Positions 1 to 32,000 of a stretch of 32,000 nt of DNA are shown here, piece after piece. The DNA is from Candidatus Lokiarchaeum ossiferum (GTDB taxonomy: Archaea > Asgardarchaeota > Lokiarchaeia > Sigyniarchaeales > Promethearchaeaceae): the NCBI GenBank assembly GCA_025839675.1, contig CP104013.1, positions 3,780,001-3,812,000 on the forward strand, in the 5' to 3' direction. Below the pieces are notes generated by a model. It made no database searches and had not been told where the DNA came from. It saw only the letters and a list, made by a program, of their open reading frames with translations. Numbering within the stretch: the first letter of the stretch is position 1; every line of letters begins with the position of its first letter. The position numbers and the translations under genes are program-made.

Positions 1-2323
1 ACAGAATATCGCAATAAAAACACAAATTGGTATTCCACGGGCTCTTTTGACCCATGCGCTTTATCCTCTTTTCTCTTCCTATTTTACCAATCTTGGTTTT
101 GAAGTTGTCCTCTCAGATATAGAACCTGATGTAGAACTTTTGCCAAATGCTCCATTTTGTTATCCTATTCAAATCATGCATGGGGCAGTGGCAAATTTAG
201 TGAAGCGCGGTATACAGTTGCTCTTTATTCCTTATATTCATAAGTTAAAACGAAGTCAAAAATGGGTAGATTCCACTTTTTGTCCGATTACCTTATCTGC
301 TCCGTATTTAACTTTACCCATATTTGATCAATCCACATTTTTAACGCCTGAATTGGACTATTCCGATGGTTATTTGGAAAATGAAGCCCTCATCGAGCTT
401 GCTCATGACCAATTCAACATCCCTATTGAACAATGTCACAAGGCGTATAAAAAAGCTGCATTGTATCAAAATTCCTTAGAAGCCCAAATTAAAGAAAAAG
501 GGCGGGAGATATTGGATAGAATCACCAACTCGGATGAAATTGGGATTATCGTTGTTGGTCGCAGTTATAATGTCTATCCTGCCGAGACATCACAATCTAT
601 TCCAAAGAAGTTGGTGAGTATGGGAGTAAACGTGCTTCCTTTTGATTTTCTTGAACCAGTTTCCAAAACCGATATTTCATGGTATTTCGCGAATTACGTG
701 AAAGAAGCAGTCAATCTGGTACAACAGCACGATAATTTATTTTTACTCTACATTAATAATTATAGCTGCACGGTAGATGCATTCATTCAGAATCATGTAC
801 GTAGTGAAATGGCTTCAAAACCGTATCTTTTATTGGAATTGGATGCTCATGTTGCTGATGCGGGAACCCAAACTCGATTGGAAGCCTTTTTAGAGATTAT
901 AAAAAACTATCAACTCTCACGAGCGCCAAAACCAATTAATGATTATCAATTATCCAAGGTATTTGAAGAAAATGGAAAACCAGTTGTAATCACATCCGAT
1001 GGGGAACGAATGGACTTCACCGACGAGCGCATAAAAGTCTATATGCCTTGTTTTTCAGAAATTCATACAGCCTTAATTGAGAAATTTTTGGTAAATGCCG
1101 GAATCAATATGGGACATATTGGTGATATCCAACTAGAATATCCTATTGAAGGATTAAAACATTGTTCTGGAAAAGAATGTGTTCCTTTGCCAATCGTTTT
1201 GGGACAAATTTTACATATTGTAAAAAATCGAAAACCCGGTGAAATTTCTGGCTATATGATTTTAACAGGAGGAGAACCTTGTGTCGTATGTCAATACAAA
1301 CAATTTATGACCGAATTTTTGATTAAAAATAAAATTAAAGATGTCTTCTTCTTTGGAATTAACAAGGAATACCATTACATTGGGTTCATGAATAAGGATT
1401 TCATCCAATATGCTCCAAAAATGATGGCTCTTGGGGATCTTATACATGAGGTTTCCAGTACTCTCCAAGTTGTAGGAGAAGATGGAGCGATGGATTTGTT
1501 CCAAAAATATTTAGATGAATTTCTAGCTGATTTTACAGAAATGCAAAAATCAAATCGGGAAATTGATAAATTTGTTCAAAAGATTAAAACCATTCCCACA
1601 AAAATGTCTCCCCAAGATTGTCCTAAAGTGTTACTCGATGGGGACTTCTTTGTTCGATACAGTCCTTTCTTTTTGAAGGAAATGAAAGCTTTGTATGCCC
1701 AACACGGAATTATTGTTAAATCGAATGATCTCTTTGAAATTTTCGTAGCGGCCATTCCATTTGGTAGCGTTATTGCGGGACCCAAATATCGAGATAGATA
1801 TGTAAAGAAAATGCGTGATAACGTCCAAGGAAACCGTAATCTTTGGGATCCTCTAACTCCTGGATTTTATGCGAGTCAATTACTCTATAAGTTAATGACT
1901 AGCATTGAAAAAAGACTACGGAAGAAATTTGAACGTACCGGACTCATTGTGTCAAAACCATCTAATGTATTACATGCTTTAAATAAATGTGATAATGGAT
2001 ACAATTCACTCATCTTTGGAGAAGCGACATTGTCTGTTGGACGTGGGATGGAAGTGTTGGAAGATCGTAGTTTTGACGGATTAGTACTAACCGGTCCTCA
2101 ATATTGTCTTCCTTATAAAATTGCTCAAGGTATTTTGAAACCTCGATATTTGGAACAGCAGCATCCGCTCATGGTATTTGATGCGGAAATTTCAGCTATG
2201 TCCCCAAACATGAAACGGTTAATTATTGCTAATATCGAACAAATTAAGCGTCAATTTGCAAAATCCCACCGAAATTTAGTTGGGGAAAGTCCAAGATTGA
2301 AAGACAAGAAAGCTATCAAATAA
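1..2323 (+). CDS. CoA-enzyme-activase-associated / 2-hydroxyacyl-CoA dehydratase-related protein (DUF2229-like plus HgdB/BcrC-like halves), 5'-truncated by the window edge
   Basis: The frame is open from base 2 (QNIAIKTQIGIPRALLTHALYPLF...). The TTG 'start' at 47 in the ORF track therefore falls just after the IGIPRAL motif that typically opens this domain, and codons 2-46 contain no start codon. Other family-like strings are IIVVGRSYN and a second, repeated half (KVLLDGDFFVRYSPFF). Stop TAA at 2321-2323. Confidence 0.7.
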   Translation, partial: QNIAIKTQIGIPRALLTHALYPLFSSYFTNLGFEVVLSDIEPDVELLPNAPFCYPIQIMHGAVANLVKRGIQLLFIPYIHKLKRSQKWVDSTFCPITLSAPYLTLPIFDQSTFLTPELDYSDGYLENEALIELAHDQFNIPIEQCHKAYKKAALYQNSLEAQIKEKGREILDRITNSDEIGIIVVGRSYNVYPAETSQSIPKKLVSMGVNVLPFDFLEPVSKTDISWYFANYVKEAVNLVQQHDNLFLLYINNYSCTVDAFIQNHVRSEMASKPYLLLELDAHVADAGTQTRLEAFLEIIKNYQLSRAPKPINDYQLSKVFEENGKPVVITSDGERMDFTDERIKVYMPCFSEIHTALIEKFLVNAGINMGHIGDIQLEYPIEGLKHCSGKECVPLPIVLGQILHIVKNRKPGEISGYMILTGGEPCVVCQYKQFMTEFLIKNKIKDVFFFGINKEYHYIGFMNKDFIQYAPKMMALGDLIHEVSSTLQVVGEDGAMDLFQKYLDEFLADFTEMQKSNREIDKFVQKIKTIPTKMSPQDCPKVLLDGDFFVRYSPFFLKEMKALYAQHGIIVKSNDLFEIFVAAIPFGSVIAGPKYRDRYVKKMRDNVQGNRNLWDPLTPGFYASQLLYKLMTSIEKRLRKKFERTGLIVSKPSNVLHALNKCDNGYNSLIFGEATLSVGRGMEVLEDRSFDGLVLTGPQYCLPYKIAQGILKPRYLEQQHPLMVFDAEISAMSPNMKRLIIANIEQIKRQFAKSHRNLVGESPRLKDKKAIK

Positions 2324-2344
2324 ATCTATATACTAAGATGTAGT

Positions 2345-2370
2345 TGAACTTTCTCAAGTTCATTTTTTTT
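2345..2370 (+). terminator. Hairpin plus T8 terminator downstream of the first gene
   Basis: TGAACTT (2345-2351) pairs with AAGTTCA (2356-2362) around a 4-nt loop. T8 (2363-2370) follows directly, 22 nt after the stop codon. Confidence 0.5.
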
Positions 2371-2419
2371 AGTACTTTATTGTAATACTTAGGTCAATAA
2401 TGTTATAAATTTCAAAAGA

Positions 2420-3394
2420 ATGACATTTATGGTTAAGGAAGTGATGTTAACGTTCAAGCTAGGATATCCAAGAAAACAACTATTTAATATTATTTTATGT
2501 GTATTTTTTGCAATTTTTACCGTTGGGTTCTATTCAGATTTAAATCAAGTTAATGGAATCGTCGAAAAATCGACTACATCTCCAATTTTACACTCTAAAA
2601 TTCACATCATTGGAAATGAAGGATGGTCAGAATTCAAAAGTGCTGGTAATTGTACTGGATCTGGAACTGAAGCGGACCCTTATTTGTTAGCTGACTGTAC
2701 AATAGATGGCGGGAATAATGGAACAATTATTTTACTTGAAAATTCAACAGTTTTCTTTAAAATAGAGAATATTACTTTTCAAAATGGAGGAAGTTCCTAT
2801 CGAGATGCAGGAATTCAAATGTTCCATGTGAATAATGCAATTATTAAAAATAATCGGTTTTTTAATTTCAGTTTTGGAATTTATGCACAATACAGTAATG
2901 ATACCTTAATCGTAGGGAACGAGTTTCTTGGAGAGCATGGAATTTCTTTAGAATATTGTTTTGAAACAATGATTTATTTCAACACATTCAACACTAATCG
3001 TTTTTTTATCTTTTCTTTAAAGCACCATTCCCTCACACATCAGATGTCTAAGGAAGAGTTTGATTATTCCTATGGGGGACAAAATTTTACCAGTCGTCTG
3101 GGAAATTATTACTCAAGTGAACCAAATACGGATCGAGACAATGATGGGATTGGAGAATCTTCAATGGTGTATAAAGATGAACATGATGGCTATATTGAGT
3201 ATGCTGACGATTTTTGTTTGGTAAAACCAATCAGTTACTACACTTTATATGGACCTGCAGCGAAATCTATTCCCGGGTTTTCTGTGTTTCAAATCCTTGA
3301 ATTATTGGCATTAACGACGATTCTTAGTGTGAATTCTAAAACAAAATTTGCAGTAAAAACTAGGATAGATCGAATCGAGCAAAAAGAGATGTAA
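2420..3394 (+). CDS. Surface-anchored right-handed parallel beta-helix (PbH1/NosD-like) protein with a PGF-CTERM-like tail
   Basis: N-terminal hydrophobic anchor (LFNIILCVFFAIFTVGFY). Repetitive beta-helix rungs (IENITFQNGG, AIIKNNRFFNFSFGIYAQ, LIVGNEFLGEHGISLE). Seven N-x-S/T sequons (NCT, NGT, NST, NIT, NFS, NDT, NFT). A DxDxDG-type motif (DRDNDGIGE). C-terminal PGF (3272-3280) followed by a hydrophobic stretch and a basic tail. Confidence 0.6.
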   Translation: MTFMVKEVMLTFKLGYPRKQLFNIILCVFFAIFTVGFYSDLNQVNGIVEKSTTSPILHSKIHIIGNEGWSEFKSAGNCTGSGTEADPYLLADCTIDGGNNGTIILLENSTVFFKIENITFQNGGSSYRDAGIQMFHVNNAIIKNNRFFNFSFGIYAQYSNDTLIVGNEFLGEHGISLEYCFETMIYFNTFNTNRFFIFSLKHHSLTHQMSKEEFDYSYGGQNFTSRLGNYYSSEPNTDRDNDGIGESSMVYKDEHDGYIEYADDFCLVKPISYYTLYGPAAKSIPGFSVFQILELLALTTILSVNSKTKFAVKTRIDRIEQKEM

Positions 3395-3417
3395 TTCTGC
3401 CAAAATTACTTTATTCC

Positions 3418-3426
3418 TTTTTTTTT
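3418..3426 (+). terminator. Oligo-T (T9) archaeal-type terminator after the beta-helix gene
   Basis: Nine consecutive T starting 24 nt after the stop at 3392-3394. Confidence 0.4.
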
Positions 3427-3554
3427 CTTTGCATTTTACTTGGTTTAATCGATTTGGCAAATTCATTACTTTATTGATATGCGGTTATCTAAAAGAAAAA
3501 TTCTTCTTCTTCTCCAAAACTATTAATTTCAATAAATCTTGTTATTTAATTAAA

Positions 3555-4208
3555 ATGTCCAATGAAATCAGCCAGTTAAAAGTATCTCTTGCTTCCATAT
3601 GTAAGAAAATCTATCTCGAAAGTTTGGTAAAACATGGAGAAGGGAATGTAAGTTTACGAGTGAAGGATACCAATGAATTAATTATTACTCCAACTGGAAA
3701 TAATTATAGTAAACCTGAGCCTGAAAATATGGTTCACATGAAATTTGATGGAGAAAAGATCGATGTAGGATTAAAACCTTCTAGTGAATTTTTAATGCAC
3801 AGCATTATTTATCAAAATCGACCTAAAGTGAAATGCATCCTTCATACGCATTCCCCGTTCGCAGCTTCATTGGCTGTATCTCATAAAGATTTACCTGTCA
3901 TCATTGAAGAAATGGCTCTATTCTTAGGGGGTGGGGTTCCATGTACAGAATTTGCTAGTGCAGGGACTGATAAAGTTCCTATCGAATCTCTTAACGCCAT
4001 GAAAGATCAAAATGCTGTGCTAATTTCCAATCACGGTGTTTTAGTGGTTGGAAGTACTTCAGATTATTGTATTAAGACTGCTGTAATTATTGAAAAAATG
4101 GCGAAGATTTACATTAATGCATGCCTAATTGGAGAGCCACATGTGATTCCCGATGAAAAAATATTCCATTTGAAGGAGATCTTTCGGAAACGCTATTCTA
4201 CAGTTTAA
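3555..4208 (+). CDS. Class II aldolase/adducin-family protein (fuculose-1-phosphate aldolase / MTRu-1-P dehydratase-like)
   Basis: Family motifs EGNVSLR, HTHSPFA (metal-binding His) and SNHGVLVVG. I start at ATG 3555 (MSNEISQLK...). The ORF-track start at 3429 adds 42 low-complexity residues that read through AT-rich intergenic DNA. Confidence 0.8.
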   Translation: MSNEISQLKVSLASICKKIYLESLVKHGEGNVSLRVKDTNELIITPTGNNYSKPEPENMVHMKFDGEKIDVGLKPSSEFLMHSIIYQNRPKVKCILHTHSPFAASLAVSHKDLPVIIEEMALFLGGGVPCTEFASAGTDKVPIESLNAMKDQNAVLISNHGVLVVGSTSDYCIKTAVIIEKMAKIYINACLIGEPHVIPDEKIFHLKEIFRKRYSTV

Positions 4209-5038
4209 AGATTAGTTATTTCTTTTCGATAAGTTACAAATGGTTGTTTGGTTCGGCTTGATTTAGTCTCGATTGCTAAAGTTGGGCAGAGATTGATGCA
4301 CCCCTGACATCCTTGGCAGAGTTTTTCATTAAATTCGGGATATTTGTCTGAATTCAAAGTTATTGCTCCAGAAGGGCAGATTTTATTTGCACATAGGCCA
4401 CATTTTGTGCATTTGTCTTGAATCAGTTTTTTTTTTCCAACTAACATTTGCATTTGCCAGCGATGGCTTGAAACTGTTCCTAAAACAGACCATTTAAAGT
4501 ATTTTTGGGGAGGTATTGATGCAAATTTCGGCCATTCTTCTGTTTCAGTGGATGTTAATTGTGAACACATTTTAGTTGCGAATGCTTTTGCCTTTTCAAT
4601 GTCTGCTGGATTCACAAGATTTTTGGTGTCTTCAGGTTCAGAAAGGTTTGCCCGCCAAGATCGAATGTTATTTGCGCCCATTCCGACCGTATCACCCAAA
4701 TAAATCCCGTTATTATGTTTTAAAGATTTATAAATGCTCCATTGCGCATTTCCAGGAGTACCTCCGCAAGTTTGGAATATGAAGTAGGGTTTATTGTTAA
4801 GCTTTATGTTTTTTAAGAAATTTGTGAAAACTCTAGGAGACCGCCAAACCCAAACGGCTGCTCCAAATCCGATCAGATCATATTCGTCAAAATCCGTATG
4901 GTTTTGACTTCTGTATCGAATGAGTGTGACTGTATGTCCATTATTTTGCATCGATTCAGCTATTTTTTGGGCAAAATAAGCTGTAGCCCCTGTTCCTGAA
5001 TAGTAAAACAATCCAATTTTTAAAGTTGATTTTAACAT
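4205..5038 (-). CDS. Flavodoxin-like domain fused to a 2x[4Fe-4S] ferredoxin domain (EFR1-type ferredoxin)
   Basis: N-terminus KIGLFYYSGTGATAYFAQKIAE (flavodoxin phosphate-binding-loop style). C-terminus CTKCGLCANKICP and CQGCQGCINLCP. Its stop overlaps the aldolase stop within the palindrome TTTAAA (4204-4209). Confidence 0.75.
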   Translation of the reverse strand: MLKSTLKIGLFYYSGTGATAYFAQKIAESMQNNGHTVTLIRYRSQNHTDFDEYDLIGFGAAVWVWRSPRVFTNFLKNIKLNNKPYFIFQTCGGTPGNAQWSIYKSLKHNNGIYLGDTVGMGANNIRSWRANLSEPEDTKNLVNPADIEKAKAFATKMCSQLTSTETEEWPKFASIPPQKYFKWSVLGTVSSHRWQMQMLVGKKKLIQDKCTKCGLCANKICPSGAITLNSDKYPEFNEKLCQGCQGCINLCPTLAIETKSSRTKQPFVTYRKEITNL

Positions 5039-5139
5039 AAATAAAACAAATAAAGCGTGAATAAAAAAAAAATTTCTTCATTTTCAAAAAAAAATATCCA
5101 ATTACAAAAATTTTTTTGTTCCAATGAAATAACTACAAT

Positions 5140-6081
5140 GTGCCAGGTAAACGAAGGAAATCAAATTATGGAATTTGCAATTCATGTGAGCATTTTCAAC
5201 TTGAAGATCTGGAAAAATGTGCGCAAGGGATTGACAACGCGAAATTTAATGCTCAAACGAAGACCTGTGATATGTATCTTATTAAGCCGGAGTTTGTAGA
5301 ACGTCATGTGTCCCTTGAAATTCCATTGAATACATCCATGGAATCCCTAACCCCTGAATTTTTCTCTAATAAAATTATTTTTCATGGTATATCAAATTCC
5401 AATGATGTTCCTGAAAATCAGATATGGTTATCCGAATATCAAGCCGAAATTGCCCAAACTTATCAGCTCATTGCAAAAACGCTCCTTTTAAATAAATTTC
5501 CTCCCTCACTTATCAACAAATCGATTGCTTCTTTAGATATCGAAACTACAAGTTGGATGCCGTCGGCTCAAAAGGGCTACATTAACCATGTGAGTCAATC
5601 ATATTTGCAATATAAGGCTGATTCATTTCTTATCGCCACTTATCAAATTATTAATATGAATCGGAAACCCGAAAATGTGGGATCTATGTTATTAAAAACA
5701 TGGAAATTTCTTGAAAATGGTCAATTTCCACAGAAAATTGAAAATTCTGAAGACATCCCCAAAGATAATTCATTAGACATTCAATTGGTTTTTAATCAAG
5801 GCTTCGATATTCGGATTCTCAATAACTGTTTCACGAAATTTAAGCTTAATTTGCATTTTCCAGAAAAAATCGTTGATTTAATGAAAGTTCATCGAAATTT
5901 AGCCGCTCTAGAAGCATGGTTGGGAAATGAAGTGCAGTTTTCACGAACGATTACTGAGAAGGGAAATTATGGCGAGTATTATACTCTTTTTAAAAAAAAG
6001 CAAATTGAACCCATTTCAACATACAATATCATCGATACTTTAACCCCCCTTCTAGCATATATTTTGAGAAATAAAGATTGA
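5140..6081 (+). CDS. RNase H-fold DEDD-type 3'-5' exonuclease-like protein (COG3359/YprB-like) with an N-terminal Cys-rich putative Zn-ribbon
   Basis: Exo I-like SLDIETTSW, Exo II-like FNQGFDIRILN, Exo III-like YNIIDTLTPLL. N-terminal CNSCEH...C...C. The GTG start at 5140 is uncertain (no obvious SD). Stop TGA at 6079-6081. Confidence 0.55.
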   Translation: MPGKRRKSNYGICNSCEHFQLEDLEKCAQGIDNAKFNAQTKTCDMYLIKPEFVERHVSLEIPLNTSMESLTPEFFSNKIIFHGISNSNDVPENQIWLSEYQAEIAQTYQLIAKTLLLNKFPPSLINKSIASLDIETTSWMPSAQKGYINHVSQSYLQYKADSFLIATYQIINMNRKPENVGSMLLKTWKFLENGQFPQKIENSEDIPKDNSLDIQLVFNQGFDIRILNNCFTKFKLNLHFPEKIVDLMKVHRNLAALEAWLGNEVQFSRTITEKGNYGEYYTLFKKKQIEPISTYNIIDTLTPLLAYILRNKD

Positions 6082-6201
6082 TCATTTTAGCTCAGAAATG
6101 GATTTAGGGTGATACTTTTTTTAATTTGATTTGTGAAATTATATATGAACAAGCAAAGATTGAACTTTCCGAAGTGAAATTTTTTATTTAATATCAGTTG
6201 C

Positions 6202-7614
6202 TTGGTTAGAGGTGTAGATTTGGAAAATATCAATTATATTCCTGATTGGGCAAAAAATGCTGTGTTTTATCATATCTACCCATTTGGATTTTTTAACACC
6301 CCAAAATATGGAAAAGATGATCCAATCACAACCCCTCGCCTAGAACTTATTCGGGATTATTATGATCACTTCGTTGAATTAGGAGTGTCTGTCATCCAAT
6401 TTGGGCCAATTTTCGAATCTGTGCGTCACGGCTATGATACAACAGATTATATGAAGATTGATCATCGATTGGGTACGAACGACCTTTTTAAAACCATTGT
6501 AGATGAACTCCATGATCGAAATATTCGGGTGATTGTTGATGGGGTTTTTAATCATGTAGGGAGAGAATTTCCTTCCTTTAAGGATATTCAAGCCCATGGG
6601 GAGACTTCTTGGAGGAAGCATTGGCATTATGTCGATTTTGCAAAAGATAATTCCTATAAAGATGGTTTTGATTATAAAAATTGGGAAGGTCATTATTCGC
6701 TTGTAAAATTAAACTTGGAGCAGCCGGATGTGTGCAATTATTTATTTTCCGTCGCTCAATATTGGTTGGGGGAGATTGGAATAGATGGATGGCGGCTGGA
6801 TGTGGCCTATATGATTCCCAACTTTTTTTGGTATGATTTTCGAGACATTTGTAAGAGAACCAAGCCCGATTGTCTCTTAATTGGTGAGATGATCCATGGG
6901 CCCTATTCCAAGTGGATTGGTCCGAATACTTTGGATGGAGGGACAGGTTACGAAGTCTATAAATCACTTTGGAGTTCCTTCAATCATGCTAACATGCATG
7001 AACTTAAATCAAATCTCGAACGCTCCTTTCATCCTGAATGGGGCTTAAATAAAGATCTTACTCTAGTGAACTTCTTAAGCAATCATGATTCGAGTCGAAT
7101 TTTGTCACAGTTGGATGAGTATTTGCACATTTACCCTGCTGTCTTATTACTATTCACACTTAATGGAATCCCAAAGATCTATTATGGCGATGAAATTGGA
7201 TTACGTGGAATAAAAACAGCAATTTCCGATGAGGCTGTCAGGCAACCAATGCCCAAGGTTCCCTTCAATATAACAGAGGAAAATCGTGCTCTTCTAAATC
7301 ATTATAAATTTTGTATTCAAATTCGAGGGGATCATCATGCGTTGAAATATGGAAATTTGATTCCTCTGTACGCAAATGAACACATTCTTGCATTTCTCCG
7401 AAAATCTTCGCGTGAAACTCTTTTAATAATCATCTCCAGTGCTTTTGAAACTATATCGTGTAAAATTCCCTTACATAACCTTGGAATGGAAGGATATCGA
7501 TTTGTGGAACAATTAGAACAAGGAGGGTCACAAGAATATTTGGTAGTGAATAATCAATTAAGTCTCCCGGAAATATATTCATGCTGGGGTCGAATTTTGC
7601 AGTTACGACAGTAA
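6202..7614 (+). CDS. GH13 alpha-amylase-family glycoside hydrolase (neopullulanase/cyclomaltodextrinase-like), cytoplasmic
   Basis: The four GH13 regions are present: DGVFNHVG, GIDGWRLDVA, LIGEMIH, FLSNHDS. No signal peptide. There is no in-frame ATG near the 5' end. Candidate starts are TTG 6202 or TTG 6220; the latter sits 5 nt after a GAGGTG SD-like box at 6209-6214. Confidence 0.85.
   Translation: MVRGVDLENINYIPDWAKNAVFYHIYPFGFFNTPKYGKDDPITTPRLELIRDYYDHFVELGVSVIQFGPIFESVRHGYDTTDYMKIDHRLGTNDLFKTIVDELHDRNIRVIVDGVFNHVGREFPSFKDIQAHGETSWRKHWHYVDFAKDNSYKDGFDYKNWEGHYSLVKLNLEQPDVCNYLFSVAQYWLGEIGIDGWRLDVAYMIPNFFWYDFRDICKRTKPDCLLIGEMIHGPYSKWIGPNTLDGGTGYEVYKSLWSSFNHANMHELKSNLERSFHPEWGLNKDLTLVNFLSNHDSSRILSQLDEYLHIYPAVLLLFTLNGIPKIYYGDEIGLRGIKTAISDEAVRQPMPKVPFNITEENRALLNHYKFCIQIRGDHHALKYGNLIPLYANEHILAFLRKSSRETLLIIISSAFETISCKIPLHNLGMEGYRFVEQLEQGGSQEYLVVNNQLSLPEIYSCWGRILQLRQ
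7442..7606 (+). repeat. Direct repeat copy A (the intact 3' end of the GH13 gene)
   Basis: Aligns without gaps to 8418-8582. I counted 21 mismatches in 165 nt by hand, about 87 % identity. Confidence 0.85.
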
Positions 7615-7684
7615 TTCCCAAGCGAAGAATGTTTTTAATTCAACTAAAAAAAAGAATATGTGTTGTGAATAATAGGGATTTGAA

Positions 7685-8083
7685 CTAGTTTAATTGAGCT
7701 CCACAGTATGAACAAAATTTGATATTGGGATCCTCAATCATTTCTCCACATCCAGAACAAGTTTTTAGGGTAGATATTGAATGTTCTTGATCAGAAGCAA
7801 TGGTAGCTCCAGAGACCATTGTTTGATTTTGGAGTTGAGTAGTTTGTTTTTGATTATGCAAATAGTTGGCTGTTTGCCGAATCGCACCAGAGAATACCCC
7901 AATTAATGGAAAATAGGCCCACCATACAACCCACCATCCAAATGCTGTCATAATTACAAGCCAAATCGCCGCACCCGTCCAAAATCCTATTATTTTGCTT
8001 ACAGGTGATTCTTTCATTTCCGCCATATGTTCATCGAATAACATATCGCAAGATCTCCTAATAATTTTATCTAATTCAATCAC
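7685..8083 (-). CDS. Small membrane protein with a C-terminal zinc-ribbon (2 TM, Q-rich linker, CxxC...CxxC)
   Basis: Trp-rich hydrophobic segments (IIGFWTGAAIWLVIMTAFGWWVVWWAYFPLIGVF). C-terminus CSGCGEMIEDPNIKFCSYCGAQLN. Confidence 0.6.
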   Translation of the reverse strand: MIELDKIIRRSCDMLFDEHMAEMKESPVSKIIGFWTGAAIWLVIMTAFGWWVVWWAYFPLIGVFSGAIRQTANYLHNQKQTTQLQNQTMVSGATIASDQEHSISTLKTCSGCGEMIEDPNIKFCSYCGAQLN

Positions 8084-8161
8084 GAGGCAGAATGTAGGTT
8101 TGGGTGCATTTTTTGCTCTTTTCTTACTTCTCTTGATCTAACAATAAGTTTATAGGTTTGC

Positions 8162-8362
8162 TTAAGTAGATTTGGATTTAAAATCTGTGTTTTTATTGGC
8201 TGATTTGCAAACTTTGCATACATACTTTTCTCTTTTAAACTTCACTGGATTTACTGAGCCACATTTTGGACAAATTTGACAACTTTTCTTCACTGGTCCA
8301 CCATCAATAAATGATTTAGTTGGATTAAACCAAAATTTTATTTCCCGCCATATGTTTACCAT
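8162..8362 (-). CDS. Small (66 aa) basic zinc-ribbon protein
   Basis: CQICPKCG...CKVCKS with a Lys-rich tail. Same strand as, and upstream of, the 7685-8083 gene. Confidence 0.45.
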   Translation of the reverse strand: MVNIWREIKFWFNPTKSFIDGGPVKKSCQICPKCGSVNPVKFKREKYVCKVCKSANKNTDFKSKST

Positions 8363-8417
8363 TCAATTAGTCACTACAACTAATATCTCAGTTATTAATA
8401 TAAATTTTTTCGACCAA

Positions 8418-8582
8418 CTTTTGAAACTATATCGCATAAGATTCCCTTAAATAACCTTAGAATGGAAGAATATCCATTTGTGGAATAATAAGAACAAGGG
8501 GGGTCACAAGAATATTTTGTTGAGAATAGTCAATTGATTCTCCCGGATTTATATTCATATTGAGGTCGAATTTTGCAGTTAC
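8418..8582 (+). pseudogene. Decayed duplicate of the GH13 gene 3' end (direct repeat copy B)
   Basis: In the frame homologous to the amylase C-terminus it reads TFETISHKIPLNNLRMEEYPFVE**EQGGSQEYFVENSQLILPDLYSY*GRILQL. That is three stops and many replacements relative to copy A (TFETISCKIPLHNLGMEGYRFVEQLEQGGSQEYLVVNNQLSLPEIYSCWGRILQL). Confidence 0.8.
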
Positions 8583-8595
8583 AGTTATATTTTTT

Positions 8596-9744
8596 TCAAT
8601 TTTGGGTAGCGAACTCTTTTCCTGAAAGAAATTTTTTTAGAGAGAAATTTTGAATATTACGTTGGTCAGCAACAGACTTTCCAAGATTGTTTACCATGTA
8701 TAAAATTCCAAATCCAGCAAATATTAATGAAAGCATCTCGGAAAAATCGTTTAATGTAAATCCATCTTCGGCTCCAAATAGCGCATTATACTGAACAAAC
8801 GCAGTGATTGAATAGCTCCATAATATTGAAGAGTAAAATTTGGAAGTATCAATCTCTTCCCTTAAATCGATTTGATTTCCAATACTTTTCAATAATTCCC
8901 AAAGCGCTAATAATGAAAATACAATTAGATCCAAAATCAACGGTAAAGATGATCCTTCAGGTGTTAAAATGGACAAGATATCTTGAAAAATGATATAAAT
9001 ATTGTAAATTTGTAGTATTGGAATAATAAAAAGAAAGAATCCCTTCATTTGCCGATAAAATGGAGTATCTTTTTTTCGGATAACAAACAGGATTAGGATT
9101 GCAACAATAAGAAATGAAACTGTGGTCCATGCCCAAAATTTGTAGGCATAAGGAGAGATCGTGTTAAGTTCATCTGAAAGTATATAGTTTTTAACATAAA
9201 CAATTCCGAATATTACGATGACACTTTCAATGGTAATAAACCAGAAGGGTTTTACTTGACGATTCTCAAAATGAAAAGGTTTGCTTAATTTTTGGACAAT
9301 GGGGGCACTGTTTCCAATAATAGATAAATTCTGCAAAATATAGGCTCCTATACCGAATAATGGTATAACAATAATACTGTAGGGGATGAAGAAATAAAAT
9401 ATGAAGGCACAAACTGCTGAAATTAAAAGAAACAAGAAGAAAACTAATTTGTTTTCCATTTTTTTTTCTAATAATTGATGTATTATCGTGAAGAAGAGTA
9501 GGGTTAATTGCAATAAGGAAAATATTAGATCTATCAAAACACGAAGGACTTCGTCCAAATGAATCCATTGGGATTCATCAGTATAAATGGGATTCCAAAT
9601 CGGAAAATAAATAAGTAGGACTAGCCAGATTAAAAATAGTAGTTTCTTTGAAAATCCTTCCCACATAAAATTTCGGAACACGAAAGCGATTTTTTTCGGT
9701 TTTTCTTTAATGTCAGATATTTTTTCCCGCAAGCTTTTTCCCAT
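8596..9744 (-). CDS. Polytopic integral membrane protein, unknown function
   Basis: 382-aa ORF dominated by hydrophobic segments (roughly ten). No motif recognised. Lies 41 bp downstream of mvhD on the same strand. Confidence 0.7.
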   Translation of the reverse strand: MGKSLREKISDIKEKPKKIAFVFRNFMWEGFSKKLLFLIWLVLLIYFPIWNPIYTDESQWIHLDEVLRVLIDLIFSLLQLTLLFFTIIHQLLEKKMENKLVFFLFLLISAVCAFIFYFFIPYSIIVIPLFGIGAYILQNLSIIGNSAPIVQKLSKPFHFENRQVKPFWFITIESVIVIFGIVYVKNYILSDELNTISPYAYKFWAWTTVSFLIVAILILFVIRKKDTPFYRQMKGFFLFIIPILQIYNIYIIFQDILSILTPEGSSLPLILDLIVFSLLALWELLKSIGNQIDLREEIDTSKFYSSILWSYSITAFVQYNALFGAEDGFTLNDFSEMLSLIFAGFGILYMVNNLGKSVADQRNIQNFSLKKFLSGKEFATQN

Positions 9745-9785
9745 TTTCTTCTCACTTTTCCATTACCAATGACAAGCAACTGGTG

Positions 9786-10259
9786 TTATTTATTTTTTTT
9801 AAAGGGATTTGGTCCTATTTTTTTAAGAATCTTGACATACTCATGAACAATTTCAGTCAGTTCTGCACCTTCACTTGCAGAAATATGTCTTAACCAAACT
9901 CTGTTTGGATTAATTCCAAATTGTTGGATATACTTAGAAATCATTGGAATCCGACGCACCGTTTTGTGATTTCCATTAACATAATGACAATCACCAATGT
10001 GACACGCTCCAACTAATACTCCATCGACTCCTCTTTTCAGAGCAGCTAGCACCATTGCAGGTTCTACTCGGCCTGAACACATTACTCGCATTACACGTAA
10101 ATTTGCGGGTCGTTGCATTCGAGAGGTTCCCGCTTGATCACAGCCTGTATATGTACACCAATTACAAAAAATCCCCAAAATGAAAGGTTCAAAATCATTA
10201 TTCAATGCTGGATCACTATCTGAAACTGTCTCCAAGTTTTTCCCTATTGTGTCGGTCAT
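9786..10259 (-). CDS. mvhD: MvhD/FlpD-type hydrogenase iron-sulfur subunit (delta subunit of methyl-viologen-reducing hydrogenase family)
   Basis: Signature FCNWCTYTGCDQAG, then MCSGRVEP and GACHIGDCHY. Starts 1 nt after the hdrA stop. Confidence 0.85.
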   Translation of the reverse strand: MTDTIGKNLETVSDSDPALNNDFEPFILGIFCNWCTYTGCDQAGTSRMQRPANLRVMRVMCSGRVEPAMVLAALKRGVDGVLVGACHIGDCHYVNGNHKTVRRIPMISKYIQQFGINPNRVWLRHISASEGAELTEIVHEYVKILKKIGPNPFKKNK

Positions 10260-10260
10260 T

Positions 10261-12264
10261 TTAAGTATCTCCTAGAATAGAGTTAATAATAGCCATTAGT
10301 TGGGGGGTAGAAAAATGATTCTGGGTTATAGCATTGCTTGGACAAGTACTAACACAAGTACCACAACCTTTGCATTTAATGCTATTTATTTCTGCTTTGT
10401 TTATTGATTGATTAAACGATATTGCTCCAAATGGGCATTGTTCGATACAGGAACGGCATCCCGAGCATAATCCCGTTTCTACAAATGAATAATAGGGTTC
10501 CACTTCAATTTCCTGTTGAGCCATCAAGGAAGCTGCACTCGCTGCAGCAGCTTTTGCTTGAGCCACCGCATCTGGAATATCCTTAGGGCCTTGAGCAGCT
10601 CCTGCCATAAAAATACCCTCAGTCAAACTATCAACCGGTCGCAATTTTGGATGAGCTTCCAAAAAAAACCCATCTGCTGAACGTTGAATGGTAAGCTGCG
10701 TACTCAGCTGTTCTGCATCATATCTCGATTCCAGACCAACGGATAGAACCACCATATCTACTTGAATTTCGAGGGGTTTTCCAAATAAAGTATCTTCTCC
10801 TCGGATTATTATTGATTTATTCTCTGGATTTTCTGCTAACTCTGATACTCTTCCACGAATGAATTTTATTCGATAATCTCGGGAAGCACTTTCGTAAAAC
10901 TCTTCATATCCTTTTCCAAAAGCGCGAATATCTATATAAAAGATATAAATCTCCGCTTCTGGATGTTTTTCTTTATATTGACGAGCTTGTTTAATTGCAT
11001 ATAAACAACACACACGGCTGCAATAGGGGTGACAGCCTGCTCGTGTATCTCGGCTTCCCACACATTGAATCCATGCTATAGAGTGAGGTGCTTTATTATC
11101 GGAAGGTCGGGCAGGTTTTCCCAATGTGGGTCCTGTGCTACTAAGAAGACGTTCCATTTGAAGTCCATTAATCACATTTTCATATTTGCCATATCCATAA
11201 TTGTGCAAGTATTGCGGATTAATTACATCGTAACCCGTCGTTACAATGATTGTTCCAACATCGAGGTCTAATATATTATCGTTATCATCAAAGTTAATTG
11301 CTCCAGGCTCGCAAACATCTGGTCGAGAACAAATTCCGCAGTGAATACAATGGTTGAGATCAATCGTATATTTTCCCGGCACCGCTTGAGGAAATGGTAT
11401 ATAAATGGCTTTACGGGCATTCATTCCCAGATCAAATTCATTTCCTATCGAAACGGGGCAGTATTGGACACAAGCTCCACATCCAGTGCATTTTTCCTGA
11501 TTAACATAATGGGCTTTTTGCCGAATAGAAACTCTGAAATTGCCGACATATCCATCGATTTTTTCAACTTCTGAGTATGATAAGATTTTAACTTGTGGAT
11601 TTCGGGAGATTTCAACCATCTTAGGTGTTAAAATACATGCAGAGCAATCCATTGTTGGAAATGTTTTATCAAGTTGTGCCATATGTCCTCCTATCGAGAG
11701 ATCTCGTTCCACGAGGTAGACTTGGTAACCTTGAATTGCCAATTCAAGTGCGGAAAATATTCCCGAAATTCCTGCTCCAATAACAAGGCACGATGGCAAA
11801 ACTTTAACCTTTTGTGGGTATAGCGCTTTTAGTGCAGCTGCTTTTCCAATTTGCATGCGTAAATGGTCTTTTGCAATCCGTGTTGCTCCAGGAACATCAT
11901 ACATATGAACCCAAGTCGCATGTTCTCGAATGTTGGCTTGAACAAAATAGTAAGGATTTAATCCTGCTGAAGCCAACACTTGACGAAAGGTTGGTTCGTG
12001 CATTCGCGGACTACATGCTGCAACTACTACTCGATTGACTAAATCATCTTGTATATCTGATTTAATCATATTTTGTCCCACTTCAGAACAAAAAAATTTG
12101 TATTGGCGAGCGACAGAAACAAAGGGCAGTGTTTTTACAAATTCAACTAAGAGATCAACATTAATAACGCCCCCAATGTTCAAACCGCAATGACAGATAT
12201 ATACTCCAATTTTTATCTCCTTCTGAGTAAAATCTTTCTGAGCAGATTTCTTCTTCGACAACAC
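10261..12264 (-). CDS. hdrA: Heterodisulfide reductase subunit A (Cys-type HdrA, FAD plus multiple [4Fe-4S])
   Basis: N-terminal IGVYICHCGLNIGG and VVVAACSPRMHEP. FAD fold VIGAGISGIFSALELAIQG. TFPTMDCSACILTPKM. Inserted and C-terminal ferredoxin motifs (CTGCGACVQYCP, CSGCRSCIEQCP, CKGCGTCVSTCP). Confidence 0.92.
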   Translation of the reverse strand: MLSKKKSAQKDFTQKEIKIGVYICHCGLNIGGVINVDLLVEFVKTLPFVSVARQYKFFCSEVGQNMIKSDIQDDLVNRVVVAACSPRMHEPTFRQVLASAGLNPYYFVQANIREHATWVHMYDVPGATRIAKDHLRMQIGKAAALKALYPQKVKVLPSCLVIGAGISGIFSALELAIQGYQVYLVERDLSIGGHMAQLDKTFPTMDCSACILTPKMVEISRNPQVKILSYSEVEKIDGYVGNFRVSIRQKAHYVNQEKCTGCGACVQYCPVSIGNEFDLGMNARKAIYIPFPQAVPGKYTIDLNHCIHCGICSRPDVCEPGAINFDDNDNILDLDVGTIIVTTGYDVINPQYLHNYGYGKYENVINGLQMERLLSSTGPTLGKPARPSDNKAPHSIAWIQCVGSRDTRAGCHPYCSRVCCLYAIKQARQYKEKHPEAEIYIFYIDIRAFGKGYEEFYESASRDYRIKFIRGRVSELAENPENKSIIIRGEDTLFGKPLEIQVDMVVLSVGLESRYDAEQLSTQLTIQRSADGFFLEAHPKLRPVDSLTEGIFMAGAAQGPKDIPDAVAQAKAAAASAASLMAQQEIEVEPYYSFVETGLCSGCRSCIEQCPFGAISFNQSINKAEINSIKCKGCGTCVSTCPSNAITQNHFSTPQLMAIINSILGDT

Positions 12265-12364
12265 ATATAAATGTTGAAGTAGACGTTAATAAATGTTCAA
12301 TTACCTTACTGTTAAATAAATAAAGTTCGATCAATAATTTTCCCATTTTGGAGGACACACAAAT
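12265..12364. promoter_or_regulatory. Divergent promoter region between hdrA (Cys-type) and the HdrD-like/NuoEFG-like operon
   Basis: 100-bp AT-rich spacer with TATA-like boxes (CATATAAAT 12264-12272; TTAAATAAATAA 12312-12323). A GGAGG SD-like box at 12350-12354 sits 10 nt before TTG 12365. Confidence 0.4.
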
Positions 12365-13600
12365 TTGATTCATAACATTTCTTCGCTTGATTTAAAAAAA
12401 CTGCTTGATATATCGATCTATTGTTATACGTGCAATGCGTGTAGTATGGTATGTCCTCTAAATCTGGTAAAAGATTTTTCTCCTCGCTATTTCTTATCCC
12501 AATTGAGGTTAAACGGGTTAAAAGATATGGATTCTTTTTTAGCTGATAATGAAGATATCTATAAGTGCATCACTTGCCAACAGTGTATGACAGAATGTCC
12601 AATGTCTAAACCAGGTGAAGGGATGAATATCGTAGAGATTATCCGTATTTTACGGGAATACTCATTCGAAAATAAGCTCAATGCGAAAGAACTTCAACAA
12701 CATTGTACCCATCAGTCAATGATGCAACTAAATTCCACTCTCCATAGTCAATCCGCATCAGTTATTAATCGCATTGATTATATTAGGTCCGATCCTTCAC
12801 TAAAATTTACTGATACAGGTGAAATTGGTTTGTTCTTAGGATGTTTTCAATTTATGGAAGATCTGTTTGAAATACCTAATCGTGAATTTACTGATATCGC
12901 CCGAGGTGCTATAAAGCTTTTAAATCAAAATGATATTGTCCCTGTTATATTAGAAACAAAGTGTTGCGGCCATGATCTATATTGGATGGGAGATACAAAC
13001 AATACAAAAAGATTAGCCGAATTCAATGTGCAAAAATTTAAAGACGCGGGAGTCAAAACCATCATTACAGAATGTGCTGAAGGATACTACATGTGGAAAT
13101 ATGTGTACCCCAAATTGGTGATTGAATGTGATTTTAAAGTCATCCATTTCAGTGAATATATTATCCAGAGCGAGTTACTCAAAAAAATGTTTATGCATCC
13201 ATTAAAAATGAAGGTTACCTATCATGATCCATGCCGTCTTGGACGCTTAAGTAATATATTTGAACCTCCACGACAAATTTTATCCATTCTACCCGGAATT
13301 ACCTATTTAGAAATGAAACACAATCGCACTACCTCATTATGTTGTGGTGTATCAGCCTTTCTTGATTGTAATGCAGAAAAGAAAGTGTTCAGAGAGCTTC
13401 GAATACAAGAAGCAATGGATATAGGTGCAGATTATATCGTCACTACTTGCCCAAAATGTATTGTTCATTATAATTGTTATCTGAAAGAAGTATCCACAAA
13501 TATTCAAAATAGCCAGAATCCCAATGACCAAGATTCAAGACCATTGCCCAAATTGATCGACTTATCTACTTTCCTCGCCAAATATTTTATGTTAATATGA
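12365..13600 (+). CDS. HdrD-like (fused HdrC/HdrB-type) Fe-S protein: 2x[4Fe-4S] ferredoxin domain plus two CCG cysteine-rich domains
   Basis: CYTCNACSMVCP and CITCQQCMTECP at the N-terminus. CCG domains: LGC...KCCGHD and HDPCRLGR...SLCCGVSA...TTCPKC. The TTG start is supported by the upstream GGAGG. Confidence 0.8.
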   Translation: MIHNISSLDLKKLLDISIYCYTCNACSMVCPLNLVKDFSPRYFLSQLRLNGLKDMDSFLADNEDIYKCITCQQCMTECPMSKPGEGMNIVEIIRILREYSFENKLNAKELQQHCTHQSMMQLNSTLHSQSASVINRIDYIRSDPSLKFTDTGEIGLFLGCFQFMEDLFEIPNREFTDIARGAIKLLNQNDIVPVILETKCCGHDLYWMGDTNNTKRLAEFNVQKFKDAGVKTIITECAEGYYMWKYVYPKLVIECDFKVIHFSEYIIQSELLKKMFMHPLKMKVTYHDPCRLGRLSNIFEPPRQILSILPGITYLEMKHNRTTSLCCGVSAFLDCNAEKKVFRELRIQEAMDIGADYIVTTCPKCIVHYNCYLKEVSTNIQNSQNPNDQDSRPLPKLIDLSTFLAKYFMLI

Positions 13601-13643
13601 TCAAATCACCAAGAAATCCCTAAAAAACCACGGAGCTAAACAA

Positions 13644-14156
13644 ATGAGTCCCCAAGAAAAACCAAAGACAATAACTAAGCCAGGTATTGATACATCAAAA
13701 GTTGAAAAAATCATTCAAAATTATATAGAGAACAATGGAAATGCGCTGACAATTTTGCAATCCGTCCAAGAATCTTTTGGTTATTTACCCTTCGAAGTTA
13801 TTGAACATATTTCCGAAAGAATTGGCATTCCCCTTGGAAAAATGTATGGTATTGCCACATTTTATGCCCAATTCAAATTTCATCGAAGAGGCAAATATAT
13901 TATTCAAATTTGTGATGGAACGGCTTGTCATGTTAAGGGATCAATGTTATTGGAAGAATTCATTACTAAAGAATTAGGGATTAAACCCACAGAAACTACC
14001 TCGGATAATTTGTTTTCTTTGGAAAAAGTGGCCTGTTTTGGATGTTGTGCAATTGCTCCAGTTGTTTTCATTAATAAAGATGTCTATGGCAATCTAACAC
14101 CAGCAAAATTAAAGAAAATTTTTAAAAAATATCGTAGAATGGAGGCCACTCCTTGA
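13644..14156 (+). CDS. nuoE: NuoE/HydC-like thioredoxin-fold [2Fe-2S] subunit
   Basis: CDGTACHVKG ... CFGCCAIAP. GGAG box 8 nt upstream of the ATG. Stop TGA at 14154-14156 overlaps the next gene's TTG start. Confidence 0.85.
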   Translation: MSPQEKPKTITKPGIDTSKVEKIIQNYIENNGNALTILQSVQESFGYLPFEVIEHISERIGIPLGKMYGIATFYAQFKFHRRGKYIIQICDGTACHVKGSMLLEEFITKELGIKPTETTSDNLFSLEKVACFGCCAIAPVVFINKDVYGNLTPAKLKKIFKKYRRMEATP

Positions 14157-15967
14157 AAAAGCAGAAGATTGAAATTATAGTGTGTTGCAGCACAGGTTGT
14201 AATTCCCTTGGGGGGCAAGAAATATATGAAGAATTAGAAAAATGTATTAAAGACTACAAACTCGACAAACATGTGAAAGTTAAACCCACTGGTTGCCATG
14301 GATTCTGCCAAACAGGTCCTAGGATGTTGATCAATCCAGAAGGTGTGCTGTATGTATATCTAAAAAAAACTGATGTTAAAAAAATCATTGAACAACATCT
14401 CATTGGGGGTAAAATCGTTGAAGAACTCACGTACAAAGATCCTGTGACAAAAAAAACCGTCCAAAAACGAGATGATATCAATTTTTACAAGTATCAAGTA
14501 TCAATAACAACAAAAAATTGTGGTAAAATTAATCCTGAAGACATCAACGATTATTTAGCTGTTGGAGGGTACGAATCCCTAAAAAAGATACTTCAAATGA
14601 AACCAGATCAAGTTATTAAAGAAGTCTCAACCTCACGACTTAGGGGAAAGGGAGGGGCTGGATTTCCAACAGGAACAAAGTGGTCCTTTCTTGCTCAAGA
14701 AGCAAATACTCCAAAGTACTTGATATGTAACGGTGATGAAGGAGATCCTGGTGCATTTATGGATCGCACAATTATGGAAAGTGATCCTCAATCGGTGATT
14801 GAGGGAATGCTTATAGGTGCGTATGCAACCGGAGCTTCTTCTGGATTTGTGTATGTTCGAGCAGAAAAACCCCTTGCCGCCTCTCGGATGGCGAAAGCTA
14901 TTGAACAAGCTCAAGAACACGGTTTTTTAGGCTCTAATATACTAAATTCTGGGCTGGATTTTGATCTTCAGATTAGAAAAGGGGCTGGTGCATTCGTATG
15001 TGGAGAAGAAACCGCTCTTATGAGTTCCATTTTAGGAAATAGAGGTAGTCCGCGCCCACGCCCACCATATCCCGCTAATTCTGGATTATGGGGTAAACCT
15101 ACAAATATTAACAATGTGAAAACTTGGGCGACTATTCCGAAAATTTTTGCCATGGGGGCAGAGAATTATGCAAAAATTGGAACTGCAGATTCATCGGGAA
15201 CTGCTATTTTGTGTCTCTCGGGGAATATCAACAACGCGGGATTAATAGAAATTCCAATGGGTACCACTATCCGCAGAGTTGTTTATGATATTGGTGGGGG
15301 GTGTCCCAATGGAAAAAAATTTAAGGCGATACAAATTGGAGGACCATCCGGGGGATGCATTCCAGAACAATATCTCGATGTGGAAATGATCGATACACAA
15401 ATTGATTTCAAATCGATCACTTCTTTAGGTGCAATCATGGGTAGTGGTGGGTTAATTGTCCTTGATGAGTCTACTTGCTTAGTTGATATGGCCCGCTATT
15501 TTATCCAGTTCACTCAAAATGAATCCTGTGGAAAATGTGTCCCGTGTCGTATAGGTACACGCAAGATGCTTCGTATTCTCGATAGAATCGTCACGGGGCA
15601 AGGCTCTTATGAAGATTTAGATGAATTAGAATCTTTGGCATATACTATTAAAAATGCCAGTTTATGCGGCTTGGGGCAAACGGCTCCAAATCCCATTATT
15701 AGTACTCTTAAATATTTCCGTGATGAATACGAAGCCCATATTAAAGGAATATGTCCTGCTTTAGTGTGTAAAAATTTGATTACTTATCACATTTCTGATG
15801 AAAATTGTATCGGATGCGGATTATGTGCCAAAAATTGTCCAGTAAATGCAATTCAAGGGGAATTGAAGAAGAAATTCCACATTGATACTAATCTCTGCAT
15901 TAAATGCGGATTGTGTTTTAGTTCCTGTCATAATAATGCAATCTATAAAAAAACAGGGGGAAAGTAG
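14153..15967 (+). CDS. nuoF: NuoF/HydB-like NAD(H)- and FMN-binding flavoprotein with an extra N-terminal [2Fe-2S] domain and a C-terminal 2x[4Fe-4S] domain
   Basis: LRGKGGAGFPTGTKW (FMN/NADH site), CGKCVPCRIG (N3 cluster), N-terminal CCSTGC...CHGFC, C-terminal CIGCGLCAKNCP and CIKCGLCFSSC. GGAGG lies 7 nt upstream of TTG 14153. Confidence 0.9.
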   Translation: MKKQKIEIIVCCSTGCNSLGGQEIYEELEKCIKDYKLDKHVKVKPTGCHGFCQTGPRMLINPEGVLYVYLKKTDVKKIIEQHLIGGKIVEELTYKDPVTKKTVQKRDDINFYKYQVSITTKNCGKINPEDINDYLAVGGYESLKKILQMKPDQVIKEVSTSRLRGKGGAGFPTGTKWSFLAQEANTPKYLICNGDEGDPGAFMDRTIMESDPQSVIEGMLIGAYATGASSGFVYVRAEKPLAASRMAKAIEQAQEHGFLGSNILNSGLDFDLQIRKGAGAFVCGEETALMSSILGNRGSPRPRPPYPANSGLWGKPTNINNVKTWATIPKIFAMGAENYAKIGTADSSGTAILCLSGNINNAGLIEIPMGTTIRRVVYDIGGGCPNGKKFKAIQIGGPSGGCIPEQYLDVEMIDTQIDFKSITSLGAIMGSGGLIVLDESTCLVDMARYFIQFTQNESCGKCVPCRIGTRKMLRILDRIVTGQGSYEDLDELESLAYTIKNASLCGLGQTAPNPIISTLKYFRDEYEAHIKGICPALVCKNLITYHISDENCIGCGLCAKNCPVNAIQGELKKKFHIDTNLCIKCGLCFSSCHNNAIYKKTGGK

Positions 15968-18886
15968 ATGGAAAATCAATCACTTATCATAGATGGGAAA
16001 GAAATCGAGTTTTTTAAAGGGGAAACTATCTTGATGGCTGCCGAGCGTGCAGGAATTTATATTCCTCGATTATGCTATATCGATGGAATGACCCCTTATG
16101 GTGGATGTCGCTTATGTATTGTTAAATTGGTCGGGGATCTTCGTCCAATTCAGCCTTCTTGTTCAACTCCTGCAAAAGCAGGAATGAATATTATTACAAT
16201 TGATGAAGAACTTCAACGTATGAGAAAAGATATTATACAATTGATGATCAGCGAACACCCGAATACTTGTCTGGTTTGTGGTCATAAAACGGTTTGCGAA
16301 GATTACCAAACTCAATTCAAAAAAAACCCCGAGAAACGGGTATTTGGCTGTTATAACTGCTCTCAAAAAAATAAGTGCGAGCTCCGAGAAATTATCGACT
16401 ACATCGGAGCGAGTGATTTGACTCAAGAATTTGAATATAAAAATTATGAAATTGAAAATTTGGACCCTTTTTTTGAAAGACATTATAATTTGTGTATCGT
16501 TTGTGGGAAATGCGTGCGAGTTTGTGGAGAACTGCGGGGAATCAATGCGATAGATTTTTTTGGTCGGGGACATGATCTCAGGATATCCACTCCAATGAAT
16601 ATGCTTCATATTGAAACTAACTGCCAATTTTGTGGGGCATGTGTAGATATCTGTCCTACCGGAGTCCTCGTCCCTTTAATGCAGACTTGGACACGAACAC
16701 GTGAGATTTTCACCAAATCGATTTGTGGACATTGCTCGATTGGCTGTGGTTTAAACTACTACATGGAAAATGAAGAACTTGTGGAAACTATTCCGAACAA
16801 AAGCGCAAAGATCAATAAGGGTCAAGCGTGTGTTTTTGGACGGTTTTGCATTCCTGTTTTTAATAGGCGAAATGAAACTCAGTTTCACACTCCTTTGATT
16901 CGTTCTGACAATATTCTAAAACCAGTCATGTACAATGAAGCATATTCCACTTGTATCACGATGCTTCGGAAATATTCTCCCGATGAAATTGCAGTGCTAG
17001 CATCTCCAGACCTATCAAATGAGAGTGCTTTTATTTTAAATCAATTTGCATCAAAAGTATTAAAAACATCCAATATAGCAACCATTTGTGATAACAATTG
17101 CTTAGAAAATTTTCAATTATTAACAGCGATTCCTCGATCACTTGATCATATTCCAAAATCTGATTGGATTTTATTGGTTGATGCAAATCCTCAAGTATCC
17201 CACCCTCTCATTTTAATTGATATAAAGAAGGCTAAGGATCTCAATAAGACGATAGTAAGCTTAAAACATTCGCCATTGAAAATTGCGCCAGAAACAAAAT
17301 GGTTGCTGGATGAAGAGTTGCTATTATCAGAAGATAGTCTAATTTCTAAGCTTAGTGAATTTCAAGAAGGAATTGGGAGTATTCTGGTCGGACCTCAAAC
17401 AACATCAAATATTTTCATTAGTCTAATCAATCTTTGCCTTAAAAACCCGAATATTAATTTGATTCCATTACGATCTCGAGCCAATTTGGATGGCGTTTTC
17501 CAATTTATCCCTCAAACAGAAGATCTTGTATACAATGCCATAAAGGAAAAAAAAATTAAAGTATTGCTAACCACTGAAAGAATCTCCCCCACATTGGCCA
17601 AATATGTGGAGAACATCATTTTATTAGATATTTTTCCCTCGGATTTTTCCAATAAAGCGAATATTATTTTTCCAGTTACGACATTTCCCGAATCATCAGG
17701 AACTCTTACGAATATTGAATTTGACAACCAACGATTTTATGCAAGCGTTACACCCTTTCGCGATGCAAAACCCGATTGGCAAATCATTTGTGAACTTGCT
17801 CAACAAATGAAGACAGAAGGGTTTAATTATACCAATGTGCAGGATATTATGGAAAATTTACCCATGATCCCAAGTGTTCAAATTACTGATCTAAATCTTC
17901 TCCTCCTAAAAAAAATGTCCCTCCAATATGGAAAACCAATCAGTTGGGATGATTTTGTCTATAGAGGAGAGAAAATTTCAAATCGTGTTCCAGATTTGAA
18001 GAAAATCATTGAATATCGAAAAACAAAGAATCCGGAGTTAATTGCTGGAGTCCTAACTGCAAGTCAGGATGAAACAACTGGTTTAATTGAGATAGAAATT
18101 GATGGGAAAGGTATGGTGAAGGTTGGGACGCAATTCTTCGGGTTGGATTCTATTAAATCAATCATAAAAATTGCGCATCTTTCAAATTATCGTTTGAAAA
18201 TTATCGTTGATGCATCTAATCCTAATTTCAGATATGTAGATCGCCATAAATTTTGTATGTGCAACAATTACAAAGCAAATTTGAACGAATCTCATATTTT
18301 AATTGATTTTGCTCCATCGTTGTGTGATATGTATCTTCGAATTCCCCAAGAAGGGGATGAAATCCTAAAGAGTGTGGATGGACTTATTATGGTTGATAGT
18401 AGATACACAAACATTACTGAAGAAGAATATCACGAATTTGTTCAAATTGGCGATAGTAAAACCAAAATGCAAGAGCGAGCACTGCATCGAGCCCATCAAC
18501 TTCTCAAAGATGAATCTATCTATTATTCATTGAATCATATTCAGACCCAAGAAAAATCGATGCTTCGACCAACATGGGGCGTTTGGAATAAAAAAGTGCC
18601 GGAATATAAAGAAACAACTTCTTCTATAATACAACAAACTCAAAAAGTAGTCCTTGTTGATCAAGATTTATGCATGGGATGCAGAACTTGCGAGAAATAT
18701 TGTAAACACGAAGCAATTTCGTATGTGTTGATCAACCAAGATGTTGGAATATTTAAGGGAAAAGAAATGCAAAAAGCAACCATCGATGGCACAAAATGTT
18801 ATAACTGTTCGAAATGTATTTCCCACTGTCCAGTAAATGCCATATATATTCGTGAATGGCCGGTAGAAGAAACATCCTTGAAATAA
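15968..18886 (+). CDS. NuoG/HydA-N-terminal-like multi-Fe-S subunit with a degenerate molybdopterin-oxidoreductase-like domain, an unassigned ~200-aa region and a terminal 2x[4Fe-4S] ferredoxin domain
   Basis: [2Fe-2S] N-terminus (IIDGKEIEFFKGETILMAAERAGIYIPRLCY...GGCRLCIV). EHPNTCLVCGHKTVCE, then a second CYNCSQKNKCEL. CIVCGKCVRVC and CQFCGACVDICP. MopB-type CGHCSIGCG...KGQACVFGRF. No Cys/Sec-His active-site motif (ICDNNCLENF at the corresponding place) and no H-cluster motifs. C-terminus CMGCRTCEKYC and CYNCSKCISHCP. Confidence 0.8.
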   Translation: MENQSLIIDGKEIEFFKGETILMAAERAGIYIPRLCYIDGMTPYGGCRLCIVKLVGDLRPIQPSCSTPAKAGMNIITIDEELQRMRKDIIQLMISEHPNTCLVCGHKTVCEDYQTQFKKNPEKRVFGCYNCSQKNKCELREIIDYIGASDLTQEFEYKNYEIENLDPFFERHYNLCIVCGKCVRVCGELRGINAIDFFGRGHDLRISTPMNMLHIETNCQFCGACVDICPTGVLVPLMQTWTRTREIFTKSICGHCSIGCGLNYYMENEELVETIPNKSAKINKGQACVFGRFCIPVFNRRNETQFHTPLIRSDNILKPVMYNEAYSTCITMLRKYSPDEIAVLASPDLSNESAFILNQFASKVLKTSNIATICDNNCLENFQLLTAIPRSLDHIPKSDWILLVDANPQVSHPLILIDIKKAKDLNKTIVSLKHSPLKIAPETKWLLDEELLLSEDSLISKLSEFQEGIGSILVGPQTTSNIFISLINLCLKNPNINLIPLRSRANLDGVFQFIPQTEDLVYNAIKEKKIKVLLTTERISPTLAKYVENIILLDIFPSDFSNKANIIFPVTTFPESSGTLTNIEFDNQRFYASVTPFRDAKPDWQIICELAQQMKTEGFNYTNVQDIMENLPMIPSVQITDLNLLLLKKMSLQYGKPISWDDFVYRGEKISNRVPDLKKIIEYRKTKNPELIAGVLTASQDETTGLIEIEIDGKGMVKVGTQFFGLDSIKSIIKIAHLSNYRLKIIVDASNPNFRYVDRHKFCMCNNYKANLNESHILIDFAPSLCDMYLRIPQEGDEILKSVDGLIMVDSRYTNITEEEYHEFVQIGDSKTKMQERALHRAHQLLKDESIYYSLNHIQTQEKSMLRPTWGVWNKKVPEYKETTSSIIQQTQKVVLVDQDLCMGCRTCEKYCKHEAISYVLINQDVGIFKGKEMQKATIDGTKCYNCSKCISHCPVNAIYIREWPVEETSLK

Positions 18887-18894
18887 TGTAGTAG

Positions 18895-18902
18895 AAAAAA
18901 AA
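18895..18902 (-). terminator. Oligo-T (T8 on the minus strand) terminator candidate for the Sec-type hdrA transcript
   Basis: A8 on the plus strand equals U8 in the minus-strand transcript, 8 nt after the 3'-UTR hairpin. Confidence 0.45.
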
Positions 18903-18910
18903 GAGTTTGG

Positions 18911-18982
18911 CAATTAGCTTCATCGTTGCAAGATGCATCATGTTTACTCGAAGTTTTTAGTAAACGGTCATCTGACTAATTG
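18911..18982 (-). promoter_or_regulatory. Candidate SECIS-like (kink-turn) RNA element in the 3' UTR of the Sec-type hdrA
   Basis: Minus-strand RNA: CAAUUAG-UCAG-AUGA-CC-GUUUACU-[AAAAACUUCG]-AGUAAAC-AUGAUG-(CAUC-UUGCAAC-GAUG)-AAG-CUAAUUG. It has an outer 7-bp helix and an inner 7-bp helix. AUGA faces UGAU, giving U.U, G.A and A.G pairs. The apical loop is A-rich. It starts 67 nt after the stop codon. Confidence 0.5.
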
Positions 18983-18990
18983 TTCATTTA

Positions 18991-18996
18991 TTTTTT
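18991..18996 (+). terminator. Oligo-T (T6) terminator candidate for the NuoG-like gene transcript
   Basis: T6 on the plus strand, about 105 nt after the stop at 18884-18886 and just beyond the same palindromic structure. Confidence 0.35.
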
Positions 18997-19049
18997 GCAA
19001 GTGGTGGTGTAGAGGTAGTTTTGTTGAGATTTGATAAAGAATTTCTTCT

Positions 19050-21026
19050 TTATCGCAGAGCATTGACCAAAATTCCATCGATTAAATCGTTGTAATGTTC
19101 TCCTCGATAATATCTAAGAGTGATCGCTTCATTCGCGCACACAGATGCACATAAACCACATCCTCGACAGATAATGTTATCCACAATCGCTCCTTGTTCA
19201 AGATCGATCGTGATGGCTTGATATGGGCACGTTGCAGCGCACATACCGCATCCAGAACATTTCTCTGTATCAGTAATTGCTCGAATTAAATCGATTCGAT
19301 ATTCTCTATTGGCTAACAATTTACACATTGATGAAGATGCGCCTTTAGCTTGCATAATCGATTCTGAGATGTCTTTAGGACCATGACAAGCTCCTGCTAG
19401 AACGATTCCGGGAACATCTGTGTCAACTGTATTTAATCGCTGATGGAATTCTTTCAAAAATCCATTCGAACTTAATTGCAACCCAAGCAATTCATTCAAG
19501 GAGGCAAAGGATTTAGAGGGAACCATTGAAGTTGACAGAACAATCATATCAAATTCGAATTTCTTGATTGTATTATTTGGATCCAGAGAATCTTCCATGA
19601 TCACAGTTAGTACTTTGGATTGGGGATCCTCCTCAATGGATACCACTTTGGTTCGAATAAAGTCAACCCTTGCTTTTCGTGCTTCAAGGTAGTATTCTTC
19701 ATAACCCTTTCCTGCGGCACGAATATCTATATAAGATACTACAACCTCCATCTCCGGATTGTGGGATTTAGCTAATTTTGCATTTTTGATTGAAACCATG
19801 CAGCAGACGCCCGAGGAACAATAAATATTTCTTTTCATATCCCGTGAACCAACACAGTTGATGAAAAGAATACTCTTTGGCGGTTGATTATCACTTGGCT
19901 TAACGAGATGACCAACTACCGGCCCGTTGGGGGCCAATAATCGTTCAAAGGTCACTTCCGTAATAACATTGTCATAAATCCCATAACCTAAATATCCTAT
20001 TTCGGGGATGAATTCATCCCATCCTGTAGCGACAATAACGCCCCCGAATTTCTTGGTTATTTTAGTTTCCGTTTGGTTGAAATCTATTGCTTTTAATTCA
20101 CATACATTCACACAGTTTCCACATTTGATACAGACTTTCATATCAATTTGTGCTTTTGAGGGAACGGCTTGTGCAAATGAGATGTAAATTGCTTTTCGTG
20201 GATCCATTCCTTGGTTAAATTCACAAGCACCAATTGTAGGGCACACTTCAAAGCAAGCACCGCATCCATTGCAATCTTGAGTCGTATATCGAGGTTTTTG
20301 AGTGATTTCCACTTCAAAGTTTCCAACATATCCACTAAACTTAGTTATTTCAGCAAATGTATACATTTCAATGTTTTTGTTCCGTTGGGCTTCCAACATT
20401 AACGGACCCAAAATTCAGATAGAGCAATCATCAGTGGGAAATGTTCTGTCAAGCATCGCCATCTTCCCCCCAATTGTAGGTTTTTCTTCTACTAAACACA
20501 CTCGAATTCCTTGATTGCCTAAATCTAGCGCTGATTGCAAACCTGCGACTCCACCTCCTATCACTAAAACTGAATCTGTGATTGGAACTATAAGTTCAGG
20601 GATATTTTCAAGTTTGTGGGCTCGAGAAACACCTGCAGAGATTAAATCCTTCGCTTTTTCCATTGCTGCATCTTTAGTCTTTCGATGCACAAAGCTACAG
20701 TGTTCTCGGAGATTTATAAATTCTAAAAACGCTGTATCTATGCCTATCTCATCTAAAACGGCTCTAAACACGGGTTCATGTGTTTTAGGTGTACAAGCGG
20801 CAACAACAATTCGATTTAAGTGAAAATCATCCACATTCTTTTTGATGAAATCTGCCCCCCCAGTCGTGCACATTGATAAATATTCATCTGCCATCATAAC
20901 ATTTGGTAAATTCTTAGCATAGTTGGCGAGTGTGGCACAATCAAGTATCTCTGCAATATTAATGCCTCAACGACAAATAAACACACCTATACGAATTTCT
21001 TGCTCTTCCAAAGGTAATGTTGACAT
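19050..21026 (-). CDS. hdrA: Heterodisulfide reductase subunit A, selenocysteine-containing (two in-frame UGA/Sec codons); merges ORF-track entries 19050-20411 and 20415-20897 with an unlisted 5' segment 20970-21026
   Basis: One continuous frame from ATG 21024-21026 (GGTG box 5 nt upstream; in-frame TGA then non-coding sequence further upstream) to TAA 19050-19052. It is colinear with the Cys-type HdrA over its whole length. RIGVFICR-U-GINI matches KIGVYICH-C-GLNI, and FPTDDCSI-U-ILGPLM matches FPTMDCSA-C-ILTPKM. Confidence 0.85.
20415..20417 (-). other. In-frame UGA, predicted selenocysteine codon 2 of hdrA (FAD-domain DCSxC/U motif)
   Basis: Plus-strand TCA is TGA on the minus strand. Flanked by ...GAT GAT TGC TCT ATC TGA ATT TTG GGT CCG..., i.e. 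DDCSI-U-ILGP. Confidence 0.8.
20967..20969 (-). other. In-frame UGA, predicted selenocysteine codon 1 of hdrA (N-terminal CxCG motif)
   Basis: Plus-strand TCA is TGA on the minus strand. Context GVFICR-U-GINIAEILD aligns with GVYICH-C-GLNIGGVIN in the paralog. Confidence 0.75.
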
Positions 21027-21192
21027 TCATAGCACCATGAATTTTTCATTTTCAATCATTCTCAAAGGTGAAGTTTACTTCTTTCGCTTGTGCGACCAAT
21101 GTGTGAAGTATATTCATCTCATTTCATTGAATTACAAAAATGATTTTTATTCACAATATTGATATACTCTCACTGAAAAGGTTTTTAAATAT
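21027..21192. promoter_or_regulatory. Divergent promoter region between Sec-type hdrA and the TPR-hdrB/polyferredoxin/hdrC operon
   Basis: 166-bp AT-rich spacer with TATA-like TTTTTAAATAT (21182-21192). Contains two TGAAGT motifs that also occur in the other hdr divergent spacer. Confidence 0.35.
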
Positions 21193-23007
21193 TTGGATAG
21201 AAAGTATAAACTGTTACAATTCCTCACAAACGAAGTTGATCAGCAGATGACTTTTACCCCCCTTGAAGCCCGGAGTTATTACCAACATCTAATTAATCAA
21301 GATCCACAAGATCCAAGCGGATATCTTGGGATGGGTGATCTTGCGTTTTATGGTGGTTTTTATCAAGAAGCTATCTCATATTTTACTCAAGCAATTAATT
21401 GTGACTCCCAAAATTTTGCCAGTTGGGTCGGTTTAACAAAAATTTTTCTACATTATAATAGTATTCAACAAGCAGAAGAATGTCTCATCGAGGCTTTGAA
21501 TGTAGATCCTATAAACCATGAAGCTCTGATTCTCGCAACGATAATTAAAATCCGCTTAAATGAATATGCTAAAGGATTAGATTTCCTTGATAAAATTGGG
21601 GAAGACAATGAAAGCCCTTATGATTCGCTATCTCTATATTTGCGTGGATATATCGCATGTTTGCTTGGTGATTTTGAAGATGGGTTAGAACATTTAAAAT
21701 CTTGCGAGGTGTTGCCTCCCTTTAATGATAAAACCAACTCAAATTATCAAATTTTGTGGAATAATTTGGGGGTCGCAAATTTTCGGTTTAAGAGATTTAC
21801 GGAAGCCGAAAATTATTTACAGAATATCACTCAAAAATTTCCTTTATGTGATTCCATTTCGTGGCTAAATCTCGCCATGGTTTATTGGGCTCAAGACAAA
21901 ATCGATCAAAGTATCATAATATTCGAAAAAATCCAATCTTTACAACCAAAACTATGGCCCTGGTTAAAAGAAACCAAAGAATATCGCAGTCGGGGTCAAG
22001 AATGGTTACACGAAGCGATTCAAAATTTGCAAACCGAATCTACAATTTACAATGTTGGATTGTATTTAGGCTGCGTGATTCCTAATCGATATCCTTTTAT
22101 TGAGGCTGCTACTCGTCATGTATTTGATACTTTAAATATAGGTGTCGTAGATCTTGAAGGTGCATCTTGTTGTCCCGCTCCGGGGGTATTTCGATCATTT
22201 GATATTGAAACTTGGTTGACATTGGGTGCCCGAAATATTACAATAAGCGAACAATTGCAACGAGATCTCGTAACCATGTGTAATGGGTGCTATGGAACGT
22301 TGAATGATGTGAATTATGAACTTAAAACGGATTCAGAAAAACGAACGCTTGTAAATGATAATTTGAATAAAGTAGATCGTGAATTCCAAGGATCCATTAA
22401 CGTCCGTCATATTATTGATGTACTTTTTAATGAAATTGGTCTTGACGCACTCAAAAAACGAATTACGCATCCATTGACACTTAGAGTGGCTGTTCATTAT
22501 GGGTGTCATCTCCTAAAACCGATGAAAACTAAACCTTGGACCGAAGATTGGGAAGAGCCGACGTTTTTTGATGATTTGGTGGAAATTACGGGGGTTACGT
22601 CAGTTCCCTATAAGGAAAAAATGATGTGTTGCGGGGCTGGAGGTGGAGTTCGGGGTGCCTTGAAAGAAATTTCATTGGATTTTACCCGAGAAAAATTAAT
22701 CCACATGCGAGATGCAGGGATTGATGCCATTGTGGTATGCTGTCCATTCTGTCATCTCCAATTTGACATTGGCCAATTGGAAGTAAATAATATCTTCAAG
22801 AAACAAATTCGAGATCCCTTTAACATTCCCGTAATTTATATCACTCAATTACTCGGGTTAGCAATGGGATTTGATCCCTTTCGAATGGGCTTGCTAAAAA
22901 CACCGCAAGAAAAAGGAGTTCCCCCCATGAATAAATTTGAACTTCTCTTCACAAAATATAAACCATTAGATCTTCACAATACATCACTGTTTTTGCCCAG
23001 GACTTGA
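21193..23007 (+). CDS. hdrB: TPR-repeat domain fused to heterodisulfide reductase subunit B (two CCG domains)
   Basis: Residues from about 286 to the end are colinear with canonical HdrB: LYLGCVIPNRYPFIEAATR, LEGASCCPAPGVF, NGCYGTL, VAVHYGCHLLKP, KMMCCGAGGGVR, CCPFCHLQFD. Residues 1 to about 285 are called TPR-like by eye from Tyr/Ala/Leu-rich stretches (e.g. GYLGMGDLAFYGGFYQEAISYFTQAINCD); the repeat register was not verified. Start is TTG 21193 or ATG 21247. Stop TGA at 23005-23007. Confidence 0.85.
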   Translation: MDRKYKLLQFLTNEVDQQMTFTPLEARSYYQHLINQDPQDPSGYLGMGDLAFYGGFYQEAISYFTQAINCDSQNFASWVGLTKIFLHYNSIQQAEECLIEALNVDPINHEALILATIIKIRLNEYAKGLDFLDKIGEDNESPYDSLSLYLRGYIACLLGDFEDGLEHLKSCEVLPPFNDKTNSNYQILWNNLGVANFRFKRFTEAENYLQNITQKFPLCDSISWLNLAMVYWAQDKIDQSIIIFEKIQSLQPKLWPWLKETKEYRSRGQEWLHEAIQNLQTESTIYNVGLYLGCVIPNRYPFIEAATRHVFDTLNIGVVDLEGASCCPAPGVFRSFDIETWLTLGARNITISEQLQRDLVTMCNGCYGTLNDVNYELKTDSEKRTLVNDNLNKVDREFQGSINVRHIIDVLFNEIGLDALKKRITHPLTLRVAVHYGCHLLKPMKTKPWTEDWEEPTFFDDLVEITGVTSVPYKEKMMCCGAGGGVRGALKEISLDFTREKLIHMRDAGIDAIVVCCPFCHLQFDIGQLEVNNIFKKQIRDPFNIPVIYITQLLGLAMGFDPFRMGLLKTPQEKGVPPMNKFELLFTKYKPLDLHNTSLFLPRT

Positions 23008-23014
23008 AATCACT

Positions 23015-23776
23015 ATGTTCCCAAAACTCATAAAGCATGTTAGCTATACTCAAATCAGATTAGAGCAAAAATTTGTTGGTAGAAATGTTGAACTAATCAT
23101 CGATCGTTTACGATGTGTAGGCTGTGGTATTTGCAGTCGTGTTTGTCCTCAAGATGCGATTTCGATTGGTCCTAAGGTTACTTCCTATGGAAAAGAAAAG
23201 CAATTTGATGAAAAACTAATTGATAATTCAATTGATGAAGATAAATGTGTTTTTTGTGGTACCTGCAGCATTTTATGTCCATTTGATGCTCTTCACTTAT
23301 TTAAAGATGGTAAAAAAGTTGAACCAGCTGAAAACACTTTAGTGACAAAACAAGCGATACCAAAATTAGAAATACAGTATCTTCCCATGACTCGTATTAA
23401 TCAAACCGCAATGGTTTATTGGGAAGGTGAAATAAAAACGAACTTCGAATTTCCTACCTCAGAAAAAGAATTTCACCAGCATTACATCAATAAATGTCCG
23501 GGTGATTGTAGAAAATGCTTAAAAATTTGTCCTAATGAAGCCATTTCATTTCTTCCTGCTGAAAATGCATGGAAATCCAAAAAAATAATTGAAATCGATA
23601 ACACAAAGTGTATCAAGTGTAGAGCCTGTTCAATAGTTTGTCCACAAAGTATTTTCGAAGTGAAATGGACAAAAATTCATTTTTTGGGACCAGTTAATGA
23701 ATGTTTCTGGACTCCTCTAGTCAATAAGCTTCTAAAAGTAAATTCTTCATTAACCGGACAGAAAGAACTGTCTTAG
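23015..23776 (+). CDS. Polyferredoxin-like protein with four [4Fe-4S]-type Cys motifs
   Basis: CVGCGICSRVCP, CVFCGTCSILCP, CPGDCRKCLKICP (non-standard spacing), CIKCRACSIVCP. Confidence 0.8.
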   Translation: MFPKLIKHVSYTQIRLEQKFVGRNVELIIDRLRCVGCGICSRVCPQDAISIGPKVTSYGKEKQFDEKLIDNSIDEDKCVFCGTCSILCPFDALHLFKDGKKVEPAENTLVTKQAIPKLEIQYLPMTRINQTAMVYWEGEIKTNFEFPTSEKEFHQHYINKCPGDCRKCLKICPNEAISFLPAENAWKSKKIIEIDNTKCIKCRACSIVCPQSIFEVKWTKIHFLGPVNECFWTPLVNKLLKVNSSLTGQKELS

Positions 23777-23787
23777 GTGTTTAAATT

Positions 23788-24339
23788 ATGGAATATTTAA
23801 AAAAAGATATAATTCAATCGTACAGGGGAAGTATTGAAGAAGAAATAATCAAAGATCACGCTTTGAAAGCAATTAATGCGTGTTTTCAATGTGGGACATG
23901 TAGTGGTGGATGTCCCTCGGGACGACGAACGGCCTTGGTTACTCGAAAAATTATTCGCAAAGCGATTTCGAATATGGAGGATGTGTTAAATGATAAGGAG
24001 ATTTGGATGTGCACAACGTGTTATACCTGTTTTGAGAGATGTCCCCGATCCGTACCAATCACTGACATCATAATCAAACTTCGCAATTTAGCCGTTAGGA
24101 AGGGTAATATGCTTGAATCACACAAGCAATTATCGCATGTTCTCATACAAACGGGTCATGGTGTGCCTCTTGGAAATGCTGACAATCAATGGGCTAAATT
24201 GCGTATGTCCTGTGGATTATCTCCTCTGCCCCCAACCACCCATATGCACCCCGAAGCTATTGAAGAAATTGCTATTCTGGTAAAAAAAACTCACTTTGAT
24301 AAATTAGTTGGCTATCCTCGAATAATTACTACGGACTAA
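23788..24339 (+). CDS. hdrC: Heterodisulfide reductase subunit C (2x[4Fe-4S])
   Basis: CFQCGTCSGGCPSGR and CTTCYTCFERCPRSV in a protein of typical HdrC size (183 aa). An AGGTG SD-like box lies 8 nt upstream. Confidence 0.85.
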   Translation: MEYLKKDIIQSYRGSIEEEIIKDHALKAINACFQCGTCSGGCPSGRRTALVTRKIIRKAISNMEDVLNDKEIWMCTTCYTCFERCPRSVPITDIIIKLRNLAVRKGNMLESHKQLSHVLIQTGHGVPLGNADNQWAKLRMSCGLSPLPPTTHMHPEAIEEIAILVKKTHFDKLVGYPRIITTD

Positions 24340-24392
24340 CCTTGGAAAACATTTGAATTTTAATGAAAAAAAAAAGGAAAAACAATTTTAGC

Positions 24393-25766
24393 CTATTTTG
24401 TTGCAGCCGTGATATTACAATCTTTTACCTTTATTGTAGGAATGAAGGTTGGTGTTGGCACTTCCCACCACTGAACTTGCTGGATATCCTTTCCGACGGC
24501 GTCAATATTCTTTAACATACGAAGCAAATTATCACTCAGGCGTAAATTGCGAACCGGTTTGGAAATTTCTCCATTTTCAATGACAAACAATCCATCCCGC
24601 GGAATGGTCGAAAAGGTTCCTTCCATATAATTGGTGAATCTTGTATACCAGTTTGATGTGATATAGATGGTAGGTTTAATCGAGTTGGCAATAATTTCAT
24701 CTAAGGATTGTTCTCCTGGAGAATAGATCATGTTTGTTGGAGCAGGACTTAAAGTTTTGGACCCTAATCCCATATCCATAAAATCAGAATTGGCGGTAGA
24801 TTGGCAGCCATATTGCTTCGCCGAAGATGTATTATGGATTAAATTTTTTAAAATTCCCTTATTTAAAATCGGTGTTATTTTCGAGGGTTTCCCTTCGATA
24901 TCAAAGGGTCGGCTGGCCAGTCCTTCACCAATTGTTGCATTATCAACAATATTCAATGTATCTGGGGCAATTTGTTTATTCATGGATTCTGCAATTGGAC
25001 TCATACCGAACATGATCATTATAGGATTTGCATTGTCCGTTATTTGTCCAAGTACATTACCGGCAACAGTCGGGGATAGAATGACATCATATGTGCCTGC
25101 CTTTCCTTGTTTCGCACCCACGGAGAGATTCGCCAATTTACCCGCATTTGTTCCCGCCTTACTTAAAATATTTTCAACCTTGGATAAATCTCGACCGCAA
25201 GCAAGATCTTGACCACTACTTTCTCGATCCACAAACGATCTTACAGTCATACGGTAGTAAGAGTCCTTATAATCTCCAGAAAACTGATGGCTGGTGAGTA
25301 ATTCGGTGTAAGTATTACCAAAGTACAATACTCCTGCTACTTTCTTAGCTCCAGCTTCTTCACTCGAATTGATGGTTCCATTCACATAATCTGGGGCTTT
25401 ATCAGTAAAAGCGGAAATTCGAGGATCAAATAATCCATCAATGGATGAATACTTCTTGGGCTTTTCTTCCATTCCCAGGTAAAGGGGATTCTTTGGAATT
25501 TGGCCTAATAATTTAACGGAAAACTTAATTCGTTCCTCAATCAAATCCAAATTTGGGTTCAAAATATCGATCTGGGTCGTCCTTTGATCCTTTACAAAGA
25601 ACAATTCCAATTTTTCTTCTTCCCACTGCTTGACAATGTCAATCATAGAATTTGAAAACCGAACTTGATGGGAAGTACCGCTCGTTATTCGTGCGATCGT
25701 TTCATCCATACCATTTTCGTCAGCAATTTTGATGGTTTTTTGCAGTAAATCTTCGAATTGTCCCAT
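24393..25766 (-). CDS. pmbA: PmbA/TldE-family protein (partner of the TldD metalloprotease)
   Basis: Size (457 aa), lack of an HExxxH motif and overall TldD/PmbA-like character; called by overall resemblance, no specific motif verified. Starts 1 nt after the tldD stop, so the two genes are tightly coupled. Confidence 0.75.
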   Translation of the reverse strand: MGQFEDLLQKTIKIADENGMDETIARITSGTSHQVRFSNSMIDIVKQWEEEKLELFFVKDQRTTQIDILNPNLDLIEERIKFSVKLLGQIPKNPLYLGMEEKPKKYSSIDGLFDPRISAFTDKAPDYVNGTINSSEEAGAKKVAGVLYFGNTYTELLTSHQFSGDYKDSYYRMTVRSFVDRESSGQDLACGRDLSKVENILSKAGTNAGKLANLSVGAKQGKAGTYDVILSPTVAGNVLGQITDNANPIMIMFGMSPIAESMNKQIAPDTLNIVDNATIGEGLASRPFDIEGKPSKITPILNKGILKNLIHNTSSAKQYGCQSTANSDFMDMGLGSKTLSPAPTNMIYSPGEQSLDEIIANSIKPTIYITSNWYTRFTNYMEGTFSTIPRDGLFVIENGEISKPVRNLRLSDNLLRMLKNIDAVGKDIQQVQWWEVPTPTFIPTIKVKDCNITAATK

Positions 25767-25767
25767 T

Positions 25768-27210
25768 TTAGATTCCTCCTAATTGAATGTTTCTCATGCG
25801 TAATTGCGCGCCACCCATCCAGACTGGCACCCCTTGCATGGGATCGCACTTACCGCAAGTGCCATGGGGATTTTCAAAATCGTTGCTTACTGCATCGACG
25901 CTTCCTAAAATCCCAAAGGTTGTTAATTCCAAGGTTGGGCGACGAATCATTTTATCGGTTATGACACCATCCTTAATGTAGAAACACTCCATGCCAACAT
26001 ATTTACTTTGAAATCGTCTATCATCGATGTTCCATTCGGTAAAGCTTTTCATATACATACCTTCTTTAACATCTTCCACCATTTCCTCAAGTGTGTAGGA
26101 ACCTGGTTTGAAATACGTGTTGGCCATTCTCACAATTGGTTCCCGATTAAACGCTATAGCTCGAGAGGATCCATTTGAGGGGATATTATAGCGGGCAGCA
26201 AATTCTCGATTGAGCAATAATTCGTTTAACATTCCATCTTTAATTAATTCACGTGGTCGAGCTTTGACACACTCATCATCATAGAGATAGAAACCCGAAC
26301 TTCCTTTGATAGTCGGATCGTCAATAATCGTCACTTCCGGATTTCCCATTTTGATCTGTCCCATTTCTCCTTTATCTAATAAATCTAAATAGAAAGACTC
26401 ACCGGCTTGGGCCCCTTCTCGTCCTAAAATGCGATCGCTTTCACTAGGATGACCTACATTCTCGTGAGCCATAATTCCTGCCACTTCACTGGAGACAATG
26501 ACATCGATGACTCCAAGTTTCATGTCGGTTGCATTTTTCGCAGCATTTACTAATGCTCGATTGTCCTCCATTACCACTCCGATGACGTCTTCGTCTTCAA
26601 ACCACTCCCAACCGCCTGTACCTCCTTTTCCCATGAAACGTTGCTCGGTTCCAACTTTGGCTACTGCTGTGTTAAAAGTGTGGAGTATGGGGTTTGACAA
26701 ACTGACCTTCATTTGAGAGCCCTCGTTATTAACGATATATTTGTTTTCCGAAGTGAGGCTTAACATGAGCATTCGATTTGGGAGATCTTTGCCGAAATTC
26801 TCGACGAGTTGTTTATCCATCTTTACCAGATATTCTTGTTTTTCTTCAACACTAACATCCTCAAAACTTCGTTTGACTTCCACTCCCCATTTGGTTTGTA
26901 CCGGTTTTTCCTCGGAAAATTCTATAGGGTTCTGTCGGTTACAGGATTTTGCATATTTAATCGCATCTTCTACTGCTTTTTCGATCGATTTTTGAGTTAA
27001 TTTGGCTGTTGAAGCAAATCCAACCCCTCCGTCGGTCAATACACGGATTCCGATTCCTTTGGTGGGCGTAATTCCGGCTCCAAACAGTTCTCCATTACGG
27101 GTTGTATATCCTTCCTCCCTTTTTTCAACATAGCGAGCTTCTATATATTTAACTTGATGGGAACTCCCATAGTTGATTGCATGATCTGCTAAATCTTTTC
27201 CATTATTCAT
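25768..27210 (-). CDS. tldD: TldD-family zinc metalloprotease
   Basis: HExxxH motif (MAHENVGHPSE), size (480 aa) and the paired arrangement with pmbA. Confidence 0.85.
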   Translation of the reverse strand: MNNGKDLADHAINYGSSHQVKYIEARYVEKREEGYTTRNGELFGAGITPTKGIGIRVLTDGGVGFASTAKLTQKSIEKAVEDAIKYAKSCNRQNPIEFSEEKPVQTKWGVEVKRSFEDVSVEEKQEYLVKMDKQLVENFGKDLPNRMLMLSLTSENKYIVNNEGSQMKVSLSNPILHTFNTAVAKVGTEQRFMGKGGTGGWEWFEDEDVIGVVMEDNRALVNAAKNATDMKLGVIDVIVSSEVAGIMAHENVGHPSESDRILGREGAQAGESFYLDLLDKGEMGQIKMGNPEVTIIDDPTIKGSSGFYLYDDECVKARPRELIKDGMLNELLLNREFAARYNIPSNGSSRAIAFNREPIVRMANTYFKPGSYTLEEMVEDVKEGMYMKSFTEWNIDDRRFQSKYVGMECFYIKDGVITDKMIRRPTLELTTFGILGSVDAVSNDFENPHGTCGKCDPMQGVPVWMGGAQLRMRNIQLGGI

Positions 27211-27437
27211 CTAAAGTCACTTTACCTTCATTTCTACATTGTAGTTTGAATTTTTCCTTTCTTCCGCTCTAATAAATGCGAGATTTTTGAAAAAAGTGTG
27301 TACTTTTTGCTATAGAAATGATTAATCTACTTGGTTTTTGGATGGCTATTTTAAAAAATTTGCTCCTATGATTTTTCTTTTTAAATGATTTTACAAAGTT
27401 CAATTTTACTGGTGGAAAAAGAGAAGAAAAAAGGAGT

Positions 27438-28292
27438 TTAGACACTTCCCAAAAATAAAGTTAGATATTGGAACAGAATGGCGGTTTTGAGAAGGGAATT
27501 CACAGTCATTTTATATTTTTCACCCAGATCAATTTTCCAAATGACAAGGATCGCAATAGCCATTAGTAAAACGGTTATTAACATCCCGAACAAGAAGAGG
27601 AAAGGATTGGGTAAATTGAGAAATTCGGTCACTACCATACATACAATCGACACGGCCAGATAAATCATGACATGGACCTGAAGTCTATGAGGTCCAAGTT
27701 GAGCAATGAATTTCGCATCATCCTCATGGGCCGTTGGTAAAAGTTTGAATTTTTTGATGACATCTTTCGAAAACTGCAGCCCAAAGGTGGCTAGAACTAA
27801 CAAATATACAAAAGCGGGGATTATTACTCCACCTAAGGATGCACCATACAACAATCCAAATGCGGGAAGAATACTATTCCACAAGGGTTGCAGTAAGCTT
27901 TGATATTTCCACGTTTTTCCATAGTTGATAATCATACTTTCAATTACTCCGACAAGGAGCACTGTAAAAATCGGAATGAAACCTAAATTGTAACGAATCG
28001 CATGAACAATAGAAAAAGTAATTGCTGCTATGAAGGCAACTCCGCTAACTATTAGATATTGGATGGCTTCTTTAAATTTCGCTTCTGGTTTTCCTACAAT
28101 CCGTAGTATTAGGGAACTGAAAGTCCCACTAATCGCCACTAAAAAGAAAATCAGAGGTCCAAAAATCAGATTGGCTCGAACCCGTCCCGCTCCTACCAAA
28201 TACCGGGTAAGAATGATCCCGAAAACTACCATAATCGCGCTTTTAACCCATGTCCCTGGGCGAATTGTATTGTGAAATGTTTTATATTCCAT
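27438..28292 (-). CDS. Polytopic membrane protein, unknown function
   Basis: 284 aa with about 8 hydrophobic segments. No Asp-rich prenyltransferase motifs. Lies 10 bp downstream of the 702-aa gene on the same strand. Confidence 0.7.
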   Translation of the reverse strand: MEYKTFHNTIRPGTWVKSAIMVVFGIILTRYLVGAGRVRANLIFGPLIFFLVAISGTFSSLILRIVGKPEAKFKEAIQYLIVSGVAFIAAITFSIVHAIRYNLGFIPIFTVLLVGVIESMIINYGKTWKYQSLLQPLWNSILPAFGLLYGASLGGVIIPAFVYLLVLATFGLQFSKDVIKKFKLLPTAHEDDAKFIAQLGPHRLQVHVMIYLAVSIVCMVVTEFLNLPNPFLFLFGMLITVLLMAIAILVIWKIDLGEKYKMTVNSLLKTAILFQYLTLFLGSV

Positions 28293-28302
28293 TGTATTTT
28301 CC

Positions 28303-30411
28303 TCACGCTGCTATATAAGTTCGTGTATTATCCTCGAAGTTCAAAACTAATGTTTGTCCTTCATAGGTTATGGTGGTAATCTTAGTTCCAAAAGCTTGGG
28401 TACAATAATCGTTTTCAAATCGTTCATAAGGCCCCAAATCGACTTTATCGCCATCAGCATACATATCACCATCCCAAGCCACCGTCATTAGGCCTCGGGA
28501 AGGGGAGTCATAGCTAATATCATACCCCATGACCTTTTGTTGTACTTCTACTGTCGCAGCTAAGATGGCGGTTTGGAAATCTTCAAAGGAATCATAATCT
28601 GCAGTGCTGGCTAATTCAATTATGTAGGCATTTTTCTTCCCCGTAGATCGGAGTTCAAAAGGATTGTCTGGATCATCGGTATTAGGCATCCAACGGGTAC
28701 GTTCGAAGGAATATAGAGCAACATAAGTATCACCTTGCAATCCGAAAGTCCATTTTCCTTTTTGGGTCACTTCCTCAAATGCCCACTGTGGGAAGTAGGC
28801 ATGGGTATACGATTTCGATCCTAAATATGCAATTACCGCTTCACCCAATAAAGACTGACAGGCGCGATCGTATTGGAATATGCCTACATTTTTATACATC
28901 GTGGCTCGAGGTTTCCATCCTCCAACAAATTCCCGATCACTTACACCTCCCGGTGAATTCGTATAGACCATGGCTTGATGATCAATGGTTGCTTTCCATA
29001 TAACTTCCTGAATGCCGTTTTTTCCTTTCTGATAGTCTTGGGCTCCCGAGAGTTGGTAATAGGAGGTACGATAAGTGTATGTGCTTGCTGACTCTAATGT
29101 CACACCTTGGGTGATGTCACCAAGAATTTCACAATATCCTGCAATATCTGTCCCTGTTATAGCGGCTCCAATGTTAAGAACATCTACAAACATTGGATCG
29201 TTAAATATGAGTCTTGATGAAAGATCGTACTTATTTTGGAAGGCTAATGTCGTATCAATAATTTGAGTTGCCGCAGTAGCACTGGCTCCCCACCAAAACA
29301 TTAAATCCTCTTCTGTATAATCAATCCCATAGTCTGGACCCTCTTCAAGATTTAGACTCATGCGTTCTTTATGCTCATTATTTAATTTTGCCGCTTTGGC
29401 GATATCTTCTAAAATAGGTGGAATTGTATATCGGGCACTGGTAGCAATTGATACCGCTCCTCGATTTCCGGCATCATTGAAATTTAAATCATTATCTCCC
29501 ACTCCAATTAAAAGCCATGCTGCTAACATTGGGGATTCATTATCCGCAGGAGTGTCTGCCGATGTACCCATTTGTAAATTATCTGCTGTTCTTCCATGAG
29601 ATGTGGCATATCGACTCTTATATACATTATTGGCAAAATCAAAGGCAATTTGATCTGCGACCATCATGGCTTTACGTGCAAGATCTAAATCTTCCGAAAA
29701 TTCGATGATATTGAAGATTGAAGCCAAATCTAACGAATAGTAAATATTTGAATGGAATTCTGAAAATCCAAATGTCCCACGCCAATCCAACCATCGATGA
29801 ATTAATGGTGTCGCGTGATCAATATGTTGCTGTCCAGTCATGTTAGAACTTGGAAAGGTTTCGTTTCGATATAACTGACCCGCCAATAATTCGGCTGCGT
29901 GGAACAAGTTCATGTGGTTTTCAGTCCAAAAATACATCTTATCGTTTTTTGGGAACCCATCGGATAGCGATTCATCCACCCAATACGTAAAATTAAGGAA
30001 AGTGTTTTTTAGCTCCGTTTCCAAAGCGGTACTCATAACATGGGTAACATTGTTAAAATACATCATGCGTAGATACGCATTTACTTCAAAATCTGAACAA
30101 TCTAAGTAGGCATTAACCTTTCTTGCGATATCCTTTCGGATCACCTCTTCATTGGGGGCTAATCCGGAGAATATTCGGGTGGCTTGTGCATAAAGGCTCG
30201 TATTACTAGTTATACTGATGTTTAAAAACATTTCTTTGCGTTCCTCAAATGACATGGATTCATTATATTCATACTGAGAAACATTCTGCGGAGATGCAAT
30301 CTTTGGGAGGACTTGACTGGCTATGATCTGCGTTCCCAGAGTAAATATCATTGGAATTAGAAACATGAACATGAACAAAAGCGATTGGGTTTGTTTTTTG
30401 TATAGCTTCAT
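28303..30411 (-). CDS. Secreted or membrane-anchored 702-aa protein of unknown function (possibly a glycan-active alpha/alpha-toroid plus beta-sandwich enzyme; function not established)
   Basis: N-terminal signal/anchor (LLFMFMFLIPMIFTLGTQIIA). Many N-x-S/T sequons (NVS, NES, NIS, NTS, NVT, NFT, NET, NMT). The string YFWTENHMNLFHAAELLAGQLY...GFSEFHSNIYYSLDL only vaguely resembles polysaccharide lyase/hydrolase families. Confidence 0.7.
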   Translation of the reverse strand: MKLYKKQTQSLLFMFMFLIPMIFTLGTQIIASQVLPKIASPQNVSQYEYNESMSFEERKEMFLNISITSNTSLYAQATRIFSGLAPNEEVIRKDIARKVNAYLDCSDFEVNAYLRMMYFNNVTHVMSTALETELKNTFLNFTYWVDESLSDGFPKNDKMYFWTENHMNLFHAAELLAGQLYRNETFPSSNMTGQQHIDHATPLIHRWLDWRGTFGFSEFHSNIYYSLDLASIFNIIEFSEDLDLARKAMMVADQIAFDFANNVYKSRYATSHGRTADNLQMGTSADTPADNESPMLAAWLLIGVGDNDLNFNDAGNRGAVSIATSARYTIPPILEDIAKAAKLNNEHKERMSLNLEEGPDYGIDYTEEDLMFWWGASATAATQIIDTTLAFQNKYDLSSRLIFNDPMFVDVLNIGAAITGTDIAGYCEILGDITQGVTLESASTYTYRTSYYQLSGAQDYQKGKNGIQEVIWKATIDHQAMVYTNSPGGVSDREFVGGWKPRATMYKNVGIFQYDRACQSLLGEAVIAYLGSKSYTHAYFPQWAFEEVTQKGKWTFGLQGDTYVALYSFERTRWMPNTDDPDNPFELRSTGKKNAYIIELASTADYDSFEDFQTAILAATVEVQQKVMGYDISYDSPSRGLMTVAWDGDMYADGDKVDLGPYERFENDYCTQAFGTKITTITYEGQTLVLNFEDNTRTYIAA

Positions 30412-30514
30412 AGAAAAAATTTATCCATTTTTCTATTTAATAATTAAGGAAAAAAAGTAAAAATGACCATTTTTAGTCCTTTTTCAGAACTAATATGCAT
30501 TTTCTATCATATTA

Positions 30515-31555
30515 CTAATTATTTGCACTAATTCTGACTATTCGCTTATACATTATTTCCATTTTACCCCAAGAATCTACCCCACTTGTGTTTATAAATA
30601 TAATTATAACTCGATCGGATTCGACATCATATTTCGCTATACTTTGATATCCGGGTATTAGTCCTGTATGTTCATATACATATATTTCAGAGTAGATTTC
30701 TTCTTCCGAATCAGTTAGGAGAATCCCATCATTTAATGCACGAATAAATACTCCCACATCAGTTATTGAAGCAACCATTGAACCACCGGGAATAAAATAA
30801 TCGCTTGGTTTTAGATCTGGCTCATATCCTACATAATACCCGCTCATAACATCCTCAGGATTTACTTCACTATAATAATAATACGTATCATTCAGTTGTA
30901 GTGGTATCAATATTTTGTCATTGATATATTGATTATGGGGATATCCTAGACTATCATCCATAATTTTAGCTAAAAGCAAGTAGTTGGTGTTGGAGTATTG
31001 ATATCTAGCATCCGGTTTAAAATTGGCGTCTTCACCTAATATGAGTGCTAAGGCATCATCGACGTTAGTAGGCAAGTTATTCCAAGAAAAATTGGGATCA
31101 TCTACAAAGTTTGGTATGCCACTTCTGTGTTGGATCAACATTTGTAATGTTATTTCATCTGCATATTGAATATCATCTTGATATTCCGGTAACATTCTAC
31201 TTAATGTATCATCTAATGAAAGATTCCCCTCGTCTATAAGCTTGGCCGCTGCGACTGCCATGTATAGTTTGCTAATACTTGCAATCTTAAATAATGAATC
31301 TGGATCCGCCTTTGTCTTTTCATCTCGATCATTATATCCTGCGCTATATGTTGAAACTTCTCCTGCTTCGTCTATGTATGCAATCACTCCATCTAATCCA
31401 TGCTGAGACACAGAGTTTTCGATTTCTGCTTGTACTGTGTCGGGTAAAGGAGATAATCTCATGCTAAGTAAATTCCATGGGATAAAAAATGCTGAAATAG
31501 CTAAAGAAACCGTCACAAACATAACTCCAATCACTTTTTTTCCTCTTTTCTTCAT
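30515..31555 (-). CDS. Membrane-anchored beta-lactamase-fold serine hydrolase (class C beta-lactamase / DD-peptidase family)
   Basis: N-terminal TM (VIGVMFVTVSLAISAFFIPW), SxxK motif (ASISK) and YxN motif (YSNTNY). Confidence 0.8.
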   Translation of the reverse strand: MKKRGKKVIGVMFVTVSLAISAFFIPWNLLSMRLSPLPDTVQAEIENSVSQHGLDGVIAYIDEAGEVSTYSAGYNDRDEKTKADPDSLFKIASISKLYMAVAAAKLIDEGNLSLDDTLSRMLPEYQDDIQYADEITLQMLIQHRSGIPNFVDDPNFSWNNLPTNVDDALALILGEDANFKPDARYQYSNTNYLLLAKIMDDSLGYPHNQYINDKILIPLQLNDTYYYYSEVNPEDVMSGYYVGYEPDLKPSDYFIPGGSMVASITDVGVFIRALNDGILLTDSEEEIYSEIYVYEHTGLIPGYQSIAKYDVESDRVIIIFINTSGVDSWGKMEIMYKRIVRISANN

Positions 31556-32000
31556 ACAATCAGTCCTTCATCTGTGATGACAAATTAGTTGTGACGATAT
31601 TAGTAAATAAGACTACTGATTTTACTTCATAACTTCAATTGTTCAAATGGAACTAATTTATAAGATTCACCCAATTTCAAGAAATTTCTTCTTCCATTAT
31701 CACATCCAAACAATTAAGCAGATATATCCGCCCAATAAGCTAAATTAGAGTTTGAATTTGCATATGAGTGTATGTTAAATCTATCAAATCAATATCACTT
31801 ACGGAATGCCTCCCCTCAGAGCCGCCAAAAAACGATTTAACTCGTTTCGAAAATTAAGTCAAGATACATACAATCAAAATAATTAATTCAAAAAACCCAT
31901 TAATATTAATATATCTTTCGAAGGATACCCACACATAGGGCTTCGAGAAACCTTTTTACTCCCCCGATCATGTTTGTGATGGGGTTTTGTATCGATATCC

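Follow-up and report, generated by a model that had tools for sequence, protein, structure and literature searches.

Which redox reaction could be served by a cluster of Hdr genes that stands beside an NADH module instead of a hydrogenase? This question was raised by positions 9786-24339 of a 32,000-nucleotide stretch of DNA (hereafter the window) of Candidatus Lokiarchaeum ossiferum, an Asgard archaeon in culture, where a first-pass annotation had reported ten redox genes and proposed that they encode an NADH-linked complex. In the present study, all ten genes were found at these positions with strong Pfam family matches, which confirmed the reported observation; the interpretation placed on it was partly supported. 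The products are MvhD, two HdrA proteins, an HdrD-like protein, BfuC, BfuB and BfuA (HydC-, HydB- and NuoG-like), HdrB, a polyferredoxin and HdrC. The features are as follows:

9786..10259, minus strand: mvhD, 157 aa, an MvhD/FlpD-type [2Fe-2S] adaptor (Pfam PF02662, E=8e-45, full length)
10261..12264, minus strand: hdrA1, 667 aa, a canonical HdrA of the Cys type, with FAD and two ferredoxin domains, one inserted and one C-terminal
12365..13600, plus strand: hdrD-like, 411 aa, an HdrC-like 2x[4Fe-4S] region and two CCG domains; it opens the bfu operon
13644..14156, plus strand: bfuC (NuoE/HydC-like), 170 aa, a thioredoxin-like [2Fe-2S] subunit (Pfam PF01257, E=2e-49)
14153..15967, plus strand: bfuB (NuoF/HydB-like), 604 aa, with an FMN/NADH site, an N-terminal [2Fe-2S], an N3-type [4Fe-4S] and a C-terminal 2x[4Fe-4S]
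15968..18886, plus strand: bfuA (NuoG-like), 972 aa, with an N-terminal FeS wire, a degenerate molybdopterin-like domain, a family-specific extension and a C-terminal 2x[4Fe-4S]
18911..18982, minus strand: a SECIS-like RNA in the 3'UTR of hdrA2, with an AUGA...GA core, a stem of about 9 positions and an apical loop rich in A; a T8 run comes next
19050..21026, minus strand: hdrA2, 658 aa, a two-selenocysteine HdrA with TGA at 20967-20969 (Sec20) and 20415-20417 (Sec204)
21193..23007, plus strand: TPR-hdrB, 604 aa, TPR repeats at the N-terminus fused to a canonical HdrB in which both CCG motifs are complete
23015..23776, plus strand: polyferredoxin, 253 aa, four CxxCxxCxxxCP motifs (Pfam Fer4 families)
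23788..24339, plus strand: hdrC, 183 aa (TIGR03290 score 196.6 against a curated cut-off of 160; Pfam Fer4_8)

The tight junctions and Shine-Dalgarno boxes described earlier were recovered. After the hdrA1 stop codon, a 1-nt gap precedes mvhD, which has a GGAG box upstream and a TAA stop of its own; bfuC and bfuB overlap by 4 nt, and the bfuB TAG abuts the bfuA ATG. GGAGG-like boxes were found 5' of hdrD-like, bfuC, bfuB, bfuA and mvhD. None of the ORFs of at least 80 aa in the 32-kb window matched a [NiFe]- or [FeFe]-hydrogenase, FrhB or molybdopterin-binding FDH domain, which bore out the reported lack of these enzymes. The first-pass annotation had pointed to a hydrogenase or FDH encoded immediately outside and co-transcribed as the finding that would overturn its proposal; the genes flanking the cluster were unrelated and on other strands, and no hydrogenase or FDH lies in the locus or in a position to be co-transcribed with it.

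The NuoF-like protein had been assigned to the HydB type, and this assignment was borne out. BfuB aligned with bifurcating HydB (7q4v_B, E=6e-222) from one end to the other, every cluster motif being present, and also matched NiFe-HydB (7t2r_B) and NfnB (9n5u_B) end to end with all Cys/His motifs aligned. In Pfam, the FMN domain (E=1e-45), NADH_4Fe-4S (E=1e-35), a partial N-terminal 2Fe-2S_thioredx and two C-terminal Fer4 domains were detected; BfuB thus includes the extra N- and C-terminal domains that non-bifurcating NuoF is without. BfuC scored 142.4 against the NuoE family NF005722 of NCBIfam (cut-off 141). These results placed the two proteins in the Bfu family as defined by Schut 2022.

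BfuA raised the possibility that the operon encodes a catalytic molybdo- or tungstopterin enzyme, such as an NAD-linked FDH or a nitrate reductase. The protein matched Molybdopterin PF00384 (E=4e-23) and Molybdop_Fe4S4, its closest PDB sequence was R. capsulatus FdsA (E=3e-64), its GenBank label is 'periplasmic nitrate reductase', and formate dehydrogenase is the name given to some homologues. However, the FdsA match covered mainly residues 6-422, the MoCo domain is shortened to about 115 residues against about 230 in FdsA, PF01568 was absent from BfuA in the Pfam search, and the C-terminus consists of an unrelated extension (aa ~632-885) and a 2x[4Fe-4S] ferredoxin domain (aa 894-960). At the Mo-ligand position, where FDH has 'VCHSPT', BfuA reads 'ICDNNC' and the homologues carry T, A or L, mostly Thr at the Cys site, so the family has not conserved the Cys-His pair of the active site. 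In addition, the gene lies in a cytoplasmic FeS operon and has no signal peptide context. Judged by these alignments, the Mo site of BfuA has been lost, and a catalytic role is therefore highly improbable. Because the molybdopterin domain is degenerate, BfuA is better regarded as an FeS conduit, resembling the non-catalytic HydA of NiFe-HydABCSL (7t2r_A, E=2e-52). The extension was rare, being found in 18 of 1.84 billion cluster representatives, and its predicted model (pLDDT 69.6) had no fold match in the PDB. The C-terminal ferredoxin domain was 41% identical to that on a GltD-like protein of another locus (L088).

The HdrD-like protein matched Pfam CCG (E=3e-23) and Fer4_8, and its best NCBIfam match was TfrB, under the cut-off of that family. 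In alignment A4, CCG-1 invariantly had just four Cys, with CAEGY in place of CxxC, and CCG-2 invariantly had the complete Cys set, aligning with the second CCG domain of HdrB from the same window. The disulfide-type substrate suggested earlier for the CCG domains is uncertain because one motif is invariantly incomplete, as in BamD.

The synteny of the locus was compared in the ten Asgard loci in which BfuA with the extension, or its operon, could be inspected (the window, L002, L082, L083, L084, L085, L087, L089, L167 and L172). The order hdrD-like-bfuC-bfuB-bfuA was invariant in 10/10, and gene order was conserved down to 58% BfuA identity. The hdrD-like gene was absent from about 75 NuoEFG-like loci without the extension, in bacteria and Thermoplasmatota. 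An HdrA gene adjoined the core unit in every inspected lineage with unfused BfuB. In L002, L087 and L172 it was an HdrA1 orthologue (74-86% identity) divergent to hdrD-like, and in L089 an HdrA2-type gene occupied that position. The earlier proposal that mvhD-hdrA and hdrD-nuoEFG act as one unit was thus upheld for the linkage of hdrD-like with the NuoEFG-like genes and failed for mvhD, which follows hdrA1 in L. ossiferum only and was absent after the orthologue in L002 and L172. For HdrA the evidence was divided, since three loci with a BfuB::GltD-like fusion (L083, L084 and L167) had neither HdrA nor MvhD in the flanks that were inspected, which indicates that HdrA is not an obligatory partner.

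Taken together, we consider it about an even bet (probability roughly 0.5) that the locus encodes a two-module NADH/ferredoxin-linked Hdr complex resembling Bam(DEFGHI) without the tungsten subunits. The core would be the four-gene operon at 12365-18886, a soluble member of the Bfu (HydABC-like) family, in which BfuB and BfuC would bind NAD(H) through FMN as well as ferredoxin. BfuA, its catalytic site lost, would act as an iron-sulfur wire lengthened by the lineage-specific extension that ends in 2x[4Fe-4S]. The HdrD-like protein, which has two cubane clusters and, of its two CCG motifs, one complete and one with four Cys, would supply the third redox site. The partner in L. ossiferum and related lineages is most likely the divergently encoded HdrA1 (plus MvhD), and the arrangement would follow the solved one of BamGHI-BamF-BamE-BamD in class II benzoyl-CoA reductase (BCRII); the physical association of the modules, the direction of electron flow and the acceptor are inferred. 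Electrons from NADH, possibly with reduced ferredoxin, would enter the Bfu module and pass through BfuA to the HdrA flavin. The pair would be split there, one electron passing through the HdrD-like CCG clusters to an acceptor of high potential, either a disulfide or a carrier protein, and the other to ferredoxin or the polyferredoxin. The lack of MvhD after HdrA1 in L002 and L172, the lack of HdrA and MvhD beside the BfuB::GltD-like fusions and the closeness of HdrA1 to methanogen HdrA count against this proposal, as do two further points. If ferredoxin is both co-donor to Bfu and acceptor from HdrA, the net reaction gains nothing; and hdrA1/mvhD, being divergent from the bfu operon, are on separate transcripts.

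The pairing of HdrA-FAD with HydB-type FMN, which had been singled out in the first-pass annotation, is not without precedent. BCRII of Geobacter metallireducens, Bam[(BC)2DEFGHI]2 ('Bam-Bfu'), is a structural and enzymatic precedent for wiring from HydBC-like through MvhD-like and HdrA-like to HdrD-like components. In Bam, the HydBC-like module is the entry point for NADH and reduced ferredoxin, HdrA-type bifurcation comes next, and BamD, one non-cubane site of which is incomplete, reduces ETF and not a heterodisulfide. Compared by description, the electron-supply parts are the same: BamG/H/I correspond to the HydC-, HydB- and NuoG-like proteins, BamF is MvhD-like, BamE is HdrA-type, and BamD is an HdrBC fusion, or HdrD-like. 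Both systems also have an incomplete CCG site and selenocysteine in an Hdr-type part. In contrast to Bam, genes for the tungsten AOR-type BamB/BamC are absent from the window and the related loci, HdrA is a single canonical unit and not a fused, permuted dimer, and hdrD-like shares its operon with the bfu genes and not with hdrA; moreover, BfuA has a unique extension, and the host is archaeal.

A second reading, which we hold to be possible but distinctly less probable than the two-module complex, is that HdrD-like-BfuCBA is a self-contained four-subunit Bfu enzyme bifurcating at its BfuBC core. It would convert 2 NADH, oxidised ferredoxin and, at the CCG site, the oxidised form of a high-potential acceptor into the reduced products, or the reverse, and the adjacent Hdr genes would form separate complexes that have a carrier or pathway in common with it without binding it. 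This agrees with the four-gene unit being the sole invariant part, present in L083, L084 and L167 with no HdrA or MvhD nearby, with the dispensability of MvhD in the neighbourhood, and with the BfuA extension, which goes together with hdrD-like but not with hdrA; the Bfu classes listed in Schut 2022 also include some whose third substrate has a high potential. However, HdrA repeatedly adjoins the unit in all lineages with unfused BfuB, and the HdrA-less loci have an additional GltD-like flavoprotein module fused to BfuB, so a second flavin module seems to be required. The wider family also contains MvhD::HdrD-like fusion proteins (P0176, P0258-260) and operons with the orders hdrD-like-GltD/Fd-mvhD (L088), hdrD-like-hdrA-like-mvhD-frhB (L171) and GltD/Fd-mvhD-hdrA-like x2-mvhD::hdrD-like (L170). 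These operons indicate that the HdrD-like family partners with MvhD/HdrA and that the input modules, variously FrhB, GltD or Bfu, are interchangeable, which favours the two-module complex.

Next to bfuA, the hdrA2, TPR-hdrB, polyferredoxin and hdrC genes form a second, canonical HdrABC-type set conserved alongside. The order bfuA, hdrA2, TPR-hdrB-polyferredoxin-hdrC was kept whole in L082 and L169, including the TPR-HdrB fusion (Pfam TPR families; CCG, E=2e-33), the HdrB part of which scored 393 against the curated cut-off of 345 for TIGR03288 of NCBIfam. The best NCBIfam match of the polyferredoxin was FwdF, under its cut-off. The second HdrA is a single gene with two in-frame TGA codons and a true TAA stop; the TGAs align with Cys of HdrA1 (CRUG against CHCG, DCSIU against DCSAC), and both Sec positions were kept in L082, L085/86 and L089. 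The SECIS-like element is conserved in both L082 and L169, and their alignment shows compensatory pairs at columns 8/70 and 21/43. The element had no Rfam match; it fits the published description of lokiSECIS, with the AUGA_GA core and AAAAA loop. HdrA2 resembles the lokiarchaeal selenoprotein HdrA (Mariotti 2016; ISME J 2024) in its Sec at the canonical ~200 position and its N-terminal Sec. In published surveys, hdrA and frhD are described as always paired, with one SECIS common to both, whereas no vhuD/frhD follows hdrA2, which has a SECIS-like element of its own. The first reading had overlooked both selenocysteines and the SECIS-like element, the fusion of TPR repeats to HdrB, and the degeneracy of the MoCo domain.

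The genes might also be merely co-located: HdrA1-MvhD and HdrA2-HdrB-HdrC would form a classical Mvh-Hdr complex with a group 3c [NiFe] hydrogenase whose genes lie in another part of the genome, and the NuoEFG-like proteins would work in trans, for example with an [FeFe] hydrogenase or FDH. HdrA1, HdrB and HdrC closely resemble the methanogen proteins. HdrA1 is collinear with M. thermolithotrophicus HdrA (5odc_A; residues 15-667 against 2-653, E=2e-242) and, being so similar, could alternatively serve HdrBC and a hydrogenase encoded elsewhere. Moreover, [FeFe] group B hydrogenases occur in cultured Lokiarchaeia, a group 3c [NiFe] hydrogenase occurs in P. syntrophicum, and Lokiarchaeota have several hdrA-vhuD pairs. 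We nevertheless regard co-location as unlikely, since it leaves unexplained the strict hdrD-like/bfu operon, the rare BfuA extension found only with hdrD-like, and the whole gene order kept to 58% BfuA identity, and none of the inspected Asgard loci had a hydrogenase or FDH gene alongside. Compared with MvhADG-HdrABC of methanogens, HdrA1 and MvhD are collinear and HdrB and HdrC lie above the TIGRFAM equivalog cut-offs, but MvhA/MvhG are lacking, L. ossiferum is not a methanogen, and genes for the NADH/ferredoxin module and the HdrD-like fusion protein stand at the place of the hydrogenase genes.

For the Desulfovibrio FlxABCD-HdrABC system, Ramos et al. in 2015 reportedly proposed an NADH-dependent Hdr. 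The concept is said to be the same, with NADH as donor and an HdrA-based bifurcation that delivers electrons to ferredoxin and to an acceptor of the disulfide type, whereas the NADH entry is reportedly unrelated, FlxA being a FAD/NAD-binding protein and the locus having BfuBC with FMN.

Among the Bfu enzymes ([FeFe]-HydABC, [NiFe]-HydABCSL, NfnABC/StnABC), the full cofactor-binding set is common to BfuB and BfuC of the locus, and the difference lies in the third module, which is an HdrD-like CCG protein; the L. ossiferum version is without an H-cluster, NiFe, pterin or GltD site. The HdrD-like CCG class is absent from the Bfu listing of Schut et al. 2022, in which 'CCG' and 'HdrD' have 0 occurrences. 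The Bfu family and BCRII are thus already known, and the locus, whose gene content, cofactor motifs, lost Mo site and conserved synteny were established here, adds a variant with an HdrD-like third module and the BfuA extension. Collectively, the locus points to a redox hub, as yet uncharacterised, in those archaea that are the closest cultured relatives of eukaryotes.

The cluster was mapped by ORF listing combined with Pfam and NCBIfam scans. All ten genes that the first-pass annotation had placed at 9786-24339 were present, and the gene map was corrected in parts:

9786-10259, minus strand, mvhD
10261-12264, minus strand, hdrA1 (cysteine-type hdrA)
12365-13600, plus strand, hdrD-like gene (411-aa CCG protein)
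13644-14156, plus strand, NuoE/HydC-like gene (bfuC)
14153-15967, plus strand, NuoF/HydB-like gene (bfuB)
15968-18886, plus strand, NuoG-like gene (bfuA)
19050-21026, minus strand, second hdrA (hdrA2)
21193-23007, plus strand, hdrB
23015-23776, plus strand, polyferredoxin gene
23788-24339, plus strand, hdrC

The tight junctions and Shine-Dalgarno-like boxes described earlier were also real in the sequence. The start of the hdrD-like gene was assigned to a TTG at 12365, supported by a GGAGG box and the orthologue alignment; gene callers chose a later ATG. The remaining window ORFs of at least 80 aa, all of which were scanned, included a CoA-enzyme activase/HGD-D protein, a NosD-like protein, a class II aldolase, a flavodoxin-ferredoxin protein, an alpha-amylase, a TldD/PmbA pair, a beta-lactamase-family protein and several proteins without a family match. 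No hydrogenase, FrhB or FDH subunit was detected among the window ORFs of this size, in agreement with the earlier claim that the window holds no such catalytic subunit, and [NiFe] hydrogenase domains (MvhA/MvhG) were found neither in the 32-kb window nor in the related loci inspected. Both sides of the cluster were bordered by unrelated genes on other strands, with the TldD/PmbA flank also seen in a 75%-identical relative. These flanks therefore excluded a co-transcribed catalytic subunit just beyond the window, which the first-pass annotation had raised against its own proposal.

Several other window proteins were recorded. The left edge of the window encodes a CoA-enzyme-activase-type protein (DUF2229 plus HGD-D; 47-2323, plus strand), and a flavodoxin-2x[4Fe-4S] fusion protein (4205-5038, minus strand) is encoded at a distance of about 5 kb from the cluster. 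Either may be a low-potential redox partner. Four sizeable ORFs of 382, 284, 702 and 313 aa (8596-9744, minus strand; 27438-30411, minus strand; 5140-6081, plus strand) had no Pfam match, and the 382-aa protein, directly 3' of mvhD, resembles membrane proteins of the multi-pass type.

The NADH module was characterized by alignment. BfuB, the NuoF/HydB-like protein, was collinear with HydB of a bifurcating [FeFe] hydrogenase (7q4v_B; residues 4-598 to 4-597, E=6e-222), and it also aligned end to end with NiFe-HydB (7t2r_B) and NfnB (9n5u_B). The N-terminal [2Fe-2S] motif, the N3-type cluster, the His/Cys site and both C-terminal [4Fe-4S] motifs were all kept, which confirmed the HydB character proposed for this protein. 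BfuB thus combines an FMN/NADH domain with extra clusters absent from non-bifurcating NuoF, and Schut et al. (2022) reported that these extra clusters separate bifurcating Bfu enzymes from non-bifurcating NuoF homologues. BfuC matched PF01257 (E=2e-49), the thioredoxin-like [2Fe-2S] subunit of the family, and the N-terminal part of BfuA supplied the FeS-cluster domain that feeds the core, with Fer2_4, a His-ligated cluster motif, Fer4_Nqo3 and Molybdop_Fe4S4, whose Cys and His residues were invariant in the alignment (A1). By the sequence-defined features of the family, the locus is a member of the HydABC-like Bfu family with putative bifurcation activity.

BfuA (972 aa) also matched the Molybdopterin domain PF00384 and is publicly annotated as 'Periplasmic nitrate reductase'. 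Pfam did not find the C-terminal molybdopterin dinucleotide-binding domain PF01568 in BfuA. The alignment with R. capsulatus FdsA covered residues 6-422 and then a short stretch, and BfuA has about 115 residues where FdsA has about 230. The FdsA active-site motif VCHSPT reads ICDNNC in BfuA, and in homologues T, A or L takes the place of the Cys. Because PF01568 is missing, the FdsA match is partial and the Mo ligand is replaced, BfuA is predicted to be an FeS conduit comparable to NuoG or to the HydA subunit of NiFe-HydABCSL (7t2r_A, E=2e-52). With the MoCo domain shortened as well, a role as FDH or nitrate reductase was rejected, and a catalytic molybdoenzyme is very improbable; no catalytic Mo, NiFe or FeFe site was observed in the locus. 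The public name of BfuA is misleading, and so are those of the HdrD-like protein ('Dihydromethanophenazine:CoB-CoM heterodisulfide reductase subunit D') and the polyferredoxin ('NAD(P)H-quinone oxidoreductase subunit I, chloroplastic').

Residues ~632-885 of BfuA (window 17861-18622) form a family-specific extension with invariant FCxCNNYK and YRGE motifs, including C763, C765 and Y768. The AF2 model of the extension (pLDDT 69.6) had no PDB fold match. In a library of 1.84 billion proteins, the extension profile recovered only 18 cluster representatives; practically all of these are proteins of the same type (965-1043 aa) or fragments thereof. A metagenome scan with this profile gave no match, unlike a second one run with the HdrD-like profile. 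The C-terminal end of BfuA is a 2x[4Fe-4S] domain, 41% identical to the ferredoxin domain on a GltD-like partner in the related locus L088.

The HdrD-like protein was compared across six sequences. Its invariant cysteines comprise two cubane motifs and a complete CCG-2 motif (C290, C326, C327, C362, C365), which aligned with the second CCG domain of the window's HdrB. CCG-1 has four cysteines only (C160, C200, C201, C237), with CAEGY in place of CxxC, so two complete CX31-39CCX35-36CXXC motifs are not present, and no curated family score was reached: the best NCBIfam model was TfrB, at 140.8 against a cut-off of 385. Since the best curated model falls far below its cut-off and CCG-1 is incomplete, a canonical CoM-S-S-CoB-type site in this protein appears doubtful.

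To define the conserved unit, the contexts of BfuA and HdrD-like homologues were analyzed with Pfam gene tables and by tblastn of the window's proteins against 170 fetched loci. A scan of genome contigs returned mostly generic NuoG/FdhA patterns and few Asgard loci, the L. ossiferum genome not being among them. The hdrD-like gene was in the same operon as the bfu genes in all ten loci in which an extended BfuA or its operon could be inspected, at identities down to 40% for the HdrD-like protein and 36-39% for BfuA, and it was absent from about 75 bacterial and Thermoplasmatota NuoEFG-like loci without the BfuA extension. On the strength of this contrast, the conserved unit is hdrD-like-bfuC-bfuB-bfuA. 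An HdrA1 orthologue (74-86% identity) was divergent to the hdrD-like gene in three loci (L002, L087, L172); a two-TGA gene of the HdrA2 type takes this position in L089 and lies 8 kb away in L085. L082 and L169 share the order bfuA / hdrA2 / TPR-hdrB-polyferredoxin-hdrC. Most of the supercluster therefore persists down to 58% BfuA identity.

The first-pass annotation had treated mvhD-hdrA plus hdrD-like-nuoEFG as one unit and suggested a synteny check. This interpretation was partly supported, by the strict hdrD-like/bfu operon and by the hdrA1 adjacency in several loci. MvhD 3' of HdrA1 was found only in L. ossiferum, so the hdrA1-mvhD pair is not conserved, unlike the hdrA1/hdrD-like adjacency. 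In two related lineages, no MvhD lies downstream of the HdrA1 orthologue (L002, 3700-4300; L172, 1-1400). Three further loci (L083, L084, L167) have no HdrA or MvhD nearby, and the C-terminal 2x[4Fe-4S] domain of their BfuB is replaced by a GltD-like NAD(P)H/FAD module. These variant genes (L083:13543-16689, L084:6842-10000, L167:5255-8413) encode about 1050 aa in total, and a Zn-dependent alcohol dehydrogenase gene is directly upstream in L084 and L167. The loci without HdrA fit a stand-alone four-subunit enzyme formed by the HdrD-like protein and BfuCBA, against which stands the hdrA1 adjacency elsewhere; we consider this reading rather improbable. The ten-of-ten operon linkage speaks against a mere co-location of redox genes, which we consider unlikely.

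The second HdrA gene was reconstructed as a single gene (ATG at 21026, TAA at 19050-19052), which gene callers and the public annotation split into two or three ORFs. Two in-frame TGA codons were found: one at 20415-20417, in the motif FPTDDCSI-U-ILGP, where HdrA1 has Cys, and one at 20967-20969, in FICR-U-GINI, where HdrA1 reads CHCG. Both TGAs occurred at the same positions in the orthologues of L082, L085/L086 and L089 (58-81% identity). As in Lokiarchaeal Sec-HdrA proteins, in-frame UGA at conserved Cys positions is thus kept in orthologues, and HdrA2 is predicted to be a two-selenocysteine protein. Downstream of hdrA2, a 72-nt element (18911-18982, minus strand) has the features of a eukaryote-like 3'UTR SECIS, namely an AUGA...GA core, a stem of about nine positions and an A-rich loop beginning with AAAAA, and it recurs in L082 and L169, where base-pair changes compensate each other (three sequences compared). 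The putative element fits the published lokiSECIS description. It was recognized only by comparison with orthologues; MFE folding of the whole 160-nt 3'UTR was uninformative (z=-0.37). An Rfam scan detected no SECIS or other RNA family; its only match, mir-4766 inside hdrA1 (E=0.69), was dismissed as chance. Published surveys describe hdrA-frhD as always paired; hdrA2 is not followed by vhuD/frhD and carries a SECIS-like element for itself.

The HdrB of the window is fused to about 280 N-terminal residues of TPR repeats, and the fusion is kept in L082 (602 aa) and L169 (605 aa), which may point to a partner protein or to a substrate carried on a protein. Both CCG motifs of HdrB were complete, and its HdrB part scored 393 with TIGR03288 (equivalog cut-off 345), while HdrC scored 196.6 with TIGR03290 (cut-off 160); both are canonical.

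The wider HdrD-like family was large and essentially Asgard-specific. It included Rosetta-stone fusions of MvhD to HdrD-like proteins (P0176, P0258-260) and operons of the types hdrD-like-GltD/Fd-mvhD (L088), hdrD-like-hdrA-like-mvhD-frhB (L171) and GltD/Fd-mvhD-hdrA-like-hdrA-like-mvhD::hdrD-like (L170). Based on these fusions and mixed operons, the family appears to stand in for HdrBC as the partner of HdrA/MvhD in Asgard archaea, with input modules that can be exchanged, Bfu being the one at this locus. A further form in the family is the HdrC-GltD-HdrB triple fusion of L093, beside frhB, vhuD and a split hdrA. This 931-aa protein (L093:7916-10711; also in L090-L092 and L094) joins HdrC-like, GltD-like and HdrB-like CCG parts and resembles NCBIfam NF045663 'diclust_near_Sec'; the neighbouring split hdrA is a Sec gene. 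The Asgard HdrA-like proteins of L170:1112-7998 and L171:9309-12422 (1022-1272 aa) contain HdrA units in duplicated or permuted form, which brings to mind the fused HdrA dimer BamE, and their operon partners are HdrD-like and MvhD genes together with FrhB or GltD-like ones.

The combination of HdrA-FAD with HydB-type FMN is known: in the classification of Schut et al., a HydBC-type module joined to HdrA, MvhD and an HdrD-like protein is called 'Bam-Bfu'. According to a 2026 preprint on the solved structure of BCRII, the bacterial class II benzoyl-CoA reductase, BamGHI confurcates NADH and reduced ferredoxin, and electrons reach the bifurcating FAD in BamE, an HdrA-like subunit, by way of BamI and BamF, the latter MvhD-like. 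The high-potential electron goes to BamD, an HdrBC-fusion/HdrD-like protein with an incomplete distal non-cubane cluster that reduces ETF rather than a heterodisulfide; the low-potential electron goes to tungsten BamBC. At the domain level, BamD, E, F, G, H and I all have counterparts in the Lokiarchaeum locus, with roles taken from that preprint, but the locus differs in lacking BamBC, in gene arrangement and in the unique BfuA extension. No window ORF contained an AFOR_N/AFOR_C domain (BamB, tungsten AOR family) or one comparable to it, or encoded BamC, and no BamB/BamC-type gene stood beside the related extended-BfuA loci, the AFOR gene of L083 being about 7 kb off and not adjacent. The locus is therefore not a BCRII. 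BCRII chains were not among the PDB sequence-search matches. Likened by domains and descriptions, it plausibly works like the electron-supply half of BCRII.

We give this Bam-like two-module reading a probability of about 50%. The HdrD-like protein would bind BfuA, probably via the extension and the C-terminal ferredoxin domain, and HdrA1, with or without MvhD, would join the complex as in BCRII. NADH (plus ferredoxin) would be the donor, and a high-potential acceptor would be reduced at the CCG site. Ferredoxin as both co-donor at Bfu and acceptor at HdrA would gain nothing, which is a difficulty for strict series wiring. The low-potential output may be something else, such as the polyferredoxin, or the four-subunit enzyme may act alone; as an idea only, both CCG sites could cycle a common carrier between the NADH-linked reductase and a confurcating Hdr/hydrogenase. 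A broader proposal is a distinct, hydrogenase-free 'Hdr-Bfu' enzyme class in Asgard archaea of the Lokiarchaeum lineage, with HydBC-type confurcating and HdrA-type bifurcating modules that would serve an HdrD-like output in series, in the manner of BCRII. Together with the adjacent canonical two-Sec HdrA/TPR-HdrB/HdrC set, it would cycle a thiol/disulfide or protein carrier and funnel NADH and reduced ferredoxin to H2 or another sink; we advance it tentatively, with the odds against it. Read directly from the sequences are the cofactor-binding motifs of every subunit, the lack of a catalytic Mo, NiFe or FeFe site, the operon layout, the conserved gene neighbourhood and the fusions; the functional claims are drawn from comparative genomics.

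The general idea of NuoEFG feeding Hdr has been published: a 2024 preprint on Asgard metabolism reported that NuoEFG homologues form separate bifurcating-like complexes, and for Lokiarchaeales one of its figure legends describes NuoEFG as 'providing electrons' in the direction of Mvh-Hdr. That preprint offers neither the HdrD-like link nor the Bam analogy nor any analysis of this locus. The list of Bfu classes published so far does not include the third module (CCG/HdrD-like); our literature search found no paper citing locus tags NEF87_003193-003200. The solved bacterial precedent for the architecture tempers the importance of the finding. Two annotation corrections follow: a 'periplasmic nitrate reductase' becomes a predicted FeS conduit, and a split HdrA becomes a predicted two-Sec selenoprotein. 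Asgard archaea have many Hdr genes, and the locus bears on the substrate and electron donor of these systems, for which papers speak of an 'unidentified heterodisulfide'. L. ossiferum is available in culture and holds an important phylogenetic position; transcriptomes and proteomes of it exist. The locus would give the Bfu family a new third-substrate class, and it would carry the recently solved principle of serially coupled bifurcation modules over to archaea from a bacterial enzyme that degrades aromatics. The re-oxidation of NADH and ferredoxin by these syntrophic fermenters is central to models of eukaryogenesis, and a conserved operon joining an NADH/ferredoxin Bfu module to an HdrD-like protein beside HdrA genes provides a concrete, testable candidate link. 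If true, Hdr-Bfu would supply the connection so far missing between the oxidation of NADH and the enigmatic Hdr systems of Asgard archaea that are not methanogens.

Follow-up and report, generated by a model that had tools for sequence, protein, structure and literature searches.

The stretch of DNA that we analysed, referred to below as the window, spans 32,000 nucleotides of the Candidatus Lokiarchaeum ossiferum genome and carries on its minus strand the gene for a HdrA homolog, in which Pfam detects Fer4, FAD-binding and Pyr_redox domains and whose last 449 residues match an annotated protein of Candidatus Lokiarchaeum ossiferum with 100% identity. The reading frame contains two in-frame TGA codons (Table 1). 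These specify residues 20 and 204, positions that are occupied by Cys or Sec in homologs and that include the canonical site near residue 200 (PMC4989117), and two-Sec HdrA orthologs, with Sec at both of the same positions, are present for two Lokiarchaeia MAGs in the sequence file of Huang, Xiao and Zhang (2024; PMC11227280). Downstream of hdrA no vhuD/frhD (FlpD) gene lies between it and the RNA element that is the subject of this study, and the next gene, which encodes a molybdopterin oxidoreductase, is convergent with hdrA and separated from it by a gap of 163 nt. The same window also has a Cys-type hdrA-mvhD pair (12264..9786, minus strand), which is without TGA codons. A scan of the whole window for tRNAs detected no tRNA-Sec.

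The element lies within the gap between the convergent genes, on the sense strand of hdrA, with its lower helix P1 beginning 67 nt and its AUGA motif 78 nt behind the hdrA stop codon. It is followed by a U8 tract that is 9 nt from the end of the convergent oxidoreductase gene. Transcription termination in archaea requires an oligo-U stretch and does not require a hairpin, and the U8 tract is likely to be where transcription of hdrA terminates.

Table 1. The Sec-hdrA locus and the predicted SECIS in its 3' UTR, in window coordinates and in the order of the hdrA transcript, followed by the convergent neighbour
Feature	Position	Strand	Remarks
hdrA, HdrA homolog, 658 aa	19050..21026	-	translation; Pfam domains
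hdrA in-frame TGA 1	20969-20967	-	residue 20, context FICR-U-GINI
hdrA in-frame TGA 2	20417-20415	-	residue 204, context DCSI-U-ILGP; canonical HdrA Sec position
hdrA stop codon TAA	19052-19050	-	
3' UTR spacer, 67 nt, from hdrA stop to lower helix	18983..19049	-	partly conserved among orthologs
P1 lower helix, 5' strand, CAAUUAG	18982-18976	-	RNAfold MFE; U18975 may add a U.G pair
J1 internal-loop strand, UCAG	18975-18972	-	clade consensus ends CAA, CAG or CAU
AUGA, 5' half of core	18971-18968	-	putative U.U, G.A, A.G non-Watson-Crick quartet
P2 upper helix, 5' strand, CCGUUUACU	18967-18959	-	positions 1-2 C.U and C.A mismatches, then 7 Watson-Crick pairs
Apical loop AAAAACUUCG, 10 nt	18958-18949	-	starts AAAAA, ends CG
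P2 upper helix, 3' strand, AGUAAACAU	18948-18940	-	
GA, 3' half of core	18939-18938	-	invariant in clade
J2, UG	18937-18936	-	
P3 side hairpin, CAUC-UUGCAAC-GAUG	18935-18921	-	loop with conserved GCA/GCG motif
J3, AAG	18920-18918	-	
P1 lower helix, 3' strand, CUAAUUG	18917-18911	-	
U8 tract, 8 nt after P1	18902-18895	-	U7-U9 tract kept in 5/5 orthologs
NuoG/FdhA-like molybdopterin oxidoreductase, 972 aa, convergent neighbour	15968..18886	+	without in-frame TGA

The original prediction had placed a candidate SECIS in this 3' UTR, built from an outer helix, an internal loop, AUGA facing a GA-containing strand, a 7-bp helix topped by a 10-nt loop and a small side hairpin, and we could confirm every structural feature that it listed along with the position of each on the minus strand. 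In the minimum free energy structure given by RNAfold for the 72-86-nt stretch all three helices are formed, namely the outer one, the inner one of 7 bp and that of the side hairpin. The whole element reaches -11.9 kcal/mol and the core hairpin a marginal -5.1 kcal/mol, the corresponding z-scores of -1.2 and -2.1 are weak, and folding of the plus strand is just as favourable at -13.1 kcal/mol. Taken alone, thermodynamics is no better than chance at this site and does not tell the two strands apart.

We also searched the window with two sequence patterns of differing stringency. The strict lokiSECIS pattern, which follows the published description of these elements, demands AUGA and next to it a stem 8-10 positions long in which no more than 2 are mismatched, a loop of 9-12 nt in which four or more of the first five nucleotides are A and the last is G, and then GA or AA. 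On both strands of the 32-kb window it has a single match, the site in the hdrA 3' UTR. Dinucleotide shuffles give an expectation of 0.14 matches per 64 kb, equivalent to ~4e-4 for the 163-nt UTR on one strand, a chance figure that is somewhat optimistic, with the tolerances having been set when the candidate had already been seen, and that is supportive rather than decisive. The loose published pattern for type I elements (GA_GA or GA_AA, a stem of 7-15 bp in which up to 2 mismatches are allowed, a loop of 8-20 nt) yields 137 matches across the window and has no value as a test. These 137 matches, together with the weak folding z-scores, are what might suggest a chance palindrome in which AUGA and GA have come to lie opposite each other by accident; the uniqueness of the strict match already points the other way, and the comparative data presented below bear on this reading more directly.

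Models of previously known SECIS classes are silent on the element. No SECIS family, whether eukaryotic, archaeal or bacterial, was detected with Rfam in the whole window at gathering score or in a 700-nt region at E-values up to 10; the sole matches, to Yfr21 and to a C/D snoRNA (E about 8), are at chance level and were rejected. This silence is not evidence against a SECIS because the literature predicts it for lokiSECIS, the authors of the lokiSECIS study having themselves found that eukaryotic and other SECIS models fail to detect these elements (PMC4989117). Likewise, a scan of positions 19080-18887 on the minus strand for the methanogen-type GAA_A pattern returned no matches, and no G-C clamp pattern is present there.

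Five loci (L001-L005) are syntenic with the hdrA locus of the window: their HdrA proteins are 71-87% identical to the one encoded here, vhuD is absent and the convergent gene is the same. Three of them (L001-L003) belong to Promethearchaeum or Promethearchaeota MAGs, and the other two (L004 and L005) are metagenome contigs on which hdrA is flanked by a divergent TPR-CCG gene and a convergent molybdopterin oxidoreductase of ~970 aa, again without vhuD. A search of genome contigs with an HdrA fragment gave 3 loci, L. ossiferum not being among them. In the 3' UTRs of all five syntenic orthologs the AUGA, the GA, the AAAC of the loop and the terminal loop G are invariant, and compensatory changes are seen in all three helices. 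The loop-closing U-A pair of P2 is replaced by A-U, and in L004 an internal U-A pair is replaced by C-G. Changes from G-C to G-U and from U-A to U-G also occur in the helices. In P1 the series runs from CAAUUAG/CUAAUUG through AAUUGG/CCAAUU to CAUUGG/CCAAUG. At the stem base the C.A mismatch of the window copy becomes a U-A pair, and the orthologs have 8 P2 pairs as against the 7 Watson-Crick pairs of the window copy. In our overall weighing, the two core-adjacent mismatches and the presence of just 7 Watson-Crick pairs in the window copy were counted against its being a SECIS.

To assemble a wider set of elements, metagenome contigs were searched with an alignment of HdrA proteins, which yielded 80 loci, and in about 60 of these a pattern search recovers the classical form of lokiSECIS, located about 500 nt behind hdrA, which is to say behind vhuD. 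A covariance model derived from 52 non-redundant classical lokiSECIS copies (R1) assigns the candidate 3.5 bits, the best score within the UTR yet not a significant one. The same model also misses the hdrA-vhuD-linked SECIS of the genomes nearest to the window, and because these clade elements escape it too we regard R1 as a model of one sequence subtype and as too narrow. The R1 score was nevertheless entered on the negative side of the balance, beside the silence of Rfam, the weak z-scores and the marginal energy of the core hairpin.

A second covariance model (R2) was of a different composition, being trained on 5 Lokiarchaeum-clade elements behind hdrA-vhuD tandems (L006, L007, L008, L093 and L016); none of these 5 loci is syntenic with the window locus, and one of them, L008, comes from a different L. 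ossiferum genome (CP163304). When the window is scanned with R2, the candidate ranks first, at 42.7 bits and an E-value of about 9e-9 under a rough calibration, and is matched on the hdrA-sense strand only, while the second-best match has 16.5 bits and lacks the stem. The model further recovers all five syntenic orthologs as well as additional tandem-type elements. On the strand of the Cys-type hdrA-mvhD pair it finds no lokiSECIS-like element, and since these genes have no TGA, such an absence is what a link between the element and Sec decoding would predict. No other SECIS-like candidate is to be found in the window, as judged by Rfam, by the GAA_A pattern in the UTR and by R2.

Alignment of the 15 available clade sequences shows that 7 of the 9 pairs of P2 change on both sides. 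Across these 15 elements 81.7% of the P2 cells are paired, as against 35-48% when the partners are slid, and the covariation score of the helix is 0.71, as against 0.10-0.17 in the slid controls. Of the 14 distinct sequences, 13 have a non-Watson-Crick pair at the position adjoining the core. AUGA itself is invariant both in the clade (15/15) and in the classical lokiSECIS (52/52), and GA is likewise invariant in the 15 clade elements. Elsewhere the two groups diverge in sequence. The Lokiarchaeum-clade loop has 10-12 nt, with an invariant AAAC at loop positions 3-6 and a G as its last nucleotide in 13 of 14 elements (the exception, L090, has a loop ending in GU), and its stem is followed by GAUG or GAUC; the classical loop has 11 nt in all 52 copies and reads ...AAAU...UAG, with GAC after the stem. 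On sequence grounds, lokiSECIS falls into at least two subtypes, a model of one of which misses the other, and the element behind hdrA is assigned by the same features to the lokiSECIS family and, within it, to the Lokiarchaeum-clade subtype.

The 3' UTR of the two-UGA hdrA contains a structured, strand-specific and covarying RNA of the lokiSECIS family. The chance palindrome considered above is ruled out by these comparative data, for it would have to account for an R2 E-value of about 1e-8 and for conservation and covariation that extend across orthologs of 71-87% identity and across paralogous operons; we give it a vanishingly small probability.

Another alternative, raised as a caveat in the original prediction, is that the palindrome is a bidirectional terminator hairpin serving the two convergent genes, with its likeness to a SECIS being a coincidence. 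The 163-nt convergent gap, the A8 and U/T runs that flank the element on both strands and the comparable stability of the plus strand (-13.1 vs -11.9 kcal/mol) would all suit such a device. However, archaeal termination depends on oligo-U and has no need of a hairpin, and a scan for bacterial-type hairpin terminators made no calls. Moreover, the invariant AUGA, GA and AAAC motifs are strand-asymmetric and R2 matches one strand only, about 20 G.U pairs found in the family would turn into A.C mismatches on the opposite strand, and the same element stands behind hdrA-vhuD tandems whose downstream neighbours are on the same strand (L008, L093 and L094). As a primary role, bidirectional termination is thus unsupported and in our estimate very improbable. 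Termination at the U8 tract probably does take place, alongside the SECIS role and without replacing it.

The small side hairpin on the 3' side of the element turned out to be a regular component of the family. When 14 clade and 37 classical elements were folded and parsed, a common plan emerged, P1-J1-AUGA-P2-apical loop-P2'-GA-J2-P3 hairpin-J3-P1', with a J1 of 3-6 nt and a J2 of 0-4 nt. In each of the 51 lokiSECIS elements parsed, P3 comes after the core GA and ahead of the 3' strand of P1. The parser used for P1 and P3 demands pairing, and its figure of 100% paired is circular; the weight of the result rests instead on covariation and on the slid and shuffle controls. In the clade, P1 has 7-9 bp and 11 distinct sequences among the 14 elements, with two-sided changes in all 9 of its pair columns, and P3 has 3-6 bp, with two-sided changes in all 6 of its populated pairs. 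For the whole three-helix structure in the 14 elements the covariation score is 0.78, as against at most 0.14 when the partners are slid, and shuffled flanks equalled the weakest real P1+P3 score in 0.6% of trials. These values were obtained from an N-padded structural alignment, used in place of a full-length MAFFT alignment of the elements in which gaps of the loop and the stem were wrongly placed. In the window and in L004 the automatic parse of P3 first gave UGCA-ucu-UGCA, and J2 was then set to UG by homology with the orthologs.

The P3 loop also retains a motif, GCA or GCG in 12 of 14 clade elements and GCR or GUR in 32 of 37 classical ones. P3 is joined directly to P1 in 33 of the 37 classical elements, and in the clade J3 forms a linker of 2-9 nt. 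The side hairpin is accordingly best described as a conserved third helix, which at the level of predicted secondary structure gives the element a k-junction-like topology. The main texts of the two surveys of such elements, figures and structure supplements aside, make no mention of a side hairpin or junction (PMC4989117, PMC11227280).

Several lines of evidence converge on the function of the element. Its gene context, with two in-frame TGA codons at Cys/Sec positions and the element 67 nt after the stop codon, the uniqueness of the strict pattern, the covariation among orthologs, the R2 score of 42.7 bits and the lack of an alternative SECIS lead us to regard it with considerable confidence as the predicted SECIS of a stand-alone Sec-hdrA mRNA, belonging to the lokiSECIS / eSECIS-like type I family and serving, as a single element, both UGA codons. 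The original proposal of a 3'-UTR SECIS for the two codons is upheld in this respect. AUGA/GA cores are generic K-turn signatures and are bound by proteins of the L7Ae family. The element might then be a conserved K-turn or three-way-junction element of the 3' UTR with a role unrelated to Sec, for example an L7Ae site that affects the stability or translation of hdr mRNA. That SBP2 has not been found in Asgard archaea (PMC11227280) would be in keeping with such a role, as would the report that a lokiarchaeal SECIS was not functional in Methanococcus maripaludis (PMC11881835), an observation that we also counted against the SECIS reading. Nevertheless, all the loci that we examined have the element behind an hdrA or an hdrA-vhuD pair with TGA codons, the Cys-type hdrA-mvhD of the same window is without it in the R2 scan, and the lokiSECIS survey reports the motif for unrelated selenoproteins as well, PrxL and VhuU among them (PMC4989117). 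We therefore hold a role outside Sec decoding to be improbable and favour the SECIS.

As a SECIS, the element might operate along the following lines. The hdrA transcript would pass the stop codon and extend to the U8 tract, and its 3' UTR would fold into P1, the internal loop, the AUGA/GA core, P2 with its A-rich loop and P3, an arrangement backed by covariation. For the AUGA/GA core the predicted geometry is one of tandem sheared G.A pairs with a K-turn-like kink. By analogy with other systems, an archaeal factor, or perhaps the Sec-specific elongation factor itself, could read the kinked core and the A-rich loop, and such a factor would bring EFSec/Sec-tRNASec to ribosomes paused at the UGA codons ~1.45 and 2.0 kb upstream, in the manner of the eukaryotic and methanogen SECIS that act from the 3' UTR.

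We further put forward, as a tentative suggestion that may well prove wrong, that lokiarchaeial SECIS in general are three-way, k-junction-like RNAs as opposed to simple hairpins, and that P3, with its GCA/GCG-type loop, is part of what the SECIS-reading factor recognises. If P3 were so recognised, this could help explain both the escape of these elements from eukaryotic SECIS models and the failure of one of them in a methanogen, and it would provide a concrete RNA bait for the SECIS-reading factor in a cultivable Asgard archaeon. To our knowledge, L. ossiferum is one of very few Asgard archaea in laboratory culture. With a culturable host, mapping of 3' ends, selenium labelling, proteomics and RNA pull-downs become feasible for this exact element.

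The kind of element described here is already known, as lokiSECIS since 2016 and as the eSECIS-like type I since 2024. What goes beyond the published descriptions is a stand-alone Sec-hdrA with a SECIS of its own and no vhuD/frhD partner, a sequence subtype that the classical model misses, and the conservation of P1 and P3. Neither L. ossiferum nor its accession or SECIS sequence appears in the searchable part of the supplementary text of Huang 2024 (PMC11227280), and the literature that we searched contains no detailed treatment of L. ossiferum selenoproteins. More generally, the SECIS of Asgard archaea have been proposed as a link between archaeal and eukaryotic Sec decoding, all of them being computational predictions.

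The closest relatives of the element are the lokiSECIS defined by Mariotti et al. (2016), in which AUGA lies directly 5' of a 9-bp stem and GA (or AA) directly 3' of it, the loop has 11 nt with its first five A-rich and its last a G, usually after A, and the whole is close behind the coding sequence (PMC4989117). The window element matches the published Lokiarchaeota SECIS in its location in the 3' UTR near the stop codon, its AUGA, its 9-position stem and its GA; its loop likewise has A in the first five positions and G in the last, and in both cases one element serves several UGA codons, as in the hdrA of the window. The window copy differs in having a loop of 10 instead of 11 nt that ends in CG instead of AG, GAUG instead of GAC after the stem, and two mismatches at the stem base. 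It also differs in its gene: the 2016 survey had hdrA always paired with vhuD, with one SECIS shared by the two behind vhuD (PMC4989117), whereas hdrA stands alone in the window, as it does in L004 and L005.

The Asgard eSECIS-like type I of Huang, Xiao and Zhang (2024) is sought from -30 to +600 nt relative to the stop codon and at an energy below -5 kcal/mol (PMC11227280). The window element conforms to this type in every respect, namely the GA_GA core, stem, loop, position and energy, although the definition is a non-specific one, as its 137 matches in the window attest. The same authors describe hdrA and frhD as always neighbours (PMC11227280), a rule of adjacency that is broken by the hdrA of the window. 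With the SECIS of methanogens (Methanococcus, Methanopyrus) the element shares the 3' UTR location and an association with the HdrA selenoprotein family; those have a GAA_A bulge, in contrast to the UTR of the window, which has neither this bulge nor the G-C clamp.

The element had been called eukaryote-like, a description that is apt for its core and loop motifs but does not extend to detection, with no eukaryotic or other SECIS model of Rfam picking it up. In common with the eukaryotic SECIS of type I (RF00031 and relatives) it has the AUGA...GA quartet motif, unpaired A's at the start of the loop, a lower helix with an internal loop, and a site in the 3' UTR, and its sequence would allow the U.U, G.A and A.G pairs of a putative tandem sheared quartet. 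It departs from them in going unmatched by the Rfam models and in bearing an extra third helix on the 3' strand, and its Asgard host group is without a known SBP2.

Finally, this third helix invites comparison with the k-junctions described by Wang et al. (2014), of which the TPP riboswitch is an example and in which a third helix is set into the non-bulged strand of a K-turn, facing the loop (PMC4005666); such junctions also have the tertiary contacts of a K-turn, with the third helix stacked coaxially on the C helix. The placement of P3 on the 3' strand agrees with that topology at the secondary-structure level only. The k-junctions have no sequence relation to lokiSECIS, and with lokiSECIS known here from sequence alone the comparison is one of inferred likeness and not of membership. 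The P3 of the classical elements, which directly abuts P1, is compatible with the coaxial stacking of the two helices.

The genes surrounding the Sec-type stand-alone hdrA constitute an electron-bifurcation-style cluster (see table). In two loci with gene tables, the metagenome contigs L004 and L005, hdrA is flanked as in the window by a TPR-CCG gene and a molybdopterin gene of about 970 aa. The vhuD-linked SECIS at L016:1721-1754, from a clade hdrA-vhuD locus with a 68%-identical hdrA, has an upper helix (UCGUUUACC/GGUAAACGG) nearly identical in sequence to that (CCGUUUACU/AGUAAACAU) of the window's stand-alone element at 18971-18938. This near-equality suggests that the stand-alone arrangement was derived from a tandem through loss of vhuD and retention of the SECIS.

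Seven kb from the Sec-type stand-alone hdrA lies a second hdrA, paired with mvhD/FlpD, for which no SECIS-like element was found behind the pair on the minus strand of the window. Its relation to the classical hdrA-vhuD tandem is that of a Cys-type paralog.

Genes of the Cys-type pair and of the cluster around the Sec-type hdrA
Feature	Position	Strand	Remarks
hdrA (667 aa), then directly mvhD/FlpD (157 aa)	9786-12264	-	No in-frame TGA in either gene
Unannotated 382-aa ORF	8596-9744	-	Directly downstream of Cys-type mvhD; no Pfam match
Fer4+CCG protein, HdrC/B-like	in 12365-18886	+	
NuoE-like and NuoF-like proteins	in 12365-18886	+	
NuoG/FdhA-like molybdopterin protein (972 aa)	15968-18886	+	
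TPR-CCG fusion, HdrB-like	21193-23007	+	Divergent from Sec-type hdrA

The hdrA/vhuD lokiSECIS elements fall into at least two sequence subtypes, modelled by R1 (alignment A3; loop NNAAAU..UAG, with GAC after the stem) versus R2 (alignment A5; loop NNAAAC..G, with GAUG after the stem). The runner-up match of R2 in the window (9553-9579, plus strand; 16.5 bits, E about 0.03) comprises GUCCAAAUGAA...GGAUUCAUC without the stem, lies antisense within the 382-aa ORF and is probably due to chance. The R1 covariance model failed to detect the R2 subtype; hence, surveys relying on a single model could undercount Asgard SECIS elements.

Classical lokiSECIS behind hdrA-vhuD (L018-L089, about 60 loci from the HdrA alignment scan; e.g. 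L019:3304-3346) likewise possess a lower helix, which is short and reads (A)CCGA/UCGG(U), and a third hairpin, ACCAU...GCA...AUGGU, which adjoins the lower helix without a linker. Thus, the three-helix plan is not peculiar to the window's clade but is common to lokiSECIS at large.

Follow-up and report, generated by a model that had tools for sequence, protein, structure and literature searches.

A predicted two-selenocysteine HdrA and its private 3'UTR SECIS element in Candidatus Lokiarchaeum ossiferum

Overview

The minus-strand hdrA gene described here is a real gene of Candidatus Lokiarchaeum ossiferum. With a probability of about 0.9, it encodes a full-length, five-domain flavo-iron-sulfur HdrA that carries selenocysteine (Sec) at residues 20 and 204 and works through the SECIS-dependent mechanism and in the complex proposed below. 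It lies in the window, the whole 32,000-nt stretch of DNA that was analysed, together with a second, Cys-type hdrA. As the preliminary description of the locus rightly remarked, a two-Sec HdrA is not new: multi-Sec HdrA with lokiSECIS elements has been known in Lokiarchaeota since 2016 (Mariotti et al. 2016, PMC4989117) and reappears in the Asgard survey of 2024 (PMC11227280), so that the main value of the present case is a corrected annotation. Both studies document multi-Sec HdrA together with the Sec machinery for Lokiarchaeia (PMC4989117, PMC11227280), and the Sec trait is found in 85.9% of Lokiarchaeia/Helarchaeales genomes (PMC11227280); L. ossiferum is not listed in the supplements of the latter survey, which give no sequences. 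Another locus of the species (L004) carries a three-Sec hdrA, a two-Sec vhuD and a SECIS, and therefore L. ossiferum uses Sec elsewhere. Neither tRNA genes nor genes of the Sec machinery are present within the 32-kb window.

A single reading frame interrupted by two TGA codons

Translation of the minus strand from 21026 to 19050 confirms the single frame broken by two TGAs that had been reported earlier: 659 codons are translated from the ATG (21026-21024) to the TAA (19052-19050), and the only internal stops are the TGAs at codons 20 and 204 (Table 1), the former 57 nt from the start codon. The window has 36.6% GC, and with this base composition a frame as long as this one would lack TAA and TAG by chance with a probability of about 1e-15. 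The TAA stop fits the published rule that hdrA genes of Loki end in UAA or UAG and never in UGA (PMC4989117). The mechanical ORF list splits the gene and misses its N-terminus of 19 codons, again as described before; it has one ORF of 453 aa that opens with TTG (19050..20411) and one of 160 aa that opens with ATG (20415..20897), with no entry for codons 1-19. The public annotation of L. ossiferum retains only a 449-aa fragment.

Table 1. Features of the Sec-type hdrA locus, in window coordinates
Feature	Position	Strand	Evidence or remark
nuoE-like, nuoF-like, nuoG/fdhA-like genes, convergent	13644..18886	+	end 24 nt from SECIS; conserved neighbours
U8 tract directly past SECIS	18895..18902	-	T-run at same place in all orthologues
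Complete SECIS, eukaryote-like lokiSECIS type, three-way junction	18911..18982	-	covariance model R1 and constrained folds
SECIS helix I, 3' arm GCUAAUUG	18911..18918	-	constrained fold
3' hairpin within SECIS (CAUC-UUGCAAC-GAUG)	18921..18935	-	equivalent hairpin in 21/21 training elements
SECIS core GA	18938..18939	-	partner of UGA in AUGA; putative tandem sheared G.A site
SECIS helix II, 3' arm AGUAAACAU	18940..18948	-	model; covariation
Apical loop AAAAACUUCG, A-run on 5' side	18949..18958	-	AAA invariant in training set
SECIS helix II, 5' arm CCGUUUACU	18959..18967	-	model; covariation across elements
SECIS core AUGA	18968..18971	-	invariant, 21/21 training elements
SECIS helix I, 5' arm CAAUUAGU	18975..18982	-	pairs with 18911-18918
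hdrA (Sec type)	19050..21026	-	658-residue product; translation and full-length alignment to solved HdrAs
UGA-2, predicted Sec204	20415..20417	-	motif D-C-S-I-U, canonical HdrA Sec position
UGA-1, predicted Sec20	20967..20969	-	motif C-R-U-G, N-terminal Fe-S domain
GGUG, Shine-Dalgarno-like (putative role)	21033..21036	-	6 nt before ATG; invariant in 4/4 orthologues
hdrB homologue, N-terminal TPR extension of ~280 aa, divergent	21193..23007	+	TIGR03288 393 bits (cut-off 345); Pfam CCG x2 and TPR
Polyferredoxin, FwdF/VhuB-like	23015..23776	+	profile matches, synteny
hdrC homologue	23788..24339	+	TIGR03290 196.6 bits (cut-off 160)

HdrA identity and the conserved Cys/Sec columns

By its sequence, the product belongs to the HdrA family. 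N-terminal Fe-S, FAD/thioredoxin-reductase, inserted ferredoxin and C-terminal ferredoxin domains are all recognizable with their Cys motifs, and the motifs of the family are found along the chain (VIGGGVAG; CNGCGACFEVCP; CIKCGNCVNVCE; CVGSRD..YCSSGVCC; CSGCGMCAATCP; CRGCGLCASVCA). Alignment of the read-through product to HdrA families, which the preliminary description had proposed as a check, yields full-length matches with HdrAs of solved structure (9sfi_A, E=1.4e-194; 5odc_A, E=1.8e-184; also 8rvu_a and 7bkb_A). Because its scores stay below the curated NCBIfam cut-offs (731.8 bits for NF040770, cut-off 1100; 560 for NF041778, cut-off 1400; 538 for NF041891, cut-off 1300), the product should not be classed as a CoB-CoM heterodisulfide reductase equivalog.

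The Cys-type paralogue at 10261-12264 aligns with the Sec product (U read as C) across 656 residues, with 42% of them identical (E=1e-173), which bears out the earlier claim that homology flanks each TGA, and a Cys of this paralogue opposes both TGAs, in the motifs GVYICHCGLNIGG and FPTMDCSACILTPKM. Codon 204 opposes the X (Sec) of 9sfi_A and Cys197 of 5odc_A, and is thus the position known as Cys197/Sec197, while the equivalent of Sec20, one of four Cys that are invariant within the N-terminal domain, is Cys13 of M. thermolithotrophicus HdrA. Among the Asgard HdrA loci sampled, reference position 20 is U in 29 of 75 and C in the other 46, and reference position 204 is U in 65 of 85 and C in 20; nothing else occurs in either column, and 15 loci have TGA in both. 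In-frame UGAs therefore align with Cys or Sec of the homologues at every locus, as is expected of a selenoprotein. Both TGAs had been said to fall on conserved cysteines, and this holds throughout the 75-85 loci, but a Sec at the first site, where a selenolate ligand had been called unusual, is not out of the ordinary among Asgard HdrAs, given the 29 loci that have it. Across the whole census, TGA occurs at reference positions 20, 53, 78, 204 and 626 and, in a single case, at 623. The first five are very probably the 'five positions' of the published account, which would thus include position 20. One locus (L024) has C-x-x-C-x-x-U-C, the motif described for HdrA.2 (PMC4989117).

Conservation of the frame in orthologues

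Both TGAs are retained in four orthologues, three of them with about 87% amino acid identity (L001-L003) and one with 81% (L007), the overall range being 80-87%, although 30-45% of their remaining codons differ from those of the window hdrA. None of the four ends at a TGA, which was a further check suggested beforehand; they continue, with conserved sequence downstream of both. Synonymous changes exceed non-synonymous ones in all three segments of the gene: compared with L001, the numbers of identical, synonymous and non-synonymous codons are 18/1/0 for codons 1-19, 106/53/24 for codons 21-203 and 279/115/59 for codons 205-658. Coding conservation thus flanks each of the UGAs kept in the orthologues, another mark of a selenoprotein gene. 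The 23 codons from 21 to 43 can be translated only through UGA-20, since no start codon after it gives access to them, the first ATG being codon 44; with 5-7 synonymous against 1-5 non-synonymous changes, they are under purifying selection.

The SECIS element

A SECIS was searched for with a covariance model (R1) trained on 21 Asgard SECIS elements from other loci, the window locus and its orthologues being excluded from training. In the 32-kb window, R1 finds one significant match, at 18908-18983 on the minus strand (30.9 bits, E=1.1e-5), in the 3'UTR of the Sec-type hdrA. The next-best score is 11.6 bits (E=0.54), for a match across the start codon of the gene (20988-21071, minus strand), which was treated as chance. 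In each orthologue, as well as in the L. ossiferum hdrA-vhuD paralogue, R1 finds one match at the equivalent place. Over 452 kb of loci, 25 of 25 matches share the strand of hdrA, and those whose positions were checked are all 3' of a Sec-type hdrA or of hdrA-vhuD. In the training helices, 91% of the cells are paired, and sliding the partner columns lowers this to 38-46%. The percentage paired is inflated by the pairing filter with which the elements were selected, whereas the variety of pair types is not. The covariation score of the training set is reached by 0 of 500 shuffles, and that of six elements outside it by 2 of 500. The element at this locus therefore combines helices backed by covariation with a significant score from a model of other loci, both of which are expected of a lokiSECIS, and it would provide the cis-acting signal that a selenoprotein gene needs.

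Rfam yields no SECIS family, whether the whole window is scanned at the gathering threshold or 18600-21300 is scanned at E<=10; the scans return only two matches, at chance level. Minimum free energy folding of the 3'UTR gives structures not more stable than those of shuffled sequence (z = -0.4 to -0.6), and therefore the SECIS call rests on covariation and model score. A permissive regular expression for an AUGA-stem-loop-GA has about 25 chance matches in the window and was abandoned in favour of the covariance model. Hairpins of the bacterial SECIS type are absent 3' of each UGA, where 65-nt folds have z = +0.82 and -0.02 against shuffled sequence.

The element is 72 nt long, starts 67 nt past the TAA of hdrA (the distance is given as 67-78 nt) and is 1,446 nt from UGA-2 and 1,998 nt from UGA-1. 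Constrained folds of 27 elements share one architecture, and the features of a lokiSECIS are all found in it: position in the 3'UTR, AUGA...GA core, a helix of nine positions and an A-rich apical loop, which has 10 nt in the window element and 11-12 nt in the 21 training elements. Helix I has undergone a compensatory change, being AUUAG/CUAAU in the window and L007 and AUUGG/CCAAU in L001-L003. By analogy with eukaryotic SECIS and with the lokiSECIS model (PMC4989117), the core would adopt the geometry of sheared G.A pairs. The U8 tract likely marks the end of the transcript, in the manner of an archaeal oligo-T terminator, and the position of the SECIS past the stop codon and before this tract suggests that it is carried on the same transcript as hdrA.

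Gene neighbourhood and proposed mechanism

Divergently from hdrA, homologues of its likely HdrB and HdrC partners are encoded nearby, as is typical of HdrA. Synteny with the hdrB homologue, which has a TPR extension, is kept in L001-L003 and L007, and that with the convergent NuoEFG-like set in L002, L003 and L007. A vhuD gene downstream of the Sec-type hdrA is absent from the window and from all four orthologous loci, and two more loci (L020 and L021) are further stand-alone cases.

The proposed mechanism starts with an mRNA that would run from the ATG, led by the Shine-Dalgarno-like motif, through both UGAs to the TAA, and then through 67 nt and the SECIS to the U8 end. The SECIS, with its AUGA/GA core of the kink-turn type, would attract Sec-tRNA(Sec), bound to its Sec-specific elongation factor, to ribosomes paused at both UGAs, as happens in archaeal and eukaryotic systems, while UGA in the neighbouring mRNAs would remain a stop. 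As the only significant SECIS match in the window is in this 3'UTR, one element probably serves both UGAs, 1.45 and 2.0 kb upstream. In the resulting protein, Sec204, in a C-x-x-U motif, would adjoin the bifurcating FAD, and Sec20 would be part of the C-x-U-G of the N-terminal Fe-S domain, so that the two Sec would take the place of redox-critical cysteines round both the [4Fe-4S] cluster that acts as a mobile 'shuttle' and the Cys-x-x-Cys relay. The partners of the Sec HdrA are most likely the divergently encoded HdrB(TPR), polyferredoxin and HdrC. The convergent NuoEFG-like set, which possibly is the electron-input module for HdrA, may join them, giving a flavin-based electron-bifurcating complex.

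Alternative explanations

The TGAs could be nonsense mutations in a decaying second copy of hdrA, a notion to which the 449-aa fragment of the public annotation lends itself, and the Cys-type hdrA-mvhD pair 7 kb away could supply the function. Decay is nevertheless very improbable, since both TGAs are identical in four orthologues of 80-87% amino acid identity and are found in the same two columns of 15 sampled loci, synonymous changes exceed non-synonymous ones in all three segments, the frame has no frameshifts or extra stops, its cofactor motifs are all intact, and the SECIS is maintained through compensatory changes. That the TGAs are truly TGC or TGT, misread in sequencing or assembly, has its a priori possibility alone in its favour and is scarcely conceivable: the preliminary description had called for a check of the reads at both sites, and the Logan assemblies of two independently assembled sequencing runs (SRR22273277 and SRR32148622) give an identical 2,220 nt that include both TGAs and the SECIS, while TGA is also present at both sites in the four orthologues, which come from other MAGs. 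Some gene callers choose code 4 or 25 for related contigs, as if TGA were reassigned throughout the genome. This has next to no credibility here, because 6 of the 23 main ORFs of the window end in TGA where the family profiles end too, among them the three already named as evidence that TGA is a normal stop elsewhere (ends 14156, 23007 and 6081). The match of the NuoE-like protein covers positions 1-145 of 145 in its Pfam profile, the HdrB homologue likewise ends at its TGA, and no gene-like frame of the window other than the Sec-type hdrA has long coding pieces bridged by TGA.

It could also be argued that the UGAs are real and are not read as Sec, but that translation stops and restarts, yielding polypeptides that assemble with each other, or that near-cognate tRNAs insert Cys or Trp, with termination perhaps being dominant when selenium is scarce. 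Start codons do exist past each TGA (codon 44 is an ATG and codon 206 a TTG), the Sec reading is itself drawn from sequence, and gene callers applied to metagenomes put Trp at these sites in homologues. However, codons 21-43 are out of the reach of re-initiation and yet are under purifying selection, no Shine-Dalgarno-like motif precedes either internal start, and a dedicated SECIS is conserved. In addition, the residue equivalent to Sec204 has been modelled as Sec from experiment in the HdrA of M. maripaludis (9sfi_A; PMC13518236), and the Trp of the catalogues, being placed on invariant Cys/Sec columns, most likely stems from the choice of code. An outcome other than Sec at these codons is thus unlikely. 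Database homologues that seem to be full-length and of the Cys type (50-64% identity) have Trp where the others have Sec; they are very probably selenoproteins that were translated wrongly, and none served as a Cys control.

Comparison with known systems

The closest relatives of the system are the multi-Sec HdrAs of Lokiarchaeota, with which this Sec-type HdrA shares the protein family, the AUGA...GA SECIS in the 3'UTR, the use of one SECIS for UGAs up to about 2 kb away, the constant presence of the canonical Sec and the placement of the extra Sec on a conserved Cys. The gene context is different, a matter that does not concern the RNA itself. In the published Lokiarchaeota (PMC4989117), hdrA is always followed by vhuD and the sole SECIS, shared by the two genes, comes after vhuD, whereas in the window, as in L001-L003 and L007, vhuD is lacking, the SECIS is private to hdrA, and the neighbours in the window are hdrB(TPR)-polyferredoxin-hdrC and the NuoEFG-like set. 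The apical loop has 10 nt, against 11 nt in the published lokiSECIS.

The Sec197 HdrA of Methanococcales (PDB 9sfi, PMC13518236) has the same five-domain layout, the match extending over residues 12-654, and a Sec in the same column, within D-C-x-x-U, but it has only this one Sec, and the methanogen SECIS is a classical archaeal one. CoM-S-S-CoB is the substrate of the methanogen enzyme; the Lokiarchaeon is not a methanogen. VhuD/FrhD, the Fe-S subunit of the F420-non-reducing hydrogenase, also acquires two Sec through one 3' SECIS and has a C-x-x-U motif (PMC4989117, PMC13188914), but it binds a [2Fe-2S] cluster, in contrast to the [4Fe-4S] cluster of the HdrA N-terminal domain. With the eukaryotic type I SECIS, the window element has in common its 3'UTR location, action at a distance on several UGAs, the AUGA/unpaired A/GA signature and a helix with an apical loop. 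It differs in not being matched by the Rfam SECIS models, in its short helix II of nine positions and in an additional 3' hairpin, itself conserved, that separates the GA from helix I; furthermore, SBP2 is not known in Lokiarchaeota (PMC4989117).

Selenium and the N-terminal Fe-S cluster

HdrA's N-terminal domain binds a [4Fe-4S] cluster (PMC9012536, PMC12054007), of which Cys197/Sec197 of the partner HdrA subunit has been reported as a ligand in a crystal structure (PMC9012536). The literature on this cluster gives N-terminal Cys and the partner Cys197 as its ligands, and an explicit residue list was not found in it. In Asgard HdrAs, the recurrent Sec sites outside the C-terminal ferredoxin motif are reference positions 20, 53, 78 and 204, and up to all four are Sec in one protein. 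A rather speculative model, which we consider doubtful, is that these four positions come together at one metal site and that selenium is a natural ligand of an Fe-S cluster in Asgard HdrAs. Sec20 and Sec204' of the partner would then be selenolate ligands that can be exchanged, or would be joined transiently through Se-Se or Se-S, a switch that would be coupled to the swing of the mobile arm that gates bifurcation.

Homology between this domain and MvhD is a lead. In an hhalign comparison of the two, all four invariant Cys on the HdrA side stand opposite Cys columns of MvhD, with a probability of only 22%, and in this alignment position 20 is opposite MvhD Cys16, the first Sec of VhuD. When an AlphaFold model of the N-terminal domain of the paralogue (pLDDT 85.5) is used in Foldseek, the significant matches are HdrA chains only, and MvhD is not among the best 50 matches.

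Significance

The locus belongs to a cultured Asgard archaeon, in whose public record this hdrA is a 449-aa fragment, and its relatives appear in metagenome catalogues either fragmented or with Sec replaced by Trp. This affects metabolic reconstructions, as well as phylogenies of HdrA, that draw on such records. It is also a clean case of a eukaryote-like SECIS that would serve two UGAs with no vhuD partner, and it relaxes the published picture in which hdrA and vhuD always share one SECIS. The compact 72-nt element is suited to reporter tests, in a lineage that is central to the archaea-to-eukaryote history of SECIS. As for the enzyme, the predicted Sec positions mark exactly the cysteines whose role is under debate in recent cryo-EM work on electron-bifurcating Hdr, namely those of the Cys-x-x-Cys197 pair and of the shuttle-cluster domain. 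Selenium in HdrA would offer a spectroscopic handle, and its natural presence at the debated positions argues for a redox or nucleophilic role of these residues.

Integrity of the reading frame

Translation of the minus strand gives one frame of 659 codons, from ATG 21026-21024 to TAA 19052-19050, and its only internal stops are TGA codon 20 (20969-20967) and TGA codon 204 (20417-20415), in agreement with the preliminary description. At the base composition of the window, the chance of a TAA/TAG-free frame this long is about 1e-15. The mechanical ORF list of the window splits the gene exactly as had been claimed, into a 453-aa ORF starting at TTG (19050..20411) and a 160-aa ORF starting at ATG (20415..20897), and has no entry for the first 19 codons. 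Public annotation is also mis-split and holds only a 449-residue fragment, as the C-terminal 449 residues are 100% identical to the NCBI protein 'H(2)/formate:CoB-CoM heterodisulfide,ferredoxin reductase subunit A [Candidatus Lokiarchaeum ossiferum]'. When C replaces U, 656 residues of the product align to the Cys-type paralogue of the window (10261-12264; 42% identity, E=1e-173), and both TGAs lie opposite Cys with homology on either side, as previously proposed. Sequencing error at the TGAs, for which a check had been suggested, is ruled out, since 2,220 nt including both unchanged codons and the 3'UTR are identical in two independent Logan assemblies from different sequencing runs. TGA is the ordinary stop of 6 of the 23 main ORFs, and no other gene-like frame with long pieces bridged by TGA occurs within the window; therefore the recoding is local, as the preliminary description held.

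Conservation argues for read-through. Four orthologues were recovered, three from Promethearchaeota / Promethearchaeum MAGs (L001-L003, about 87% amino acid identity) and L007 (81%), and all four keep TGA at codons 20 and 204. Between the window and L001, identical, synonymous and non-synonymous codons number 18/1/0 (codons 1-19), 106/53/24 (codons 21-203) and 279/115/59 (codons 205-658), with a similar pattern in the remaining orthologues. A scan of the hdrA frame found no ATG, GTG or TTG between UGA-20 and codon 44, so that codons 21-43 (23 codons) are expressible solely via read-through of UGA-20. In the orthologue comparisons this segment shows 5-7 synonymous versus 1-5 non-synonymous differences, and it is the decisive one for read-through of this codon.

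Identification and anatomy of the SECIS element

No hairpin lies directly 3' of UGA-20 or UGA-204 (z = +0.82 and -0.02), which excludes a bacterial-type SECIS. The 3'UTR reads AUGA-CCGUUUACU-AAAAACUUCG-AGUAAACAU-GA at 18971-18938 (minus strand); its plain MFE is no better than that of shuffled sequence, and Rfam gave no match for the element. HdrA loci were fetched from metagenomes (the best 80 of >513 tblastn-confirmed matches to a Loki-type query), and candidate elements were sought downstream of Sec-type hdrA or hdrA-vhuD. A covariance model, R1, was built from 21 of these Asgard elements, leaving out the window locus and its orthologues to avoid circularity. In the training alignment 91% of cells are paired, versus 38-46% with partner columns slid, a comparison subject to the caveat that a pairing filter was used in choosing the 21 elements. 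Both partners change in 11 of the 12 pairs, and the covariation score was reached by 0/500 shuffles; among six elements outside the training set, both partners still change in 5 pairs.

Applied to the 32-kb window with its filters disabled, R1 yields a single significant match, 18908-18983(-) (30.9 bits, E=1.1e-5; next best 11.6 bits). Each orthologue likewise has one R1 match at the equivalent site, as does the L. ossiferum hdrA-vhuD paralogue. Across 452 kb of loci, 25/25 matches at E<=0.01 fall on the hdrA strand, and those with compared positions coincide with the candidate sites downstream of Sec-type hdrA or hdrA-vhuD.

Elements of the hdrA 3'UTR in the window
Feature	Position	Strand	Basis
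SECIS helix I	18982-18975 with 18918-18911	minus	constrained folding
SECIS AUGA	18971-18968	minus	constrained folding
SECIS helix II	18967-18959 with 18948-18940	minus	constrained folding
SECIS apical loop	18958-18949	minus	constrained folding
SECIS GA	18939-18938	minus	constrained folding
SECIS 3' hairpin	18935-18932 with 18924-18921	minus	constrained folding
U8 tract	18902-18895	minus	

Constrained folds of 27 elements yield one common architecture. All 27 Asgard elements examined (the window and sites from L005-L049) fold as three-way junctions in which a conserved hairpin of 4-5 bp, its loop frequently GCAA or GCGA, separates the core GA from the helix I 3' arm (window 18921-18935). For the eukaryote-like lokiSECIS, the publications consulted mention only a 9-bp stem, an apical loop and a lower stem of poor conservation. 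Helix I covaries across Asgard elements, reading AUUAG/CUAAU in the window and L007 versus AUUGG/CCAAU in L001-L003, and the top pair of helix II is U-A in the former two versus A-U in the latter three. The core lies 78 nt past the TAA; UGA-204 is 1,446 nt and UGA-20 1,998 nt away. The TAA stop itself matches the published rule on the gene-ending stop of all Loki hdrA (PMC4989117).

Gene context

Asgard hdrA has been described as always followed by vhuD, the pair sharing a SECIS sited after vhuD (PMC4989117, PMC11227280). Indeed, vhuD lies downstream of hdrA in most multi-Sec loci sampled, and where downstream sequence and an element were found, the SECIS stands 460-540 nt past hdrA, beyond vhuD. 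In contrast to the picture of the Mariotti 2016 and 2024 surveys, the window orthologue group and two further loci (L020, L021) have no vhuD and carry a private SECIS 48-153 nt after hdrA. What varies in this stand-alone arrangement is the context and not the mechanism.

Genes divergent from hdrA encode an HdrB homologue (TIGR03288, 393 bits, cut-off 345), a polyferredoxin and HdrC (TIGR03290, 197 bits, cut-off 160), while NuoE-, NuoF- and NuoG/FdhA-like genes converge on it; this synteny is kept in L001-L003 and L007. The HdrB homologue (21193-23007, +) has an N-terminal TPR-repeat extension of about 280 residues, unusual for HdrB and kept in the same four orthologues. Following the NuoE- and NuoF-like genes, a 972-aa NuoG/HoxU/FdhA-like protein (15968-18886, +) combines 2Fe-2S, 4Fe-4S and molybdopterin-oxidoreductase domains with two extra C-terminal 4Fe-4S motifs, and gives no match to PF01568 (molybdopterin dinucleotide-binding). 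Directly upstream of the NuoEFG-like genes, window 9786-13600 holds a Cys-type hdrA-mvhD pair (10261-12264, 9786-10259) opposite a divergent HdrD/TfrB-like CCG protein (12365-13600), which places one NADH-dehydrogenase-like module between two different Hdr modules.

The leader of about 90 nt (21027-21120) and hdrA codons 1-16 (20979-21026) are near-invariant at the nucleotide level in the four orthologues, unlike the rest of hdrA, where about 30% of codons differ synonymously; either constraint on the promoter and Shine-Dalgarno motif or an RNA element could account for this. An ATG at 21038-21036 lies upstream in the same frame, with GTG CTA TGA after it; that TGA (21029-21027) abuts the hdrA start codon, and L007 has TAT in its place.

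Selenocysteine positions across HdrA loci

The survey of positions covered 75 loci whose N-terminal domain is complete, drawn from the best 80 of >513 matches, and the counts are not population frequencies. TGA occurs only at reference positions 20, 53, 78, 204 and 623/626, while 18 and 201 are always Cys in the sampled loci. Sec20 is present in 29/75 loci, in every case with Sec204, and 15/75 have exactly the window pattern of these two only. One locus (L024) carries C-x-x-C-x-x-U-C, the motif given for HdrA.2 by Mariotti et al. (PMC4989117); therefore their 'five possible positions' are very probably 20, 53, 78, 204 and 626, and Sec20 is very probably already in the literature. These positions and this motif bear out the earlier remark that multi-Sec HdrA is not new.

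An hdrA on SDBS01025859.1 (L040, 1901-3745) has five in-frame TGAs (20, 53, 78, 204, 623) on a contig ending inside the gene, versus a published HdrA maximum of four; position 623, a sixth one, falls on the second Cys in the final C-x-x-C-x-x-C ferredoxin motif, with no spare Cys beside it. In a paralogous locus of the window's own species (Ca. L. ossiferum CP163304.1, L004, 3377-5953), a 3-Sec hdrA (53, 78, 204) is accompanied by a 2-Sec vhuD (C-W-K-U, G-G-U-H) with a single SECIS after vhuD, which apparently serves all five UGAs. The database proteins P0002, P0009, P0070 and most other HdrA matches of about 655-660 aa (50-64% identity) have Trp exactly in the columns of Sec (CxWG, SLW, AAW, CSIW). 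A TGA=Trp code was apparently selected for their contigs in gene calling, so catalogues store these selenoproteins with W instead of U.

The protein and the role of Sec20

Read with TGA as U, as had been proposed, the predicted product aligns end to end with solved HdrA structures (9sfi_A, E=1.4e-194; 5odc_A, E=1.8e-184; also 8rvu and 7bkb), keeps all cofactor motifs intact and is an HdrA-family protein; it does not reach the NCBIfam methanogen-HdrA cut-offs. Numbering differs by 7 from that of M. thermolithotrophicus HdrA, so that Sec204 corresponds to Cys197 and Sec20 to Cys13. In the M. maripaludis structure the residue opposite Sec204 is X (Sec197), and Sec197 takes part in a putative selenylsulfide (PMC13518236). 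In M. marburgensis numbering Cys197 becomes Cys205, which together with Cys202 forms a pair that binds an unknown ligand (PMC13580544).

In the crystal, the [4Fe-4S] cluster of the HdrA N-terminal domain is held by its own Cys together with Cys197 of the partner subunit (PMC9012536), and later cryo-EM placed it on a mobile arm as a 'shuttle cluster' (PMC13580544). Position 20 is among exactly four invariant Cys of this domain in the sampled loci, where Cys 30 and 110 vary. At least three of the four must ligate the cluster, and therefore Sec20 would be either a ligand or the immediate neighbour of one in the C-x-C motif. A weak hhalign alignment sets position 20 opposite MvhD Cys16, which is described as conserved but not a ligand and is the first Sec of VhuD; Foldseek gave no support for a fold relationship between the HdrA N-terminal domain and MvhD.

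Meaning of the two-selenocysteine gene

The TGAs kept in 4/4 orthologues, the conservation of codons 21-43 and the SECIS in the 3'UTR uphold the two-Sec reading of the preliminary description, and hdrA 21026..19050 is, with a probability of about 0.9, a genuine two-Sec selenoprotein gene. Both UGAs are most likely decoded by its single private lokiSECIS. The gene belongs to an already known kind, and what departs from the published picture is the stand-alone context without vhuD. Its interest lies mainly in this context, in the cultured host and in Sec positions that point at debated cysteines of the bifurcating enzyme.
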